A DNA stretch of 64,000 nucleotides from a virus, in the IMG/VR virus record IMGVR_UViG_2922727739_000003, positions 25,210 to 89,209 of that record. One strand, written 5' to 3'. Position numbers and translations under genes: made by a program. A model generated the notes under the pieces. The model saw only the letters and a program-made list of their open reading frames with translations. It was not told where the DNA came from and did no database searches. Positions 1 through 64,000 of this stretch are shown piece after piece. Each line of letters begins with the position of its first letter. Positions within the stretch are counted from its first letter, which is position 1.

Positions 1-272
1 AATGTCGAAGCTGATAAATATGTATATTGCGGTGTAAATTGATTGATTCTATCATTAGATTCGCGAATAATCAAATCAAACAAGTAATCTGCTTTTACTT
101 CTTGCTTAGATACTACTTCTGAGATGATTTTATCTTTCAGCTCTTGTAAGTCATTTTCTTCAAATGATTTGCCACTATCCAGAACGATTTCGTGGAAGAA
201 ACGTTCAAATCTTTCATGATCAAAATCTGATTGCTGGATATAACTTTTTCTGTCTTTTAGTACTTTTGTCAA
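1..272 (-). CDS. nrdA: Ribonucleotide reductase class I alpha subunit, N-terminal ATP-cone-like part (runs off the left edge)
   Basis: Manually translated from TTG at 272 behind SD AGGAGG: MTKVLKDRKSYIQQSDFDHERFERFF...KADYLFDLIIRESNDRINQFTPQYTYLSAS, open to the window edge. Resembles the N-terminus of Bacillus-type class I large subunits and lies just downstream of nrdD-nrdG. Confidence 0.6.
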   Translation of the reverse strand, partial: MTKVLKDRKSYIQQSDFDHERFERFFHEIVLDSGKSFEENDLQELKDKIISEVVSKQEVKADYLFDLIIRESNDRINQFTPQYTYLSAST

Positions 273-313
273 ATGAACATCTCCTCCTTATGCCCTACCG
301 CCCACCCATTATT

Positions 314-589
314 TTATACTTTCTTTTTATAGAATAGCTTACCTTTCAAGACTCTTATTGAGGCACTTACAAAATATATAGGCCCAAAAAACAACATTAA
401 CAGATATAATATATTCTTAACATTATTTTCTCCGATCATGTTTTCAATACCCCTACTTTCAGATAGCATATCATAATCCTCTTGATTTTCTGGCTTTTTA
501 TTCTTTATAGAACTGTACTCTTTCATCAACCTTTTTCCTATTAGATGACCTATTAAAAAGTACACAACTAACACAACAATAGCAATCAA
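314..589 (-). CDS. Small two-TM membrane protein, unknown function
   Basis: ORF track; hydrophobic N- and C-terminal segments; SD GAGGAG; overlaps the nrdG stop. Confidence 0.6.
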   Translation of the reverse strand: MIAIVVLVVYFLIGHLIGKRLMKEYSSIKNKKPENQEDYDMLSESRGIENMIGENNVKNILYLLMLFFGPIYFVSASIRVLKGKLFYKKKV

Positions 590-1101
590 TATGCATTCTC
601 CTCATTAAATAAAACTATTTCACTTTTCATTAGGCTCTTTTGAACATCGACAACTCTTTGATTGCTGGAACCACGCCATTTTAACATTAAGTCTTTTTTA
701 TCTAATTCAAATTTGCCATCAATTAAAACATCGCAGAGAGATAACATATCTTTTTTTGAGCTATCTTTTAATATTTCTTCAAACGTATAACCCGACCATA
801 TCCAAATTGTCTTATCTTTACACTCATTCTTTACTCGTTTCAAAAGCGGTAGCAGTCCATCAATACTTTGAAATGGTTCACCACCCAATACAGATAATCC
901 AGCCATTTGTACATAATCAATCTTCAAATCATTGATAATCTTATTCTCTAATTCATCTGTATATTTAATTCCATATTGAGAATTCCATGCTGAAGCGTTG
1001 AAGCACCCTCTACAATGATGTGTGCAACCTGATACAAACAACGAATGTCTCAGGCCAATACCATTTATAACATCGAATCTTTTATAATCAGCTATGTACA
1101 T
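586..1101 (-). CDS. nrdG: Anaerobic ribonucleotide reductase activating enzyme (radical SAM)
   Basis: CxxxCxxC (CTHHCRGC), GLSVLGGEP, DVLIDGKF and WRGSSNQR motifs; coupled to nrdD by a TAATG overlap. Confidence 0.95.
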   Translation of the reverse strand: MYIADYKRFDVINGIGLRHSLFVSGCTHHCRGCFNASAWNSQYGIKYTDELENKIINDLKIDYVQMAGLSVLGGEPFQSIDGLLPLLKRVKNECKDKTIWIWSGYTFEEILKDSSKKDMLSLCDVLIDGKFELDKKDLMLKWRGSSNQRVVDVQKSLMKSEIVLFNEENAY

Positions 1102-3296
1102 TAGTTATGTTTCACTCTCGATACAACCTCTTTTTGCTTTCCTTTGTTGAACGGTCTTTGAGATGGTTGGCTCAAGTAACCACAGCAGCGTCTAATGACA
1201 GAGGATGTCTCAGGATCGTTGTTATTGCAATTAGGACATAGAAAGCCTTCATTTGTTGCCTTAAATTCTCCTTCATACCCACATTCACAACACTTGTCTA
1301 CTGGAGTATTTGTTCCAAAGTAAGGTACTCTTTCATATGCAAAATCCCACACAGCTTCTAATGCTTCTGGATTTTTCACTAATGAATCAAATTCACAATA
1401 AGAAATGAATCCACCACTTGCGTATTGAGGGTATTCTTTTTCAAACTCAATCTTTTCGAAAGTAGTCGCCTTTTTGTTAACATCCAAATGAAACGAATTA
1501 GTATAGTATCCTTTATCAGTAATACCTTTTATCGTACCTAATTCTTTTCTATCCAGCTCACAAAAACGATAACACACGGATTCTGCCGGACTGCTGTATA
1601 CGCTAAATCCGTACCCTGTTTCTTCTTTCCATTTGCTTACTTTGTTATTGAGATATTTAACAATGTTCAAACCTTTTTGTCGCATGGCAAATTCATCAAA
1701 TATATGATTATCGAATAATGACAAAACCGTTTCATGTATACCTATGTATCCAAGTGAAATGCTAGCTCTGTCATTTTCCAATAGGCGATCAATAGTATCT
1801 TCTGGTTTCAGTCTAACCCCTGCCGCTCCTTCCATGTAAAGGATTGGTGCAACCTTCGCCTTAACCCCTTTAAGACGATTGATTCTAAACATTAACGCTT
1901 CCTTACAAATCTCTAATTCATCCTCCAATAGATTATAAAACACTGTTTCACTCTTGTTTGCACGAATTGCGATCCGTGGCAGGTTAAGAGTCACTACCCC
2001 CATATTAAATCGTCCATCATGTAGTTCTTCATTATTTTCTATGTATTTACTTAAAAAACTTCTGCACCCCATTGGAAACTTAAATGAACCTGTCACTTCC
2101 TTAACCTTCGGAACCGAAAGAATATCAGGATACATTCTCAGCGTACTACATTTGATTGCCAGTTGCTTAATGTCATAGTTAGGATCTTGAGGTTTCAGAT
2201 TAACTCCTTCTTCTAGTGCAAAAATCAATTTTGGAAATATAGGAGTACTGCCTTCTTTACCCAATCCTCTAATTCGATTTTTAAGAATGGCGATTTGAAT
2301 CTGTCTTTCTTCCCAGCTTGTACCTCTACCAAATCCAAATGTTGAAAAAGGTGTTTGTCCGTTTGCAGACACTAAAGTGTTGATCTCATACTCAAGTGAT
2401 TGGAATGCATCAAATGTTTCTTTTTCTGTCATTTGAATCGCATAATTATATTCTTTTATAAATCTGGTCTTGAAGATTGAACTTTCTGGATACACTTGGC
2501 TTTCAAGTATATGATCGTTTGGATTACCCTCAAACCATTTCATTCCCACTCTAAAATGCTTGATGAATGAAGCCCTAACATATGGAGCCAAAATCTTATC
2601 TATTTCGTTGATAGTATTTCCTCCATAAATATGACTGGCTACCTGAGCAATGATTTGTGCCGTAACTGCCGCTGCCGTTGTAATTGACTTTGGAGTTTCA
2701 ATTTTAGCATTTCCAAGCTTAAATCCATTTTCCAACATTTCACGCAAGTCAATTAACATACAATTGAACATTGGGAAATATGGTGAATAATCTTGATCGT
2801 GAAAATGTAAATCTCCTCTATTGTGAGCTTCAACAACTCGTTTTGACATCATATAAGCTTGAGCATAATCCTTTGCCATAATACCTGCTAAAAGATCTCG
2901 TTGTGTGGGAATAGTTTGTCCATCTTTGTTTGAGTTTTCTTTTAGTACTTCTTCGTTGGACATATCGAGCAACCCAGATACTTTTTTATCGAGACTGCTT
3001 CTTTCTCTTCGTTTCAGATTCCGTACTTCTCGATACCCTATGTACTCTTTGGCTATATCTTTTCTCTCGCTTTGCATAAGAACATCTACTACTGCATCTT
3101 GGATAACTTCAATATCTACGTTAGAAACATTATTAAGCATTTCAACAACTTCTTTGGTGATATTGGCTGCTAATTGCTTATCGATACCTTTTTTTGTTCT
3201 ATTCATTGCTTTGAAAATAGCCTCAACTATTTTTTGTTGATTGAACGCAACAACTGAACCATCTCTTTTAATAACTTGCGTATGTATCATCTCCAT
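1101..3296 (-). CDS. nrdD: Anaerobic (class III) ribonucleoside-triphosphate reductase
   Basis: N-terminal ATP cone (VIKRDGS), PMGCRSFL finger loop, YYTNSFH, C-terminal Zn-binding Cys pairs and glycyl-radical loop RRCCGYL; 731 aa, uninterrupted. Confidence 0.97.
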   Translation of the reverse strand: MEMIHTQVIKRDGSVVAFNQQKIVEAIFKAMNRTKKGIDKQLAANITKEVVEMLNNVSNVDIEVIQDAVVDVLMQSERKDIAKEYIGYREVRNLKRRERSSLDKKVSGLLDMSNEEVLKENSNKDGQTIPTQRDLLAGIMAKDYAQAYMMSKRVVEAHNRGDLHFHDQDYSPYFPMFNCMLIDLREMLENGFKLGNAKIETPKSITTAAAVTAQIIAQVASHIYGGNTINEIDKILAPYVRASFIKHFRVGMKWFEGNPNDHILESQVYPESSIFKTRFIKEYNYAIQMTEKETFDAFQSLEYEINTLVSANGQTPFSTFGFGRGTSWEERQIQIAILKNRIRGLGKEGSTPIFPKLIFALEEGVNLKPQDPNYDIKQLAIKCSTLRMYPDILSVPKVKEVTGSFKFPMGCRSFLSKYIENNEELHDGRFNMGVVTLNLPRIAIRANKSETVFYNLLEDELEICKEALMFRINRLKGVKAKVAPILYMEGAAGVRLKPEDTIDRLLENDRASISLGYIGIHETVLSLFDNHIFDEFAMRQKGLNIVKYLNNKVSKWKEETGYGFSVYSSPAESVCYRFCELDRKELGTIKGITDKGYYTNSFHLDVNKKATTFEKIEFEKEYPQYASGGFISYCEFDSLVKNPEALEAVWDFAYERVPYFGTNTPVDKCCECGYEGEFKATNEGFLCPNCNNNDPETSSVIRRCCGYLSQPSQRPFNKGKQKEVVSRVKHN

Positions 3297-3338
3297 TTAT
3301 TCTGCATAAAAGAACTGTTTTATCTAAAATGCTATGTA

Positions 3339-3793
3339 TTACTTCTCAATATGAAGCTTGAATATGTCGCCTTCTTCATTAAATTCTTTTATCTCAAATA
3401 CATAATCAAACTCATCTGCATCGCCAATATAAGAATGGTTGAAGTTATAAGCACTTACAATACTGCACTTTGGCATTTCATATTGTACTAGAATATCTTC
3501 TTGATTTTCTTGTTTTCTATAAAACCCTTCAGCTATAAGTTGACAACCCTACGATTAAAAACTATAGTTTCGCAATTTTGAGTTTTACTAAAGAACTTAT
3601 CATAATCTGACTTCGTGTCTTCCGATTTATTTAGAAACTTGAGCATGTCGCCATTCAACAGAGCGTCTCTAACTCTGATCGTTCTATTTACTACACTTAT
3701 GCTCCCCTTTTTTAAGGAACTAATAGTTGAAATAAAATTCCCAGCCTCATCAAACACATGTAGCTCAATAATATCTCTAACACCATAATTCAT
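3339..3793 (-). pseudogene. Frameshifted gene, possibly a tail-tube-like paralogue
   Basis: MNYGVRDII...DALLN...FNRR stops at 3533, but coding continues in another frame (CQLIAEGFYRKQENQEDILVQYEMPKC...FDYVFEI...HIEK*) to 3339. The 455 nt span is one base short of a multiple of 3. Confidence 0.5.
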
Positions 3794-6088
3794 GTTTCCT
3801 TGCCTCCTCATTTTCCAGTCTATGATTTAGATAATTATATAATTCATTTACAATCCGGCAGTTTCTAAATTCCTCTACTCTTTCTCCTAGTAAGGCTCTA
3901 ACCACTAGCCACCAGTTATCTAAATACTCTCGATCTTTATCTCTCTTTAGATATAATGTATCAGCAGCAATAGTCAAAGCTTCGACTTCACGAGGCAACA
4001 TATCCTCAACAATAAATCTCTTCAATTCATCATTCATATATTAAGTTGTCCTCTTTTATGTATTTTTGTTTGATGCCACTTTATCAAATTCTCTCCAAGC
4101 GTCTTTCCAAATCTGCTCCTTTAGTTGATCATACTTGTCAAAGTCCTTTTTGCTCAAAAACTGTTTGAGTTTCTTCTTTATATAATTATCTTCATGTAGC
4201 TTCTTTTCTTGCTCTGTGTCTACATCACACATAAAACAATTAACGAGTATTTCAGCCAATTCATCACTTACGTCCATTTTTTTCAATCCACTTCTTGATA
4301 TTTATATGCCCCATCCGTTCATTTATAAAATCTATCTTATCTCTTTGAGCTTTTTCTAAACTGATTCGTGCTTTTGTTAAACTATCAAGACTCTTATTCA
4401 GTCTTTCTATCGATTTATTTAACTTAGCAACATTTCTTAATAGCTCAGTGGTTTCTTTACCCATTACTCATCACACCTTCGAGGATATGTACCATCAGGA
4501 TAAGCTATTGAAGCTACAAATAACAAGTGGTGAATTGTACCGCTTATCTGTTCCGTTTTGCTCACCTCCTTCTTTATTATAATTTCATTATATTCATTTA
4601 TAAACAATAAGTCAATTGTATTTTAATTATTTATTTATTTTAGTCTTCTGTATGTATAAGGTACATTTTATCCAAAATCATTGAAATCTTGAATACAGTA
4701 ATTCAATTTTGAATTTAAATCATTGTATTGTTTTAAATATTTAAATAATTCCTCACCCATACGACTGTCAACAACATAAATATTGTCTGGATTTGATTTT
4801 GTACAGATATTCTTTATGTTCTCAAATATCTGTGGATACCTATAATCCCTTGTATTGTAGGTTATTCTCTTAAAAATTCTCTTTTCATTATTCCAAAGTA
4901 TAATTCTCGTTTCGGAATATCTTTCAATATCAAAACCAACATCTATAAATAGATTACTCATTTATTCCCCCCTTAGTTAAATGTTTCATTTTACATTCCT
5001 TCATTGTTCACTATAAAATTTGACTTTTACAATGTCTATTCTTGCGATATGTATCCTGTTACTTCTCCAACCTCATTTATTTCAATTCTAATTAACAATA
5101 GCTTTTTGATGACTTGTGATCTGAATTTTAAGCCATCGCCATATTCGTCAAAAATAATGCGTGACGGTCTTTTATGTATAACTTGCAACACTACTTCATT
5201 CGCGATGTCTTCATAGTTTGATCCTTTGATATAATGTGGCATTCTATATATTCCTAGGTCAATATCTATTTTCTGTATAGTGGCTCTATCTGGATACCTC
5301 TCCACTCCAATTACCCACAACATTTTAATCCTCCTCTTAATGAAAGTGGCTTTATATTCTACGTCAAATTGCCTAAGCGTTTACTATATCTTTCTTCTCA
5401 ATACCTGTTGTGTTGATTCCATAAGTACCTCAATCTCTTTGTCTAGAGTTTTCTTATTCTTGCTCCAATCTTCCCACTTTTGCTGCGCTTCTTTCTGTTG
5501 GTGCTGTTCATACATTTTTAGAATCTCTTTATACGCTGCCAATCTGCCAACCTTTTTACCGTGAGAATATCCCAGCTCATAGCAATCGTCAAAATTGCCT
5601 CCAGACCATTCACTTGGGTCAAAATCCTCTTCCATTTCTGCATTAAGTGAATCCACAACTTCTTGTAAGCCCATTGTTGTCTTCTTTAAATCCTCAATAA
5701 TCACCTATTTATCACCTTCGTCCTTATTTCGATGACAATAATCACAAACTGTATTTTCTTCTTCGATGGAATGCATTTCTTCTCCATTAAGCCTATCTCC
5801 ACAAACTTTACACTCATATCTGATATAATGGAGTGGATTATAACCTGACCATGTTTGACCCAGATGTTTTGCTACTTGTTCGACAGCAGATGGATCGATA
5901 TTAATCTTTTCAATTTCTCCCTCTTCAATTGTTCCATAGACTTCGCTGTGTTTACCAAGAATCTCACCAAAGTAAACCTCTTTACCTATTGCGTAATCCA
6001 CTTCTTTTTCTGTGGCTACAAACAACCCCTCAACTTCACCTTGACGACCACAATACCAATTGAACTTATAAAGATATTTATTTTCCAT
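3777..6088 (-). other. Run of short hypothetical phage ORFs (3777-4037, 4056-4286, 4264-4464, 4668-4961, 5036-5323, 5384-5704, 5705-6088)
   Basis: ORF track; co-oriented, tightly packed, SD motifs upstream; no family recognised. Confidence 0.7.
4587..4615 (-). promoter_or_regulatory. SigA-type promoter
   Basis: Minus strand TTGACT-17 bp-TATAAT followed by SD AGGAGGTGA. Confidence 0.8.
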
Positions 6089-6090
6089 TG

Positions 6091-6786
6091 TTACTCCTTC
6101 ATCTCTTTTATGTACAGTCTATAATCTTGTTCTAGCCACACTTTAATTTTCGCAAGTCTTTCGTCTGAAAAGAATGGCTGCTGTGGGTACCATTTCTCAA
6201 AGTCATGAATCCACTTACTAGAATTGCAATTTAAGCATGAAGGAACACAATTGCTTAGATCGTTTACACCTGTATCATCAAAGTGCTCTTTATGGAAGTC
6301 GGACTTTTTATATTCATTCTTCCATTTTCTAAAATGATCTGATTCTGGCATACCACAATATGCACAGCAATTGTTAAAATACTCCTTACACTTTCTCCAT
6401 TCAGATTGACTTATATCATGCTTCTTGCTTTTCCTTTTTTCTCTGTATTCTTTGAGCCTAGACTTATTTGTCTTTATCCACTGTTGATAAGACTTTCCAC
6501 CTCTATACTTTTGATCGTTTTTACGTTTAGTTAATCGCGAAACCTCTTTTGCTCTTTCGGTTCTCTTGTAACCTCGATGTGTTTCTGCATTATCTTTTAC
6601 CCACTTTGAAGATTTGTGTTTAGTACATGTTTTGCAGTAAGGATTAAACCCATCTGTTCCATTTGCTTTGTTTGAATAAAAGTTACCTTTATTCATTGGT
6701 AACCACTTTAAACAAATGCTACATTGCTTATGTATCTGCTCTTCAATAATCTTATGATTTTGTTCGTATGGTACTCTTTTTCCTAT
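6091..6786 (-). CDS. HNH endonuclease with N-terminal Zn ribbon (homing-endonuclease-like); probable ATA start at 6786
   Basis: CAYC...HKEHFDDTGVNDLSNCVPSCLNCNSSK HNH core. The in-frame extension upstream of the track ATG (6696) adds CSIC, which would pair with CKTC. SD AGGAGTG lies 7 nt before ATA, with an in-frame TAA just upstream. Confidence 0.85.
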   Translation of the reverse strand: MGKRVPYEQNHKIIEEQIHKQCSICLKWLPMNKGNFYSNKANGTDGFNPYCKTCTKHKSSKWVKDNAETHRGYKRTERAKEVSRLTKRKNDQKYRGGKSYQQWIKTNKSRLKEYREKRKSKKHDISQSEWRKCKEYFNNCCAYCGMPESDHFRKWKNEYKKSDFHKEHFDDTGVNDLSNCVPSCLNCNSSKWIHDFEKWYPQQPFFSDERLAKIKVWLEQDYRLYIKEMKE

Positions 6787-7134
6787 TTACTTTCACTCCT
6801 TATAAAATCTCACATTTATCATAATTCTTATCACGTTACTCACAAAGTGCAATTTGTACTCATAAAAAAGAAAGTTATCTACGATTTTTTTTGAGTCTAC
6901 AAAATAAAAATGCGTCTTTTTTTTAACTATAAAAACATAGTGGGTGGGAATTTATTTAGAAAGAGGTTTTCAATAATGAGAACACCTACTATTGCAAATA
7001 ATGTCTATCTTTTAGCTTGTACGTATATGTATTTACTAACTAAACAAAATAAGTTTTTTAAATTCCTTTGGGACTGGCGAGAAGTATTTTTCGTGATTAT
7101 TGAGTTTATTGAACTGTTTATCTAACAACTGATT

Positions 7135-7170
7135 AATCTCCCTGTCTACCCACAACAGGGAGATTTTATT
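7135..7170 (+). terminator. Intrinsic terminator hairpin between convergent ORFs
   Basis: aatctccctgt...acagggagatt followed by a T-rich tract. Confidence 0.7.
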
Positions 7171-7191
7171 TTCATCAAATATATCTTTTAC

Positions 7192-10175
7192 CTAAAACAC
7201 AAGACAGTAGAACATGTACCCGAAATAAACGGCCCATACAAAATTTTTAAGAAACGATTTCAGAGTCTGTTTGTGTTCCTTTTCTATATTTTCTCTTGCT
7301 TCGAGCAGCTCATTGTTACTCATGCTCTTATAAATTTTCTTCTTTTTGCTTGTAATAAATGAAATGATCAAATAAAGAATGATTAGAATGCTTGGATACT
7401 TGTAAATGTCATATCCAATTGCATTAATCAAATAAATAATTTCAATAACCGCCAACATGAATAGAATGAACATAGGGAAGCATCCCTTTTTTGCAAATTC
7501 GAGATTAATCTTCTGTTTATCTTCGCCCTGTGCCTCTCTAATGCTAATCAATTCTAAATTTCTATATGTAGTGTAGAAAATACTTCCCTTAAACATTCCA
7601 TAAAAATTAATTGCAAAGAAAACAATTGTCCAAAATATCATATGTATTTAAATTCTCCTATTAATTATTATTTTAAAATCTAATTGTTGTAGGATGTCTT
7701 GTATCGCATTCTTTCCCAATTCTTTGAATTTGGTTCCAGATACTTATATCTTCAGATAGCTTTCTGTTTTTCATATTTTCTAGGTCATATATTTCCCGAT
7801 CAATCTTTGCTCTATCCTTGCGTAGCTTCTCTAAACGTTTGGTTATATCAAGATAATTCATATCATTTAACACGATGAAACGTTCCTCCTTTTCTATCTT
7901 CTCTTTGATTAAGTCCATGATTGTATCTGGTTTTCCTGAACTCCTAGGTAGACGGATATACTTCAAATTCAATCCTCCTAATCTATCATCCCAGTAAAAG
8001 CATTATTTTACGGGCTTCACTTCAAAGATGTCGCTTCCTTTTAATTGATCGTAATCACAAAGATTGTTTTTAATCCATTTCACAAATCTAGTGTCGATTT
8101 TTTCAAATTCTTCAATATCAATATCCATATAATATTCTCCGTCAATTGTTCTGGAGGACTCACCATTTCGAACCATGTCTTCATAAATCTCCTGAGCATT
8201 GAAGTTTTGATCAAAAGTCAAAGCTGAATAATCATCGCCTCTCACATAAAGAAACACACTCTTATTCATTTTAATCTCTCCTCTATGGTAATTTTATTTT
8301 TACAGCGATAACCTTCTCCCATTTATACCCACCAACAATTTTTTTCGATTTTTCATAAAGTTCATCTTCGGACAACCCTTCGTTTTCATACTCATCGAAA
8401 TAGTTATCGCAGATTTCCTCAATTAAACTAATTTCATCGACAGACCGAATATAAACTCTTTCATCGCTATTCCAAATTTCTTCTACTGAAGCTTCTCCCC
8501 ATCCGCCAACCCACCACATATGACCATCATCAGCAACAATTTCTGAATCAACCATAGGTACAATTCTAAGATCAGGATTTTCACAAGCAAGTTCTAGTAA
8601 ATGCTTAATTTGTTCTTGTTGTCTTTCGATTTCTTTAATCATTGTCAATCTCTCCCTTTATGTAAAACCACTATTTTACACTCTCTTCCATCTCTTTGAA
8701 ATAAAATTTAGACCAACATCTATAACAAAGCTTCTTTCCTGTTAATGCTTTTGGAAAAGGAAATACTCTTTCCTCTTCATGTATATCTCTAGTTTCTACA
8801 TTGCACACATCGCAATTATGGTAAACAATTTTCTCAGCACTATAGCTTGGTTCAAATTCTACAGTTACTTCGAACTCTTCCTCACACTCTGAGCATTCCC
8901 AATCCAATTTATTGTCTTTTGATAGTCCGTCACATAGGGCATCTGACATATCGTTCTCACATCCACAATATGGACATTTTACTGTGTTGTAGATATCTAC
9001 ACTCCCCTTCCTGATAAAGCTTGTATTTTATTGTGATTCATACTTGATCTTAAGTTCTTCTAGCTGCTTTCTTTCCTGCTCTTCTCTCCATTTTTGAGCC
9101 TGCAATCTATATTTCTCTTCAATCTTTGCTTTATTGGCTTTGATTTCATCAAATAACTCACTTACATCCATCTTCATACACGTATCATAGTTAATTTCAA
9201 CCTCTACAATTTCGGCATTGATATATGGATCAGTGTTGTTCCATCGATTTGTGAATTGATTTAGGTGGTTTTTAAGATGACCAATATTCGACCACGATTT
9301 ACCTTCTTTATTCCAAAGGTTCATTATGTTGGTTCCACCTCGTGAAAACAGCCCGGTTTCTTTGTTTCTGATTTTAAACACTCTATGTATTTTAGTGCTC
9401 ACTTAGCTCACCCCATTTTTGATTTTTCTGGAGTCAAATTTCAATGGCAATCTGTCGAACCAATCGCCCCCATCATTATAGAATTTATATATTGCATATG
9501 AGATCGATTTAACGTTTCGCACATTTTTCCCATCGTGAAAATCTTCGTTAACTGTATCGGCTATGATCCGAAGAGGAATTTGCTCATCATATAGGCGGTC
9601 AATATCTTCAACTTCCTCTTGATAAAATCTAGTCAACTCACACTCTCCCTTTTTAATCAAACTTGTATTTACATTTACATGCGTTGTTCAATATCTAATA
9701 TGGCTCCTCTTAAATTGTTCTGCACCCTTTGTGATACTGTTTGCCTCTATACTTAAATCTCGCAATAAATGTTTTAATAAGTAGTAACCCTTCATTAACT
9801 CTCTCAACAACTATTACTCCAAATTTAGTCTTCCAGCTAATCTTTCCCACGATATTGGGAATGGAGGCCACCTCTTTAATGAGGCGACCCACTCCAACGT
9901 TACTCTGTTCACATCTTGTTCTAGCATGATCGGACACTTTAATACGCATAAAATCACCGTTTTACAGACTTACGATTCTTGCGTTGTGCTGCAAACTTCG
10001 TGAGTGTTGACCCTTCTTTTTGTCTATTTGCGGCTGGTTTAACAAATTGAAACTTCAGTCCTTCTTTAGTCGCGATTCGTTTTGCCTCTTTTACTGCTCC
10101 AAGACAGTCACTTGGTAGATTGTTGATTACCACGTTTTTGTTTTGTGTATTTACTGCGATTCCGTAAAATTTCAT
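7192..10175 (-). other. Run of short hypothetical ORFs (7192-7641 membrane protein, 7673-7972, 8003-8269, 8283-8648, 8671-8994 Cys-rich Zn-finger protein, 9028-9402, 9403-9660, 9710-9949, 9954-10175)
   Basis: ORF track plus SD motifs; several junctions carry TAAAA-N6-TTTTA. Confidence 0.7.
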
Positions 10176-10205
10176 ATGTATATTTCTCCATTCTTATATG
10201 TATTA

Positions 10206-11852
10206 TTATTTTGGTTGATTTACTTCTTTATAATCTTCAATGAATAGTTGGCAAGTTTTAATGACTTTGTAACTAGGTCTGTACTGCGTCCACTTGTTTA
10301 TATTTAATGTTCCAACCGCTTCGACTTCAGTAAATACAGGTACTTGCTCATAAAATTCTTCGTCTGTTTTAAACTTCATCAACTGCAACTTGCCACAATC
10401 GATTTTTACTGTATTTTTTGTCTTACCCATTAGCTTCTTATCTGAAATAAACAAATCTTTAATTAGAAATTTACCGGGTTTAAAGTTATTGCCTGAGTAC
10501 CTATAGAATTCAGTAAGATAGTTAATCATTTTCTCATCTATCTCTTCGGCATTAAATTCTAAATCATAATACAGTGTGTCATCGGGGATAAAATTGCTCA
10601 GACGATTATTTAGATCATCTTTGAGTATCTGGAGCTTTTCTTTTTTCAATCCAACCCCACCTGCACCGGGATGTCCACCAGTATATTCAACACCTTGGCA
10701 GCGTTCCAGTAGCTCCTGCATTGAGAAATCTTCTAATCCTCGAAAACTCCCGGCATATGTATCTTTGTCATCACCAACTCCGAGAACAATTGCTGGCCTA
10801 TTAAATTTTTTTGATAACTCTTGTGCTACCAACCCATTCATTCCTTTTCCAATAGACGGATCATAGACAATAGCAACTTTATCGCTTTCACTGATGCTGT
10901 CTTTATGTCTTTCAAGTGCTTTAGCTTGTACGAGCTTCCTATACTCATTTAACTTAATTAGCTCTTTTACATACTTCTTTGTTTCAGGTGTTACCTTATC
11001 ACACATGAGAAAATCAATTGCTAACTTGATATTGTCAACTCTAGTTGCGGCGGTTACGGCTGGACTTACACCATACAGAAAATCGGATGAAGTGAGATTT
11101 TTAAGATCTGAATTCATGGCTTCAAACAAGAGTTTTAAACCCTCATGACGCAATCCTTTAAGTGACAACTTAGCATAATACCTATTTTCCATTTCCATCA
11201 TGGACATCATATCTGCCATTAAAGCAAATCCCGGTAAATCACTTAGTTCTAAGGTAAATGATGTGTCCATATAGTCACCCAGCACTTGACACACCTTGAA
11301 CACTAGCAGTCCACCTGAAGCATTTTTATTTGGATACTTGCATTCTGGTTGTTGCGGATTAACCAAGATGCAATAGGGATTGTATACATCGACTGTATGG
11401 TGGTCGATAACAAGACAATCAATACCCTTATCTACCAGCTTCTTCAGTGGTTCTACATCATTACTACTACTGTCTACTGCTATGTATAAATCTGTATCAT
11501 CTTCAACTTTATCAACTATATACTCCGAACCGTGACCAACTGACCTCTCAACATGTTTAATGAAAACATTGTTAGTGAAATTAATTAGCCATTTATATAG
11601 AATAACTGCCGAAGTAATGCCATCATAATCCACGTCAGCATAAATAATTATCTTTTCATTGTTTTTGATTGCTTTAATGATCCTCGATACCAGAGCATCG
11701 ATGTTCTTTAACAAGTATGGACTGTGAACAACATTAGGTAGTGGATTTAGAAATTGATCTATATCTTCAATTCCATTAATCTTAGCGAGTTTACTGTATG
11801 TATTGTCATAAGGCTCAAACGGAATTTTGGGTTGCTTTTGCTTCCAGACTAT
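10206..11852 (-). CDS. recJ: RecJ-like ssDNA exonuclease (DHH family, SPbeta YorK-like); probable ATA start at 11852
   Basis: YADVDYDG, VIDHH, ADMM and GHPGAGG (DHHA1) motifs. A 46-codon in-frame extension beyond the track TTG encodes the usual RecJ N-terminus (…GIEDIDQFLNP…HSPYLL). Confidence 0.9.
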   Translation of the reverse strand: MVWKQKQPKIPFEPYDNTYSKLAKINGIEDIDQFLNPLPNVVHSPYLLKNIDALVSRIIKAIKNNEKIIIYADVDYDGITSAVILYKWLINFTNNVFIKHVERSVGHGSEYIVDKVEDDTDLYIAVDSSSNDVEPLKKLVDKGIDCLVIDHHTVDVYNPYCILVNPQQPECKYPNKNASGGLLVFKVCQVLGDYMDTSFTLELSDLPGFALMADMMSMMEMENRYYAKLSLKGLRHEGLKLLFEAMNSDLKNLTSSDFLYGVSPAVTAATRVDNIKLAIDFLMCDKVTPETKKYVKELIKLNEYRKLVQAKALERHKDSISESDKVAIVYDPSIGKGMNGLVAQELSKKFNRPAIVLGVGDDKDTYAGSFRGLEDFSMQELLERCQGVEYTGGHPGAGGVGLKKEKLQILKDDLNNRLSNFIPDDTLYYDLEFNAEEIDEKMINYLTEFYRYSGNNFKPGKFLIKDLFISDKKLMGKTKNTVKIDCGKLQLMKFKTDEEFYEQVPVFTEVEAVGTLNINKWTQYRPSYKVIKTCQLFIEDYKEVNQPK

Positions 11853-11877
11853 GATTTAATCACTCCTTGATACTTCT

Positions 11878-14800
11878 TTATTGAATACTTATTTTGAATT
11901 TTTCAGGTAGTGTAATTTTAAGGTTATTGTCAATTGCTTTCATAAAGGTGTGGGTGAGATGCCTGTTCTCTTTTCCTGTCCGTTTGTTTATGACTTTGAT
12001 ACTTGCCATATCTAATCACTCCAGTTCAGGTTAGTTTATTCCTAAGTATTCCAACATTTCTTTCTTCTCTACCTCACTAAAATTCTTCCATGCAGCCTGT
12101 AACTCCAACTTAATACAGTTAAACTCACGCCAATTACCCTCGCTGTTTTTTGTGACAATCCCATACCCATTCAGCATTACATCTAAAGTTTCTATTCTAA
12201 TCACCTCCTTATTTTGATACGGACATTACATGTGGGATTCCTCGTTGCTTGTCCTTTATAAATACTTCATTCGTATCCAAGTTAACAATCTGATAATCTC
12301 TATACATATCCACGTACCACCACAACACATAAGAAACGTGTTCTAATGAACTCCATATAGTCGCTTTATTGGTAGTCTCAACGTCTTCATATGGATGATC
12401 AGTACCCGAATCTACATGTAAGAGATACTTATCTGTCGCCACATCTTGAATTACAAACCTGTAGTGTTTATCTGTCATTGCTGTTTCTCCTCTCTGAACG
12501 TAGTTAATCCTTAATAACATTTATGAATCTGAGTCCTAAAATAAAGTCTCCGTGATTAATATTGGTTTCAGTGGTTGTCCATTCTGTTTCATATCCATGC
12601 GCAATCAATATAGACTGAATTTCATTTATAAATTCTCCTTGTTCCTCTTGGTTGTACCGATAAAAATTCATTTAATTCCACCTTATAAAATAGTAGTTTT
12701 ACTCTGATTATTAACGCTTTTCCATCCGCTCTGCTGCTTCATCAATAAGTGCTTCGAATGATTGTTTAGTTGTTTTAGCCATTTTCATCCAACCTTCAAT
12801 CTCCCAAGGAGACATTTGAGTATTAGGATTTTGAAACCGAGAAGATAAGCCCTTAATCTCTTGTTGGAGATAATAAAAACGGGCGTAAAATCCTTCGTCT
12901 GTCTGGATGGGATGCTTCCGTGTATCTGGATCGTGATATACCGAATTAACGTCCGTCCAAAATTCTTCTCCATTATCTTCAACCAGAACCCTAAGACAAT
13001 CGTCCTTAACCTCCAATACTTTTGCTTGACTACCCTGATTATATTCGTTATCGCTACGAGCAATTTCTACATATGTATCTTTTAAGTATGAATAATCCTT
13101 TTGTTTATTTTTCATTTTGAGTCTCCCTTTATATATATTTCATAGGCAATATTTAGAGTAGTCATCTTTTAACACTTCATGAAAATCATTTTCTATCTTT
13201 TTAAGAATGTGAATCGTTTTAAGTGGAGCAGAGATGTAGTTAATCAATTTAACAATTTCATTAAGCCTTGCAGCCTGATGAATTTTCTTAATATATTCTC
13301 CGCTATCTAACTGCCTAGTTGCATTCTTTAAAATTGTGATTTGTTCGTTTGCTGCATCTATCTCACCTTTAGACAATTCAAAGTTTGAATCAGAATAATA
13401 ATCAAGAAAATAAGTAATCAACTCATCATGATAAATGTTAAATTCGTCACTCATCAATTTTAATAATACCTCTCGGGATTTTAAAAGAGATGCAGCCTTT
13501 AAAGGAAGATCGTCTTTTTCAAAGCTATTCAGTTTATCCGATATATACTCTCCTAGCTGTATTTCATAGATCATTTTAAATTCATCAAGTGAATAATCTT
13601 GATAGTAGTCCTTTATTGTTATAGTTCGATTTTTTTTATTATTAAAATCATAGGTGTATGAATAATCTAGAGATGGAATATTTGTTTTCATACTAATTTT
13701 TTTATTATCAGTTAACTCAACATTTACGTATGGCAATTACATCGCTCCTATTTATAAAATCTTGTTTTTACTTCCACACTCCTCAAAAGATACCCACTTT
13801 ATAATACTTATTTATTCTCCATTCCCCTTTAGAGATAAATTTTTTTACTGTTTCTACATTAACTTCATAGGTATCTAAAGTATCAACGTGTACAATAGAA
13901 TACTTATCTCCTAATTTAGTTGCATAATATTCAAATCCATTCTGATTTTTAAAATAAAATGAATCTTTTAGTTCAATTTCGTTCTTGGTATTATTTTTGT
14001 TTGTTAGCTCATCAAGCTCTTTAAGCAGAGAGTACATCGCTTTATCCTTCAAAGAAATCAATTCATTAATATATTCATCAGTGAACTCGTTTCTTCTCAT
14101 ATCTATTTGTTGCTTTAGGTAACTAATTCGTTTTTCTTTCTCTACTCGTTCTACATGACTCTTCGTGTCTACCTTGGACACAATCCATCTTGTAGGCTTA
14201 ACCCCCTGAATGGAATCCGTAATTCTCAGCACTCTACCTGTTTCATAGCCCTTTTGAGTGTCGCAAACAATCAAATCGTCTTTTTTCAAAACAAGATCAG
14301 TGTAGAATACGTATGGCGTTTGACTTCCGTTGTGTTTTACAATTGCAATTTTAGTCATATGTATTATTCTCCTTTTATCTGCTGTTTTTCTGAGACCAAT
14401 TCTTGTGTTCATCTTCTCTTATAGCAAAATAATTACCATCATGTTGAAAATATTTATAAGCAATAAGTTTATTAGCGGAGTTTTTTATATTCACTCTATC
14501 CCCCATAGTTACAGGAATCCATTGATACGGCTCATTAATTTCATCAAGCCAAAACAAGAAATTTTCCCATTCTAGCTTTGAGACAATTTGAAAGTTGTCC
14601 GCTTTAAACAAATTTCCCCCTCCTTGTAAAAGTATATTTTTATTAGCACTCTCTGCACGCTTCAATTCCATCTGAAAAAGCATCTTGCATCATTTCACAA
14701 ACCTTATCAGCAATTTCAAGAGAATCAAATTCCTGATCATAAGTCCAAAATGGATTATTAGCATCTCCATGTGAAATCCCAACTCTGAATTTTTGAGAAT

Positions 14801-15918
14801 CTAAATCGAGAAAAACTCCATAATATTCATTTTCGCCACTTCTTTTGTACATGCTCATTGTTCGTATGCTCCTTTCTATGTAAAACTCTTCTTTTACTTG
14901 AACTACAGAGTTATTACCTTCACTTCAATTTCAACTTCCTCGCCAGAATGACCAAAAATATCATTTGGGTAAACCCTGCATTTATTTGGATCACTTGAAA
15001 CAAACATCAGTTCATCGTCTTGTTCTGCGTATTCTCCCGATTGATAATCCATCCAGTTCTCTGGTTCTCTTCCAGTAATCAGTGTAAAAGTTTCCCTATC
15101 AACATCGAAGCAAAAAGACTCTCCATCACCAGAATTGACTGCTTTGAATTTAATTGTTTTCAATTGACGATCTCCTTAACTTTTGTTTAAAATTCAAATT
15201 TTACGAGCCATTAATCTTCCCCTATCTCTTCAAATTCAAGAACCAATCCATCACTATAGGGATTAAAGCCTATAATTTTCAAATCTGTTTCTTCTTTTAT
15301 ATTTACTAACTCAAGCTCATTGTCGCCATAATAATCATGATATTGATGTAGCATCTTAATTGCATCGCTTACTCTCATACTAATTCTCCAATCTCAATAG
15401 TTTAGTTGTGTTGGTCTCAAAGATATTCCACTTTCACCGTCATATTCTATTTTAAATGTATTGGTGCATCCTTCATTTCCTATGTAAAACCAGACATCCT
15501 CATCTCCATGATTCTTTTGAAGTTTTTTTAATTCTTTAATTAAGTGATTAAGATCCATTGGGCTACCTCCTTTTCTTTATATAAAATCCAACTTTTATAT
15601 GGTCACATTACAGGTTTGAGAGGTTGTTAGCTGTGTATGAAATTTCGATCAACCCCTACTATGTATCAATCATCATTTTAGTTTATAAAATACTTTTCTG
15701 GAGCACATCATGAATGAACTCGATTCAAACCCTGCATCATTTACTATAAATAACTCAGCTTCGCCTATGCTGCTAATGCTAGATTTCCACCTACCTAAAA
15801 CATATAATTCCCCCTCTGTTAAATCTAATCCCCCGCATAAATTCTTAGTGATAAAAACATGAGTTGCTACGCTTAAATCCTCTGTCGGCTCTAAGCTGGC
15901 AAGTTGATGACTAGACAT
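11878..15918 (-). other. Run of short hypothetical ORFs (11878-12009, 12031-12195, 12209-12520, 12711-13115, 13140-13736, 13783-14412, 14375-14683, 14643-14858, 14903-15163, 15394-15558, 15673-15918)
   Basis: ORF track plus manual translation of sub-60-aa ORFs with SD motifs. Confidence 0.65.
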
Positions 15919-15947
15919 GTGACCATCCCTCTCTGTTTCATATTTTC

Positions 15948-15976
15948 ATTATATTTATTTGTTTAATATAAGTCAA
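15948..15976 (-). promoter_or_regulatory. SigA-type promoter
   Basis: Minus strand TTGACT-17 bp-TATAAT; shares a 25-bp block with 63734-63758. Confidence 0.8.
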
Positions 15977-16076
15977 CAGTTTTATTTCATTATTTACAGT
16001 TGTTTAAATGATCATGTTTCGATATATATAAAAGGGAGGTTTTTACGCCTCCATTTTGATAAAAACTATATTTTAC

Positions 16077-17114
16077 TCAAACTGGTACTTTGTATTTTTC
16101 TTCATTCATTAATGTTATAAAAAAATCTAACCCTTTATCTATTGGCGCATCTTTTTCTTCAAGTACGTCTCTATTTTTGTGTGCCAATATACAAAAAACG
16201 TTATCCCTTATAACAAATTTACTTGCTTCCTCTTTGATATCTTGAGCGCTTATGTTGTTGTCGAAGGCCAATATTATCTCTACACCTAAACGCTCAAGCT
16301 TTAACACCTGCGTTTTACTTAACTCATGTCCACCTACACTCACAGAATGCTTAATACCATAGCTCCATGCCTTCTGGACGCTCTTTTCAGCTTCCCATAC
16401 AATTACTTTGCCAGCCTTTTTGATGTAATCATAAGTCTTATCTAAACCGTATAGGATTTGACTCTTTGGAGTGGGTACAGGAAACCAATATTTAGATGTT
16501 TTTAATTTTTTATAATCAAGCGTAGTTCTTCCTTTCACTCCGACTAGCGCTCCCAGTTCATCTCTGATCGGTATTGTTATACAGTTATCTCTAAGAGAAT
16601 ATCCAACTTCAAATAATCTCTGTGCATCACAATCTATTCCTTCATCAAGAAATAGTTTATTAGGGAAAGCTATGTACGAATCTAGAATAGATTCATCTAC
16701 TTTTCTTAATGGTACTTCATCGTAGACCTCAGTCTTTGGTTCAATCAAATCCAAAAATTGAAGACACGGATCGATTTCTTCTTTTGTATGTTTGTAATCA
16801 GCGTAGTAACTATACCCACAAACCTCACATATATAATACATAGCCTTTGAAAACGAGATGTCTTTATAATGCTGAACAAGTGTTATGATATCAGGATGTC
16901 CGCTACCCAGCTTTGGAAGCGGATTTGTGTAGCAGTTTACAAGTAAAGTATCAGTGAAAACCTGAAGGCTAGAAGGATTATCTCCTCCTGGCCTTGTCGA
17001 TCTTATTTCCCCATAGCTAGACATCCTATCATTGATATGACAACCGAGAGATGTTAAAATATCTGCAACTTTATTGTCTCTTATAATGTTTTCTTTTAAA
17101 GTTTGAGCATCAAT
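16077..17114 (-). CDS. Phage DNA primase (TOPRIM, SPbeta YorJ-like); probable ATT start at 17114
   Basis: IPIRDELGALVGVKGR, LYGL, VWEAEKSV and LAFDN TOPRIM motifs; directly downstream of the helicase; 30-codon extension (IDAQTLKENII...SLGCH) behind SD GAGGTG. Confidence 0.85.
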   Translation of the reverse strand: MDAQTLKENIIRDNKVADILTSLGCHINDRMSSYGEIRSTRPGGDNPSSLQVFTDTLLVNCYTNPLPKLGSGHPDIITLVQHYKDISFSKAMYYICEVCGYSYYADYKHTKEEIDPCLQFLDLIEPKTEVYDEVPLRKVDESILDSYIAFPNKLFLDEGIDCDAQRLFEVGYSLRDNCITIPIRDELGALVGVKGRTTLDYKKLKTSKYWFPVPTPKSQILYGLDKTYDYIKKAGKVIVWEAEKSVQKAWSYGIKHSVSVGGHELSKTQVLKLERLGVEIILAFDNNISAQDIKEEASKFVIRDNVFCILAHKNRDVLEEKDAPIDKGLDFFITLMNEEKYKVPV

Positions 17115-17132
17115 TTTATATCACCTCTCAAG

Positions 17133-18665
17133 TCATTCTTCTTTGTTAAGTGCCTTTTTTAAATCCCTAACTTGTTTTTCTGTTTTAAGCTTTTTGCTTT
17201 CTTTTTTAAGTTGCTTTAATTCTTTCTCGTTTTCAGAAGGAACAAGATACCCTCTCTCAATCCATATATTTTTACCTTTATCAACTTCAAAACATAAAAT
17301 GTCCTTATCTTTGCCGCCACGGTTTTTATCAATGACAACCATATAATAGTTTGTATGTATATCCAATTGAGTTGTAGACTCTCCAATAAAAGGATCATTA
17401 GGATTGTATATCACAAACTTATCATACTGATCTCTGGGTATTGGTTTAGCCATCATTAACGCATCAGCTACATGCTTAATATGCTTACCATTAGCAATGG
17501 CTTGGCTTGTCAGCATATCATTAAACAAGCTGTCGTCAGTCAATTGAAAGGTAGACCAAACAGGAATGTCTTCAGTGCTTGCTACCTCTTTAAGCATGTC
17601 AGCAGTTCTTACGAAAGTCATCCAATCGTGATCTGGTGCTTTCATTGTGTCATAAATTATTAACTGACAATTTCTTAGCTTGTGTCTTTTGATTTGTCGC
17701 TTGAGTGTATTTTCATCATACTTATTTAATTCTAAGAAATAGATTTTACTGTTCTCTTTTATGTATCGAGCTGCTTCCTTAACAATCTCTTCTTCGTCCT
17801 CTGTCAACGTTCCAGTTACAATCTTCGTCTCATCAATTCCGTTAATACCTCTTCGTTTCATTTGAATATCGAATCCAAACTCAGGATTGTTTAGTACGCT
17901 GCTGATCTGCATACCTAACCATTCATTTTCATCCTGTTCATTAACTAGCACCAACACAGGAATTTTCAATTTAATACCTAAATAACAAGCGATTTTACTT
18001 GTAGTACGACTCTTACCACATCCACTGTGCATCCCAAAAAGATTAAACTTTTTCCTTCTAAGACCACGTAGCAATGCGTTGATTATCTCAAATGGTATCG
18101 GTATGCCCACATCTGGAGCCAACTTCCATTCTTCAATCTTTTCAGGCATGTTGTGACCCAGAATAACGCTATCCTCGACTCCACCAATCACTGTACCGAT
18201 GGTGTTGATCTGGTACTCCATTCCTTTAATAATGTCTTCAGTCCCAATTTTGTCAAAATCTTTTCTGTCCATTAACTTTTGGACTGGGAATCCTTTTCGC
18301 TCAAACTCTCTAAGAAGAGAGAATTTTTTAAGTTTTTCATAGTAAACAGGGAAATCATCTAAATCAACAATCTTCGTAATTCTATCTATGTATGAATAGC
18401 CTTTCAAATAGTCATACTTCTTTTTTCGCTCATCATTTGAATTCATATAAATATTTATTTTTACTTCATTTATTTCTGTTCCTGCATGTTGGCTATATAA
18501 ATCAAGTAATGAATCATACATGAACCTAGCCGTTGGCTGATTAAAATCATACTTTGATTTAATTACTTCGCTATAGTCTAAAAGTAAATCAGGGTTCAAA
18601 TAAAAACTTCCCACTACTAACGTTTCAGTTGAGATGTCTTCAATTGTAGATATTACGTCAGAAAT
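17133..18665 (-). CDS. DnaB-like replicative helicase (SPbeta YorI-like); probable ATT start at 18665
   Basis: Walker A GMHSGCGKS, Walker B IIYD, DKNRGG arginine-finger motif; SD GAGGAGG 8 nt before ATT, right after the upstream gene's stop. Confidence 0.9.
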   Translation of the reverse strand: MSDVISTIEDISTETLVVGSFYLNPDLLLDYSEVIKSKYDFNQPTARFMYDSLLDLYSQHAGTEINEVKINIYMNSNDERKKKYDYLKGYSYIDRITKIVDLDDFPVYYEKLKKFSLLREFERKGFPVQKLMDRKDFDKIGTEDIIKGMEYQINTIGTVIGGVEDSVILGHNMPEKIEEWKLAPDVGIPIPFEIINALLRGLRRKKFNLFGMHSGCGKSRTTSKIACYLGIKLKIPVLVLVNEQDENEWLGMQISSVLNNPEFGFDIQMKRRGINGIDETKIVTGTLTEDEEEIVKEAARYIKENSKIYFLELNKYDENTLKRQIKRHKLRNCQLIIYDTMKAPDHDWMTFVRTADMLKEVASTEDIPVWSTFQLTDDSLFNDMLTSQAIANGKHIKHVADALMMAKPIPRDQYDKFVIYNPNDPFIGESTTQLDIHTNYYMVVIDKNRGGKDKDILCFEVDKGKNIWIERGYLVPSENEKELKQLKKESKKLKTEKQVRDLKKALNKEE

Positions 18666-18678
18666 GTTATCGTCCTCC

Positions 18679-19284
18679 TCAATCAAACAGTGTTGTAACA
18701 TCAATCTGGTCATTCTCATCATTCGTTGCTACTTTGCTAATTTGAATCTTAGTAATTTTCTCATGGACATCACTCATTGATTCTATATGCTTGTTTAATA
18801 CTTCAGATTCAACTTGGTTTCGCTGAGTTTGTCTACTTGCTCTAATGGAGTTTTCAATGTTGTTCTTTACTATTGCAAAGCAGTATTTCAGTTCAGCCAT
18901 TAAGGTTTTAAATTCTTTATTCCCTCTAGCCCACTCTATCTTTTCAGAACAATACTCATATGTATTTTTGATTACTTCATATGAAGTTCCTTGCTTATAC
19001 TTTTTATCTAACCTACCAAATAACACCGAATCATTTCTCAAGTCTTGAATAAATGGATAAAAAGTTTTAGGTACAGAGTACCTACCCTGTAATTTATGTA
19101 TTTTAACTATAGTGTCTATCAGCGAGTCTAATTCCTGTTGCTCTTTTTGTTTGAATATTCTTTCTCTCTTCCATTTCTCATGACAGTATTCTCTATGGTA
19201 ATGCCGCTTATCTGTTTCTCTAATCATGTCCACTTTGCGCCCATACTGTCCGCATATGGGGCATTTTAATAAACGTTCAGCCAA
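18679..19284 (-). CDS. Zn-finger replication-module protein (putative helicase loader/initiator partner)
   Basis: N-terminal CPIC...H...C; immediately upstream of the helicase, as in SPbeta-like replication operons. Confidence 0.55.
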   Translation of the reverse strand: MAERLLKCPICGQYGRKVDMIRETDKRHYHREYCHEKWKRERIFKQKEQQELDSLIDTIVKIHKLQGRYSVPKTFYPFIQDLRNDSVLFGRLDKKYKQGTSYEVIKNTYEYCSEKIEWARGNKEFKTLMAELKYCFAIVKNNIENSIRASRQTQRNQVESEVLNKHIESMSDVHEKITKIQISKVATNDENDQIDVTTLFD

Positions 19285-19297
19285 CTTATCACCTCCT

Positions 19298-20134
19298 TTA
19301 AATTGCGAATTTATCGAACACTGGCAATCTCAACATATTGTTTTTGGTATAACCTCTATGTTTAACAATACATTTAATAGTAGGTTGAAGATATACCGTA
19401 TCACGAGTCTCTTTAGTCTTGAGTTGTTGAAAAACCTTATAACCTGCTTGTCTCTCTGCTTTTCCTACTCCCAGTTCCATTACCCCTAATACACGCTCTC
19501 CATCTGATAGCAGCCACCCAAAATCTTCTTTTCTATAGCCAACAATAAAGAATTCATCAATTTCATAAGCAATTATTTTTCTCCATGCGGAAGACCTTTT
19601 ACCTATTTCATATTTAGAGTCAATCAATTTTTGAACGGTTCCTTCTAATCCTTGCTGTTTCACCAAATCAAAATACTCGATACCTCTACCAACGAGAAAT
19701 TTGGATTTTGTATAGTAAGTATTTTCAATGAATGATTCATCAAGTAACTCCTTACGTTCAAGCAAAGGCAGCTTAGTTATATCCTTATTTTTATATTTAA
19801 TAATATCAAACGCACAAGCAGTAACTTTATCCTTACTTTTATTTGATTTGAATCTCTCCATAACTGCCGAAAAGTTGGGTTTACCATCTATGTCAGATAC
19901 GATCAGTTCACAATCAATTATGCTACCAGCAGGAATAGTTAACGAATCGATCAATTCAGGGAAGTTTGAAGTTATTTCATTGTTGTGTCGTGTATACAGT
20001 CGAGGCCGATCAATATTGCTAGCGATTAATCTTATACCATCTAGTTTTAACTCTGTTATATATTTATCATCATTAAATGGTTTATTGTCCTCTGCGTACT
20101 CTAAAAGCATTGGAGATACAAACATATTCATCAC
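19298..20134 (-). CDS. ATP-dependent DNA ligase (short phage type)
   Basis: ELKLDGIR (KxDG), IIDCELIV, AFDI, EGTVQK and SKYEIGKRSSAWRKI motifs. Confidence 0.92.
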   Translation of the reverse strand: MMNMFVSPMLLEYAEDNKPFNDDKYITELKLDGIRLIASNIDRPRLYTRHNNEITSNFPELIDSLTIPAGSIIDCELIVSDIDGKPNFSAVMERFKSNKSKDKVTACAFDIIKYKNKDITKLPLLERKELLDESFIENTYYTKSKFLVGRGIEYFDLVKQQGLEGTVQKLIDSKYEIGKRSSAWRKIIAYEIDEFFIVGYRKEDFGWLLSDGERVLGVMELGVGKAERQAGYKVFQQLKTKETRDTVYLQPTIKCIVKHRGYTKNNMLRLPVFDKFAI

Positions 20135-20210
20135 CCATTTAACAGTATATCAAATGCGTATATACTATTTCTGCGGTAAGTTATGTATATCAGTAAAATT
20201 CAACCTTTTT

Positions 20211-21258
20211 CTATTCTTGTTCTTTTGATTCTTTATTTGTTACTTTTTGTTCATTCTGATTACTTTGATTAGATTTCGCTTTAATCCATTCAAAAAACTG
20301 TCGTGACTGCCCCAAAGTGTAACAGTCTAAAAATTGTTCTGGAGTTATTGCTAACGTTTCATTTAAATACTCTTCTAGCTCACTGATAGAGGCATAAAAA
20401 TAAAATTCACTGTATTGATTACTGGTAAGCAGCTTAATCTTATACTCTTGTTCGCTCATAGATGTAGTCTCCTTGTTGTCGTGTACTTATCTACCCAAGG
20501 GAATTTTCAGTATTAATCCTAATACAGTTGGGCTTGAAAAATCCTTTGTTTTCGATTAAAAATTCCTCTAATCTGCTCAAGTCATAACGATTGCCAGATT
20601 CTTTGACCATTTCTACTAATTCTTCTCTTGTAAAGACACTTTCATGAGCCAATGGTTCTCCATTATCACCTTCATAAGAACCTTCCCACCAAAATTGATA
20701 CAGTTGCATTGAAATCCCCCCATTTTTGATCAAAGTAAACTTTTATTCAAATTAGCACATTACCTTTACTTCTTTATGGATTTCTCGAAGCTCTCTGATC
20801 GCAGATTTAATCTTTCGTTTATCTACTTTTTCATGATAGTATTCAATATCATCTGTTAGGTGTTCTTTGAGTTGCTCGTCAGTCATATCAAACAACTCTA
20901 ATCCACTCCACTCATCCGACCAAATTGAACCAATACACTGACGATTTTCAAATGTTGAAGAGGTGTCACCATTAATATCGTAGTAAAGTTCCCAATACTT
21001 GTACTTTTTATTGATTTTCATTTTCCTACCTCCATTATGGTAAAAGAAAGATTTTAACATAATCTAATTGAAGTCATTACATAGTTCATCCTCTTTTACT
21101 ACTCTTTTATGAATCATGCAATGGAGCGTGTTATTTTCATCGCTATGAGAGTTTGAACAACCCATACAGTCATAATATTTACGATGGGGGTGCTCCTCTC
21201 TTAATAACTCTATCAATTCATCCATTATTTTAGACTCCATTTCTCTGTGAGATAACAA
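20211..21258 (-). other. Short hypothetical ORFs (20211-20459, 20491-20733, 20752-21060, 21064-21258)
   Basis: ORF track, SD motifs. Confidence 0.65.
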
Positions 21259-21260
21259 GT

Positions 21261-22040
21261 TTATTCAACATCTTCTGAAGCAGCGCAATAATCATCTACA
21301 ACATGATCGATCAAATTTTTTTCAGCTTCTTCAAGATCTACATCTAAATCATTTGTTAAGATACTTACCAAATCATCTCTATCGGCAAGTTGACCACTTC
21401 TGTAACTTCCACTTTCACTTATTTCAACAGCAATTTTAGCAATGGGTTCTTTTTTATATCCATACCATTTACACATCATATCGGCAATATCGCCAGGATA
21501 AATCTGTTCATCCTCATCACGATTGTTATGCGCACTAATTAACGTATTGGCAAGGTCTTTTTTGAAATCATCTACGTTTTTTCTGTGATGTTTCAATCTA
21601 ATAGTGATAATTGTGTCTTCGTTTCTTTCAATTATCTCAAAGCGTTCACTCTCTTTTTCTTTTCTTGCTATTTTTGCTGCCAAAGTTGCTTTCTCATCTC
21701 TGTTGTGTCTTCTTCCTAAACCAACTCGAATTAACTCTCTAGCAAATCGTTCATTTGAATCATGATATGGCTGACCTGTTGCATGCAAATGCCAATGACA
21801 CAACTCATGTAATAAAGTTCTTTTTATAGCTCTTTCGGTTCTTCTCTCGTTTACTTCGCTGCTAAATGCAATTGTTTTAATATCGCTACAATAATATCCA
21901 ACTGCACTTTTCCAATCAAGATCTTTTCTGTCCATGTCAATTGTTATTTTAGGGATTTCATCTAATCCCCAATGCTTTTTAACAAGCTGTTTCGCTTGTT
22001 TATTTAACCATTCTAAAGTTACTTCAGGCATTTTTTTCAT
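21261..22040 (-). CDS. SprT-like zinc metalloprotease domain protein
   Basis: TLLHELCHW (HExxH) followed by H-x-x-x-F, typical of SprT. Confidence 0.75.
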   Translation of the reverse strand: MKKMPEVTLEWLNKQAKQLVKKHWGLDEIPKITIDMDRKDLDWKSAVGYYCSDIKTIAFSSEVNERRTERAIKRTLLHELCHWHLHATGQPYHDSNERFARELIRVGLGRRHNRDEKATLAAKIARKEKESERFEIIERNEDTIITIRLKHHRKNVDDFKKDLANTLISAHNNRDEDEQIYPGDIADMMCKWYGYKKEPIAKIAVEISESGSYRSGQLADRDDLVSILTNDLDVDLEEAEKNLIDHVVDDYCAASEDVE

Positions 22041-22664
22041 CTCGCTTTCTATGTAAAAGGAAAATTTGATTAAGTTTGATTCTATTTTTCTTTTGGTTTA
22101 ATGTTTGCAAGGTAAACAATCAATACTAGATAAAACAAAGAACATATCCATACCAACACTGGACCTTCTTTCCAAGGAGACACGTTATAGATAAAATTAA
22201 AAGGCAAAGCGAATACGACTATCAGTAGAACAACAAAAACAAATTTTATAAACAATGTTTCTCTTCCCAATCTAATGGTGCCACGTAGAAAGAATAGAGC
22301 AACTAGAAATATAAGAACCTGAATCCAAGGCATTTTTTATATCACTCTTCCCGTAAAATGTATGATTTATCGAAACGCTTTGACTATATATGTAGGCAAT
22401 TGAGAACCTATCATTCTTCATTCTCATAAACAAACTTAGTCATCCAGCCGTTAAATTCTTTCTTTAGTTTTTTGTACTCATTAACTAACTCTGTATAATA
22501 TGGCTTTTCAGTGTCCGCAATCAATACTGCGTATGCAATTCTTTTTTCAATTAAGGTTAATTCAGTCTCCATTTCCTTAAGCATTGTAAATAAGTTACCC
22601 AAACCATGCTTAGTCACGATTACCCTCCCACTTTCTTCGTAAAGTATTTGTTTTCCATATATAA

Positions 22665-23516
22665 CTAAGAGTTAATCGTGGTTTTATCTTTTGTGTTTCT
22701 TATAATTGTGCATATCCATACAGTAGCAATTGATATGTAAGTCAATGCAAGAATAAGTAAAACAATATCAGCATTGTATAATTTAAGTGTAGTGTATGCG
22801 TCGAACATTGAGTGTGTAAGAATAGCACACCATATCCTTTTTGTAATAAACATTACCAATGAAAAACATAAACCCATTAGACCTATCGTAACTGTAATAT
22901 CTAAATTGATCCATCCATTTGAATAACTAAATGTATGAAGCCAACCAAATATAAATGAGCTTATAAGAAATGATGATATCAATAATGCAATCTTTGTCCC
23001 CTTACTTTTGCTGAACCTTCTAAAGCAAAAAGTAAATATCAAATATATAATAAAAATACTTGAATATCTCCAAATTTCCTCAGCGCCAGCAATAATGTCT
23101 GTAAAAAGACTATAAATAACTTCATTTGAAGCCAAAGCAGTTAATCCCTGCGGGTTTTCATTTTTAACAAACATACCACCAATTAAATTAACTATTGCTG
23201 CTATAAAAACAGGTGCCGATAAGGGGAAAAATACATAATAAATTAAGAAGTTCATTATCTTGTTTTTAACATTTAAATTACTCTTTGGTAATCTAAAATA
23301 TAAATTTTTAGACACCCAGACAGAAAACAAAAATGAAAATACAGACATAGTTATTAGTAAATTAGTAGATCTGATACCAAAACGATGTTTTAATATAATT
23401 AATATTGGAGTTGACACAAAAATTATAGAATTAATTAATACAATTACTTTATTATTGTTGGTAAATGTATCTACTATCCCCTCCAATAAAGCACCTATCT
23501 TCTCTTTTTTCTGCAC
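22665..23516 (-). CDS. CPBP/CAAX (Abi-family) intramembrane metalloprotease
   Basis: Multi-TM; AEEIWR, FGWLH and HSMFD motifs. Confidence 0.8.
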   Translation of the reverse strand: MQKKEKIGALLEGIVDTFTNNNKVIVLINSIIFVSTPILIILKHRFGIRSTNLLITMSVFSFLFSVWVSKNLYFRLPKSNLNVKNKIMNFLIYYVFFPLSAPVFIAAIVNLIGGMFVKNENPQGLTALASNEVIYSLFTDIIAGAEEIWRYSSIFIIYLIFTFCFRRFSKSKGTKIALLISSFLISSFIFGWLHTFSYSNGWINLDITVTIGLMGLCFSLVMFITKRIWCAILTHSMFDAYTTLKLYNADIVLLILALTYISIATVWICTIIRNTKDKTTINS

Positions 23517-23577
23517 GATGGTCTTGCCTCCGCAAAAGTCAATTTCTCTTATTTAATCTCAATCATATCTGTATACA

Positions 23578-24246
23578 TCAATCTCTGCTTATTTTTGGTA
23601 ACTCAAAGTCATGATGAAAATGACCAAAGTACCACTGTTTATAATCTGTCTTCTGCTCAATGCCAAAAAAGTAAGGATGCATTTCATCCATTTCCATGTG
23701 AATGCCACAACGTTGCGTAATGTACTCTAATGCTGGGGTTGAACACGTGTGAGTCAGTATGTAGTCAACTTTCCCATCATGCTTTTTTAAATTCTTCAAA
23801 CCCTCTTCATATTCCTCTTGAGATGGCATCTCACGACTCCACCATGATTTACCTTCCTTGCGGTATTCTTTATCATGTGACGCAGCTCCACCAAACGTAA
23901 AGAACTTCTTTCCCTCAATGTTAAACACTTGTCCGCGCATCAAATGAATTACGCTATTGTTAATCTTATGTACTTTCCCACCATTCCATTGGCTCACTGG
24001 ATACTCCTCAAGCAAATCAAAGTTCTCATGATTGCCATCAATAAAGAGTGTTGTAAATGGTTTCGTCTTGTCTAACCACTTCAGCCAATACTGATCCTCT
24101 TTATCGCCATTCCACAGTAATCCAAAGTCTCCAACAATAATAACATAGTCTTTCTTGGTCATTTCTTTTTGCTGTGGGAAATTTCTAGTATTAAGACGCT
24201 TATTTACACTTATTGTTCCATGAATGTCTCCGGTCACATAGATCAC
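23578..24246 (-). CDS. Calcineurin-like metallophosphoesterase
   Basis: GDIHG, GDFG, GNHE, THT and GHFH motifs. Confidence 0.9.
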   Translation of the reverse strand: MIYVTGDIHGTISVNKRLNTRNFPQQKEMTKKDYVIIVGDFGLLWNGDKEDQYWLKWLDKTKPFTTLFIDGNHENFDLLEEYPVSQWNGGKVHKINNSVIHLMRGQVFNIEGKKFFTFGGAASHDKEYRKEGKSWWSREMPSQEEYEEGLKNLKKHDGKVDYILTHTCSTPALEYITQRCGIHMEMDEMHPYFFGIEQKTDYKQWYFGHFHHDFELPKISRD

Positions 24247-25359
24247 TTATTGCGTTCATCCTTTCTTCTAAAAGTCATATTTTATTGAGACTACTCATAA
24301 TTAAATATCATCAACGTGATATAGCTTGTCACGTTTTAAAACAACCTGTTTTTTGCTCATTTCATCTGCTTCGAATTGAAATGGCGTACATCTTGCTCGA
24401 TCAAAAAACTCGTCTATTGCACACTTATAGTTACAATAAAACTCTCCATATTCTTCACTGTACTCCACTTCTGTTTTGTTTGTTATCTCTTCACTGCATC
24501 TTCCACATTTTATAACGTCCACTTCTATCCATCCCTCCAATTTCTAAATAGAACTCACATTTCACTAGATTCCTTCCATTTTGCCTTGTATCTAAATATT
24601 TGCTTAATGATATTTTTGCCTTATACTCGCATATTGATTACTTGATGGGTTCGTTAGAATCCATTTGGTCACCAATTGAATCATTTCCTGTGAAATATTG
24701 TTTTCATTTAATCCGTAATCTCAACAACTGTCATTCTCATCAGTCGGTTAAATTCTTCTCTTAATTTTCCGTAGTCATTTACTAATTCGTCATCAGGATT
24801 AATATTATAAGCTGCTAAAGCAATTTTTGTTGCAAGTTCCTCCATTTCTTTTTCCATTTCTTTTAATTTCCGATATAAGTCTCCTATGTAATACGATTGC
24901 ACATGATACATCTCCTTTTTTATGAAGGGCAATGACTACTCTTTTATTTAAATTTAATCTCAAACTCTTTTTGACTGATCTGTTCAAGGATTTGAATATC
25001 TTTTTCGGCCCAGCCGTTTTCCTCTGTCAAGTCACACTCCAACAAGCGATCTACTGCTTGCTTGATTAATTCAACTGCTTCATTCATATCACTGTTCCTC
25101 CTTTCTCTATGAAAGACTAATTTTATCTATTCATACCTTCCACTTTGCAAGTTCACTTTGTGATAATCCATACTTTTCTCTGTCTTGCTTTAAGTTAATG
25201 AAATCCATATTTGTTTTCGGTTTGGGGCAATCACTTACAGGTACGCCAAGATTTTTATCTAAGTCATAACCTAGCTCACACTTGTAATATGGACGTTCTA
25301 TAATGGAGGCCTTACACCCTTTGCAACTCTTTTTCATGGACTCTCCTATCAGAAATGTG

Positions 25360-26145
25360 TTATTTTATTGCGCGTTTCCTATCGATAATACTTCCCATAA
25401 GTTGCTTAATACCAATAAACATGACAAGACCGAATGTGATTGGCGACACACACAACGACCTCCAAAAATATATCTTACTATTGTACCAATTGAATGTTTT
25501 TTCTATATTCGCTTCACCTGTATAATCATCTTCAATTACTATTGCACCATCAATAGGTCTAATAAATATTCTGTTCATATCTACATTCATTGGATTAATT
25601 ATTATCTTATAGTCTCTTGGATCTGATTCGCTATAATGAGAGTACCAGAAAGAGTTAAATTTAGGTTCCTTGTTTTCATCAGGTCGAGAAGGGTGAAACC
25701 AAACAAATTTCTTAGTTGCATCACTGAATTTAAAATTGTAATTTGAACGTGCGCTACTATTTCCAATCAATCTAATTCTCCCAGTTCTTTCAGCCTCTTC
25801 AATTTCGTAAGGAAATAAGTGGTCGGTATAATGTATTAAATTCTTTCCATTCAATTTTTCATACTCTTCTTTTGTGATCCGTCTTATGTAATATCTTGAT
25901 TTCAAAGGATAGAGTAAAGGAACAAGAACAAAGTATCCTATGTACGGAATTATGACAGAGATGATACTGGGCAAACCGGGGATAATACCTTCAATCCAAA
26001 TAGATATCAATAATGCTAAAATCAACAGTATAAGCGTATAAAATAAAATAGTGACCAATTGTAGTGCATGTCTGATTCTACCGATTTTACCACGCAATTT
26101 TTTTCTTACTTTTCTTTGTGTTATCTCCAATATTATCACCACCAA
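25360..26145 (-). CDS. Membrane-anchored hypothetical protein
   Basis: Two N-terminal TM segments, soluble middle, C-terminal TM; ORF track. Confidence 0.6.
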   Translation of the reverse strand: MVVIILEITQRKVRKKLRGKIGRIRHALQLVTILFYTLILLILALLISIWIEGIIPGLPSIISVIIPYIGYFVLVPLLYPLKSRYYIRRITKEEYEKLNGKNLIHYTDHLFPYEIEEAERTGRIRLIGNSSARSNYNFKFSDATKKFVWFHPSRPDENKEPKFNSFWYSHYSESDPRDYKIIINPMNVDMNRIFIRPIDGAIVIEDDYTGEANIEKTFNWYNSKIYFWRSLCVSPITFGLVMFIGIKQLMGSIIDRKRAIK

Positions 26146-26419
26146 TAAAATTATCTTTTTACTCTATAATTGATTCAAAATAGGCTATTGCATTTTCTGT
26201 GTTACATCTATCTTCATCTTCTAGTTCACACTCAAGATAATGTTCTAAAGCTCGTATTGCTTGGTTAACATATTCTCTTATCTCTTCATTTTCTTTTTCC
26301 ATCTTGCTCCCACCTGCCTATGCATCTTATTATACAACATTTTCCTATGTACTGGTGTAAATCCACTCGCTATCAATATAATTAATTTTATTATTTTTGT
26401 TTGTTTAAGTCAAGCTGAA

Positions 26420-26812
26420 TTATTCCAGCCTGACCAGTTTATTCATATCAACATCCATATAGGCGGCTATCCTCATTTCCACATCTATTCTAATTTTAGA
26501 CCAAAGAAATCGCATGGTGTGAGTATATCCACGACATAAGTAATCAGTTACTAAATCCTTGTCCGACCTAACCCCGTCAAAAACTTTTATGCCTCTCTGT
26601 CTCATTTTTTGACGAACAACTTTCAAATCCGTTAACACTCTACTTTGCAAGCCCTCTAGATATAATACAAACAATTCTTTCATCTTCAGGTCAGACTTCT
26701 TGATCTTGCTTATGTTAAGCTCTAATACATCCAATACATAAGGTAGCTGTATAAATTCAATTACAAGCTGAGTGTCTTCATTAGATGTTTTATAATTGCT
26801 CATGCTGTACAC
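26420..26812 (-). CDS. YhjD-like hypothetical protein, probably SOS-regulated
   Basis: FIQLPYVLDVLE...RQRGIKV...YLCRGY pattern recalls B. subtilis YhjD; LexA box just upstream. Confidence 0.5.
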   Translation of the reverse strand: MYSMSNYKTSNEDTQLVIEFIQLPYVLDVLELNISKIKKSDLKMKELFVLYLEGLQSRVLTDLKVVRQKMRQRGIKVFDGVRSDKDLVTDYLCRGYTHTMRFLWSKIRIDVEMRIAAYMDVDMNKLVRLE

Positions 26813-26821
26813 ACACTCCTA

Positions 26822-26833
26822 GAACGTTTGTTC
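26822..26833. promoter_or_regulatory. LexA/DinR (SOS) box
   Basis: GAAC-GTTT-GTTC matches the Firmicute GAAC-N4-GTTC consensus; about 10 bp upstream of the YhjD-like ORF. Confidence 0.75.
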
Positions 26834-27343
26834 TTATAGTGTACAACTAACTAAATAACTATTCAATAGCATCGTATCTAAACATATTTCTATCCGCCTC
26901 AATAAGAACTCTTTGTCCAACATATTCGCCATCTACGTATAATTCAAATTCATTTCCCTTGTATTCAACCAAGAGAGCATTTGAAGGGATGTTCCCGTAA
27001 TTCCTTGTGAACTCCTCTCCACTAGGCAACTCAAACCGAACAACAACGAGATTGTTCATGTGATTGTTTTTGAGATAAATTCGAAAAACATTGTCTGTTT
27101 TGGGTGGAAACTGATACTGCACATTAGTCTTCTGTTTTGCCATTATGTACTCTCCTATCTTGGTAACACGATGTTTTTACAGATCTTTAGCTTCTAAATA
27201 AATAATCTTCCACTTCAATCATCAATTCCATTAACTCTTCATACTCTGCACCACTCAGAGTACTTTCGCCACGATTCAATACAGTACATAATTCAAGATC
27301 TAGAGCACTTGCCACTTCATAAATCTGCTGAAGCAATTCGAAA

Positions 27344-27904
27344 TCACTCTTCAAATGTCGTTAGCTCCTTTAATGCCTTTTTGTATTTGTTTACTCGGTC
27401 ATAATCCTTCTTTGTTGGTTGCTCAATTCTACTCAAATCCATGTTATCTTCAATATCAACAATCTTGACTTTTCGTGCCAATTCATTTTGTTTACAACGT
27501 GCAATGAACTCCCAGTACGTTTCATTCTCTAGTCTTGTCAAAGCAATAACTGCATCAATAATTTGACCTGTGAAATCTTCTAACAGTTTTTCTTCAGTCA
27601 TGGTTGTGTCTTCTAAGATGTCATGTAGTACAGCCACAATTTGTTCTTCATTTGATTGCATTTTCATCATTACACGCAATGGATGTAAGATATAAGGATT
27701 ACCACCTTTATCAACTTGACCATTATGCATAGTTACAGCTATTGAGATTGCTTTGTTTAAGTTGTTTACCATCTGAAAACAGTCCTCTCTGTACAAAACT
27801 GTATCAATCAACAACCATCCTTTTTTATAATATTGAGCGCTATATTCTTGTCCAAGTACTAATTCATCATAATTATTATGCCATTTTGAGTAAACAACCT
27901 TCAT
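27344..27904 (-). CDS. HD-domain protein, RelA/SpoT hydrolase (Mesh1)-like
   Basis: HNGQVDKGGNPYILHP, LHDILEDT and VKIVDIEDN motifs. Confidence 0.85.
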   Translation of the reverse strand: MKVVYSKWHNNYDELVLGQEYSAQYYKKGWLLIDTVLYREDCFQMVNNLNKAISIAVTMHNGQVDKGGNPYILHPLRVMMKMQSNEEQIVAVLHDILEDTTMTEEKLLEDFTGQIIDAVIALTRLENETYWEFIARCKQNELARKVKIVDIEDNMDLSRIEQPTKKDYDRVNKYKKALKELTTFEE

Positions 27905-28148
27905 ATACAGTTACCTCCCTATCCTATCCAAATCATCGTAAAAGCCCAATTTTATCATTCTTCAAAGTGAATTCCGTAATTTTGGGTGCATTGTGTTTTC
28001 TCCAGCCAAGCATTTCCGCCTCCTCCTGTTCCAAAATCAAATTCGTATAGTTTACCATCCGATCCAATACCAAAATTATAAGACTCATCTTCTGTTAAAT
28101 AGCGATCATTAGATATGTCCCAAATTTTATATTTCATTTTCTCTCTCC

Positions 28149-28823
28149 TTAGCCATTGAATCCATACAATATATCTAATTCAAAATCATTTTGTGGTCTT
28201 AGTGTATAAAGTGTCTTCCCCACTTTTCTTGCATATCTACAACAGTTACCTGTGCCACCCTTCGTTCTATCCCAAGCAGCGACAACAATCCGTGATTTAT
28301 CTACCATGTATTCATTTCTTTTTTGCATTTTCGCTACATGATACTCGCCAATCGGGACTTCCTCTACTCTATACAGTGGCAGCTCGTCTACATAAACAAC
28401 TTCATCTGCTATATCAAGCATCTTCTTGTACCACAGTTGAGTCTCTTTATCTAACCATTTTATTGGCTGATTTTTAAATGGTACAGCGACAATATTGACA
28501 ATGCTGGGGTAGTACCTTTTCTTCAGTCCTTGTACTGTCCAAAAGGCTATTTGGTCAAACCCAATTGCTCCACCGGATATAAAGCGTTCAAGTCCCTCGT
28601 TCTTAATTAAATCAATTAATACTGGTTCAATTTTATTCTTTATGTATATTGATTGTTTATCCGTAAGGCTGTAGCAATTTCCTAATTTATTTGGACGGTG
28701 TCCTGTGAATGATAGTGTTCTACTTTCTAGCTTCTCCTGCACTCTGTGTTCTTCACGTCTTCTGTCTATCTCTTCTCTTCCTTCAGGGGAATTAAGCCAT
28801 GCGAAGTCAACCATTAGCATCAC
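28149..28823 (-). CDS. SLOG-family (YspA/DUF1273-like) protein
   Basis: SFTGHRPNKL, ISGGAIGFDQ, RNEYMVD and GGTGNC motifs. Confidence 0.85.
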   Translation of the reverse strand: MMLMVDFAWLNSPEGREEIDRRREEHRVQEKLESRTLSFTGHRPNKLGNCYSLTDKQSIYIKNKIEPVLIDLIKNEGLERFISGGAIGFDQIAFWTVQGLKKRYYPSIVNIVAVPFKNQPIKWLDKETQLWYKKMLDIADEVVYVDELPLYRVEEVPIGEYHVAKMQKRNEYMVDKSRIVVAAWDRTKGGTGNCCRYARKVGKTLYTLRPQNDFELDILYGFNG

Positions 28824-29100
28824 CTCTTTCTTAAAAATCTAATATCCCTGTAGCGCTGCAATTAAAATAAATGACCCCATCATTACATAGAAATATGTTT
28901 TATGAGAGAATTTTGACTTGTTAGTGAAACTTATGAGACGACAAGGTAGATATAATATTGCCAGCGCCGCCAACATACCCAAAGCAGTATTAAGATAAGT
29001 AATTAGAATTTTTGTCACCCTTTATATTAAAATGTTCATTTATAAATTGTCTCTAACAAGTCCCTTTTATCGAGACTTGTTAGAAATTTTGTTTAACAGC

Positions 29101-29700
29101 TCAATCAATTTCCATTAAAGTGCTATCTTGAACTTTGTAAGTAGAATATTCAAATCTATTAACTGGAACACTAAAACTTACATTTTCGCCAGATCGTATA
29201 CCGTCCCCGGGAATTGGTATTGAGTCTCTAGAATAAGTTATATTCCCATTATCATCATAAAAATATATCGCAAAATAACCTTTAATGCCTTTGCTACCAT
29301 TGTTGGTTATTTGTCCAACAAGGTCACCCGTAGAACTATTCCATAATACTTTAACATCTGTAAACTCAAGCTGATTAAAAAGCGAACCACTTTCTGCTTC
29401 TATGTTCTTCTCAAATGTATCCCTGGGATTTGTATCTCTGGTATATTCTCTTCCTTCCATTATGGCATTCATTTCTTTTAGTACTTCAGTTGCCTCTAAA
29501 TACTTCCCTTTAGCAGTTAAAGAATCAGCTTCTTTTCTTAGATCCTCTATCTTACTCTCTTTAATTGATTGACTTATAAAGCTGACTGTTTTTGGTATAG
29601 CAAAAGCAAGTACAAGCACCGCAGCCACCACAATGATAACATTTTTCCTTTTCAACATTATCCCTCCATAGTAAAATAATAGCGTGTTAAATATTACCAC
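29101..29700 (-). CDS. Membrane-anchored exported protein with FxLYD-like C-terminal domain
   Basis: N-terminal basic plus hydrophobic anchor; GQITNNG...YFYDDNG...IRSGE pattern. Confidence 0.55.
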   Translation of the reverse strand: MVIFNTLLFYYGGIMLKRKNVIIVVAAVLVLAFAIPKTVSFISQSIKESKIEDLRKEADSLTAKGKYLEATEVLKEMNAIMEGREYTRDTNPRDTFEKNIEAESGSLFNQLEFTDVKVLWNSSTGDLVGQITNNGSKGIKGYFAIYFYDDNGNITYSRDSIPIPGDGIRSGENVSFSVPVNRFEYSTYKVQDSTLMEID

Positions 29701-31211
29701 AACTATTGTCTTAGGTCTATAGTAACAAATCAGAGAGATTGATGCTAAAATATGTATCTTATACTCTTTTCAAATTTCCTTGCTTACAATGTTTACACGA
29801 TAACTTTTTAAGTAACTTATTAGTTGAGAGAATGCTATTACAGTTCAAACAAATATAACTGTACGACAGATCTTGTTTTTTGAGTGCATCTATTCTTCTT
29901 TTTATTTCATCGTTTTTTCTTTTTTGTCTGTCTTCTTCATTCAATACACATAGACGACCATTGCTTCCTGAATAATAGAAACTAAATTTCTTTGTGTTGC
30001 TCAAAGCTTCTTCTGGTTTGAAAGTCACCACGTTATGGGGAATACGAATTCCATTTTTCAAAACAGATGTTGGCTCAATATCCATTACTCTCGCTATACC
30101 CACAATTTCTCGATCATCTAAATATACTGATACTTCTCCATCAAGATTGTATTTCTGCTTTTCTTCTAAAACAAATTTAATCATCTAAGTATTATTCTCC
30201 TTTATCATTTTATGTGATCATAAATAATTCGATTTCAACCTTTCTTATCGCTTTCGGGGTAATACATGCTCCATAAAAATACCATTCATCACTGTCGTTC
30301 ATTAAATCATTAAAAATACTTTCTGCATCATTTTTTCTCATAAGTTCGGCTTCAAAGAAGTTTGAGGTAGATTCAACAAAAATATCGCGGTCTGACTCCC
30401 ACTCTAACTTAGCGAACTTGTCATTGGTTAGTTCAATCACATAACGTTCAATTTTCATGTTTATCTTTTTCCTTTAATAATATTTTTATTTCATAAAACA
30501 CGCATTTTACTGAATAATTACTTTTAGTCGTGCTAGTTTGCTTTTATATTCATTTTTTTCTTCTGCTTTCCAGCTAGATGTCCATTTCTTCAGGAGATCC
30601 GAAATTGGTTCTTTATATAGCGGCTTAAAAAATTTAGCTTCACCCTCTACAACAAAAACTATTTCATAGTAATCTCCATAAATATATTGCAATAACTCTC
30701 CAACCTCTTTATTGTAAATAGGAGTTTCTACAACATCAAAAGTTTCTATTTCTGCTAGGCCCACATAAAACATATTCATCCTCCTTTTATTACATAAATC
30801 AACACCACTTAAATAACCACATCTGTTATGCCACATTTTCTATAAATAACTCTAAGTTTCTCTCTGACTTCTATGTATGCAGCATTTACCTCTTGAATTT
30901 CACCTTCAACATTCACGACTTCGTTAATCGCATCTTGCATAATCAACGCTTCTCTCCATGCTTTGCGTTCTTTAAAGTATTCGTAGTTGTAAGTATATGA
31001 ATGACCATAGCGATCAGTTGGACTAATTATCCTTTTAAGTTCAACATATAATTCTTCCAGCTTAATAGCGCATCTTTGTAATTCATTGTCTAAATGTTCA
31101 TATACTTGTTGCAACTCAATAAACTCCTGAGTTTTATTATTTTCGATAATTTGAATTGGCACACTTATGGTCATAAAATTATCTCTCCTTTATTTATGAA
31201 GCTTACCATCA

Positions 31212-31576
31212 CTAATTCTTCAACAAAGATAAATCGTATCCAGACTCAATGAATTGAATTGTCTTATTTCTATTACAGTCGTTTCCTAAGTATGTATATA
31301 TCTCATTCATATCATCTGCTGTAAAATTAGTTCCCAAATATTCATTGATAATCGCCCGAATTCGTTTTTGCCAATACTCACTGACACCCTTGCAGCTTGG
31401 GCGTGATAACCAAGCCAAGACTTTTCTTTTGATGTCTAATTCTGTCTCGACATCTTCAAGAAAAAAAATATGTTATTCTTTGGTTCAATAATCAGTTCAA
31501 AGTTTGAATTTATAAAACAATTAGGTGAAAACCTCTCAGCAATCTTCATGAACTTTATAATTTCAACTAGATTCAT
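31212..31576 (-). pseudogene. Phage hypothetical gene split by a frameshift in a T8 homopolymer
   Basis: ATG at 31576 behind SD AGGAG reads ...PKNNIFFFLKMSRQN*. The -1 frame after the T8 run (plus-strand A8, 31461-31468) reads LEDVETELDIKRKVLAWLSRP into the track ORF. The 365 nt span is one base short of a multiple of 3. Confidence 0.6.
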
Positions 31577-31916
31577 ATTATTCTCCTTATTTATTTACCA
31601 AAGCAATCATTGGTGCTTTCACGGATTCGTTTAATTAAATCTACACCCTTTTCCTCGTCCCATTGATTTAAATAAATGCACTTCCAACCCAAGGAGTATT
31701 TCTTTTTCTGAAATATTTTTAGTTTTTGAACAAGTTTGTAGTAAGTCATCCCATGTTCTCTACTCGTATTAACTCTGACTTCATCAATTTTTATCATGTA
31801 TCGTTTACCGTCTTCGTTCCAATACTTCTTATACATCAATTTCCTCCTTATGAAACGTGCCTTTTATAATAATATTTTAATAAGCGAGGGAGGAATTTCC
31901 CTCCCTCTTAGATTAA

Positions 31917-33455
31917 TTATATATTTTTGACTAAAATTTCGTTTACTAATTCTATAAATCTGTCACCTTCTATAATCTCACTATTAAAATCTGCACCTAA
32001 TACATTTAAATGTGATAATGTCTTTTCTAAACCGTCAAACTCTACTGCAAATGGTTCAATGATATTACTTGGTCTTTGGCGAAATGCACCAATTTTGTTT
32101 TTCATAAAAAACCACTTACCATAAATATTGTCCTTTTCTTCAACCAGCAATAAGTTAAAACCCAGATCACTCTGAATATCAAAGTAACCCCAAGCAAGTA
32201 TCAGTTGGTCTCTAAGTTTGGGGCGTACAACAACCTCAGTTCTACTTTCCCAAAAATCATCTTTTCTAGTTTTGACAAAATCTTTATCATACAGTACTCT
32301 CAGTCTAATTTTGACTCTTTTTTGTGAGGGTAAACGAAGCTCCAAATTGATGCTATCTCTTTTTAGATCATTGAACTCATCTAAAATCATTTTTGAACCA
32401 GTATATTTAGTATTGAACTCATTCACATAATCTTTTAGTGGCTCATAAATATGTTCTTTAAATTGATAGTTAATTCTTTTTACATGATCCTGTTGTTCGC
32501 TTTCTTCTTTTTGTTTTAAAAGTTGCTGAGTCTTAAGCGATTCATCTTTCACAACCTTAACATTGATAAGATTATCAATTAAACTCGTTACGGAAGTTAA
32601 AGGTGTTTCATCTAATCCAATATCTCTCTCAATCTCTTCCCAGTTTTTATAGCGCGCGCTAATATTTTTTTCAATCATCTTATTGATGACTTGTACAATA
32701 CTGTTAGTAATGCCCGGATTAATGCGTTTTATTGGAACTGCGTTTTGAAAAGTATGAGCTTCCTGCCACATAGTCATATCAGCCTCATTTTTTACTTCAT
32801 AAGGATGTCTAAGTGTGGCTAACTCATAAAACAAGATTCCCATTGAATAGATATCATTTTGGATTGTATTCTTTTCGCTTCTCCATCTCTCTGGAGCCAT
32901 ATATTTAATATGACCAACACCTTTGAAAGTGAGTTGCCTAGTCCCTTCTGTTGCAACTTTAGCAAGACCAAAATCAGCAATTTTTAGTGTTCCCTTATCA
33001 ATTAGTATATTATCTGCTTTTATATCTCTATGTACTAAGAGATCATTAATATGTTTCATTCCCTGAATTAACTGACTGTAAAACTCTTTCAATAGATCAT
33101 TTGAAAAGAAAACACCTTCTTCTTTTTGTCTATTTAAATAACTCATTAATGTTCCTTGGTTCGCATATTCCATAATCAAATAAGGTGGTAAATTCGGGTA
33201 CTTATTCTTGTGTACGTAAAAGTATTTTATTGTATTGGGATGAGAAACTTTCGTTGCCATTTGGCATTCATTAATAAATGTTGCATAGGCTTCTTGAGTG
33301 GGAAAAGTTGTTGGTAATGTTTTTAAAGCAAAAATGCCTTTATCTGATTTCCTTTGGATCTTAAAGACAAATCCAAAGTTCCCATTCCCAATCATTTCAA
33401 TTACCTCATACTCCTCTTCAGATTCATCATATACAGTAACACCTTGAGCAATCAT
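31917..33455 (-). CDS. Hanks-type Ser/Thr protein kinase with C-terminal coiled coil and unknown domain
   Basis: GNGNFG, ALK, alphaC Glu (FINE), HRDIKADN, DFG, MAPE and DIYSMG all intact. Confidence 0.95.
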   Translation of the reverse strand: MIAQGVTVYDESEEEYEVIEMIGNGNFGFVFKIQRKSDKGIFALKTLPTTFPTQEAYATFINECQMATKVSHPNTIKYFYVHKNKYPNLPPYLIMEYANQGTLMSYLNRQKEEGVFFSNDLLKEFYSQLIQGMKHINDLLVHRDIKADNILIDKGTLKIADFGLAKVATEGTRQLTFKGVGHIKYMAPERWRSEKNTIQNDIYSMGILFYELATLRHPYEVKNEADMTMWQEAHTFQNAVPIKRINPGITNSIVQVINKMIEKNISARYKNWEEIERDIGLDETPLTSVTSLIDNLINVKVVKDESLKTQQLLKQKEESEQQDHVKRINYQFKEHIYEPLKDYVNEFNTKYTGSKMILDEFNDLKRDSINLELRLPSQKRVKIRLRVLYDKDFVKTRKDDFWESRTEVVVRPKLRDQLILAWGYFDIQSDLGFNLLLVEEKDNIYGKWFFMKNKIGAFRQRPSNIIEPFAVEFDGLEKTLSHLNVLGADFNSEIIEGDRFIELVNEILVKNI

Positions 33456-33622
33456 GGAGAGTCCTCCCTAAATTTTTGTAATTCAATTATACAATAACCT
33501 GTTGTTATATGTCGTCCTTTCCTTCTCATAATTGTTCATGCAAGAACTCTCTTTCCATAAATCAATTATAGCATCCACTTCACTTAATTACAACAGATTT
33601 CATTATTTTTGTTTATTAACAC

Positions 33623-33646
33623 AAAAAACCTCCATTTAGGAGGCTC
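33623..33646 (-). terminator. Intrinsic terminator after the Gam-like gene
   Basis: Minus strand gagcctcctaaatggaggtttttt. Confidence 0.7.
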
Positions 33647-33650
33647 TTAC

Positions 33651-34319
33651 TTACTCTTTAACTTTCCAATTATATTCTTCTGGTCTTTGTGTTAATTGAA
33701 TGAAGTCGATTGGTACACCACTATCATCCACGTATACCAATTTGCCGTTATACTCCGTCATCTTCAGTGTGTCCTTATAGTCTCCCCATTGAACTTCTTC
33801 AATTACTTTGATGTACTCAGGATTGTTTTCTTTTACATATCTAATAAAGTCTTCATCTGTTTTTGCCTTAGTTGTATCCTTGCCATTGATTGTAATGAGC
33901 GGTCTTTGCTTCTTGGCTGTTAGGTTGTGATATGGAAGTTTAATTGTATTGCTCAAAGGTTTAGCCTTTTTGCCGTTTGCAGTCAATTCTTCATTACGCG
34001 ACTTTTCTTCCTCGATTGTTTTCTTGTGCCACAAATGAAGATGTTCTTTAAAAAAGCTGATATCATCACTATCTTTTTTTGTCGATTCTTCTTTCCATTG
34101 TTTCAATTTTTCAATTTTAGCTTCCAATGCTTGAATATTGTTATTTACTACTTTTTCAATGCTTGCTATTTTGACTTCTTTATCATGGATCATATTATCT
34201 GCCCAAACTGCTAAATCCATTGACGTAATTCTCCACGATTCATCTTGTTTAATCTGATATGTATCGTCTTGGTCTTCTATGATATTGTTTATCTCATCAT
34301 TATAATTAATTGCTTCCAT
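33651..34319 (-). CDS. Mu Gam-like host-nuclease inhibitor family protein
   Basis: WRITSMDLAVWA, long coiled coil, TIKLPY...KKQ and VQWGDYK pattern typical of Firmicute phage Gam-like proteins. Confidence 0.65.
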   Translation of the reverse strand: MEAINYNDEINNIIEDQDDTYQIKQDESWRITSMDLAVWADNMIHDKEVKIASIEKVVNNNIQALEAKIEKLKQWKEESTKKDSDDISFFKEHLHLWHKKTIEEEKSRNEELTANGKKAKPLSNTIKLPYHNLTAKKQRPLITINGKDTTKAKTDEDFIRYVKENNPEYIKVIEEVQWGDYKDTLKMTEYNGKLVYVDDSGVPIDFIQLTQRPEEYNWKVKE

Positions 34320-34361
34320 ACAAACACTTCCTTTATGTATTTTTATGGTAAAATCTATGTT

Positions 34362-37197
34362 TTACTTACTTACTGGAACCCACTTCATTACCTTTACTTC
34401 TTTTAGTTCGACTTCATCACAATCAACGTCTTCTTCATACTCCCACGGGCTTTCATCTTGCATTTCTGTAGCCCCCTCAGAATAATGTGTCTGATAGAAC
34501 TTACCCTGATGTTCGAATATAATGTTATGATGAATACTCCAGCGAGATGTATCTGTGATTTCATCGACCAAGGCAGTATCTGGCAAGTCTAATTCATTAA
34601 TTAAATAGTTTTTCTTAAACTTCATAGTTGCTCACTCCATATCCTTTACAATGTTCGCACTCAATTAATGGCTTATTGATAACTTTCATAAGCCCATCTA
34701 AAAATTTTTGTATATTCTGTTTCAAATCTTCTTCATTTTTTCCTGCAAACGGTTCTATGACTGGGTAACGGTCATATGACTTTGGAGAAGTTTCATATAC
34801 CTTTACTGTTCTAGATCTTGTATATCTTGTCTCGTATTTTGGTTTACGCTTTCCTACGTTAACTCTATATTCTTCTGGTTCATGCTCGATATTTTTACTG
34901 ACAGTAAAACAAAAGTCGTAGTCACTTGTAATGGTTGCCCACCTTGGATCAATATTTGCTTTTATGTATTTGCGAACAATATTGTAGCTTTCTTGTCTTG
35001 ATAGTGTGCATGGTCGAGTTGATAACAGCACAGGATGTGTAATGATTTGATCTAAAACTGAGTGTTGTAGATTGTAGTCGCTTCGGACAATTTCAAAATC
35101 TGAGTCTTCTACGATGACATTCAACTCAAACTCTACTTCTACCAACTTTGGTTCAGTTAATTCATATCTCAGATCATATAGACCATAAACTGACTCATAC
35201 TGTCCTTCTTCACTAAAATCTTGAGACCGAAGCACTTTGGGCAATCCAGTACTATAATGTGCTTCTTTAAGTTCATATCTAGTATTGATTCGTTCTGAAG
35301 GCAATTTCTTTTGGATCAATTCTGGAACCTCTTTAATCTCAAACCAATCTGCTTTAAATGTCGGAACTGGCTTAACGCCGTCGAATATAAGCTCTTTAAT
35401 TTTAGTGTAATGATACGAACCATTATTTATGTTATCTGATACATACACCCTACTTTTAGTTTTAATCACAATCAATTTGAGCTTGTCGTCATGTGTTGAT
35501 TTCTTATTACTCAATTACCTCTCTCCTTTTCATATCAAATTTACATTTGCTCATCATCATAATCTTGAGGATTTAATAGATAATCATTGACTATCTCTTT
35601 TAGCTGTTTAATCTTTTCTCTGACAGTTTCTTCTGAGTCCTCAAAACTTGATATGAATTCAAATCCAGTTGGCGTATAAATTGTATAATATAATGTACTC
35701 CAACCACCCAAGGACTTTTCACGTGTTGCTTGCAACTTAAATCCTTTATAGTTAACTTTCATTTAATTATTTATTCCTTCCACTCAAGAGCTATGCAGCC
35801 ATAATAATTGCTTCCTGTCAAAGAGTGTCCATCTGGAACACTTGACTTCAACTTTGAAATGGCATCCTCAGGATCGTTTAATTTGACTGCTTGGTCATAA
35901 ACTGTGAAATGCACCTTTTTTGAAATTGAATCTTTACTCGGTTTGTAACTACCTACTTTTTTACAAGCAAGACGGTAATAACTCTGATCGCCATATTTCT
36001 TTATGCCATCGAATAAATTACCTTGGTATGCACCCAAATGCTTTGTACTTCGTCCTTCACAATCTCCTTCTGTTGAAAATTCCCAAATACCATTAACATC
36101 GAAATGTTCAGACTCCATTACTTTTAATAGGGCAGCTTTTTCCTCTACTTCTTTACGCAGCCTATCCATTTCTTCATATATAGTCATTGCAATCCTCCTT
36201 TCGGTAAAAGTCCTCTTTTATTTGCTATCATTAGTGTTATAATTCTTTAAGTAACAATCGAACATGGGAGGTTATTATGGATAAGCATTTGGTTTTAACT
36301 GAATTACTAATGGCTATACATGGAGTAAATAGTTTGGAGAAACATGATGAATTCCCTGAATTAATACTTGATAACCTTTGGAACGCTGTCAAAGAATTAT
36401 GTGGCATTAAAGCTGAAGGTCGCTTTAGCAACAAAGTCTTAGAATATGTACTAGATGAACTAAAACGTATTGATACTGCTAATGAAGATCCCTATGAAGA
36501 CCTTATTGAATACTTAACTACTTCAAAAATTGAAATGAACGGTGGTTACTAGCACCTTACGGTGCTTTTTTTTTGATAAAGTTTCTATTTGATCAGATTC
36601 AAATAAATAGAACAAGCTAGAATAAAAGCTACAATATCGTCGATAGTTCTAGGCGTAATTGTGCCATAAAACATTTTTTCTGCAATCGTCCATAGAAGAC
36701 CTATCACGCAGTAAATTACCAATACATTAACAAAATCAATGATAAAAAGAAGTGTGCCAGTAAAAAAGTTAACCAAAAATATAAACACCCCTTTCTAAGC
36801 AATTAGCATTGTTGCTTCTATTTACTTCAACTAAAATTGCGATTTTAGCGTCTTTTATTCTTCACGTTCATAATTTATTTTTGCATTATTCGTTTCTTCC
36901 AATTCCCACTCGACAACTCCATCAACATTAAATAACTCATGGCCGATCTGACCAACAATATCATTTCCATGCTGTAGTTCTTCTTCGTCGAAAATTATGT
37001 ATCCTTTAATCTCTACTTTCCGCATTTTTTAAATCCTCACCTTGAGACTTCATTTCTTCTACTTTTGTGGCTATCATACGGGTTCCACTAGCCAAAACAT
37101 AAAAAATTTCTTCCAAATCTTCAAGAGAGTCAATAAATCCCTCAGCTTCTAGATTAACACGATCATTTTCATCAATATTGAGAATAATTTGTTTCAA
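34362..37197 (-). other. Hypothetical ORFs (34362-34625, 34615-35514, 35541-35762, 35771-36187, 36585-36788, 37006-37197)
   Basis: ORF track, SD motifs. Confidence 0.65.
36277..36552 (+). CDS. Lone plus-strand hypothetical protein with its own expression signals
   Basis: Extended -10 TGtTATAAT upstream, SD GGGAGG, terminator agcaccttacggtgctttttttt right after the stop. Confidence 0.7.
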   Translation: MDKHLVLTELLMAIHGVNSLEKHDEFPELILDNLWNAVKELCGIKAEGRFSNKVLEYVLDELKRIDTANEDPYEDLIEYLTTSKIEMNGGY

Positions 37198-37224
37198 TTC
37201 GAATTGCTCCTTCGCTTCGTAAAA

Positions 37225-38010
37225 TCACGATTTCAATAATAGTTTCTCTTTAATTCTATTCAGCTCAATTTCTATTTCTCTTTTTCCTTTTCCAAGTAAG
37301 AGCAGGGACGCAACCGTCTTTTCCGCTTTAACAATCTTTCTAAGATCATCTGTGCTTAAATAATCTCTGGGAGTAGCTTTTGGGTCGTCTACTCCATACA
37401 TTTCTCTAAGCCCTTGGGCGTTGGTGTCAAATAAAACTTTGTAAACCATATCCGTTATAGCACCGTAAGCTCGTCCCTTTTTCATCGTTCCTTCGTAAAA
37501 ATCTCTGATTGCATCTGTAAGTTCTCTTCGCTCTCGTCGGGAAATTTCTCTTTCAATTGCCCATTGTTTTTGTTCTTTATCAGTTATTTCCTCAATATTG
37601 AGAAGATAATGTCTTATAGTTTTTGCTACTTCGGATTCAGTCAAAAGCATCCCTATTCGCAAAATCCCTCTTCTGCTGATGAGGGTAAGTGAGTTTATTC
37701 CCTTAAACGCTCCTTCATCATGCAGGAGCGTCTTAAAATCTCTTAAGAATTGAGCTTTTAAAATTCTTAACTCCCCGTACTCATTAAATTCATCTCTGTG
37801 TCGTTTGATGGTAGCTTCAATAGTTTTAGTTGATACCTCATAATACTCAGAAACAGATTTAATAGTTGTCTCAGAAGTGTTATCTATTAGAGTTACAGCT
37901 TTTACCTTCTCAAGCACACTATCCTTAAAAACTAATTCATCTCTCATGGTTTTACTTTCAGTTAATATAATCTCGTTTTTCTCATTGATCTCAAACTCTA
38001 TCCGATCCAT
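37225..38010 (-). CDS. Putative phage DNA-binding/antirepressor-type protein
   Basis: VSEYYEV...ISRRGILRIGMLLTESEVAK and RRELTDAI...RDYL patterns seen in phage regulatory proteins; family not pinned down. Confidence 0.5.
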   Translation of the reverse strand: MDRIEFEINEKNEIILTESKTMRDELVFKDSVLEKVKAVTLIDNTSETTIKSVSEYYEVSTKTIEATIKRHRDEFNEYGELRILKAQFLRDFKTLLHDEGAFKGINSLTLISRRGILRIGMLLTESEVAKTIRHYLLNIEEITDKEQKQWAIEREISRRERRELTDAIRDFYEGTMKKGRAYGAITDMVYKVLFDTNAQGLREMYGVDDPKATPRDYLSTDDLRKIVKAEKTVASLLLLGKGKREIEIELNRIKEKLLLKS

Positions 38011-38061
38011 TACTTAATTCTCCTTTAATTAACATAGTAAGTTCTACATAAAATTCTTATT

Positions 38062-41000
38062 TTATAAATGCTTATCCTTGTGATGCTTAATAACTTTAAC
38101 TTCCCCTGCTCTTTCACGAAAAAAGTCACAACCATAGCAATTATTATCGCCGTTTGATTCGTCAATGTATCCATTTTCATCACCGAATGCCCCAATAGAG
38201 CATTCGCTGTGCTTGCTACCACTATCGTATTCATGAATCTCTACCTTAGCACATTTTGGAAATCTGTCTTTGTAAGCCGCTATTTGACGAGGAGAATACA
38301 TTCCATATTCTTCATACTCTTCATCAGTTAATTCGCCTCTTGCTTTACGAATCCAAATTTCTGTTGGTAAATATGTATTAGAACCACTATTATATACTTT
38401 CTCTTGCCCTTCTATTTCAAACGTATCTACAATTCCGCATAAACAATCATCACAAATTGTAAATTCAACATCACATCCATCAAGTGAGCTGCCATACCCC
38501 ATTCTTCCAAGATTGACTGTGTGCCATTGCTCTTGATTAGTAAATGCCCAATCGTCTTTTACATTCCAAGTTTCTGTTTTACCACATTTATAGCACCATC
38601 TTGTCTCTTCTGTGCAACAATTTACTTCGTGGGTAGCGCAAATCCCCTCATCTGTAAAAATCTCTTCACATTTTTCACATTGAAACTGTTGATTTATTTT
38701 CACAAAACCACTTCCTATGTATTTTTAGTTGCTATAGTTCTCATTCTTTCAGCAGCAGCCTGTCTTTGTTCAGGTGTCCAGTTACGACCATTACTCTTAG
38801 CACGGAATGAAACCTGTCCATAATCACCCTTGAAGTAGTGACCACCATCTGCATCAACTCGAAGCAATTCTAAACCAGCCTTTTTGATTTTTGTGATTGT
38901 TTTAGGGGAGCAACTGTACACTTCCCACTCATTTGTTTCATCGTTACAGACACATACTGTTTCACGCTCTTCTGCTGTAGCCATTTTCCACATCCTCTCT
39001 ATTTGCTCGTTTTAAACTTCACTTAATAATATCTTCTAAATTTATTTTCATATGTTCAAGATCAACTGATCCCTCACCCAGTAAATTATTTGCTTTTTGT
39101 GCAATTTGAAATGACAGTAGTCGTTCTGAGTTGCTTCGAATACTTCCATATTCCTCTTCTATTCTGTCGCATTGATCAATTATCATTTTTAGTTCTTGAT
39201 TAGTGAATTGATTCATTTGTTCACCCTGACTTTCATAAATCCCAATCATTCCGTTTTTATAGGCTTGTAATACACAAGAAGGACATAGTTCATTGGCATA
39301 ATTACTATCAAAATCAATTAAATTAGGTTTAATTGCTGGCTTATCATTATGATACCCACCTATCCAAAAGCTCCCAGAGTTGCATAGTGAATGATATACA
39401 CGTTCACCGATATTACTCAAAATATGATACTTATGTTGTTTATTTTTAGCGGTTTGTGTGTGATAAATCTTCATTGTGCCTCCTCTAGTAAAATTCATTA
39501 CAGACTCAAACTAATATGTATTCTTTCTGATTTCACTCTTTTTACCTCTAAGCGAATCAATAATTCTTTGTGCTATTTGTGCGTTTTGTGTTTTTGGAAC
39601 TTGTGCATTCTCACACATTGTCTCATCTTTGCTGAATATTTTTTCATGTTGAAGCTCTCGATTTATACGCCGTTCATCCTCTCTTCCTTTCAAATACGCT
39701 TTTCTCAATTCAATTTGCTTGCCGGCTTCTTTTTTGCTTTCCTTGTCTTCATATTCAATATTTACATAATAGTACATCGTGCCATCGGCACCATGTTTCA
39801 CCTTTGAAATTGCATACTCTTTTTCGTCAACCTCAATAAAATCACCTACTTTCAATAAACTATGAAAGTCATAAGTTTCTTTAATAACAATATCCTCAAG
39901 TTTCTTGGTGTTTGTGCGCAAAACTCCCGGCGAGTCAGTTAATGCGTAATCATACTTCAATACCTCATCAATCTTTGGCAATAAATCTCTATACCAACTA
40001 ATTTGAGTTCCCATGTAAAATTCATTCTTGTGTCTTTTAGCTATAATAATTGACTTCATTTGCAATTCCCCTTTTAGTGCAAAAGTTTCATTTTATTAAC
40101 TGTCCTATATGGATATATCCCAATCCATTAACTAAATTAATAAACTCAACTCTGATCCAATCCTCAGAAGTAGTCCAGTTTAGAATTTGTATCTGTCTAG
40201 GCAAGGAGGGATATAATTCCTTGCTTTTATCTTTTAATAAGTACTCCAAATATTCGTCAAAGTCATTGTAGGATTCTATTATGCGTTCTTGTTTATTTTT
40301 GCGATCTGTTACTTCATAATGTTCCTCATAAATACGTACCATATATCAACTCTTTTCTGCTTAAAATGCTGACTTCATTTAATATCTACTTCAATATGTA
40401 TTTTATTTTTATTAATTGACTTCAACGAAGTACCTAGATTCATCTCTAAATCTTTTTCTAGCGATACCTCTTCTTTTCCCTCAAAGTATTCTCTAATCAT
40501 TTCTTTTGCAAAGTTTATAATTAGTTCTTGGTTAGCAATCAATTCAACACATTTTTCAAGAAATGAGCTTCGCAATTCGTTACTCCAATCATGTATAATA
40601 ATATATTTTTTTAGTCTGATCTTCTTAAACTTTCCATGGCATTTGAATGCCACTTTAATTTTTAGTGAGTCAATTTTACAGTCCCCATTGTACCCTGCAC
40701 TGATAGACACATCTGCTTTAACTTTCACCGTTATCCTCCAATTCCCAATCTTCAACTCTCTCTGACTTTTGAAGCATATACTCTCACATATTAGTCTTTT
40801 TCTTGATCAAAGATCGATTTTATTTACACATCACTTTTTAATTGATCTAATATTGTTCTATAATCAGAGACCTTTTCTTTGTAAATTTCAATTCTACTTT
40901 GAACTAACTCCAACTTATGCCCCAAATCTTCCTTTTCTCTCTCTAAATCAGGAATAAAATTTTCGTAGTAGTCTAACTGCTGCTCAATAAAATTTTTTGC

Positions 41001-42782
41001 GCTTTGAACACTCAGATAAATCTCTCCTTTCTATGTAAAATATCAATTTTACTTAAAATCAAAATACTCTTGATTTAGTCTCTGATATAACTTCTCGATC
41101 TGCTCCAAAACCTCAACCGTTTGGGTATCTAATTTAATGCCTGCCAGCCTATATTTATCATATCCTTGAATTGCTATCATTAAAGATGCGAATACAACCG
41201 ATAGCTCGTCGTCTGACAATAATACATTATTTTGCATTTTAATTATCCTCTCTTTAATACGATGATTTCTTAAATTCTTTAATCCAGCCCACTAAGCCTT
41301 TTGATTTAATAGACAATTCCCCTCCAACAATACCAGTCCACACTAATACAACTCCGAACAACCATGAGAGAAAAGCTAACGACCAAGCGAAGCCTCCCGT
41401 TAACGTAATTTTTGCATCTGGGAAAATAACTGAGAACACAACAAACGGTACTGCTAATAAATAAATAAGCCAATTCTCCTCTAGATGTTTTTTCATTTAT
41501 TCGCTCCAACAAAGCAATTGTGGCTTGCTGTATTCAAAATCAGACAAAAATTCTCTCCATGTAGTCTCATTGCCTTCAAAGCTGCCTTTTGTTTCCATAT
41601 CTATCACTCTTACTGTCGGTTGTTCATCGTTTTCATATTTATCCGCTCCACGCGAGAAATGTTCTTCCAGTGCCTCCTGATGGGTTTGAGCGGCAATAAA
41701 TTCCCGTTCACCATCATATTCAAGTTCAAATACATCATAATTAATTTTCATATGAGTTTTACTCCCTTAGTTATATTTTTTTATAGTAGTGAATCAAATC
41801 TTTATTTTACAAGTCGCAATTGCTTTAGAGAAACCGAAACATTGGGATACGTTACTGTTCCTTTTAGAAAACAATCATCACAATCAGGACTCCATACAAC
41901 TGTTACTCCGTCATCATCGATGTTATCTACAATACCTTCAATCCCCATAAGAGATACTACTTGTTTTATGTATTTTTTCTTAATTTCTTCAACTACCAAA
42001 TTCCACGCTCTGCCCATGTATAAATCTCACCTCTCATTTTGCATGGTATACTTTACTAATTTAATGTCAAATGAATATCTTTACTCTTAACAATCTCAAT
42101 AATATCCTCTTCATTCACTGTTCTTCCAATGGACACGTCATCAATATCATCAGTCCATCTCAATAAATCTGCGCCTTGATGCTCTAAATAAACAAATCCA
42201 TATAGCTGACTATTCTTGTCATACACAATCAAAATATAACTTCCTTGAGCAGTAATCAAAATATCTCCATCTTCAGCTTTCACTTTTTTAATTTCTTTAT
42301 TATTTATGATTTTCATAAATCTCTCCCTATTTTTAATTCAACAAATAATCTTTATTGTTCAAACTATAATAGTACTGTCTATCTTCTTTCCTAACTTCCA
42401 GTATGTGATTCCAAACAAGATCGCCCAGCGATGCTTCAACAAGCCATTTTTTGTGTTTATCAAAACGGTTTAAAAGAACACTTCTCTCAACGCAATTCTC
42501 TGTTTTTACAATTTCAAGCATTTCTCTTTCGATATCCCATTGACCGTTTTGTCGCTTTTGCCATTCTTTATGTATGTCTCGCTCCTCGATGCTTCCACTA
42601 CACGCCTTACAAGCAGCAAAAGTAATTCCCGGCATTTTAATACTTGCTGTTTTTGAGTCAATATGACCGCAGCTTCTGCATTTGTATTTCTTAGGAGGTC
42701 GTGCTTTTAGTGTTCCCGTCTTAGTAAAAAGTTCATTCATATATTTTCTCCTTTTCTGATAAAGTCCAAGTTTTATTGGCAT
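38062..42782 (-). other. Long run of hypothetical ORFs (38062-38703, 38715-38993, 39019-39498, 39511-40065, 40088-40342, 40375-40755, 40824-41015, 41049-41237, 41254-41496, 41497-41751, 41802-42017, 42056-42316, 42333-42782)
   Basis: ORF track plus manual translation of 40824-41015 (CTG start). Confidence 0.65.
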
Positions 42783-43558
42783 TTCTTTAGTCGTTCATAT
42801 GTAATATCAATTGCTTTCTGGTTGATATCACAACCTATGTAAAATCTTTTTTGTTCACTTGCAACTTCAATTGTAGTGCCGCTGCCCATGAAGAAATCTG
42901 CCACCACATCGCCTTCGTTACTTGCAGCTAAAATTATGCGCCGTATAAGTTCTTTTGGTTTTTGAGTATCGTAACCAACTCTCTCCTTAGCTCTAGGATT
43001 TAGGAATGGAATGTCCCAAACATCGTCAATTTGTCGTTTGGTTTGAGGAAAATATTTGACAGATCCATCCTCATTTTTAATTACATCACCACTTTTATCT
43101 TTTCGGTTCTGATATAATCGTGGAGAATCCAAATCCTCATATTGATGATTTAATAAATTATTTCCTTTAGCATAGAACAAAATATTGTCGTGCATTGATT
43201 GGAATTTTGAGTTTGATCTAGCAGTCCATCTTTTATATCTCCAAACTATTTCATTTCTGAAATTCTCCAACCCGAATATTTCATCCATTTTAACTTTCAA
43301 ATAGTGGACCAAATGCCAATCACAGTGTAGAAAGATTGATCCACCATCCTTTAAAACTCTTTTCATTTCTATCAATCTTGGTTCGTACCAAGATATAGCT
43401 TCTCGTGGTGTACCTAGATTGTCACTAAAATCTTCAAACTTTCGTCCTGTGTTGTAAAGAATATCTGAATAAATAAGATTTACCGAATCTTCAGGCATAG
43501 ACTTAAGTAATTCCATGTTATCCATACAATATATTTTATTTATTTCTATTTCACTCAC
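42773..43558 (-). CDS. Beta-class N4-C/N6-A DNA methyltransferase with a DILY variant of motif IV
   Basis: IYSDILYNTG where DPPY is expected; YDTQKPKEL; DFFMGSGTT SAM-binding motif; no cognate restriction gene adjacent. Confidence 0.85.
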   Translation of the reverse strand: MSEIEINKIYCMDNMELLKSMPEDSVNLIYSDILYNTGRKFEDFSDNLGTPREAISWYEPRLIEMKRVLKDGGSIFLHCDWHLVHYLKVKMDEIFGLENFRNEIVWRYKRWTARSNSKFQSMHDNILFYAKGNNLLNHQYEDLDSPRLYQNRKDKSGDVIKNEDGSVKYFPQTKRQIDDVWDIPFLNPRAKERVGYDTQKPKELIRRIILAASNEGDVVADFFMGSGTTIEVASEQKRFYIGCDINQKAIDITYERLKKCQ

Positions 43559-44088
43559 CTCACTATCCCCGTAAAATACAGGTTTTACACAGAAACCACT
43601 ATAAAATTCGCTCTTATTGCTGCTTCGTCTAGAGCAACTAAATCATCAACAACGATACCTTCTTTGACTATTCTAGTTATACTAATCCTCTGCCCTTTTC
43701 TAAAGTTGTTCATGCAATCATGCTTTGCTTCTAGTGTCATACCAACTTCAAATATATCCAATTTCTTAGAAAGTTGGTTTATAAACTCTTGCACCTTTAA
43801 TCCATACTCAGTCCTTGATTCCTTTGCTGCTTCAATTACCTGACAAATATCCGAACCTCTTTCAACTACCTGCTTGACCATCTCGTCTACAGAAGTCTCA
43901 TTTATGTATTTAATAGTCTTAGTTCTGCTCATTAATATACATCCATTTTATCTTCAACAATCTGCTTCAAGTCATCAATCTTATCTCGTAATTCTTGGAG
44001 TTCTCCATAATCAATGTCATCCATATCTAAATACTTATATAAATCAGATAACCGTTCAAAATTAAATGCCAACATCGATATCCCTCCT

Positions 44089-44613
44089 TTAGTAATCTTG
44101 CTCTGTCTGGATTATTAGATCAATGATATTTACAGCTTTAACAAATTCATAATTAATAACTTGATAATCAAAGCGTTTCTTTCTAAATTTATAACCGTCT
44201 TCAGCAATACGTTTGAGGATTTTATCAACACTATCTCCTCTGTTTTTCATTCGCTCCATTCGAGTTTTCTTATCTACTTTTAGATAAATAGCTACAAATT
44301 CAACGTCTTTTACTGCTTCTTTTAGGTCTTTAATTCCGTCTGGATCTACCACATAAATATCAGTATTATAAATCTGATCTTTCGTACTAAAATAATGATT
44401 ACCATCAAAAAAACTGTAAGCTGCAACTTGGTTTTCTCTATCTAGTTGCTCATATATTTCGTTGGAAACGAAGATATGTCCCCATTCACCCTCATGTCTT
44501 GGTTGACGAGTTGTATAGGACTGGAGGATATTATATCCTCGTCCTTCCAATGCTTTAGCAACCTCCGTTTTCCCAGAACCTGAATATCCCATTAGCAAAA
44601 ATACTTTTTTCAT
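44089..44613 (-). CDS. Guanylate-kinase-like nucleotide kinase
   Basis: P-loop GYSGSGKT, SYTTRQPR, YVVDPDG, R-x-x-x-RGD. Confidence 0.85.
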   Translation of the reverse strand: MKKVFLLMGYSGSGKTEVAKALEGRGYNILQSYTTRQPRHEGEWGHIFVSNEIYEQLDRENQVAAYSFFDGNHYFSTKDQIYNTDIYVVDPDGIKDLKEAVKDVEFVAIYLKVDKKTRMERMKNRGDSVDKILKRIAEDGYKFRKKRFDYQVINYEFVKAVNIIDLIIQTEQDY

Positions 44614-45089
44614 TGGTTATCTCCCCACTTAATTACTCGTACTTTTACATGTTTCTTTCTACCAAATTGTCTTGCTTCACTTTCTGTCCTTACATATACA
44701 TCAATCTTATGGCCTTTAATGGCTCCACCTTTGTCCTGCACTACTCTTCTACCTACACCATCTATGTAAACTACCGTACCTTTAGGGAGCACCCTCCAGT
44801 CAGCAGCTATTGTTTCACCAGCCTTAGTCATCCTACCCGAAGCAGTTCTACCATAGTCTTTGCTGTGTACACTTCTTCCTTGATTATTGGTGTATGCTGT
44901 CAGCTCAAAGCGATCCCATTTATATGTATCTTTCTTGTTCTTAATTTGTTCAATCTTATCCAACTTAGTAACCTTTACTTCTTGCTTAATGGTCGTGTTT
45001 TTCATTTCTCGTACTTGATTGACACTTTGTGCTTCAGTGTTGTTGTATACTGATAGCGCCAATAGTAGAGAGAGGATTAGCTCACCCAA
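44610..45089 (-). CDS. Exported 3D-domain (lytic transglycosylase-like) protein
   Basis: Signal peptide; LTAY, TASG, IAAD, QDKGGAIKGHKIDVY. Confidence 0.88.
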   Translation of the reverse strand: MGELILSLLLALSVYNNTEAQSVNQVREMKNTTIKQEVKVTKLDKIEQIKNKKDTYKWDRFELTAYTNNQGRSVHSKDYGRTASGRMTKAGETIAADWRVLPKGTVVYIDGVGRRVVQDKGGAIKGHKIDVYVRTESEARQFGRKKHVKVRVIKWGDNQ

Positions 45090-45176
45090 CGTATCACGCT
45101 CCTGTTTTAGTATGAAGCCCCACTTTTATAGTGAGGCTATTTTCTGATCAAATCTGTCTTTTATGAGTTCTATGTA

Positions 45177-46322
45177 TTATTCGGGTAACTTAAAATTAGT
45201 AATGAATTCTACTGCATTAGAGAGTGCTTCAGTATCCGAAACTGTGGGATAAGAAGCTGTACCAAGGATCTTCTTGAATTCTGGAACGATAAACTCGGTT
45301 AGTTGAGCGTTTGTGAAACGTTCTTTCTGTTTATGAATTTTCTCAATTAGTTCATCTGCGGCTACTGTTGCCGATTCTGCTTCAGCAAATTCTTTAGCAT
45401 CTTCATTACGTTCTTGTTCTTGTTCAACTTTTAACTCCTGCACTGATTTAGTGGTTGTCTTTAGCTGCCCCTTGACTGCATCCTCAAAAACTTTAAGGAA
45501 ATTCTCTGCACTGTACTCAACTTTATCTGGTAGATCTGTAAATCTCCCACCACCAATTGAAATGTAGTTGGAAGGACGGAAATACATCACAACCTCACTC
45601 TTGTGGAATTTAGAGGCAATTTCTTTGCCGCTTTTATTCTTCTTATTTTCCTCAAGTTCATTTCCTTCCTTATCAGTTACAATAACTTCATTGAATAGAG
45701 TTGTGATTAGGTGGGCTTGAGATTCAAAAATATCTCTACCTGATTTACTTAAAGCCAATTCAATAGATTGGAATTTAACATCATCTATAGTTGTAGTTTC
45801 TCTTTCTTTAGTCCAACAAAGCCAGAAAAATCCATAACCGCTTTTTTTAAGGATGTCAATTTGTGTCCAGACTTCTTGCTTGGTAAGAGTGTGCCCATTT
45901 AGTTCTTTAACGCTCTCAGTGATATCTTGAAGAGAAACAAACTTTTTACCATATTTTTTTGTGTAGGTTTCAATAATATATTCTTCTGCCATGCTCCACA
46001 TACGATCAACGGTATCAATACCAAGAACCTTGGATACTCGTCCAGTAGCGGCCTCTTCAACGAGGTTTTTAACTACTACCTCTCGGAAAAACTTCCAATC
46101 GCGATTATGCATATCAATAATCGATTCTAGTTCCCAAGATGTGTACCCATCTTCAAAGGCAAGCAACAACCCTGCTTCTGGATCATTAGGGTAAAAGAGT
46201 TCCATTACCTCTTTCCAGAGCCTAGTCTTACCTGCTTTAAATCCACCAGCAACCAGCACATTATAGGCTTGCAGATCAACTTTAGGTACATTCTTCGAAA
46301 CAGCAGTTTTTCTCCAACTCAT
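45177..46322 (-). CDS. AAA-family ATPase (SPbeta YorG-like recombination/replication protein)
   Basis: P-loop GGFKAGKT, Walker B GIDT; paired with the upstream SSB-like gene. Confidence 0.7.
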   Translation of the reverse strand: MSWRKTAVSKNVPKVDLQAYNVLVAGGFKAGKTRLWKEVMELFYPNDPEAGLLLAFEDGYTSWELESIIDMHNRDWKFFREVVVKNLVEEAATGRVSKVLGIDTVDRMWSMAEEYIIETYTKKYGKKFVSLQDITESVKELNGHTLTKQEVWTQIDILKKSGYGFFWLCWTKERETTTIDDVKFQSIELALSKSGRDIFESQAHLITTLFNEVIVTDKEGNELEENKKNKSGKEIASKFHKSEVVMYFRPSNYISIGGGRFTDLPDKVEYSAENFLKVFEDAVKGQLKTTTKSVQELKVEQEQERNEDAKEFAEAESATVAADELIEKIHKQKERFTNAQLTEFIVPEFKKILGTASYPTVSDTEALSNAVEFITNFKLPE

Positions 46323-46404
46323 CTAATAAATCACTCCAAATATATTATTTTATCAATTTTTTTGTTAGGGAGTGCCAGAAGACACTCCACTTTGTTATTA
46401 GTAA

Positions 46405-47538
46405 TTACGCAAAAGGGTCGTCGTTTTTACTTGAGAATGGATCATCCCCAGTTTGACTAAACGGGTCATCCGAATTATTGACATTATTAAAAGGATCAGT
46501 GTTAGTCAGAGTTGCTGTTTTTTTCAATTCTTCCTCAGTCAACAGTTCACGCATTAGGCTGCCTTCCACATAACTGATAACTTCCAAACCCTTTTTATCC
46601 CCGTTAGTTACACGCTCTTGTCGTGTTACCTTCTCACTACTATCCACTTGACTAAATGGGTCATCTGATGAAATTTCTTCTACGATATCCACGTAAGCAA
46701 AAGTTGCTCTGTTGTTGTCTTGCCCAATAACTTCAATAAAGTCGTAGGTGTTAAGAGAAGAGAAGGCATCAGCCATCGAAATGCCATGTTCTACTTTCTT
46801 CTGATACACCATCAATTCAACATCTTTTGGTTCGGATCTATCGATTCCATTTGTCAAAACAACTGCATTAATTTTTGTATCTCCAGTCTCACTATCTTGA
46901 TATGTAGTATTGATACCAATTTGCATGTTAAATCTATTTACTTCAATAAAATCTGGCGATTGGAAGTCGCACACGTAATTAATGGATTTCCCAGCAACTT
47001 TAACATCTTGAGGCTCACCATCAATGATAACCTTTCCTTCTTTGATTGGATTGACAAAACTAATCTGTCTTGAAATACCTTTAATTGTTTTGCCGTCTTC
47101 AGTATCAAACTCATATGGAATGTATTTTCCCTTAACTTCTACCCATAAGTCTTTTTCTACAATTTCTTTAAACTTATCGATTCTATCCCATTCAGGTTCA
47201 ATGAGGTGATATGTATTATCTGGATATGTGTCTTTATTGTATCTTTGATTCCACTCTACTTTAGCTGACTTTCTGTGCTGCCTGCTGTAAGGATATGCAT
47301 AGGGCTTTTCTTTACCTGTAATCTTAACTTTTAGTTCATTACTCATTGCCGTTTCAATAATAAATTGAAATACTTTCTTTTTCCCCTCTTCTTCAGTTGA
47401 GTAAAACGGGACATCTACCCAGTTATCTGTGATCTTATCTTTTTCCTTAATTGGTTTTACTTTGCCCACAAAATGAAATGCACTGTTAAATTCTTTGCCA
47501 CCATGATTGTTGTTTACCTTAATCTTATAGTCTGCCAT
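46405..47538 (-). CDS. Putative ssDNA-binding protein (SPbeta YorF-like)
   Basis: OB-fold-like beta-rich sequence with an acidic DDPF-repeat tail; synteny with the AAA ATPase. Confidence 0.55.
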   Translation of the reverse strand: MADYKIKVNNNHGGKEFNSAFHFVGKVKPIKEKDKITDNWVDVPFYSTEEEGKKKVFQFIIETAMSNELKVKITGKEKPYAYPYSRQHRKSAKVEWNQRYNKDTYPDNTYHLIEPEWDRIDKFKEIVEKDLWVEVKGKYIPYEFDTEDGKTIKGISRQISFVNPIKEGKVIIDGEPQDVKVAGKSINYVCDFQSPDFIEVNRFNMQIGINTTYQDSETGDTKINAVVLTNGIDRSEPKDVELMVYQKKVEHGISMADAFSSLNTYDFIEVIGQDNNRATFAYVDIVEEISSDDPFSQVDSSEKVTRQERVTNGDKKGLEVISYVEGSLMRELLTEEELKKTATLTNTDPFNNVNNSDDPFSQTGDDPFSSKNDDPFA

Positions 47539-47840
47539 ATGTATTTTATATCTCCTTTTTATGTTTGATTATTTTTATTTGATTAATCTAAGTGCGATCA
47601 ATCATAAAAAGGAGGGCTTCTCAGCTTGTTTTTAATTCATATCACCACCTTGTAAAGTGAGATGTATTGCATCTATATAATCGCGCTAGGCACGTTATTG
47701 TTGTATGTACTTCTTTGACAATTGTTGTTGGCTTCTTCAATGAGACTAAGTAAATCCTTTATCATAATATCTGTTCATGTTCAGCATCCCCTTTCAATTG
47801 TACTTTATCTATATAATCACACTTTATAGTGTGTTATTTT

Positions 47841-47917
47841 TGGTGGGTCTCGCCCGACTTGAACGGGCATCAGCCAATTTATGAGATTGGTGTCTTAACC
47901 AATTAGACGAAAGACCC
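47841..47917 (-). tRNA. tRNA with CAT anticodon (elongator Met or lysidine-type Ile2), CCA encoded
   Basis: GGGTCTT/GAGACCC acceptor stem, GTCT/AGAC D stem, CCAAT-CTCATAA-ATTGG anticodon arm, GCCCG-TTCAAGT-CGGGC T arm, terminal ACCA; 77 nt. Confidence 0.93.
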
Positions 47918-47992
47918 TTATGTATTGCCTTTTGGTAAATGTACTTTCATGATAAAAGTATTCTTTTATGACGTCGATTACCTTGCTAATTA

Positions 47993-48021
47993 AATATAAC
48001 ATGTTAAACTATACAAGTCAA
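47993..48021 (-). promoter_or_regulatory. SigA-type promoter upstream of the tRNA
   Basis: TTGACT-17 bp-TATATT with an extended TG. Confidence 0.7.
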
Positions 48022-48121
48022 TACATTTCATTATTTTTAATTGTATTTTTGTACACTTCATTTCTTTCTATCTGTAGAGTATGTAATCAGCCGAACCATA
48101 CGCTCGGCAATGGCTATGCAA

Positions 48122-48496
48122 CTAAGACAAGGCTAAGTGTAGCAAATTTGAATATTTATTTTTTTCATACAGGCTATATAGTATTTCTGGATCTGTTACT
48201 TTTAATCTAGCTAACTTAAAGCCATCGACTTTTTCTTGGCATAATTTTTCAAGTGCCATGATATTATTATCATTATAATCAACAATAAACTCACTCTTGT
48301 CCTTATACCCTTCTTCATCGATCAACTGTTTTCTTTTTTCTGAGAGATAAATATATTCAGAGCCAGGATTACCATTACAAAATAAATACATTTTTTGTCT
48401 GTCAGAGTCACTTCTCAAAAGGAACTCAATTTTTTTAATTATTATTGTGGCGCTTTTAGGTATATCAAGCCGATAAATTAGTTCGTCTTGCTGCAT
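48122..48496 (-). CDS. Hypothetical protein
   Basis: ORF track; SD AAGGAG; candidate own promoter upstream. Confidence 0.6.
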   Translation of the reverse strand: MQQDELIYRLDIPKSATIIIKKIEFLLRSDSDRQKMYLFCNGNPGSEYIYLSEKRKQLIDEEGYKDKSEFIVDYNDNNIMALEKLCQEKVDGFKLARLKVTDPEILYSLYEKNKYSNLLHLALS

Positions 48497-48654
48497 AGCA
48501 TTATCTCCTTGCTGTCGAATTCTATACTTTTATTATACGAGATTACTATAATTAGGCAACAACTTTACACACCATGTCTAAATATATTGACTTAATCAAT
48601 ATACTGGAAAAACGCCCATATAGTGTGTCACTTTTTGTCGAATCGTTTATTCAG

Positions 48655-48666
48655 GAACTTATGTTC
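48655..48666. promoter_or_regulatory. LexA/DinR (SOS) box
   Basis: GAAC-TTAT-GTTC(G), intergenic between the LytTR gene end and 48122-48496. Confidence 0.6.
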
Positions 48667-48727
48667 GTATTTATTTTGATTATACTACTGCCAAAAGGCA
48701 TAAGCAATATAAATCCAAAAATAACTC

Positions 48728-49141
48728 TTATTTTTTATTGTTTCTTAGTTTTTGCAGCATTTTTTTCACTGTCGCTAAATGTACCGCAGCTATCTCTACA
48801 AAGCTTTTTTTGTTTTTATCAAAGTATATCTCATAGACCTTTTCATCAATTTCATCAATCTTAGTAACGTCAGCCATGCTCCCTCTACCTACTCTTACGA
48901 AGCCTTCAATATTCTCAAATAAACGCATCGTCTGTTCCGTTCTTGTTTCATCGATATACTCGCCCATGTCTGTTATGTATACAATTCTTGTTTGCCCAGT
49001 TCTTCCACTTTTCTTTTCAGTTCTAAATCCTTGAATTTCAGATACTGGCAGCATAATTGCTACTTCGTCTATTTTGTCACCTATCTTTTTAACCACTTTT
49101 ATAGTATCCGTTGATTTCAATTTTTTCACCTCATAATTCAT
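48728..49141 (-). CDS. Stand-alone LytTR DNA-binding domain protein (no receiver domain); likely TTG start at 49120
   Basis: GFVRVGRGSMADVTKIDEID resembles the LytTR F.R.HRS.IVN...I motif; about 130 aa; last gene of the agr-like operon. Confidence 0.65.
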   Translation of the reverse strand: MNYEVKKLKSTDTIKVVKKIGDKIDEVAIMLPVSEIQGFRTEKKSGRTGQTRIVYITDMGEYIDETRTEQTMRLFENIEGFVRVGRGSMADVTKIDEIDEKVYEIYFDKNKKSFVEIAAVHLATVKKMLQKLRNNKK

Positions 49142-49184
49142 TTGGTGTCTCGCCTCCCAAAAGAAGAACGAGACACCAAATATC

Positions 49185-49307
49185 TTATTTCAATTCTTCT
49201 GGCACTGCTTCTCCATGGATCAACGTCCAACTAGCAGTGCTTACTACTGTTACAGCCAGCAGAGAGCAAAAACTACCAACAATCAGCATAAGTTTGTTCA
49301 ATTTCAT
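49185..49307 (-). CDS. agrD: AgrD-like cyclic-lactone autoinducing-peptide precursor (40 aa, absent from the ORF track)
   Basis: MKLNKLMLIVGSFCSLLAVTVVSTASWTLIHGEAVPEELK*: amphipathic leader, S-W-T-L-I-H core aligning with clostridial C-x4-H-Q-P, P-E-E-L-K tail; the ATG overlaps the agrB TGA (ATGA). Confidence 0.88.
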   Translation of the reverse strand: MKLNKLMLIVGSFCSLLAVTVVSTASWTLIHGEAVPEELK

Positions 49308-49840
49308 AACTTTTCACCTCCTCTCAAGCGTATCAAGAGGAGACTTTGTACTAGCGCTGCTAAATTCAAAACTGGAATATTAATCATATATATTAGCGTA
49401 ACTAATATTAAAGATATAATTTTAAACCATTTAAAATTTTCTGGTTTCACTCTTGTTTGCTGTTCGATTTTACTCGGTGCATACAACATTACAAGTATTA
49501 TACTCACTAGATACATAGTAAAAGAATAAGTCTCTAAATAATTGCCACACAATGCAATTAAAATTATAACAAGTGATGAAAAAACTATACACATTTCTGC
49601 TGATTTAAAATGAAACCCACCTGAAAACACTCTTACTGATGAAAAACCAATTAGTGCAAGTATTGCTTCTTTGGTAATCCCCAGCAACATCGATGCTATT
49701 AATACAATAAATATTGGTATTGTATTCGATATAATAAACTTAATTGTGTACCTTATTATTTGTTGTGATGGTAATTCATCAGGATATTTTCTTTTAGCTG
49801 CAATACTCCATTTATCAGCTAACTGATTAATCATATTCAT
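49304..49840 (-). CDS. agrB: AgrB-family peptide-processing membrane endopeptidase
   Basis: RVFSGGFHFKSAEMC carries His and Cys 7 residues apart, as in S. aureus AgrB H77/C84; LYAPS motif; multi-TM. Confidence 0.92.
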   Translation of the reverse strand: MNMINQLADKWSIAAKRKYPDELPSQQIIRYTIKFIISNTIPIFIVLIASMLLGITKEAILALIGFSSVRVFSGGFHFKSAEMCIVFSSLVIILIALCGNYLETYSFTMYLVSIILVMLYAPSKIEQQTRVKPENFKWFKIISLILVTLIYMINIPVLNLAALVQSLLLIRLRGGEKL

Positions 49841-50468
49841 TTTTAATTTCCTTTCTTCTTTCTATAAGTATCAGTGAAACAAATATTATTATCCAAAAAA
49901 CTACGCTAATGGTCATATTATCGAAAGTTGGCTTTGTCATTACAGACACTCCGATCAGAGAAATAATGAATAATACAACATTAGAGAAATTAATTTTGAA
50001 TTTCAAAGTATATTGATATGGCAATGTTGTAAAGAAAACAGATCGTTTTCTTAATGCAAGACTTATTAAGATCATTATTGTGTCACCTAAAAATTGAATC
50101 AACATTCCATAATCTTTTGTTGTGGTAAAAAAATCAATATTAAGTGTACTTGCAAGCACAAGCGCCGTTAATGTTTGTAAAATCATCTGCACTAAAAAAC
50201 TGATTCCCGATATTCTCAATGACGAAAGGGGAGATAGTTTAAACAAAATTACGAGAAATATTATCAATAATAACAAATTAGCAATAGGCGCAATTCTATT
50301 CGGTAGGTCGTATTCCACATATAGGAAGGTGCCTACAGAAATACACAGACTTGAAACAATAAACTGAATCCAGTAATCCCTAAGTTTTATAGAATACATA
50401 CCAAATCCAAAAATAAAAATTGCCAAACCATCCAACATTGAAAATATTATGTATTTAGCTGTCTCCAT
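49827..50468 (-). CDS. Multi-TM protein resembling an AgrC sensor domain, with no histidine-kinase domain
   Basis: About 213 aa from ATG 50468 (SD GAGG); 6-7 hydrophobic segments; ends RRKEIKNEYD with no H-box or HATPase domain; overlaps the agrB start. Confidence 0.6.
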   Translation of the reverse strand: METAKYIIFSMLDGLAIFIFGFGMYSIKLRDYWIQFIVSSLCISVGTFLYVEYDLPNRIAPIANLLLLIIFLVILFKLSPLSSLRISGISFLVQMILQTLTALVLASTLNIDFFTTTKDYGMLIQFLGDTIMILISLALRKRSVFFTTLPYQYTLKFKINFSNVVLFIISLIGVSVMTKPTFDNMTISVVFWIIIFVSLILIERRKEIKNEYD

Positions 50469-50515
50469 GTTCGCCCTCACGTTCTTATAATTGAATATAA
50501 TGAATTTGTACACTA

Positions 50516-50544
50516 AATATATCATCTGTAATTATTTATGTCAA
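50516..50544 (-). promoter_or_regulatory. SigA-type promoter of the agr-like operon
   Basis: TTGACA-17 bp-TATATT directly after the mrpR-like terminator. Confidence 0.8.
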
Positions 50545-50557
50545 CACAATTTTCCAT

Positions 50558-50592
50558 AAAAAAAAGTAGAATAAGAAAAACTTATTCTACTT
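50558..50592 (-). terminator. Intrinsic terminator at the end of the MrpR-like gene
   Basis: 12-bp stem aagtagaataag/cttattctactt with a long U-tract on the minus strand; overlaps the stop codon. Confidence 0.85.
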
Positions 50593-51556
50593 CATAAATT
50601 CTTTTTATGGTCTCAACATTAAGGAAATCTTGAGTATACATTGTGCTGTTGATTATGCCACCATCACGCAATCCAACATTAAATTGCTTACATATCTTAT
50701 GGATATCTGAACGATCTAAAGTTCTTTTATTTTGATCAAAGTATGCTTTTCTTGCCATTTCTAACATGCCTGAGTTTCTTATATCAATTGGAGTTAAGTT
50801 TGGTTTGTTTAATTTTTCACCAAATTTGGTAATAACGAATGTTATTAACGATTGTTTAACTTCCTCTCCTCTTGTGCTCTTTATTATATAATCATTATCT
50901 TTCAATTTAGAAGTATCTTTTCGTAGGCTACCTTCACCAAAATTAGATTTATATACCTCTTCTTGATCTGCTGCTAAAAGAGCTTTGATCAAAAAATCAC
51001 TAACAATGATCTCTCTTTCTGTTGTTTCATAGCGACCTACATTAGTCAGTTTTATTTTATTATGCTCTTTATCAATATTCTCCACTTTTAAAGTTCTTAT
51101 CTCAGAACTATTCCTACCTAATATACCTTCAAATATTGATAGTATTATTGCTATATCCCTATAGCTATCTAACTCTGATAAGGCATCTTCTAAGTGATCT
51201 TTTCGTATTAATGTTTGCTGTGGTACAAATTTTTCAAAGTCGTCTTTCCCTTTCATTGCAGCAAGTGGATTCATTTTATCTTTCCTAAGACCTTCACCAC
51301 TTGCCCACTCAACATATTTTCTGAGAATTGACCCATAGTTCATTGCACTACTTAACTTAGTGGGAGCCAAGAGGTAAATAACCTCTTCAAATTCACTTAA
51401 TGTAAAATCATAAAGATCTTTACCTAATCTCATTTCTACTCTACTTGCGCGCTTTAGCTTTCCTTCGTAGTTCTTACGAGTGTTTTCTCTAAATTCGCTT
51501 AAAAATCTTTTTTTGATCTCTGGATTATATAGGCTATCCCCATATATATTATTCAA
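50582..51556 (-). CDS. mrpR: MrpR/YopR(SroF)-like master repressor with tyrosine-recombinase fold
   Basis: 324 aa; YNPEIKKRFL...KDLYDFTLSEFEE, EGILGRNSSEIRTLK and LTPIDIRNSGM (degenerate R..HxxR motifs); directly downstream of a YopQ-like gene, as in SPbeta. Confidence 0.75.
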   Translation of the reverse strand: MNNIYGDSLYNPEIKKRFLSEFRENTRKNYEGKLKRASRVEMRLGKDLYDFTLSEFEEVIYLLAPTKLSSAMNYGSILRKYVEWASGEGLRKDKMNPLAAMKGKDDFEKFVPQQTLIRKDHLEDALSELDSYRDIAIILSIFEGILGRNSSEIRTLKVENIDKEHNKIKLTNVGRYETTEREIIVSDFLIKALLAADQEEVYKSNFGEGSLRKDTSKLKDNDYIIKSTRGEEVKQSLITFVITKFGEKLNKPNLTPIDIRNSGMLEMARKAYFDQNKRTLDRSDIHKICKQFNVGLRDGGIINSTMYTQDFLNVETIKRIYEVE

Positions 51557-51560
51557 TTTG

Positions 51561-52895
51561 TTACACCTCTTTGATTATATTTTCGAAATGTTTTAGTATG
51601 TCCACTTGAATGCGAGTAGACGAATAAGCCCTTTTAGCCTCTAATAAATCTATCAGTGTTTTATCGTTACTTAAATCAAGATCATCAATTATTTTATTTA
51701 ACTCCTTAGGACTGATATTTTGATTATCTTTTTGATACATTTTATAAGCGATCACTGTGTATCCCAAAAACATTAAAGGGTGATTTATATAGCTCTTATC
51801 ATACTTTTCTCTATTTTCCAAAAAAGCATCCACATATAGGCTTATCAAAATACCAAAATATTTCACAAGATAGTGTGATACATTTTGATAATCAAGATAC
51901 GTCTGAGGATTAAACGTTCTTTCAATTGCTAAATTTAAGATACTGAATGTTGTTAATTGTCCCACAGCAGTATTTGGCTTAGTTGCAGAGGCAATTCGAA
52001 TACCTTTAAGTTCGCTGTCCTGGTTGGTTTGTAATTCTTTTACGACAGATGCAGATCGCTCAGTAGAAGAAAGTTCTTTCTTTCTGTCTTTATTTAGAAT
52101 GTTAATTGTATTTATCTGACCAAAAAATTTAGAGGCGGTTTGCTGATCATAAGTTCTAATCGATAGTTCAAAATTGAAATCCAAATCATTTTTCTCATTC
52201 ATTGCTTTGACAGTAGCCTGCAAACGGTGAAAACCATCCAATATACTTATAGTAGCATCTTTGTTTATAATTAATTGTCCAAACTCGTCTTCTTTCGGAA
52301 TCCAAGTTACAGGTTCTGATTCAAAGTTATAAACGTTAAATCTTATGGTATCAGTTAAATAATCATTCGCAACAAGTTTATTAGCAATGGTTCTCACAGA
52401 AGATTGATTTACAATAGGCGTTTCAATAATTCCATCGTTGCGATTGCCTTTATATTTTAATCCTCTTTGAGATCTTGGATCGTATATTATCATCTGCGAT
52501 TCGAACATCTTGTTTAAAAGTTTGGCTGATATCTTTGATGAATATGCTTTTTCGTCAATTTGTATTGCATTAAAAGTCAAAGGTAAACTAATTGTTTCAC
52601 TAACAAATTCTATGGCTATACTTTCTTTGGCTTCTCTAATTTCAGTCGCTGTAAAATGTTCGAGTGGATCTATACCACCAAAAACACTATTTATGCAGTC
52701 AGTAAAGACACATAATAAGGGTAGGCTAATCTCTTCAATACTTTTCTTTTTTAAAACAATCTCGTTTAATGTTCCGTAAGGAACTCCTAGTGAGTTTAAT
52801 CTATCATTTACACTGAGTATCTTTTTTCTATTTGTCTTATGTTCGTCAAGTATTTCAGTAATTATCTTTTCAACTTCTCTACGATCAGTTTTCAA
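51561..52895 (-). CDS. YopQ(SroE)-like DGQHR/DndB-related protein
   Basis: ILDGFHRL motif, 444 aa, synteny with the MrpR-like gene. Confidence 0.7.
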   Translation of the reverse strand: MKTDRREVEKIITEILDEHKTNRKKILSVNDRLNSLGVPYGTLNEIVLKKKSIEEISLPLLCVFTDCINSVFGGIDPLEHFTATEIREAKESIAIEFVSETISLPLTFNAIQIDEKAYSSKISAKLLNKMFESQMIIYDPRSQRGLKYKGNRNDGIIETPIVNQSSVRTIANKLVANDYLTDTIRFNVYNFESEPVTWIPKEDEFGQLIINKDATISILDGFHRLQATVKAMNEKNDLDFNFELSIRTYDQQTASKFFGQINTINILNKDRKKELSSTERSASVVKELQTNQDSELKGIRIASATKPNTAVGQLTTFSILNLAIERTFNPQTYLDYQNVSHYLVKYFGILISLYVDAFLENREKYDKSYINHPLMFLGYTVIAYKMYQKDNQNISPKELNKIIDDLDLSNDKTLIDLLEAKRAYSSTRIQVDILKHFENIIKEV

Positions 52896-52953
52896 ATGTG
52901 ATACACTCCTTTATTAAAGAATTATAACACATAAATATAATAAATATACACGA

Positions 52954-53736
52954 TCATTTTTTCCTAAGTTTATCTAACAAATTGTGATTATTACCCTCCA
53001 AAACCAGAACTTTAGTCACATCTTTTAAGTCTTTTGTATTCATTAATTCGATTTTATTTAGAATTTCATTCTTTATTTTATTCTCACAAGTGATGCAGAA
53101 TTTCTTCCCTTCAATAAAAGGAAACTGCGAATAACATCTTTCGTATTCACATACTTTTTCCCCAACTTTCTTTGGGGAAAATTCTGCCTTTTTCATCGCT
53201 TCAGTCCAACTCAATCCTTTATTGTTCATTGCACTAGAAGATGGTTTGAGTTTCAAACTATCATATTCTACTTTTGTTGGAATGTAACCTATTTTTTTTA
53301 TGGAATTTTTTAAATCAACAATCATCGATTCAACGCTTGTATATTTGTTTTTCAAATTCACTTCAGCAGCTTTACATATTTTCTCTATTCCAAAGCGATC
53401 AGATATATAGTCCCAAACAGGCTCAAAATTACCAGCTTCATAATCCATTTTATCTACATATCCGTTTAATACGTTTAATAATTTGAAATTGCTGATTGCT
53501 TTAATTCTGTTTTTTTCTAATAAGTATTCTTCTTTTGTTGGAATACCAGCTTTTTTCAAGAAATCTTTAAAATTTGTTTTTGCTTTCCTATTGTAGGTAT
53601 CCCATGTAGTAGTTTTTTCTTTGTCTCTATAAAAATCAAAGAGTTCTACTGTGAGGTATCCTCCTGCTTGCTTGGCCGCCAACTTAGCTTCATCTATATA
53701 CTTATTTTCAAGTTCCATATTCATATTACAATTCAC
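52954..53736 (-). CDS. Protein with homing-endonuclease-associated-type repeats and a C-terminal Cys cluster
   Basis: Repeated IPTKEEY / IPTKVEY...W.EA...A units; CEYERC and FCITC. Confidence 0.45.
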   Translation of the reverse strand: MNCNMNMELENKYIDEAKLAAKQAGGYLTVELFDFYRDKEKTTTWDTYNRKAKTNFKDFLKKAGIPTKEEYLLEKNRIKAISNFKLLNVLNGYVDKMDYEAGNFEPVWDYISDRFGIEKICKAAEVNLKNKYTSVESMIVDLKNSIKKIGYIPTKVEYDSLKLKPSSSAMNNKGLSWTEAMKKAEFSPKKVGEKVCEYERCYSQFPFIEGKKFCITCENKIKNEILNKIELMNTKDLKDVTKVLVLEGNNHNLLDKLRKK

Positions 53737-54275
53737 CTCTCAACAAAGTACCTGTTGGTCATATACCAAGCCTTACCCTTCTCAATATCAACCATACCCT
53801 TCTTGCTATCCAAGAATACAATATCCCCACACTCTTTGCAGCCCCATTTATTCCTCTTGTACGCTGACTCCTCTATATATGAGGCTCCACATTTACATTC
53901 TACCTGAATCAATACCTTGTGCTGGCTATACGCATCTGCTAATTGCTCTTTACTCTTACTCGCTACTGTTGGTTGCTGTATTGCTGCTACATATTCCCTT
54001 TGCTCTGAAAATTCATTATGTACTTTAAAATCTGCTACAAGCTCAGGATTTAATCCAAAGTATTCTTTACCTACTGTGGTTACATATTTACTACCTACAC
54101 GATAAGATTCTATCCAGTCCTGTATTTGTTTGATGGATAGGTTTACACTTCCTTTAATACCGCTATTTAGCGTGTAAGTCATAACAAAGTAAAGATCAGT
54201 TCTCATAATGCACCCCCATCTAAATATACTATAAGCGATAATTATTATCAAAGAGTAAAAAAATAAGCGTAGCAT
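53733..54275 (-). CDS. Hypothetical Zn-ribbon protein
   Basis: CKCG...CKECG; likely start MRTDLY. Confidence 0.55.
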   Translation of the reverse strand: MLRLFFYSLIIIIAYSIFRWGCIMRTDLYFVMTYTLNSGIKGSVNLSIKQIQDWIESYRVGSKYVTTVGKEYFGLNPELVADFKVHNEFSEQREYVAAIQQPTVASKSKEQLADAYSQHKVLIQVECKCGASYIEESAYKRNKWGCKECGDIVFLDSKKGMVDIEKGKAWYMTNRYFVER

Positions 54276-54317
54276 ATACTATGCTCGCTTTTCAGCAGAT
54301 CATTATTTACTCTTCGG

Positions 54318-54923
54318 TTACACTTTTGTTAATAAAATATCTTTCTCAAACTCATTAACAATAATCATAAGTCTTATGAGATTCTTATTCTTCTCTTCTT
54401 TGTATTTCTTTATATGTAATTTTATCGCTGCTAAAGCTAAATTGAAATACTCTTTGCCATAATCATTATGAATATTCAATAAATAATATTTTGTTGCGTC
54501 TGCGGTAATCTTGCTCCTATATCCTTCACCCTTCATCATAGAACAAAAATCAGAAATGTGAGATAGAGCTGTTCCTCTGTGCATTCCTGACAATAGTGAA
54601 ATGGAATTTAACGCAGAACTAAGATCTATCTCATTATGATAGAACTTTCTAGAATATTCGTAAGCGGTCTCAATCATTAGTCTTGTTATTATTTTTCCCA
54701 TTATTTTATATCACTCCTCATTGTTGTGTTCTTCTATCCATTTGGCTATATCTAGGTTGGTTTTAACAACTTTATTTTTCTTTGTGTCCCATATGCGGAA
54801 ACCGTTTGCCATAAAGTTATTTAAATCGTTCGCTTCTTCTGCTTCAATATTTACAAATTTCCATGTCTTCAGGTTATGCTCTTTATCATAGGCTGCTAAT
54901 TTCATTAAACTATATCTTTTCAT
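54318..54923 (-). other. Two hypothetical ORFs (54318-54701, 54711-54923) heading the operon that leads to the yopQ/mrpR-like genes
   Basis: ORF track, SD motifs. Confidence 0.6.
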
Positions 54924-55043
54924 AGTAATATGTCCTCTAAAGTTGTATTTTTTACTGTTATTTCATCAAACAATCTGCTAGAATAAAATGACAAATACAC
55001 CCTTCGCCCAAAATCATAAGGAGTGTATTTGTCTTGTTGTGTA

Positions 55044-55102
55044 GTGACACGAAATTCGTATCACCTGAGTTATATTATAGGGTTTATCCAATTTCGTGTC
55101 AA
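55044..55102 (-). promoter_or_regulatory. Consensus SigA promoter with overlapping operator-like inverted repeats
   Basis: TTGACA (55097-55102)-17 bp-TATAAT (55074-55079); 21-bp near-palindrome GTGACACGAAATTCGTATCAC (55044-55064); half-site ATTTCGTGTCA over the -35. Confidence 0.8.
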
Positions 55103-55133
55103 CCCCTATTTGTAATTAATGGAGGAAATGTGT

Positions 55134-55343
55134 ATGTCTCGGGTTGACATCAATCTTAAAGCTATACTTAATAAATTCGAAATAAGCGAAAGGGAAATTT
55201 CTAGAAGAACAGGTATCAGACAGGCTACAATCAATAACATGTGCAATAATGATGTTAAGCAAATTTCTTTAAAAAATATTTCTCTCTTGTGTGATGAACT
55301 AGGAATTGATATTTCAGAGTTGCTTACTTTAAATAGAAAATAA
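55134..55343 (+). CDS. XRE/Cro-family HTH transcription regulator
   Basis: ISEREISRRTGIRQATINNMCN...ISELL; divergent from the promoter above. Confidence 0.88.
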   Translation: MSRVDINLKAILNKFEISEREISRRTGIRQATINNMCNNDVKQISLKNISLLCDELGIDISELLTLNRK

Positions 55344-55364
55344 AAGAAGGATATCCCTTCTTTT
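55342..55364. terminator. Bidirectional terminator between convergent xre and mazF
   Basis: aaaagaagg-atatc-ccttctttt. Confidence 0.75.
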
Positions 55365-55382
55365 ATTTCACTCTCATCCTAC

Positions 55383-55763
55383 TTAGTTGATCCCCGCTAC
55401 TACTTTATATGTACTGTTCAAACTTGGTTCATATTCATGTGGAATACTTGCAACCTTACATGCCAAATCTTTTTTGTCTAAAACTCTCATCTGTTCAAAC
55501 AATGCAACTGAATGTCTATCGAATCCACATTTATCTTTGTCTAAAAGTACATGAGTTGGAAGATTTGCTTTTTGAGTCTGTGCGGATAAAGGGACTACCA
55601 TAACTACTGGAGAATATTTATTTCCAATATTGTTACTCATAACAATTACAGGTCTCTGTCCCTTTTGAATGTTTGTTTTTACTCCATTAGTTTCTCCTAG
55701 GTTTGCAATCCACACATCCATTTTTTTAATTTCTCTCGTTACACTTTCTACTGCTACCGCCAT
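55383..55763 (-). CDS. mazF: MazF/PemK (EndoA-like) mRNA interferase, no adjacent antitoxin
   Basis: QKGQRPVIVMSNNIGNKYSP...PLSAQ...KANLPTHV...FEQMRVLDK aligns with B. subtilis EndoA; catalytic Arg kept, catalytic Thr replaced by Ser. Confidence 0.9.
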   Translation of the reverse strand: MAVAVESVTREIKKMDVWIANLGETNGVKTNIQKGQRPVIVMSNNIGNKYSPVVMVVPLSAQTQKANLPTHVLLDKDKCGFDRHSVALFEQMRVLDKKDLACKVASIPHEYEPSLNSTYKVVAGIN

Positions 55764-55934
55764 TATGTACACGCTCCTTTTAATTGAAACTTGTTTATGT
55801 TGTTCTTATCGCTATCTTCGTATTATTCCTATTATATATAATTACAAATTCTACTTTTAACTCTAACTATGTTTCTCATTTATTTACTCTCTATATTGGT
55901 AATTATACAAATAAAAATAATAAAATACAATACG

Positions 55935-55946
55935 GAACGTTTGTTC
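55935..55946. promoter_or_regulatory. LexA/DinR (SOS) box between divergent mazF and rsfA-like genes
   Basis: GAAC-GTTT-GTTC, identical to the box at 26822. Confidence 0.75.
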
Positions 55947-56052
55947 TGTCAAGAAATTTAAACACCATGTATATATTCAGTCTTTTACTGCATAAATAAC
56001 TTGACATCTGGATATACATAGAAATAAGGAATATTTATTGGGAGGAATAGAG

Positions 56053-56568
56053 ATGCGACAAGACGCTTGGACTCAGCCTGAGGATGATCTACTAGCCAAA
56101 ATAGTGATAGCCAATATACGCAGCAACAAAACCCAGCTAACCGCATTTCAGGAGGTTGGGAGAGAACTAAATCGTACAGCGGCAGCATGTGGTTTTCGCT
56201 GGAACAGTGCTTTGAGACATAACTATAGGAATGAGATAAAAGCAGCTAAAGAAGAAAGAATGAATAATAAGACAAATACAAAAATAAGAAATACAAATAC
56301 CAACACTGCTATGAAGGCAGACATAAATTATATGACAGAAATAGATAAAGCAATCGACGCACTAAATAACTTGCGATTGGAATTTCTAAATATGCAGGAA
56401 ACAATTCGAATACAAACAAATAAAATAAATGAGTTGAAAATCGAAATTAGTGATGGCAGGAAAGAAAGACCTATCGCTAGCGAGGATTTAGACACATTAC
56501 TTAAGATATTACACAGAGCCGATCAAATACAAAAAAACATGTCTCAATACAAAGAACCTGCCATGTAA
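56053..56568 (+). CDS. rsfA: RsfA-family (Myb-like) transcription regulator
   Basis: RQDAWTQPEDDLLA...TQLTAFQEVGRELNRTAAACGFRWNS is the RsfA N-terminal signature; followed by a terminator hairpin. Confidence 0.85.
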   Translation: MRQDAWTQPEDDLLAKIVIANIRSNKTQLTAFQEVGRELNRTAAACGFRWNSALRHNYRNEIKAAKEERMNNKTNTKIRNTNTNTAMKADINYMTEIDKAIDALNNLRLEFLNMQETIRIQTNKINELKIEISDGRKERPIASEDLDTLLKILHRADQIQKNMSQYKEPAM

Positions 56569-57299
56569 ATTGGCAGGCTTTTTTATAAAAATTATATTTT
56601 ACTCACAATAAAAAACTTTGCGGTGAGGTTATTTAACCGCATCGCTCAGAGGTTGATTCAGCAGATCAATCAGCAATTCGCTTGCCTTCAACCCTTCCCC
56701 AATACCAATTAGATATACAGCCTTCCTAAGTACTTCTCTTGCCTTTTCGTCCACTATTGCTGCTTCCCCTTACTTGTATGTATTTTATCCATTGCACTCA
56801 TGGAGGATGTGCTTAACGTGTTCCAACACATCCTCTAGTTTCTTGCCACACTTATCACAATACACCTTTTAACTCACCTCTTAATTGCTTTACACTGTCA
56901 CATCTAAATTATCTTCTATATACTTTTGTCTTTTTATATATTCTACATGCTTCTTATGTTGTTTCTTTTTCTCTTCATCCCAAGGCTCATACTCTAGAAT
57001 ATTTTCAGACATATACAATCTCACTACTAATTTTCCATTTACCATTCTTTCTACTGCATATTTATCTTTGATGTCACAATAACCTTTTATCCATCCAATA
57101 CTAGCACCTCTTAACCATATGCGTTGGTTATAGCTCCATTTATTTTGTTTAGATTTTAAGTTATCTATTAGTCTATTTGATACCAACCCATTTTTCTCCC
57201 TTCCGCTTAAGATATAAAGATCAAGAGAGTATCACCAATTGCGTATCGTTATGTCTAAGTTGTTCTTTGCATTTATATAGGACTGATAAAACATGCCTT

Positions 57300-57692
57300 T
57301 TACAACCTACCAGAATACTTGTTTACCGTTATAGGATAAAGATATATCTCAATATCCTCATCGATAAAACCTCTCCGTTGAGCTGCCAATAAAGTCTCAT
57401 ACATATTCTTGCGTCCCACGGGGTTATCTGTATGTAAATAGATCTTATCAGCCCTCAATCCATGTTCACAGAAGTACTTCACTAAGTCGTATCCGTTAGG
57501 TAGCTCTTTGCCGTCAATATCTTCGCCTAGATCATGGTCTAAAGTAAGAATGCCGACACTTTTGGTTTCAAGGATATGTATTGCTTCATAGTATGAACGA
57601 GCCACCACAAAGCCATCTGGACAGTCTCTAAGGTCGTCAACATACAGGTCAATCTTATCAGTCACAGCTATGCTCCCTTCCCTGTGAAACAC
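57300..57692 (-). CDS. Cyclic-phosphate-processing receiver-like domain protein
   Basis: LYVDDLR.CP, LDHDLG, GYD, IYLHTDNPVG. Confidence 0.7.
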   Translation of the reverse strand: MFHREGSIAVTDKIDLYVDDLRDCPDGFVVARSYYEAIHILETKSVGILTLDHDLGEDIDGKELPNGYDLVKYFCEHGLRADKIYLHTDNPVGRKNMYETLLAAQRRGFIDEDIEIYLYPITVNKYSGRL

Positions 57693-58083
57693 ATCTTTTA
57701 CTTTAACTCAAAGGTATCCAATATAAATTTAACTTCGTCTGCTGAAATTGAAATTATTTTTCTCACACCTTCAACCTTTTCTTCTTCGTTTGCCATGATC
57801 ACAACTATTCCTGTAAGTTGTTTGCCCTCAATCTCTATATTTGGTCTTTTGTCATCACTTAAAGCAGTAGGTACTGAGTGTGCACTTAGACTTGTTCCTT
57901 TGATTGGCAATCCTATCGGATGTTTTCCTATAATTTCAGCTAGGCTATTAATGTGATTATTCATCCATCTAACATCAAATCCCAAATCAGGGTCTAGAAC
58001 CATTATTCTTGTTTTCTCATAAACAGTTTTTTTCTTCTTGAACCAATTCATTTTCTTACCACCGTTCACTTTTGAATAACCTC

Positions 58084-58449
58084 TCACAAAGCTTCTTCCG
58101 AATCTCTGAATTTATCAAAAATATCTACTAAACTAATAACTGATACGATTGGCTGTGTTTTTTCTTTATCTCCGGGCAAATAAACAATTTCATTATCGAT
58201 TTTTTCTTGAATTAGATTAATAAGAAGCTTGGCTCCAGCAACGTATATTTCATGTAAATTCCCGTCGATATCGTAGTTATAATCTTCACCACGTTTTGGA
58301 ACTTTAAACTCTTCCAACAGATACTGAATATCACTAGATTCGAGTCCAATCTGTGACAGTCCATAAGTTAATCTAACAACTTTCGATTCAAATGGATGTG
58401 TAACCATTTCTCCATTTACAATGTGATATCCGTAAGGTGCTTCAGACAT
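58084..58449 (-). CDS. Small protein resembling a serine-recombinase 'recombinase' domain fragment
   Basis: APYGY....G.....P.E..VV motif; no catalytic resolvase domain. Confidence 0.45.
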   Translation of the reverse strand: MSEAPYGYHIVNGEMVTHPFESKVVRLTYGLSQIGLESSDIQYLLEEFKVPKRGEDYNYDIDGNLHEIYVAGAKLLINLIQEKIDNEIVYLPGDKEKTQPIVSVISLVDIFDKFRDSEEAL

Positions 58450-58926
58450 ATGAATACCTCTTTCCTTAAAATATTTTCAAGGTAAAACAGTCATTTCATT
58501 TTGATTTATCCTCGTTTTTATACTGATACTCATCTAGTGCTTTGTTAATTGTTCTTTGTCTGTGTTTTTTCACTAGATGTTCTTTATATAAAAATGTGAG
58601 GGGAACAATGATAACACCTACAACAATTATCCCGATTGCATATTGTATTAACATTTATCTTTGCTCCCTTCTCATAAAATAGTTATTTTATCTTAAAGAG
58701 ATCAATCATATTTTAACATTGTTGATCTCTTAAAAGTATTTTAATCTTCTTTTAGTTCACTTTAATCCCTTCAATCAGCACTCGGATTTCTTCGATTAGA
58801 ATTAGTATGCATCTGGTTAATATTATGTATTTGATCATCTATGTTGTAGGATGCATAGTTGTTCTCTTTCTCTCTTCTTGAAAAAAACACAGTCTGATAA
58901 ATAGGATGTGCCTTGTAAATTCTTAA

Positions 58927-59787
58927 CTAAAAAAATTTAAATTCTTGATCTTTACTAATTCCATTGAGAACTCTATTTTCTAAAATGGAGATGATACCAT
59001 TGTCAATTTCATCGTCAAACTTTCTAGCAAAAAAAGCATCTGTTGAATTTAGATGTGGTAAATATGCTTCTGTTAGAATATCGGGTCTGTAGAAACCTTC
59101 ATTAGTTACCTTCATATTGAGAAATCTATAGTTATTGTTTCTTATTTGTTTTTCTATGTCTGAATTAAGTAACACGGTTGGAAAGTAGGACTCATCCGAC
59201 ATTAATGATACCCTAAAATAATCCTGCAACTGATACGCCATTGGAGAATCAACAGAATATTGAGCTGCTTGTCTGCTTAATATTTTCCACTGTGAAGCTC
59301 TGTATGGTTCAATCTCAGGAAGAAAATAATCCGTAAATGGTTCTCTATCTCCAAGTACTTTAATTTGTCCACAGTCCTCAACATAATATTTTCCAGTGTA
59401 CGCTTTATTTAAATGAAAATCTTGATGATAATCTAAATAACTTATATTAAAGTCAATTCGCTGTTGAATTTCCTCTTGATTAATCAAGGGAAAGTCTTGA
59501 CCACTCAAATTAATATAATGTGTCCATCCAGGATCTTTGAGCAACACTCTGATTGCATCGATCTCTACCTGAACCAACGACCAGCCTCCCCAAATTAACG
59601 GTCTAGAGGGTAAAGTATAAACATTAGACCAGTTAGATGAAATCAATTTCATGATTTCAAACATTTCGTCCTTTGCTTTTAAATCTACATGTATTAAATA
59701 TATATTTTCAGGTGAATGTATAGCTCGCAGTAATCGAATCAGCTGATTTGGTTTGTGATGAGCTAAGATAAAATAAGCAATTTTCAT
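58927..59787 (-). CDS. GT14-family (Core-2/I-branching, beta-1,6-GlcNAc transferase-like) glycosyltransferase
   Basis: IAYFILAH, IHVD, WGGWSLV, YINLSGQDFPL, SQW, SDESYF and FFARKFD motifs. Confidence 0.88.
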   Translation of the reverse strand: MKIAYFILAHHKPNQLIRLLRAIHSPENIYLIHVDLKAKDEMFEIMKLISSNWSNVYTLPSRPLIWGGWSLVQVEIDAIRVLLKDPGWTHYINLSGQDFPLINQEEIQQRIDFNISYLDYHQDFHLNKAYTGKYYVEDCGQIKVLGDREPFTDYFLPEIEPYRASQWKILSRQAAQYSVDSPMAYQLQDYFRVSLMSDESYFPTVLLNSDIEKQIRNNNYRFLNMKVTNEGFYRPDILTEAYLPHLNSTDAFFARKFDDEIDNGIISILENRVLNGISKDQEFKFF

Positions 59788-60645
59788 GAACTCACTCTTT
59801 CCTTTTAATAAAATAAACCTTTTACTACTACAACATTATATATTGATTACCATCATCCATAAAAGCCACTAGTAACGAATTCTTTTTCACAGTCTTGGAT
59901 TGAAAGGCAACAATGCGTGATACCTCTACTTTCATTTCCTTGTTGCTTGCTTCATCATAAACCAAAATAATTTCTGATTCTGACTCATTTTCTATCACCT
60001 CATAGCTTTAATCTTCTAACTCTACAATACTATGTTGCTAATTTGGTTACAATAAATTTCCTTTTCAATAAATAAATTATAACATGACTAAATGAATTAA
60101 ACAATATATTTCATTATTTTAGTTTATTAAAAACAACTACTTTACAGCAGTCTTTAAATGTATTTATGTATGTTTCAAATTTCTATGCTGTTCATATTGT
60201 TTCGCTGCCTCATGTAATTCAATCCACTTACCCTCATAATTTCTAACATACAGCTTATTGTCTTTTAATGCTCCAGCTTTAAACATAATGATACTCACTC
60301 CCCGTTAAAGAGCTATAGATGTTTACATTAACAGAAAGACCACTCCAATGATAGAAACGATCAATTAACACATAACTCATAGCCTCTCTGGAGCGTCCAG
60401 CGGTCTCGATTTCTTCTTTTACTTTTCCGTCTACGACTATCATATATGTATCCATTTTAAATACTCCTTTTAATTATATTTATTTTTTAATCGAACAAAG
60501 GTACTACTTGTTCAGTTGCTTCTTTAATATCTTCAGCATCATGCCAACTTTCAAACTTGACAGCTAGATCAATGTCGTGCGTATATAGTTGACCGCGCTG
60601 TTCTTCCCAATCTGCTCCTCCGTTGTTATATGAATTTTAATAATT

Positions 60646-63600
60646 TTAGTAGTGTATTCCTGTGATAAAGCCAAATGCGAATGCTATCACAGTAGTTATT
60701 GCTACATAGACACTCCAAAAAATATGCTGTTTTTTATTCATGCTAATTCTCCTAAAAGACTGACTTATTTTATAAGAACCACTCTTAATGTTAGGAAATA
60801 ACGAACTTTTCAAAGTCAAAAATAAATGACTCCATTTTTTTCTTATTGAATTGATAAAGCTTATGTCCATCTAATGTTGGCTTATCTATACAAATTGTGT
60901 TTTTTCCGATACGAAGATAGCCATTAGTGTCAAGTTCTTTGTCATAATATTCGTAATAGTCTGATCCTAAACTGTCAGCTTCCTTGGGAGATAAATTAGA
61001 CCAAACTTCATTTGCAATCATTTTAATGTAGTTATACAACTCTACGAAATCCCTAAGTTCAAAATTATATGTAACATTATATTTATTATTTATTTGGTTT
61101 TGATTCATTTCAAATATCACTGCTGATTTTCGATGTTTAACAATTAACTCTGTCCCGTTAGAACATGTAAAAACCCTAGTCTTCATATTCTTCGCTCCTT
61201 CTTACTTGATTACATTCCAGTATTTGCATATCATACAAATAGATTAGTATAATTAAATTAATCTTAAATTGAGAAAGGAAAATAAGAATGGTACTAAAAA
61301 TCAAAAATTTGGGTTATGGATTAAGCGCATTATCCTTCGTTTATGCTATTTATGCTTACTTCATCAAACATCTGCTAAGGGTTACTCCAGATACACGAGA
61401 ATTTATGGGTTCTCAGATAAGCAATTCGCTTAATAAAGATTTAGTTCAAGCATTAAATGACTACACTGTATCTATTCCATTTGCTTTTATTTTCTTAGTA
61501 ATTGGTATAGCAATTATTTTTGCTAATAAATACTTTGATTAAGTTGCGACTTTTGGTCGCTTTTTTTTTGTTATCAAATACTTCATTTATCAAAATCATC
61601 AATCATTGACCTTATTGTTTTCAGTTGCTTCGCTTGAGCTTCATTCACTTTTAATTGATGCTCAAATGCACTTTTATACTCCTTAACTTCTTTAAGGCTC
61701 CTTCTCACCAGTTCACGCAAATTTGCCTTGTTGTACTTTTCCTCCAACAATTTATCATCTAATTTCTCTGGACTTAACAGCACCAACTCTTTTGTGTCAT
61801 CAATAATTTTATCCATTGGTGTTCCTCTCCTCTATTTCTTAATAAAAGAATCCTTTTATACAGATTCACTATTTAGTTTCATGTCCATTCTTAACATATT
61901 GAAAATTGCTGAATCGAATTTTTCATTATTGTACTTACGGCAGAAACCAAGTAACAAAGCCTCATCAAATGTCATTCTTGATTCATTGAAAAATTTACCG
62001 TTAACTACGGGATAGAACGTTGTTTCCTTTGTTTTGTTTAGTCTTACTTCTGCTTCTACAATGGCTAGATCATCACAAATGATTGTTGTTTTAACTACTC
62101 TTCGATAATCTTGTTCAACTAGCTTTTCAATTACTTCTTCTTTCTCTCTCTGTTCCAGCCAAGACTTAGCCATTCCATAAATTCGAGCCAATTGAAAGTT
62201 CCCTGTCTCTTTTTTTGACAACTCAGAAAAGAATTTCGGTATTTCTTTGAATTCTAGATCCTTTAACATAAATCCGACACTCCCCATAAAATAATCTTTT
62301 TATCTGAAACGAACCTCATCACTGCTGATTCGTTGTGTCACCTTATATGACTTTAATTCGCCTACATCTTTTTTTGATGCCCATTGAACATATCCGCTGG
62401 GAGTAATGTACGCAAAAGTGTGAATATTATCGCTGATTACTGGCAATTGAAATTCACCATGATATAGTGGATAGGTAATGTATTCATTAATAAGAAAATC
62501 GAAATTGTATTTCTCTATGTAATCGAATTTTTCAATGGTTGGAATAAATACGAACCATTTCATTCTGTCAATCGATTGAGACTGAATAGACATCTCTACA
62601 CCATCATTGAGAATGTATGGCACATTGTCTACTTCTCCTGTTACTTGCATTGTAGTTACAATTCTAATTTTATAATCCACTTGACTTCACTCCTTATAAA
62701 ATATTCATTTTAAGTTGCTTTCGATATATTTTTTATACTTTACATCTAAATCTTTAAAAAAAGATTCGTCATTATTCGCATTGAACATAAATGTAATTCG
62801 AGACTTCTTATTATTTCTTTTATAATTCACATACACCCATTTATTAAGTGGCACTAGCTCATAGCCGGTTATTTCTTCAAATCCTACTTGATCACCTTCA
62901 TAGCAGACATATGTACTGCCTACGTGCACCTTTTTGTTGTCCCAAAGAAGATGGTCGCCCTTTTCTATACCATAGTAGTATCTCCAAAATTTCTGAGTTA
63001 AAAAGATAGAACAAGCAATTACACTACCTAGTATTAATGGTGCAAACAGTCCAGCATCTGGAAACGCCAAGAAACCTAAAAAACATAATGGAGCAGCCAT
63101 AACAATGGTAGCACAACCCGGACTAAATTTAGAATTATTCCACAGCCTCACTTGAATTCTCCTTTTAGTTTTGCAGTTATATACTTGCTAATCAAAGGAT
63201 CATTTTATTTTCCTTAGACTCAATTCAATCTTCAGCAAAGCACAAACTTCATCAAGACTGACAAAACCTCATTTAGATGCATTCCTATTCATATCTGTAA
63301 GCAAATTCTTTGTTTCCTCTTCAACTTGTTGCATGTAAAGATCAAAGTTCCCTTGCAATTCTGTCCGAATAGTTTCTTTAGTAAGATTAGGATATTTCTT
63401 CTCATCAATCTCGAAGGTAATTGACAATTTCACTTTCATAATAATCGACTCCTTTGTTTTATAAGTTATTTCGTCACTTGTAATAAAAATATAGTTTTAC
63501 GCAGTTCGTTTTAAAGCAATATTCATGACAACCATTGCACCTTCATTTTCACGCAATGCAGCAAATTTGGCCATTTCTATTTTATCATCGAACGAATATA

Positions 63601-63703
63601 TATTCGCCTCTAATTTATCTGACACCTTCTCAAACACGGTTACGTTGTACATGTTAATCACCTCATATGTATTGTTTCTCTCTGTGCTTATATTATATAT
63701 CAT
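60646..63703 (-). other. Hypothetical ORFs (60646-60870, 60791-61186, 61583-61816, 61856-62287, 62300-62680, 62705-63151, 63497-63703)
   Basis: ORF track, SD motifs; TAAAA-N6-TTTTA at most junctions. Confidence 0.65.
61288..61542 (+). CDS. Lone plus-strand two-TM membrane protein
   Basis: SD AAAGGA; terminator gcgacttttggtcgcttttttttt after the stop. Confidence 0.7.
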   Translation: MVLKIKNLGYGLSALSFVYAIYAYFIKHLLRVTPDTREFMGSQISNSLNKDLVQALNDYTVSIPFAFIFLVIGIAIIFANKYFD

Positions 63704-64000
63704 TTAATTATTTTTGTATATAGATATTATTCATTTCATTATATTTATTTGTTTAATAAAAAAAGACCGCTTATGCGATCTATTTCTTGGTCATATACAT
63801 TAGATAGTGTTTTTTACACATTCCTCTTACCAATACCCTATTCTTGCATAATCGCATTTTACAAATTCTTGGGTTCGCTCTAATTTCCCAAGATTTTTTA
63901 TAGGGCATTAAACTTTCAGGCAAGTGAAATATAGGGAGAATGCTTAGTATCTCCATGTAACACTTGTCGCAACATTCTGCTTCTGGGTATTGTGATGTAA

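Follow-up and report, generated by a model that had tools for sequence, protein, structure and literature searches.

The mosaicism of phage genomes is generally attributed to joints that arise by random illegitimate recombination and are then sorted by selection, and few dedicated linker sites have come to light. Such "linker" sequences were reportedly predicted by Botstein's modular theory of phage evolution. In heterospecific lox/FRT cassette exchange, a laboratory method, sites with identical arms carry differing centres of 6-8 bp, only matching centres recombine, and a cassette flanked by two unlike sites is exchanged with neither deletion nor inversion. Integron cassettes are captured at one attI and can be reordered; their attC sites, long and imperfectly palindromic, are recognised in folded single-stranded form. 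In cluster A mycobacteriophages, the repressor sites known as stoperators are 13 bp long, asymmetric, nearly constant in sequence and oriented with transcription. On Acinetobacter plasmids, which are mobile replicons, the accessory regions contain many 28-bp pdif sites (11+6+11) bordering small modules of adaptive genes (dif modules) that are found in different backbones (PMC6449649). In T4-type phages, the small accessory ORFs of variable regions are bordered by repeated intergenic PeSL motifs, at which insertions, deletions and replacements between related phages begin or end (PMC2839356, PMC4122927). In SPbeta itself, the repressor MrpR, which has a tyrosine-recombinase fold, was mapped by ChAP-seq to about 10 places, every one of them at the 15-bp motif SPBRE (PMC10516654).

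We analysed a window of 64,000 nt (positions 25,210-89,209 of IMGVR_UViG_2922727739_000003; genes on the minus strand), which is part of a 165-kb SPbeta-like Paenibacillus provirus, and found an array of short palindromes, TAAAA-N6-TTTTA, at its gene junctions. Like the pdif sites, these are sites of 11+6+11 layout around accessory modules; however, pdif arms differ between the XerC and XerD sides, host Xer is used and modules change location, whereas the present sites have two like arms and belong to a phage, their units keep to one slot and a host chromosome shows no enrichment. A position-specific centre in a fixed order, both features of the present array, is not described for pdif. Shared arms with site-specific centres recall lox/FRT exchange, which is engineered, with 13-bp arms and a known enzyme, while the present array is natural and has ~50-90 sites per genome. 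The PeSL are longer promoter-terminator composites, the same at all positions, that act through homology recombination, including within a genome; the sites described here lack a promoter or stable stem and each copy has its own centre. Integron arrays share the promoterless ORF units bounded by tyrosine-recombinase-type sites, but attC folding, attI capture and reordering are not seen here. Stoperators likewise number in the tens in small gaps between genes along phage operons, but lack a variable centre and are not reported to coincide with exchange boundaries, and SPBRE, a repeated element of the same phage group that is also bound by a tyrosine-recombinase-fold protein, differs in sequence, has ~10 copies at promoters and is a proven repressor site. 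In the literature on the motif, on yomM/yopP and on phage cassette exchange we found no description of the site, and neither of the two features that the SPbeta record labels "palindrome" is this sequence.

The window has 33 perfect copies of the motif, where dinucleotide shuffles give 1.06 +/- 1.10 (maximum 6), and a spacing of 6 is the sole enriched one among 0-14, every other spacing giving 0-3 copies. One-mismatch copies number 38 in the window, against 20.5 +/- 4.8 expected, which leaves about 18 real ones. These figures bear out the initial annotation, which had been made from the letters alone and had noted at least 31 perfect and about 17 one-mismatch copies, a chance expectation of one or two perfect copies and an exactly 6-bp spacer. 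Its extension of the motif to RTAAAA-N6-TTTTAY is likewise seen in the flanks (R-TAAAA...TTTTA-Y), and the full palindrome measures 28 bp (11+6+11), with symmetric outer positions that are clearest in SPbeta; within the core, the arms read T-R/A-AAA, six variable bases, and TTT-Y/T-A. Placement at gene junctions, which it had also proposed, holds across the whole genome, where 46 of the 55 perfect copies lie mostly outside called genes, 13 begin with three letters that form the stop codon of the upstream gene, and 31 lie 5-45 nt upstream of a called start, all of these counts being lower bounds since the gene caller is crude. A unit from site to site consists of a ribosome-binding site, ORFs and a stop, and 38 of 58 such units contain 1-3 genes. 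The features of the window are as follows.

3307..63499, no strand: junction-site array, 33 perfect and 16 near-perfect copies (motif scan)
Perfect copies, starts: 3307, 5014, 7995, 8663, 9949, 12686, 13755, 13955, 14627, 14881, 15188, 15582, 16060, 21041, 24269, 26146, 27939, 30494, 34349, 36205, 36832, 38049, 41036, 43572, 47953, 56586, 57287, 58675, 59809, 61843, 62287, 62697, 63484
Near copies, starts (one change, at the variable arm position): 7175, 11122, 18542, 20730, 22054, 25110, 25731, 31851, 37220, 40807, 41794, 45148, 57685, 58483, 60457, 63192
13755..13970, minus: smallest unit, two sites 184 nt apart (both centres kept in relatives G001 and G002)
14627..15597, minus: four-site stretch, content replaced in a relative (contig X7; slot comparison)
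16077..20134, minus: replication block with Toprim primase-like, DnaB-like helicase and ATP-dependent ligase genes (Pfam)
24269..24284, minus: example site, sense-strand centre TATGAC (centre at the matching place in G001, G002, G003 and G004)
26146..26161, minus: site where homology blocks of several relatives start or stop (alignment ends)
45177..46322, minus: AAA_24 (Sak4-type) protein (Pfam AAA_24)
47968..56586, minus: lysogeny block, 8.6 kb, site-free (motif scan)
50582..51556, minus: MrpR-like repressor gene, tyrosine-recombinase fold (Pfam MrpR_N_CB and MrpR_C_cat)
51561..52895, minus: YopQ-like gene (DndB family), beside mrpR (Pfam DndB)
58483..59824, minus: three consecutive sites around two fully replaced units (slot comparison with G001-G003)

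The two blocks that had been described as free of sites are so for perfect copies, with none in 16075-21041 and none in 47968-56586 in the window scan; for near copies this did not hold in the replication block, which has one at the 18542 junction. The lysogeny block (47968..56586) is the sole stretch longer than 3.5 kb without any site, and it is inherited whole between its two flanking centres, with 100% coverage in G002. The replication block is 86-92% identical in close relatives (DNA alignment). A megablast search of 8 kb of the window against a phage collection gave no match, and the closest named phage in that collection was Geobacillus virus E3 (41% protein identity). Each of 10 related phage records, among them SPbeta, phi3T and Geobacillus virus E3, carries 30-67 copies of the motif, compared with 1-7 of a control pattern, and SPbeta has 34 copies of the palindrome. 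In a 7.2-Mb host chromosome, 118 motif copies were found versus 128 of the control, with no enrichment. A promoter reading was considered and rejected, there being no conserved -35/-10-like positions within 50 nt, and a transcript started from them would begin inside the next gene.

We further compared the six central bases between phages. Sites of relatives were paired by a procedure blind to the centre, and in 61 of the 68 matched sites the centres proved identical, against ~27 expected from flank identity (per-genome P = 1e-5 to 5e-9), while control 6-mers in homologous flanks were identical in 21-42% of pairs. Per-base identity is ~1.0 across exactly 16 bp and 0.72-0.75 alongside. Of the 49 perfect and near sites in the window, 41 have a collinear counterpart with an identical centre in one or more of three relatives. 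The three close relatives have a common ancestry, so that counts pooled over all three are not independent. Moreover, the centres are distinct from one another, with no duplicate among 87 sites (null 4.2, P=0.008), and only one is palindromic where ~10 would be expected across seven genomes. In the relative G004, centres are kept despite changed arms, and the two half-sites vary independently (A..T 11, G..C 8, G..T 17, A..C 11). Between G000 and SPbeta, shared centres were not above chance, indicating that centres are lineage-specific. SPbeta and phi3T agree in 17/17 centres, with 14.8 expected, this pair being 95-97% alike and thus too close to test centre conservation.

Aligned with its relatives, as the initial annotation had proposed, the window shows homology that starts and stops flush with the 16-bp site, and where only one flank is homologous, the other side drops to random identity at the motif edge. 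Alignment ends fall at site offsets 0 and 16 in 24 and 17 of 116 cases, where 7% of intergenic positions would qualify; ~70% of alignment ends are not at sites, which counts against reading these as crossover sites. In each genome pair, 18-19 units that share both bounding centres have no DNA homology, and protein similarity is absent as well in 42 of 55 of them. The unit 58675-59809 is 1118 nt long here and 347, 250 and 550 nt in G001, G002 and G003, and its neighbour 58483-58675 is 176 nt here and 171, 712 and 190 nt there; neither has DNA or protein similarity to its counterparts in G001-G003, and the flanking centres are the same. The slots 14881/15188 and 14627/14881 likewise resemble their counterparts in G002 and G003 neither in DNA nor in protein. 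Contig X7 departs from the window at 14643, one base beyond the site 14627-14642, and rejoins it at 15567 after 1047 other letters, and contigs from two independent assemblies skip or replace exactly the unit 13755..13970 (joint 13773 to 13950). At the site 26146..26161, an X3 piece starts at 26145, an X7 piece stops at 26152, and an L010 alignment terminates on the last base of the matching site. Among IMG/VR contigs, a single downstream gene follows the TATGAC centre behind three upstream flanks that are unrelated to each other, and two additional phages have other genes downstream of it. In one difference between SPbeta and phi3T, two sites whose centres differ have become joined, which counts against crossover at these sites and implies either that centre identity is not an absolute requirement or that a second pathway exists.

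In these comparisons homologous DNA lies in the same slot in 146 of 150 alignments, and the centre is specific to each position; as judged from these assembled sequences, exchange is thus allelic and order-preserving rather than integron-style capture and shuffling. The initial annotation had suggested mobile cassettes, each a ribosome-binding site, 1-3 ORFs and a stop, that are captured or shuffled. The first part stands, in that such units are exchanged between relatives exactly at sites; the capture and shuffling does not, given the constant slot and the lack of attI/attC anatomy. An array of cassettes excised as circles, captured at any site and shuffled in order would also be bounded, as here, by recombination-type sites around promoterless ORF units, but the sites measure 16-28 bp and are not attC-like, no integrase/attI/promoter platform adjoins the array, and the recombinases lie 20-45 kb outside the window, so that we hold this to be highly improbable.

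On comparative grounds, the sites share with tyrosine-recombinase core crossover sites the inverted arms around 6 bp, an asymmetric centre and joints within the site. Their best reading is as putatively dif-like by layout, with joints flush with the site, and the tyrosine-recombinase layout of two inverted arms around a 6-bp centre had been pointed out at the outset. We give an even chance to the view that they are the crossover joints of a site-specific recombination system through which SPbeta-like phages and prophages swap genes with their order unchanged. A recombinase dimer would bind the arms, and strands would be exchanged across the centre, which we infer must match between partners, as with lox, FRT or dif. 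The only possible partner of a site would then be the corresponding junction in another phage; a pair of crossovers would replace the intervening unit of ribosome-binding site, ORFs and stop, and the new unit would fit the long operon. Unlike centres within one genome would not pair, which would protect the genome from deletions. Against this, strong fixation in this clade is limited to 5-6 bases per arm, a short stretch for the arm of a recombinase site, and the centres could be kept only if selection acted on exchangeability, through the cassette or the lineage, which is an indirect form of selection. A more specific version, to which we lean slightly less than evenly, is that the array is a natural counterpart of recombinase-mediated cassette exchange, in which 50-90 ordered heterospecific sites with shared arms and a unique centre per junction would be read by a YopP-family recombinase, allowing phages too diverged for homologous recombination to trade genes slot for slot.

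The sites could instead belong to a dimeric DNA-binding protein with a role in regulation, as a roadblock or in genome architecture, with exchange proceeding by short-homology recombination (RecA or Sak4-type) because 16-28 bp are the only shared sequence. We regard this as unlikely, though a realistic possibility. Independent half-sites at one-turn spacing are typical of a dimeric binder, and the Sak4-type AAA_24 protein encoded in the window, whose SPbeta counterpart yorG carries the annotation Sak4-like ssDNA annealing protein, is a candidate annealing protein for such exchange. An identity of 16 bp would, however, be very short for RecA or annealing-protein exchange, and the boundaries coincide with the edges of the 16 bp instead of scattering over a longer identical stretch. 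Moreover, a binder blind to the centre would leave the positional conservation, the uniqueness and the near-absence of palindromic centres unexplained. Short homology is nevertheless consistent with laboratory phi3T x SPbeta hybrids, in which 15 of 16 joints lie in homologous regions, and the PeSL of T4-type phages are a precedent for modular exchange mediated by repeated regulatory motifs (PMC2839356). Considerably less probable, in our view, are pure operator or roadblock sites ("stoperator-like") of a repressor that silences accessory operons, with exchange boundaries a by-product of junction position. In its favour, long operons have many copies in the gaps from a stop codon to a ribosome-binding site, and a host chromosome is not enriched; but random intergenic breakpoints would fall at a site in ~7% of cases and not flush with it, operators give no reason for centre conservation or uniqueness, and the sole mapped SPbeta repressor does not bind these sites.

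That repressor, MrpR, was the specific operator-binding candidate of the initial annotation, and it deserves consideration in that it has a tyrosine-recombinase fold, binds a repeated element in SPbeta and has a homologue in the window. The core common to 9 of 10 MrpR-bound promoter regions is AATATGTATA, which differs from and is unrelated to the palindrome, and the ~10 bound places in SPbeta contrast with its 34 palindrome copies; we therefore attach almost no weight to this alternative. The other early alternative, an RNA hairpin or RNA processing signal in polycistronic transcripts, fares no better and seems to us scarcely credible. The inverted-repeat form and the location between cistrons would suit it, but when a stem of 5 bp around a loop of 6 nt is forced, its energy averages +1.4 kcal/mol, and the arms show no covariation, A..C being as common as the paired combinations. 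One-mismatch variants have no preference for G-U-compatible changes, Rfam gave no match, and in SPbeta some sites also lie between divergent or convergent genes.

If the recombination reading is true, the sites would be the linkers that Botstein is said to have predicted, and a defined short site would lie behind a large share of the joints in one phage group (with ~70% of alignment ends lying elsewhere). The position-specific centre would explain how gene order stays stable while content turns over. The array would also offer a route by which anti-defence and other accessory genes spread among SPbeta-like phages, as well as a natural set of orthogonal recombination sites. Since the group includes SPbeta and phi3T of Bacillus subtilis, a direct test is possible with existing genetics.

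Given that an intact tyrosine recombinase elsewhere in the genome had been named as something to look for, we searched beyond the window and detected two Xer-like tyrosine recombinase genes (YopP-like and YomM), 20-45 kb outside it. The YopP-like protein of this genome has the complete catalytic set R-K-H-R-H-Y, while in YomM and in SPbeta YopP a Lys replaces the second catalytic Arg, a point against the crossover reading. A YopP-like gene is present in all complete motif-bearing genomes tested, but the co-occurrence is weak evidence, as every tested genome has both the sites and a YopP-like gene. G006 has 50 sites but, in place of a clear YomM orthologue, only a 31% relative of it, and thus YomM tracks the motif imperfectly. 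Setting strict (A only) and relaxed (A/G) arms against recombinase divergence hints, in few genomes, at YopP over YomM. Based on its complete catalytic residues here and its presence in all complete motif-bearing genomes tested, a YopP-family Xer-like tyrosine recombinase is the favoured candidate for the catalyst, with YomM or host Xer also possible. Were crossover at these sites confirmed, the core gene yopP and/or yomM would gain a function. In SPbeta, yopP is a core gene and is expressed in lysogens.

We detected 33 perfect copies of the palindrome TAAAA-N6-TTTTA in the window against 1.06 expected, with the enrichment limited to a spacing of 6, and thus confirmed the array of spaced palindromes beyond chance that the initial annotation had noticed; one-mismatch copies numbered 38 (20.5 expected). 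Each of these 16-bp sites consists of two 5-bp arms around a 6-bp centre. The window covers bases 25210-89209 of a 164,715-bp source record, a provirus by IMG/VR classification, whose genes run on the minus strand almost throughout to ~102 kb and on the plus strand beyond. The whole record contains 55 perfect copies: the minus-strand arm has 50, and the plus-strand arm, probably the structural one, has five. These copies usually lie after a stop codon and ahead of the next ribosome-binding site, and 13 of the 55 sites open with the stop codon itself as their first three bases. The described placement at gene junctions, often overlapping the upstream stop, therefore holds, and for perfect copies so do the two blocks named as site-free (helicase-primase-ligase and agr/mrpR/yopQ/mazF).

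Read on the coding strand, the symmetry continues outward, with a purine preceding the left arm, a pyrimidine following the right and, farther out, a T/pyrimidine pair 6 and 5 bases before the left arm that is mirrored by a purine/A pair after the right arm. The symmetry is much clearer in SPbeta and phi3T (TYTnnA-TAAAA-N6-TTTTA-TnnARA; outermost A in 97% of copies), and on this sequence evidence the full site reads as a 28-bp palindrome of 11+6+11 bp, a layout likewise found in Xer/dif-type sites; the strongly fixed part of the arm is short in the present clade. The first base of the centre is seldom A and the last seldom T, so that the A-run is exactly four bases. The left arm is more constant than the right, probably because it often doubles as a stop codon, and its A/G variation is compatible with both TAA and TGA.

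Pfam searches of the window revealed an anaerobic ribonucleotide reductase, a RecJ-like exonuclease, a primase-like protein, a DnaB-like helicase, and an ATP-dependent ligase, together with a Ser/Thr kinase, a Sak4-type AAA_24 protein, an MrpR homologue, and a DndB-like YopQ homologue. Window features used below or lying among the accessory genes are:

1101-3296, minus strand: NrdD, anaerobic ribonucleotide reductase with ATP-cone and glycyl-radical domains (Pfam); its unit ends at the site at 3307
31917-33455, minus strand: protein of 512 aa carrying a Ser/Thr protein kinase domain of the eukaryotic type (Pfam), in the accessory region
52954-54275, minus strand: at the position of yopP/yopO in SPbeta, two ORFs of 260 and 180 aa that lie upstream of the yopQ/mrpR pair

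With the helicase as query, prophages in Paenibacillus genomes were 85-96% identical and IMG/VR contigs up to 98%, and the closest named phage in the phage collection was Geobacillus virus E3 (41% at best, all matches <60%). The phage thus belongs to the wider SPbeta-like group, as a member from Paenibacillus. Perfect copies of the site also outnumbered a reversed-pattern control in SPbeta (34 vs 2), phi3T (30 vs 2), and Geobacillus virus E3 (30 vs 7), and when the second arm position was relaxed to A/G, each of seven Paenibacillus relatives carried 47-67 copies (control, 1-7). A Paenibacillus chromosome of 7.2 Mb contained 118 matches overall versus 128 for the control, and among the matches listed a dozen lay within ~40 kb around its prophage. 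The sites are a property of the phage group, and of neither AT-rich DNA nor the host. In a sister clade (the whole contig G004, loci L041-L049; also L019, G006, and G008), the arms are relaxed to T-A/G-AAA and TTT-T/C-A, and all four combinations occur; the left arm opens with TAA in one form and TGA in the other, and the second position may be limited to purines because both are stop codons.

We paired the sites with those in the whole contigs of three close relatives (G001, G002, and G003) by projection from flanking alignments only, never using the centre, and found an identical centre in 61 of the 68 matched sites, against ~27 predicted from the flank identity of 84-86% (per-genome binomial P = 1e-5, 3e-6, and 5e-9; the three genomes are not independent samples). 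Per-base identity was 0.72-0.75 in the flanks and 0.97-1.00 across exactly the 16 bp, and 6-mers at ten other offsets in homologous flanks were identical in 21-42% of pairs versus 90% for the centre. Within a genome the centres are unique, with no duplicates among 87 sites (4.2 expected, P = 0.008), and they are almost always asymmetric, only one being palindromic versus ~10 expected (seven genomes, partly related). The further relative G004 shares twelve centres, 11 of them in order, though its arms differ at those junctions.

Where one flank alone was homologous, whether upstream or downstream, the 16 bp were still common to both genomes, and on the non-homologous side identity fell to 0.25-0.33, the random level, a few bases or less beyond the motif edge. 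Alignment starts piled up at site offset 0 and ends at offset 16 (24 and 17 of 116; a random intergenic position qualifies only 7% of the time), several further ends fell just beyond the site, and ~70% of ends lay away from sites. Chaining of the common centres gave a strictly collinear series of 47-56 for each genome pair, and comparison of the DNA between neighbouring centres revealed 18-19 units per pair without detectable DNA homology, often of very unlike lengths; protein similarity was also absent in 42 of 55 such units. Some units held distant functional counterparts, as in the slot of NrdD, where G001 and G003 carry a reductase homologue ~32% identical in protein and the enzyme appears to have been replaced by a functional counterpart within one slot. 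In contigs of three further assemblies, pieces and replacement joints started or ended a few bases at most from the sites at 9949, 13755/13955, 14627, 15582, 24269, and 26146, and at the centre TATGAC one downstream gene was joined to three unrelated upstream flanks in IMG/VR. In 146 of 150 alignments, by contrast, homologous DNA had kept its slot; units are exchanged and do not change position. The integron-like mobile cassettes of the initial annotation thus survive as replacement of units at the sites, and not as relocation. Since each unit supplies both a ribosome-binding site, immediately behind the site, and a stop codon, which coincides with the following site or slightly precedes it, a swapped-in unit would be expressed through these.

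RNA processing signals and MrpR-type operators had been offered as alternatives. As an RNA structure, a 5-bp stem forced to close a 6-nt loop averages +1.4 kcal/mol, wobble-compatible changes are not favoured among the one-mismatch variants of this genome, and an Rfam search for the site gave no match; SPbeta copies occur between divergent and convergent genes too. In G004 (arms T-R-AAA and TTT-Y-A), the combinations A..T, G..C, G..T, and A..C were counted 11, 8, 17, and 11 times, indicating that the two arms vary independently, with unpaired A..C as common as the paired forms. Given the unstable stem, the independent arms, and the lack of wobble bias or an Rfam match, the site is not an RNA structure. 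As for operators, MrpR, the SPbeta repressor with a tyrosine-recombinase fold, was assigned ~ten promoter regions with a 15-bp operator (SPBRE) by ChAP-seq (PMC10516654). The shared core of these regions that we derived from the SPbeta sequence, AATATGTATA (in 9 of 10), is unrelated to the palindrome, which is thus not the MrpR operator.

The asymmetric, genome-unique, and cross-genome-conserved centre, the symmetric half-site arms, and the flush joints are the features that crossover sites would be expected to show if a tyrosine-type site-specific recombinase acted on them, and we infer that the sites are such. Tyrosine recombinases require the partners to agree over the 6-8 bp that separate the points of cleavage. 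Recombination would not occur between sites that share their arms but not their centres, so that the mismatch of centres in one genome would protect it from deletions and exchange would take place only with the same junction of another phage; heterospecific lox/FRT cassette exchange, an engineered laboratory system, follows the same logic. For the centres to be retained, exchangeability itself must be under selection, whether in units or in lineages. The chief alternative, in which short-homology recombination takes place at a site that a protein binds for some other primary role, accounts for the joints but less well for the conservation, uniqueness, and asymmetry of the centre.

A 599-aa serine recombinase at ~3 kb presumably carries out integration. 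Besides MrpR, two tyrosine recombinases were found, both outside the window:

~109.4-110.5 kb of the source record, minus strand: YopP-like protein, 369 aa, in which alignment to XerD and XerA shows a complete R-K-H-R-H-Y set
133-134 kb of the source record (L057:1057-2058): YomM orthologue, 333 aa, 58% identical to SPbeta YomM over its full length

The YopP-like gene was present in every complete motif-bearing genome tested; yopP is reported to be a functionally uncharacterized core gene of the SPbeta group that is transcribed in lysogens. In this phage it lies ~33 kb from the ORFs at 52954-54275, in which a six-frame Pfam search found no integrase domain. The YomM orthologue is Xer-like, with Lys at the second Arg (His-x-x-Lys instead of His-x-x-Arg), and lies within the structural arm in both this phage and SPbeta. 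It is a strongly conserved recombinase-like protein, and its identity to the SPbeta protein compares with <60% for all phage-collection matches of the window helicase (41% at best, Geobacillus virus E3). A clear YomM orthologue was absent from one motif-bearing genome. Both proteins are candidates for the enzyme acting on the sites.

We found no description of the motif in SPbeta-like phages in the literature, and it is not annotated in the SPbeta record. The nearest known parallels are pdif/dif modules on plasmids of Acinetobacter (PMC6449649) and, in T4-type phages, the PeSL motifs (PMC2839356, PMC4122927), both without position-specific, order-preserving centres. Comparison of SPbeta with phi3T (L065) provided individual joints. 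Compared with SPbeta 87599-88415 (L003:37599-38415), phi3T at 80190 lacks yoqH-yoqI, and the joint there combines the flank and arm to the left in the first SPbeta site with the centre of the second; both ends of this deletion or insertion thus lie in sites, whose centres differ, and exchange between unlike sites therefore occurs at least rarely. The centre at SPbeta 99498 (L003:49498-49513), with ~9 flanking bases, is reversed in phi3T at 89340 between otherwise unrelated flanks, and may represent an inverted module or a chance match. Of 16 joints in phi3T-SPbeta hybrids, Dragos et al. reported one as non-homologous and as 'following yosA', and a copy of the palindrome lies near the place so described, at the end of yorZ near yosA (SPbeta 116415; L004:16415-16430).

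Follow-up and report, generated by a model that had tools for sequence, protein, structure and literature searches.

The window analysed was a 64,000 nt stretch of DNA covering positions 25,210-89,209 of the IMG/VR virus record IMGVR_UViG_2922727739_000003. The source record, 164,715 bases long, is listed in IMG/VR as a provirus, and the host of this large SPbeta-like prophage is Paenibacillus polymyxa. A cassette was located on the minus strand in the order promoter, 213-aa membrane protein, agrB, agrD and lytTR, between the master-repressor gene mrpR and a predicted SOS-controlled early promoter (Table 1). A first-pass annotation of this DNA had described a phage-borne set of four genes at 48728-50544. 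All four were present at that place and on that strand, and phage replication genes were found elsewhere in the provirus record, in agreement with carriage by a phage. The first three genes had been described as coupled by overlaps, which was borne out by an overlap of 14 nt between the membrane-protein gene and agrB and an ATGA overlap between agrB and agrD. The genes agrD and lytTR were not coupled, and a stable hairpin intervened between them.

Table 1. Coordinates of the cassette and its flanking features in the window, from the repressor pair to the first gene after the regulatory region
Feature	Position	Strand	Basis
yopQ/sroE-like gene with a DndB/DGQHR domain; opens the repressor pair that precedes the cassette	51561..52895	-	Pfam DndB, E 3.8e-12
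mrpR/yopR-like master-repressor gene (recombinase-fold DNA binder)	50582..51556	-	Pfam MrpR_N_CB 81.7 bits, MrpR_C_cat 46.4 bits
Intrinsic terminator of mrpR	50563..50593	-	13-pair stem, 5-nt loop, T run
Operon promoter TTGACA-17-TGnTATATT	50516..50544	-	11/12 consensus matches, extended -10
Seven-helix membrane protein, 213 aa, candidate peptide sensor	49827..50468	-	ATG 50468 behind GAGGG
agrB (AgrD-processing cysteine peptidase)	49304..49840	-	Pfam AgrB PF04647, 84.2 bits
agrD, 40 aa, predicted ring S-W-T-L-I, cleavage before His	49185..49307	-	Conserved ORF and motif
Stable RNA hairpin between agrD and lytTR (inverted repeat I1)	49139..49182	-	-28 kcal/mol, z -5.6
lytTR, receiver-less LytTR DNA-binding protein	48728..49120 (130 aa) or from ATG 49141 (137 aa)	-	Domain, fold
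-10 TATAAT (48684..48679), then LexA/Cheo box CGAACATAAGTTC (48667..48655)	48655..48684	-	Invariant blocks in 6 diverged loci
Direct repeat TCGACA-N5-TGACA, candidate operator	48626..48641	-	No other exact copy in the window
Second promoter TTGCCT-16-TATAAT before the 124-aa gene	48532..48559	-	Preceded by palindrome 48583-48603
Conserved 124-aa gene, first after the regulatory hub	48122..48496	-	Syntenic in relatives

The prophage was classed as SPbeta-like on its MrpR/YopR-type repressor gene, which followed a YopQ-like gene (PF22822, PF22823, PF14072). The yopQ/sroE-like gene also matched TIGR03187 (DGQHR) and phrog_5732 (E 2e-85), and it held the equivalent position in the related loci L008, L009, L011 and L012 and in 19 viral loci. 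The function assigned to MrpR follows published work on SPbeta (PMC10516654).

The single SigA promoter claimed for the operon was recovered as a near-consensus sequence lying directly after the mrpR terminator, and it looks constitutive. LytTR-type direct repeats (one mismatch at most) were absent from the 210 nt that precede the membrane-protein gene of this cassette, where the space upstream of the -35 was occupied by the terminator, and across 21 loci only scattered matches at chance level were obtained. Hence, autoinduction was not evident. Contigs assembled from the RNA libraries of three studies covered parts of the operon, one of them corresponding to 50418..48105; they record only the presence of parts of the locus in RNA libraries, and neither the uncovered parts nor the contig ends count as evidence. 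A contig of run X6 stopped at 50623, near the mrpR terminator, which is a weak hint only.

The -10 element and LexA/Cheo box after lytTR constitute, judged by their sequence, an early promoter of the SOS type that belongs to the phage backbone. Such a box was found 47-92 nt after lytTR in 12/18 MrpR-positive viral loci versus 1/18 other cassettes. The TCGACA repeat beyond it was retained at the equivalent place in P. polymyxa-group loci only. It was rejected as a LytTR operator (TCGACA-N5-GACA), being confined to one phage lineage and not following the cassette, and as a repeated SPBRE-like element, since it was not repeated within the window. The gene for the 124-aa protein had syntenic counterparts of 124-126 aa in L002-L004, L008, L009, L011 and L012; no family match was obtained for the protein, and an atlas feature search with it returned nothing usable.

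Components of the cassette

AgrB had been described with an intact His/Cys pair, and both residues (H77 and C84) were invariant among 9 cassette AgrBs. The 40-aa AgrD, which the ORF track had missed, is real: its ORF was kept in 37 distinct relatives and was preceded by the Shine-Dalgarno sequence GGAGGTG. In profile searches, AgrB was matched at 84.2 bits and LytTR just over its cutoff, and AgrD scored 16.3 bits against TIGR04223, under the cutoff of 19. In the 37 distinct precursors, position -10 from the conserved Pro was occupied by Ser in 25 and by Cys in 4, and the frame S/C-x4-x5-P-x-E-L was accordingly present in 29/37. The residue after the ring was usually His. The AgrD of S. aureus has the same ring-to-tail spacing. 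Taken together, the canonical spacing, the exchange of Ser and Cys and the usual His point to the Ser-linked five-residue ring that had been proposed, and these features support a five-residue lactone c(SWTLI) as the predicted product. That the peptide would then rearrange into a homodetic cycle is purely speculative.

The description of the first gene as a protein of about 213 aa with six or seven transmembrane helices and no histidine-kinase domain also held. A length of 213 aa was shared by all annotated homologues, and family-averaged hydropathy and charge gave a topology of seven helices with the N-terminus outside and the C-terminus inside. When the family profile was searched against 1.8 billion representatives, 65 clusters were recovered, whose members were all 206-229 aa long and all free of any kinase fusion. 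The predicted outer loops were more variable than the inner ones (10/33 vs 4/49, p 0.015), and the best-conserved loop was the long inner loop. Only two Gln residues were nearly invariant, and no conserved catalytic-type residues were found. The protein matched phrog_15604. No match was obtained in Pfam or NCBIfam or among known LRS or AgrC sensor families, and the family profile gave only a chance match in the PDB (E 0.8). Judged by sequence comparison, the membrane protein is a family of its own. An AF2 model built from 8 sequences reached a pLDDT of 48 and was left out of the fold searches. An atlas feature search with the protein gave nothing usable; a scan of genome contigs with membrane-protein patterns found no relative, and the broader alignments contained no conserved stretch for searching. 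A CAAX/MroQ-type protease was considered and rejected, with no Pfam match and no conserved Glu/His motifs.

Kinship with the N-terminal sensor domain of AgrC, which the first-pass annotation had put forward for an HMM comparison, was not borne out. The hhalign probability was 0.5% against the AgrC of phiCDHM1 and 7%, in a non-collinear alignment, against a profile built from 6 AgrC sensor domains, whose shallowness leaves room for a distant kinship. A comparison of the family with the membrane portions of the kinases beside the Cohnella cassettes gave a probability of 1%.

The start of lytTR is likely TTG 49120, giving 130 aa, because this codon has a conserved Shine-Dalgarno sequence (GAGGTG) and agrees with the N-termini of homologues. 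The alternative ATG 49141 was buried in the hairpin, and hairpins of unrelated sequence stood at the equivalent place in L008, L009, L011 and L012 (z -3.9 to -4.7). The Pfam LytTR score of the window copy was borderline (22.7 bits vs a cutoff of 22.6). The domain was matched by 7/8 family members (best E 1.6e-11), and the family profile matched AgrA 3BS1. Moreover, the AF2 model reached a pLDDT of 86, and its top 13 fold matches in the PDB were all LytTR domains. The protein had been described as lacking a receiver; its fold was confirmed, and at 130-137 aa it is too short to contain one. Furthermore, profile searches of the entire 165-kb record found neither a histidine kinase (HATPase_c, HATPase_c_5) nor a receiver domain (Response_reg), as had been claimed for the operon. 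AimR (NF038310) also gave no match in the whole record, while the B. subtilis control scored above the cutoff.

Distribution of the four-gene set

The cassette is a conserved unit. In a viral scan through AgrB, the membrane protein was present in 28/29 loci and LytTR in 27/29, so that the four-gene set was found in 27/29. In the genome scan, the membrane protein accompanied AgrB in 13/18 loci and LytTR in 12, and the four-gene set was found in 12/13 of the membrane-protein-bearing Paenibacillaceae genome loci reached through AgrB. Among the distant members sampled, all seven membrane-protein genes preceded AgrB and an ORF of about 40 aa; LytTR followed in 5/7, one locus was without it and one contig ended too early. 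The lytTR gene was missing in L013, L019 and L061, and tandem membrane-protein genes were observed in L024, L016, L056, Davies and Emery. AgrC-like kinases were confined to the 5 AgrB loci that lack the membrane protein; none of the loci with it had one.

The arrangement of DndB, MrpR and cassette was found in 19/19 large SPbeta-like viral loci, with the cassette directly after yopQ/mrpR. In small phages, it adjoined the integrase and a cI/Cro-type switch. Chromosomal copies were located among genes for a sugar regulator, succinate dehydrogenase, PrkA, MatE and HflX. With these copies among ordinary housekeeping genes, the cassette is not specific to phages.

A megablast search of the region against phage records gave no match. 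The same four-gene cassette was identified in the Brevibacillus phages Abouo, Davies and Emery and the Paenibacillus larvae phages Harrison and Paisley. Abouo gp44 matched the membrane-protein profile (E 2e-40), and gp47 is a LytTR protein (29.4 bits); the LytTR gene of these phages, labelled 'peptidase', had previously gone unrecognised. The genomes are 44-58 kb, and their cassette lies beside the integrase, whereas that of the P. polymyxa prophage lies after mrpR. In the Abouo-type AgrD, Ser stands one position further from Pro than in the AgrD of the window. The combination of a kinase-less membrane protein, AgrB and AgrD in Abouo, Davies and Emery was already known, having been remarked in one sentence in 2014 as membrane proteins without a HATPase domain (Hargreaves 2014, PMC3901668).

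Relation to known systems and possible function

[quoted passage not shown] It differs in lacking both the AgrC kinase and the receiver of the regulator, in the nucleophile (Ser, hence a predicted lactone, in most members versus Cys), in the order membrane protein-B-D-LytTR on one promoter, and in a membrane protein with no detectable homology to AgrC sensors. The phage phiCDHM1 of Clostridioides difficile (PMC3901668) likewise carries a sensor gene, agrB and agrD in this order with a sensor/agrB overlap, but its AgrC is full-length with a GHKL domain and it has no LytTR gene.

In the LytTR regulatory systems (LRS) HdrRM and BrsRM of Streptococcus mutans (PMC6193735), one operon encodes both a membrane protein and a soluble LytTR regulator that lacks a receiver, and signalling proceeds without phosphorylation, as proposed here for the cassette. 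The gene order is reversed in the cassette, and its membrane protein belongs to another family, with seven helices and no match to DUF2154 or any other Pfam entry. The hallmark of LRS (PMC6193735), a pair of autoregulatory direct repeats of about 9 bp spaced 11-13 bp apart and separated by 4-11 bp from the operon -35 on its upstream side, was missing upstream of the operon in this prophage and in nearly all relatives. The cassette also encodes its own peptide-signal genes, whereas we know of no signal identified for a known LRS.

Arbitrium (AimR-AimP-AimX) of SPbeta-like Bacillus phages is also a peptide communication locus adjoining the sro/yopM-R repressor operon, and it is presumed to be the functional counterpart of the cassette, with no sequence relation between the two. 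The arbitrium signal is a linear hexapeptide that an intracellular TPR receptor detects.

The presence of AgrBD-type genes with neither kinase nor phospho-receiver suggests possible phosphorylation-free phage communication. We see about an even chance that the cassette is a self-contained, phosphorylation-free cyclic-peptide signalling module recruited by temperate phages. AgrB would cut the AgrD tail before His and close the five-residue Ser-lactone c(SWTLI), which would keep a short tail at its N-terminus, and the cyclic peptide would be released outside the cell. The co-translated seven-helix protein would replace AgrC as the outward-facing receptor and control the LytTR-only regulator by direct contact, with no phosphotransfer, most likely via its conserved cytoplasmic loop LRKRxxFFTTLPYQY. 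The logic of such a relay would be that of the membrane anti-regulators of LRS. Because the cassette lies between mrpR and the LexA-boxed promoter in a phage without arbitrium, the output, through whichever promoters the regulator may bind, would most likely bias the maintenance or the induction of lysogeny, in one direction or the other, by the density of lysogens or infections.

Unlikely, although the strongest of the alternatives, is that the membrane protein assists AgrB and AgrD in maturation, export or self-protection, the peptide being sensed by the AgrC/AgrA of the host (interference or eavesdropping) or, after uptake, by LytTR. Because a hairpin uncouples lytTR from the genes before it and a few loci have no lytTR, the membrane protein could serve peptide maturation or export; it forms with AgrB and AgrD an invariant, overlapping and translationally coupled core, and its dissimilarity to AgrC sensors would fit such a role. 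A receptor that could be jammed also exists in the host, as the canonical agr locus of P. polymyxa yields Pp-AIP, a different peptide with the sequence ICFGLF (PMC12180512). However, the family has two nearly invariant Gln residues and no conserved catalytic-type residues, canonical agr loci require no such partner, and the tandem genes resemble receptor duplication. Moreover, the strict exclusion of AgrC and the co-occurrence with LytTR-only regulators (about 90%) are better explained by replacement of AgrC/AgrA.

It is more doubtful that the cassette is moron cargo benefiting the lysogen, with LytTR controlling host genes or the peptide acting on competitors, and with the mrpR site merely permissive. 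The copies outside prophages, among housekeeping-type genes, indicate that a lysis-lysogeny role is not intrinsic to the cassette; its own strong promoter behind a terminator would fit cargo, and the RNA contigs, which come from culture libraries, are compatible with expression in lysogens. Neutral cargo would not be expected to show the consistent placement in decision regions of unrelated phage backbones, namely the fixed position in all large SPbeta-like loci and the site beside integrase and switch in small phages, and the cassette-bearing SPbeta-like phages are without arbitrium. Decay of a canonical agr locus, leaving a remnant with no present signalling function, would account for the missing kinase and receiver and the borderline LytTR score of the window copy, but it is highly improbable, since dozens of diverged loci keep all four ORFs intact and conserve their lengths, motifs and catalytic residues, and in view of a membrane-protein family uniformly of about 215 aa with no truncation series.

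So far, agr genes on phages have been regarded as stolen fragments that depend on partners from the host. The agr-type module described here is complete and kinase-free, and it is found repeatedly, both in host chromosomes and at the decision region in two phage backbones that are unrelated to each other. To our knowledge, peptide communication in the lysis-lysogeny decision of phages is known only via arbitrium-type (RRNPP) systems. The cassette may tentatively, and with the balance against it, represent a second, independent form of phage-phage communication in Paenibacillaceae phages, in which an AgrBD lactone peptide and a bare seven-helix receptor gating LytTR without phosphorylation would be combined with the SOS signal at an early promoter beside the master repressor. 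The cultured carriers Abouo, Davies and Emery make direct testing possible. If the signalling module is real, it would be a new wiring of Gram-positive peptide sensing, in which a membrane receptor acts on a LytTR factor with no phosphotransfer, and it would be the first LRS whose ligand is known. It would also predict a mostly lactone-type family of autoinducing peptides, and it would explain how SPbeta-like phages without arbitrium could measure density, as a functional replacement of arbitrium.

Operon layout, membrane protein and signal peptide

The window was drawn from a 164,715-base IMG/VR provirus with phage replication genes, and close homologues came from Paenibacillus polymyxa and P. 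peoriae. Four genes were arranged on the minus strand downstream of the operon promoter, which looked constitutive; hence, positive feedback was not evident. The coordinates of the features are listed in the table. The first-pass annotation had described a four-gene agr-like module without kinase or receiver, and its genes and promoter were verified. The absence of kinase and receiver was borne out as well, because no match to HATPase_c, HATPase_c_5, Response_reg or AimR was obtained in the whole record, and the control genomes matched each of them. These results also indicated a phage without arbitrium.

Features of the cassette and its surroundings in the window
Feature	Position	Strand	Remarks
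mrpR-like gene	51556..50582	minus	Pfam MrpR_N_CB and MrpR_C_cat
Strong terminator ending mrpR-like gene	50593..50563	minus	
Operon promoter, TTGACA-17-TGnTATATT	50544..50516	minus	11/12 positions match; directly after mrpR terminator
Membrane-protein gene, first of operon	start ATG 50468	minus	213 aa; GAGGG ahead of start
agrB	49840..49304	minus	Pfam AgrB, 84 bits; 14-nt overlap with membrane-protein gene
agrD	49307..49185	minus	ATGA overlap with agrB; strong Shine-Dalgarno sequence
44-nt hairpin between agrD and lytTR	49182..49139	minus	-28 kcal/mol, z -5.6
Conserved -10 (invariant GTATAAT), then LexA/Cheo box CGAACATAAGTTC (48667..48655)	48655-48684	minus	invariant in six diverged SPbeta-like Paenibacillus loci
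Direct repeat TCGACA-N5-TGACA	48626-48641		between LexA-boxed and next promoter
21-bp palindrome	48583-48603		between LexA-boxed and next promoter
124-aa gene, first after hub	48122-48496	minus	conserved; syntenic in all P. polymyxa-group relatives
Further perfect GAAC-N4-GTTC boxes	26822-26833; 55935-55946		second lies upstream of MazF-like gene

The length of the membrane protein was common to all its annotated homologues. Among 1.8 billion representative proteins, its profile matched 65 clusters end to end, all of 206-229 aa and none with a kinase fusion. No match was found in Pfam, NCBIfam or PDB searches, and our own structure model was of poor quality. Judged from these searches, the membrane protein, which corresponds to phrog_15604, is a separate family of its own. 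According to the family-averaged hydropathy and the positive-inside rule, seven helices were predicted, with the N-terminus outside and the C-terminus inside. Among close relatives with identical AgrD, variable positions were more frequent in the predicted outer loops (10/33) than in the inner loops (4/49, p 0.015), and the best-kept loop in this topology was the long inner loop 139-163 (LRKRxxFFTTLPYQY...KFK). The description of the protein as a simple "truncated AgrC" was not supported: profile comparison gave a probability of 0.5% against the AgrC of phage phiCDHM1 and 7% against six AgrC sensor domains. Tandem copies of the gene occurred in several loci; two or three preceded a single agrB in L024 (1667-4014), L016 (237-1685), L056 and phages Davies and Emery.

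His77 and Cys84 were invariant in the nine cassette AgrBs compared, and AgrD scored slightly under the TIGR04223 cutoff. When 37 distinct cassette precursors were aligned at the conserved tail Pro, 25 of them had Ser and 4 had Cys at position -10. An exchange of Ser and Cys in one column is expected of the ring-forming residue, and the spacing from nucleophile to Pro was the same as in S. aureus AgrD. Both observations supported the ring c(SWTLI) predicted in the first-pass annotation, and the alignment supports a peptide family predicted to be predominantly lactone-type. Position -5, the first residue past the predicted AgrB cut, was His in 21/37. As exceptions, Ser lay one residue farther from Pro in the group of phage Abouo, and three peptides carried neither Ser nor Cys at the nucleophile position. 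The sequence does not reveal how long the N-terminal tail is, and the idea of a homodetic rearrangement is speculative.

The LytTR gene and the hub downstream

The fourth gene encoded a LytTR-only protein. The Pfam score of the window copy was borderline (22.7 against a cutoff of 22.6). Despite this, the assignment was supported by LytTR matches in 7/8 family members (best E 1.6e-11), by a match of the family profile to the LytTR domain of AgrA in PDB, and by a confident model (pLDDT 86), whose top 13 fold matches were LytTR domains (ComE, AgrA, 3D6W). The ATG at 49141 was buried in the hairpin between agrD and lytTR; the conserved GAGGTG and the N-termini of homologues (MK[SL]TDTIKVV) indicate that translation starts at TTG 49120, for a protein of 130 aa. 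Four diverged relatives had hairpins of unrelated sequence at the same place. No T-run followed the hairpin, which may reduce read-through into lytTR or stabilise the RNA upstream of it.

A regulatory hub of 231 nt followed lytTR and was conserved among loci with proteins only 20-60% identical. Its order was GTATAAT, LexA/Cheo box, direct repeat, palindrome and a second promoter. The latter preceded the 124-aa gene, which had no family match and led into the replication/recombination block. The window contained three copies of GAAC-N4-GTTC, where 0.6 would be expected. Such a box lay 47-92 nt downstream of lytTR in 12/18 MrpR-positive viral loci, but in only 1/18 other cassettes. From these counts, the SOS promoter belongs to the phage backbone, with the cassette wedged between the repressor gene and this promoter. 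In this phage group, the -10 element and its box probably serve as an SOS-inducible early promoter. The TCGACA repeat was kept in P. polymyxa-group phages only, and owing to this lineage specificity it was not assigned to LytTR.

Parts of the locus were covered by RNA-library contigs from three studies, one of which (~94% identity, 50418..48105) started within the membrane-protein gene and reached the end of the 124-aa gene; such contigs denote presence in RNA libraries only, and DNA carry-over is possible.

Distribution of the cassette

AgrB and an ORF of ~40 aa directly followed the membrane-protein gene in 7/7 sampled family members. A ~120-aa LytTR protein came next in 5/7; one lacked it and one contig ended too early. 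In AgrB-seeded scans, whose counts include some elements present twice in different collections, the membrane protein was found at 13 and LytTR at 12 Paenibacillaceae loci of 18 species genomes, and at 28/29 and 27/29 IMG/VR loci, respectively. AgrC-like kinases were confined to the five AgrB loci without the membrane protein; thus, the two architectures were mutually exclusive in this sample. Among the IMG/VR loci, 19 large (121-218 kb) SPbeta-like records kept the yopQ-like DndB gene, the mrpR-like gene and the cassette in unchanged order. Two SPbeta-like loci had the order AgrB, membrane protein, LytTR (L025 3998-5949, L063 3923-5868), and L030 and L056 carried two LytTR genes.

The cultured phages Abouo and Harrison held the same four genes beside an integrase, and phages Davies, Emery and Paisley were also matched by the membrane-protein family. 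The LytTR gene is publicly annotated as "peptidase" in Abouo (gp47, L010 5651-6019; 29.4 bits on Pfam LytTR) and Harrison (gp41, L066 4797-5153), and belongs to phrog_15081. The cassette had been described as phage-borne, which held for this provirus and the cultured phages, but several genomic copies lay amid ordinary chromosomal genes (LacI-type regulators, succinate dehydrogenase, PrkA, MatE, HflX). The cassette is therefore native to Paenibacillaceae and was acquired by at least two phage backbones. In Cohnella, chromosomal cassettes (L022 398-3166, L027 1827-3173) were adjoined by one or two divergently transcribed SPOB_a and HATPase_c kinases, whose membrane domains did not match the cassette membrane-protein family.

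Relation to known systems and proposed role

In phage phiCDHM1 the genes run agrC-agrB-agrD; the membrane-protein gene stood where agrC stands there, and it likewise overlapped agrB. A receiver-less LytTR factor encoded in one operon with a membrane protein is the layout of the LytTR regulatory systems (LRS) (PMC6193735). The gene order was reversed, the membrane protein was unrelated, and the LRS-defining direct repeats upstream of the -35 were absent at the window operon and nearly all relatives. The observation made in the first-pass annotation was confirmed, and its interpretation as an Agr/LRS hybrid was supported in part. In 2014, Hargreaves et al. (PMC3901668) had remarked in passing on AgrB, AgrD and HATPase-less membrane proteins in phages Abouo, Davies and Emery. 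No description of the LytTR partner, the SPbeta-like context or the extent of the family was found in the literature search.

The most likely explanation, given about an even chance, is a cassette that would sense its peptide without phosphorylation: the putative seven-helix sensor and the LytTR factor would replace AgrC and AgrA and feed the lysis-lysogeny switch. The main rival explanation, considered less likely, is that the membrane protein acts in the maturation or export of the peptide, which would be sensed elsewhere. A canonical agr system, separate from the cassette and with ICFGLF as its peptide, is known from P. polymyxa (PMC12180512); hence, the cassette may interfere with the host system.

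Follow-up and report, generated by a model that had tools for sequence, protein, structure and literature searches.

A kinase-less Agr-type cassette in the probable lysogeny-control region of an SPbeta-like Paenibacillus prophage

Our analysis of a 64,000-nucleotide stretch of viral DNA (the window), which belongs to a large SPbeta-like Paenibacillus prophage of the P. polymyxa group (provirus record of 164,715 bp, CheckV completeness 100%), found a four-gene Agr-type cassette after the master repressor gene. The best explanation is that the features collected in Table 1 form the lysis-lysogeny control region of the prophage and that the cassette is a built-in, vertically inherited part of it. 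On the minus strand, a yopQ-like gene is followed by an mrpR-like gene, a terminator, a sigma-A promoter and then the genes for a membrane protein, an AgrB-type peptidase, an AgrD-type precursor and a LytTR protein. The first-pass annotation of this DNA had described yopQ-like and mrpR-like genes, a strong terminator and, immediately afterwards, an agr-like promoter, and every one of these elements was found.

Table 1. Features of the putative lysogeny-control module, in window coordinates, listed from the repressor-operon side to the region after the cassette
Feature	Position	Strand	Details
LexA (Cheo) box GAACGTTTGTTC	55935-55946	.	Beside TTGACA hexamer, upstream of MazF-like gene
MazF/PemK-like toxin gene	55383-55772	-	Edge of lysogeny module; Pfam PemK_toxin 6.6e-20
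Cro/CI-type HTH protein, 74 aa	55119-55343	+	Divergent from repressor operon; Pfam HTH_26 7.3e-13, HTH_3 5.5e-9
Repressor-operon promoter TTGACA-17-TATAAT	55074-55102	-	Consensus 12/12
Operon promoter region	55044-55102	-	11-bp inverted repeat GACACGAAATT / AATTTCGTGTC brackets promoter; palindromic operator just past -10
Terminator-like hairpin then AUUUUAUUCUA	54981-55033	-	In operon leader; candidate attenuator
Four ORFs (70, 127, 180 and 260 aa)	52954-54923	-	Precede yopQ-like gene in operon; syntenic in relatives
YopQ-like DndB-domain protein, 444 aa	51561-52895	-	Pfam DndB 3.8e-12; phrog_5732 2e-85
MrpR (YopR)-like master repressor, 324 aa	50582-51556	-	Pfam MrpR_N_CB (PF22822) 6e-23; MrpR_C_cat (PF22823) 4.9e-12
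Intrinsic terminator closing repressor operon	50563-50593	-	13-bp stem then T8; kept in all clades
Cassette promoter TTGACA-17-(TG)TATATT	50516-50544	-	11/12 matches, TG extension; -35 and -10 kept in all clades
Membrane protein, 213 aa	49827-50468	-	Seven predicted helices; no Pfam match; phrog_15604 3.4e-10; no kinase domain
AgrB-type peptidase, 178 aa	49304-49840	-	Pfam AgrB (PF04647) 9.2e-24
AgrD-type precursor, 40 aa, ending ...STASWTLIHGEAVPEELK	49185-49307	-	Position, length, VPEEL tail and strict conservation fit
Stem-loop between agrD and LytTR gene	49141-49181	-	Ribosome-binding site in loop; read directly from sequence
Stand-alone LytTR DNA-binding protein, 137 aa	48728-49141	-	No receiver domain; Pfam LytTR 22.7 bits (cut-off 22.6)
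Conserved promoter TTGCTT-17-TATAAT	48679-48706	-	
LexA box GAACATAAGTTC	48655-48666	-	
Direct repeat TCGACA-N5-TGACAC	48625-48642	-	
Second promoter	48532-48559	-	
Conserved 124-aa ORF	region 48122-48559	-	After second promoter; candidate SOS-controlled induction factor

The repressor operon can be identified by its last two genes, which are separated by only 4 bp. The yopQ-like protein is 28% identical to SPbeta yopQ (E 5.5e-33), and the mrpR-like protein, 26% identical to SPbeta yopR (E 1.2e-21), exceeds the curated cut-off of 27 bits for both PF22822 and PF22823; Phage_integrase scored 14.5 bits on the latter protein, under its own cut-off. The position of yopM-P in SPbeta is taken here by four non-homologous ORFs, which gave no family match above curated cut-offs and no similarity to SPbeta yopM-P by tblastn. 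They had been described as unrelated ORFs under an XRE-type switch, a description borne out by this result and by the consensus promoter divergent from the HTH_26/HTH_3 protein. An ACGAA..TTCGT palindrome follows the -10 of the operon promoter at the same place in all clades, and the leader hairpin folds in seven sequences from four clades; its stem sequences differ between clades, which indicates compensatory change. A k-mer search for an MrpR operator (an SPBRE-type repeat in early promoters) returned only the common promoter motif AAATATAATGAAA and nothing assignable to MrpR. The MazF-like gene at the edge of the module keeps its syntenic place in every related provirus, as it does in P. 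dendrobii.

The repressor-operon terminator abuts the -35 of the cassette promoter, with its T-run ending ~12 bp before the hexamer, which leaves no room for upstream activator repeats; no direct repeats were found 4-11 bp upstream of the -35. The promoter looks constitutive, terminator-insulated and moron-like, an observation that counts against the explanation proposed below. The agr-like label of the first-pass annotation claims too close a likeness to a canonical system, as neither an AgrC-type ATPase domain (PF14501) nor a Response_reg receiver domain was matched anywhere in the provirus. AgrB has the SGGFH-x6-C motif with the catalytic His and Cys, retained at 38 of 40 homologous loci. 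The AgrD precursor scores under the cut-off of TIGR04223 (E 0.008, 16.3 bits against 19) and is 100% identical in four proviruses whose adjoining genes are 86-94% identical, its variable codons being four synonymous and none non-synonymous; the core ASWT[LIV][ILV] and the VPEEL tail are retained in 14 prophage copies. From its sequence, the mature product is predicted to be a cyclic lactone peptide, with a serine-lactone ring SWTLI. The hairpin between agrD and the LytTR gene is found at the same place in every clade, with differing sequence. The structural model of the LytTR protein (pLDDT 93.2) has the AgrA LytTR domain 4xqj (E 1.7e-5, probability 1.0) and ComE as its best PDB matches. The AlphaFold model of the membrane protein (pLDDT 83.8) gave no informative match in a structural search and no recognisable sensor fold, so a sensor role is a guess; the protein could be a putative peptide sensor or an anchor for the LytTR protein. 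All 65 of its remote homologues are 121-229 aa long and none is fused to a kinase.

Comparison with relatives supports the view that the cassette belongs, intact, to the lysogeny-control region, is under purifying selection and is inherited with that region. Seven other IMG/VR proviruses carry the whole module, MazF through 124-aa ORF, in colinear order, with membrane proteins 56-89% and MrpR 59-93% identical, and so does P. dendrobii, where both proteins are ~37.5% identical; in five more genomes the cassette lies 116-137 bp after mrpR. The conserved set comprises 8 IMG/VR proviruses and 6 further Paenibacillaceae genomes. All four cassette genes are intact in 14 prophage copies, and in each of the four the synonymous variable codons outnumber the non-synonymous ones. 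In the membrane-protein tree, the type-1 copies adjoining mrpR form one phage-specific clade on a long branch (100/100 support), and AgrB and AgrD diverge in parallel with the membrane protein. The cassette occurs after mrpR in two further layouts as well, and at three loci the gene immediately after mrpR encodes a LytTR protein of 164 or 165 aa. Within 4 kb downstream of 41 mrpR genes we observed 11 matches to the membrane-protein family where ~0.03 would be expected by chance (estimated from ~450 matches in ~2.5 Gb), counts that shared ancestry inflates. At 28 or 29 of the 41 MrpR loci in Paenibacillaceae (~70%) there is no cassette within 5.5 kb, and the cassette is therefore not needed for MrpR-type lysogeny.

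The repressor gene lies on one side of the cassette and a conserved LexA-box promoter on the other. The whole provirus has only three GAAC-N4-GTTC sites, two of which flank the module; the chance expectation for the window is 0.59, and at least three sites occurred in 0 of 100 shuffles. Related clades retain the box that precedes the MazF-like gene, and the promoter, LexA box and direct repeat that follow the cassette are all three kept in four clades, P. dendrobii included. The 124-aa ORF, which comes after the cassette at 13 of 14 type-1 loci, gave no match to Pfam, to PHROG or, by tblastn, to phages. The search for DNA targets of the LytTR protein yielded none: the module contains no LytTR-type 9-bp repeats at 21-22-bp spacing, and the conserved TCGACA repeat has an 11-bp period, unusual for LytTR proteins.

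In SPbeta and phi3T, aimR-aimP-aimX precede the sroA-F (yopM-R) operon and set the lysis-lysogeny decision. The first-pass annotation had seen neither an RRNPP/TPR receptor nor an aimP-like gene in the window, and the same holds for the full record: models of AimR (PF22871, NF038310) and AimP (NF033802) had no match at E<=10 in its 164,715 bp (SPbeta, as positive control for AimR, gave 1.1e-110), and no TPR or RRNPP-type family was found among 20 mid-sized proteins. PF22871 was likewise unmatched at E<=1 in the seven related proviruses and the P. dendrobii genome, and at E<=1e-5 in all 401 sampled Paenibacillaceae genomes. The suggestion that this lineage uses a cyclic Agr peptide rather than arbitrium thus survives in part, as an intact cassette lies in the lysogeny-control region and arbitrium is absent, but it fails as a statement of exchange: with AimR in 0/401 genomes nothing is visibly replaced, and the cassette did not replace arbitrium in any traceable way. 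Mutual exclusivity of agr cassettes and arbitrium, which had also been raised, holds only trivially and is uninformative, because AimR is unmatched both in those genomes and in three other MrpR-bearing phages, Perkons, Sundance and Tsamsa, none of which has an agr cassette annotated within 7 kb of mrpR. Both arbitrium and the cassette are phage-encoded and adjoin the yopM-R/mrpR operon, arbitrium being a secreted-peptide system and the cassette a putative one, and arbitrium informs lysis-lysogeny and induction. However, arbitrium lies upstream of that operon and the cassette downstream of mrpR, and the components are non-homologous: a linear hexapeptide, Opp uptake and a cytoplasmic TPR receptor in one case; a predicted cyclic lactone, a membrane protein and a LytTR protein in the other. 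Any functional likeness to arbitrium would be a loose one, confined to signalling by a peptide that the phage encodes. MrpR of SPbeta also has the aimR promoter among its binding sites (PMC10516654).

We propose that AgrB would cut and cyclise the 40-aa AgrD to a small serine-lactone peptide, released by infected or lysogenic cells, and that the seven-helix membrane protein would sense this peptide without phosphorylation and hold or free the stand-alone LytTR protein, by analogy with the membrane inhibitors of LytTR regulatory systems such as HdrRM. The LytTR protein would act on phage DNA, and among candidate sites the conserved TCGACA-N5-GACA repeat, close behind the LexA-box promoter leading to the 124-aa ORF, ranks first. 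Peptide density would then modulate SOS-driven induction or the establishment of lysogeny, and the cassette may let these phages sense their own density; that it affects lysis-lysogeny or induction at all is something we purely infer. Taken as a whole, the assignment of this DNA to a lysogeny region together with the proposed peptide, membrane-protein and LytTR mechanism stands, in our judgement, evenly balanced between right and wrong.

Known systems match the cassette in parts. Canonical agr (agrBDCA in S. aureus, agrABCD at the paenibacillin locus of P. polymyxa) shares the AgrB catalytic His and Cys, an AgrD with hydrophobic leader, five-residue ring candidate and charged VPEEL tail, and the AgrA-like LytTR output fold, but it has an AgrC histidine kinase and a receiver domain, both lacking here; its ring residue is Cys instead of Ser, and no autoinduction repeats lie upstream of the cassette promoter. 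HdrRM/BrsRM of Streptococcus mutans (Zou et al. 2018, PMC6193735) also lack a phosphorelay and pair a small, soluble regulator of the LytTR type with a membrane protein transcribed from the same operon. AgrB and AgrD, both encoded by the cassette, are missing from these systems, for which no signal is known. Their defining 9-bp direct repeats, which are 12 bp apart and immediately precede the -35 of the operon, have no counterpart in the cassette, since its -35 directly adjoins the terminator. HdrM is reported to belong to DUF2154 (PMC6193735), whereas the membrane protein of the cassette matches no Pfam family, DUF2154 included. In Brevibacillus phage Abouo, the four genes recur in unchanged order, again with no kinase (gp44-gp47; also in Davies and Emery; PMC3901668), between the integrase and the repressor region, inside the lysogeny module of a temperate phage. 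Our profiles match its membrane protein at 1.1e-31 and its LytTR protein, gp47, at 7e-12; the latter is annotated as 'peptidase' and went unrecognised as LytTR in the study that noted such cassettes in phages, where their function was not tested (Hargreaves 2014, PMC3901668). Abouo differs in being an unrelated 45-kb phage with a CI/Cro-type switch instead of MrpR; its AgrB is only ~28% identical, and in the membrane-protein tree its sequence stands apart on a long branch.

Alternatively, the cassette could be cargo for lysogenic conversion, expressed from the prophage and acting on kinase-less Agr circuits or other genes of the host, for instance by adding to or jamming a peptide signal, with no part in the lysis-lysogeny choice of the phage. 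We consider this possible, if somewhat improbable. Two terminator/promoter boundaries enclose the cassette, which has a strong promoter of its own, and chromosomal counterparts are common: the membrane-protein family matched 257/401 sampled Paenibacillaceae genomes (64%), often in several copies and mostly away from mrpR; the AgrB gene follows directly at all 30 of the top-scoring loci, most of those inspected also having AgrD and a small LytTR-like ORF; some copies encode peptide cores similar to that of the phage, such as STASWTFV; and one mrpR-linked layout nests within the chromosomal forms in the tree. Antibiotic production in P. polymyxa is, moreover, under Agr-peptide control (PMC12180512). 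Yet cargo genes usually vary among related phages, whereas the cassette keeps its position down to ~37% identity and as a single phage-specific clade; its site, between the master repressor and a LexA-controlled promoter, is neither a genome end nor a cargo island, and Abouo, an unrelated phage, carries a homologous cassette within its lysogeny module.

The phage peptide might instead be read by the host, through a histidine kinase such as the canonical AgrC encoded at the paenibacillin locus, in which case the 213-aa protein would be no receptor but would help in export, immunity or maturation. This would agree with the suggestion that phage agr genes use host partners (Hargreaves 2014, PMC3901668), with the canonical agrABCD locus of P. 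polymyxa (PMC13700820) and with a membrane protein devoid of a recognisable sensor fold, but we find it very unlikely: a LytTR protein always accompanies the cassette and would serve no purpose if it lacked a cognate input, the membrane protein diverges in step with its AgrB and AgrD partners, ICFGLF, the host peptide, is a thiolactone formed on Cys and differs from the phage core (PMC12180512), and at several sampled loci the same arrangement of four genes occurs again, with no kinase gene in the 1.5-kb flanks. That the cassette is a decaying, functionless remnant of a canonical agr locus, minus its kinase and receiver parts, is scarcely credible. The missing kinase and receiver domains, the marginal Pfam score of the LytTR protein and the AgrD score under its cut-off could be so read, but on sequence grounds the conservation data already contradict such decay, since the four genes are intact in the 14 prophage copies with synonymous changes exceeding non-synonymous ones, AgrB retains its catalytic residues, none of the 65 remote homologues of the membrane protein is a longer, kinase-fused form and all are similar to it in length or shorter, and the LytTR model is confident and AgrA-like.

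To our knowledge, arbitrium is the only well-worked-out case of phage-phage communication by a self-encoded peptide. Should the cassette steer lysogeny or induction, phages would have a second system of this kind, none of whose parts is related to arbitrium, and it would represent Agr-type cyclic-peptide sensing without a histidine kinase, a question that extends to the many chromosomal copies in Paenibacillaceae (257 of the 401 genomes). The most specific form of the proposal is a second, independent and phosphorylation-free family of phage peptide communication, in which the AgrD peptide would bind the membrane protein, the LytTR protein would be freed or trapped and would bind the TCGACA-N5-GACA repeat, and lysogen density would gate SOS induction or the establishment of lysogeny in the MrpR phages of Paenibacillaceae, CI-type Brevibacillus phages having recruited the same device separately; we offer it tentatively and regard it as unlikely in that full form. 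P. polymyxa is genetically tractable and the peptide is short enough for synthesis, and the natural ring variants (SWTLI, SWTLV, SWTIL, SWTVI and SWTIV) bear on signal specificity.

The agr-like cassette of this provirus lies directly behind a yopQ-like and an mrpR-like gene, a terminator and its own promoter, an arrangement that the first-pass annotation had listed and that is confirmed in all its elements (see table). That annotation had also proposed that the lineage may use a cyclic Agr peptide rather than arbitrium, the aimR-aimP-aimX peptide system of SPbeta and phi3T, in its lysis-lysogeny decisions, and this interpretation holds in part: the position of the cassette is tied to the lysogeny module, but a swap for arbitrium is not supported. 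The provirus (an IMG/VR record of 164,715 bp whose bases 25210-89209 make up the window, CheckV completeness 100%, G+C about 33%, nearly all genes of the window on the minus strand) is affiliated with the Paenibacillus polymyxa / P. peoriae group, as judged from the database names of identical or near-identical proteins. A near-identity DNA search with positions 48000-56000 found no isolated phage that is close at the DNA level, and the MrpR homologue is 26-30% identical to its counterparts in SPbeta, Tsamsa, PBC2, Sundance, Perkons and other large Bacillales siphoviruses. Upstream of the yopQ homologue, the four ORFs had no family match above any cut-off and, as first noted, are unrelated to yopM-P of SPbeta.

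Features of the lysogeny module, the cassette and other loci (window positions unless marked as provirus)
Feature	Position	Strand	Remarks
LexA-type box	55935-55946		upstream of the MazF-like gene, beside its promoter
MazF/PemK-like gene	55383-55772	minus	PemK_toxin 6.6e-20
HTH_26 gene		plus	74 aa; divergent
Sigma-A promoter	55074-55102	minus	perfect; 11-bp inverted repeat on both sides
Terminator-like leader hairpin, then AUUUUAUUCUA	54981-55033	minus	
Four ORFs		minus	70, 127, 180 and 260 aa; ahead of the yopQ homologue
YopQ homologue		minus	DndB-domain
MrpR homologue		minus	both MrpR Pfam domains present
Terminator		minus	13-bp stem; cassette promoter 19 bp further on
Cassette promoter		minus	TTGACA-17-TATATT
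Membrane-protein gene	49827-50468	minus	213 aa
agrB	49304-49840	minus	PF04647, 9.2e-24
agrD	49185-49307	minus	40 aa
LytTR gene	48728-49141	minus	137 aa
LexA-type box	48655-48666		just after the LytTR gene
Direct repeat	48625-48642	minus	TCGACA-N5-TGACAC, period 11 bp
124-aa ORF	48122-48559 (includes the second promoter)		
LexA-type box	26822-26833		
CAAX/Rce1-like membrane protein gene	22665-23516	minus	283 aa; Pfam 1.1e-6
Gad1 (anti-Gabija) homologue	34615-35514	minus	full-length; Pfam 1.9e-120
HflX-type GTPase gene	provirus 1-1287		left end of the record
22-bp tandem repeats with TTGGGAGTGG	provirus 108580-108650		window-relative 83371-83440, outside the window
Tyrosine integrase gene	provirus 109388-110497		

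The cassette promoter precedes four genes, for a membrane protein, AgrB, AgrD and a LytTR protein. The membrane-protein gene likely starts at the ATG at 50468, where a ribosome-binding site is present and the PHROG match begins; its end is overlapped by agrB, whose stop codon is in turn overlapped by agrD, and a stem-loop separates agrD from the LytTR gene. AgrB retains the SGGxH-x6-C motif, in which its catalytic His and Cys lie. The reading frame of AgrD is real, as its conservation shows: four proviruses with flanking genes 86-94% identical encode exactly the same peptide, their variable codons being four synonymous and none non-synonymous, and the core ASWT[LIV][ILV] with the tail (E)VPEE[LM]K is found repeatedly (14 prophage copies). 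By analogy with known Agr peptides, its product should be a five-residue serine-lactone ring, here SWTLI. The LytTR protein scores barely above the Pfam LytTR cut-off; its assignment is nonetheless firm: the top PDB matches of its AlphaFold model (pLDDT 93.2) were the LytTR domain of AgrA (E 1.7e-5, probability 1.0) and ComE, and the ESM Atlas also returned small stand-alone LytTR proteins. Among isolated phages, neither this protein nor the 124-aa ORF had any tblastn match. The provirus also encodes a membrane protein with a CAAX/Rce1-like protease domain; MroQ, a protease of this family, assists Agr peptide maturation in S. aureus, and by analogy the phage protein could trim the leader of the phage peptide.

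Neither an AgrC-type ATPase domain nor a receiver domain is present in the whole provirus. The membrane protein is not a truncated AgrC: among 1.84 billion representative proteins, HMMER detected 65 relatives, all of 121-229 aa and thus similar in length or shorter, and none fused to a kinase, so the cassette system is genuinely kinase-less. Searches of fold databases with the membrane-protein model returned only generic helical bundles (Foldseek best E 0.39; VIA-align best Z 8.0, a peroxin) and the ESM Atlas only unnamed look-alikes; the fold searches are uninformative and do not imply a new fold. A profile search of genome contigs with the membrane-protein alignment A1 gave no match, and a scan with a single membrane protein as query recovered the locus of P. 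dendrobii.

From the MazF-like gene to the 124-aa ORF, the whole block keeps its gene order in three close proviruses (DNA 84-90% identical), in four that are more distant (membrane protein 56-58% and MrpR 59-63% identical) and in P. dendrobii, where both proteins are only about 37.5% identical. In a census of 401 Paenibacillaceae genomes, MrpR was found in 38, at 41 places, each of which was inspected in 11 kb of surrounding DNA. The same cassette starts 109-137 bp after mrpR at six loci (type 1); AgrB, membrane protein, AgrD and LytTR, in this order, directly follow mrpR at three (type 2); and the cassette lies about 2.2 kb downstream of mrpR at two (type 3), with a 165-aa LytTR-type protein also directly 3' of mrpR in at least one of them. 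A 164-aa LytTR-type protein alone directly follows mrpR at one locus, and no cassette was found within 5.5 kb at 28 or 29. Given approximately 450 matches to the membrane-protein family in about 2.5 Gb, some 0.03 adjacencies would be expected by chance; the observed count is inflated by shared ancestry. The maximum-likelihood tree built for the membrane protein places all type-1 copies in a single clade, on a long branch and with 100/100 support; type 3 is nested among chromosomal forms, and type 2 and the Brevibacillus phage Abouo sit on separate long branches of unsure placement. Type 1 thus seems to have been captured once, in the distant past, and to have diverged together with the phage since then, and the other layouts point to further, separate associations. 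At some MrpR loci (L089 and L096, from other Paenibacillaceae genomes), the gene directly after mrpR encodes a protein of 164 or 165 aa whose C-terminal part is LytTR-like, and no AgrB or AgrD adjoins it, which suggests that the pairing of MrpR with a LytTR protein may be more general than that with the peptide cassette.

With regard to arbitrium, models of AimR (Pfam and NCBIfam) and of AimP had no match at E<=10 anywhere in the provirus, which extends to the full genome, as had been suggested, the absence first noticed in the window; nor was a TPR or RRNPP family found among twenty mid-sized proteins across the record. The Pfam AimR model scored 1.1e-110 on SPbeta as positive control; at E<=1 it matched neither the seven related proviruses nor the whole genome of P. 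dendrobii, carrier of a diverged copy of the module, and it also gave nothing in Perkons, Sundance and Tsamsa, three phages with MrpR in which no agr cassette is annotated near mrpR. It likewise matched none of the 401 sampled Paenibacillaceae genomes. The absence of arbitrium is thus a trait of the whole host family and no evidence for a swap in this phage lineage, and for the same reason the proposed test of whether agr cassettes and arbitrium are mutually exclusive was discarded as uninformative.

Several observations weaken the reading of the cassette as a means of phage communication. The membrane-protein family occurs in 257 of the 401 genomes, frequently in several copies; AgrB comes right after the membrane-protein gene in all of the best 30 loci, 24 of which have no MrpR within 1.5 kb. 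Most of the non-mrpR loci inspected have AgrD and many a small LytTR-like ORF (none in one group), and several encode peptides close to that of the phage, such as STASWTFV. A canonical agrABCD locus is also present in the host species, where its thiolactone peptide, ICFGLF, governs the synthesis of antibiotics (PMC12180512, PMC13700820). Host circuits are therefore a possible target of the phage cassette. Against this stand a position that has stayed fixed through deep divergence, a clade specific to phages and the parallel in Abouo, all of which favour a phage-regulatory role. Abouo is an unrelated 45-kb temperate phage with homologous gp44-gp47 between its integrase and repressor region (membrane-protein profile 1.1e-31, LytTR profile 7e-12). 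Its gp47 (L020, the Abouo locus, 5651-6019) matches the Pfam LytTR domain above the cut-off (9.7e-7), by which its public annotation as "peptidase" appears mistaken, as does the PHROG label that agrees with it. One non-mrpR copy has FtsK-like and relaxase-like neighbours, and some such copies may reside on other mobile elements.

Agr cassettes with membrane proteins that lack the kinase ATPase domain were described in phages Davies, Emery and Abouo, where the LytTR gene went unrecognised and function was untested (Hargreaves et al. 2014, PMC3901668). Pairs of a LytTR regulator and a membrane inhibitor are known without AgrBD (Zou et al. 2018, PMC6193735), and MrpR has been defined in SPbeta, where it binds the aimR promoter (Kohm et al. 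2023, PMC10516654). No paper found in the full-text literature connects an Agr cassette with MrpR or lysogeny control. The cassette, of putative function, would combine known kinds of system: Agr peptide production, LytTR pairs with a membrane partner and phage peptide signalling.

The DNA around the module carries further candidate control elements. LexA-type sites (GAAC-N4-GTTC) occur only three times in the whole provirus, all intergenic, and two of them flank the module. Of these two, the site behind the LytTR gene immediately follows the -10 of a promoter kept in all four clades; next come a direct repeat, TCGACA-N5-(T/C)GACA, also kept in four clades including P. dendrobii, a second promoter and the 124-aa ORF, itself conserved. 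MrpR-type repressors are not known to be cleaved by RecA, so that an adjoining SOS-controlled factor is plausible as an induction trigger. In the operon whose last gene is mrpR, the -10 is followed by a conserved operator palindrome, and the leader contains a hairpin with a U-rich tail. The stem of this hairpin varies between clades with pairing kept (also in the related loci L008, L010, L013 and L026), and the hairpin may serve as an attenuator, or as a short regulatory RNA, in front of the repressor operon. The word AAATATAATGAAA, present in at least nine intergenic regions of the provirus and in a reverse copy after the cassette promoter, was rejected as an operator, being a shared promoter -10 region; perfect TAAAA-N6-TTTTA palindromes number 55 in the record.

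The space upstream of the cassette promoter is too small for activator repeats, and a search of all intergenic regions for direct repeats of the LytTR type (pairs of 9-mers 20-22 bp apart, one mismatch allowed) gave none within the module and yielded only a 22-bp tandem array adjoining the integrase. This array (L016), of three to four copies containing TTGGGAGTGG, lies near a 225-aa ORF and the tyrosine integrase gene and may represent arm-type or iteron-like sites. The record end that encodes the HflX-type GTPase (L014) is probably included host flank, and the provirus also carries a Gad1 homologue.
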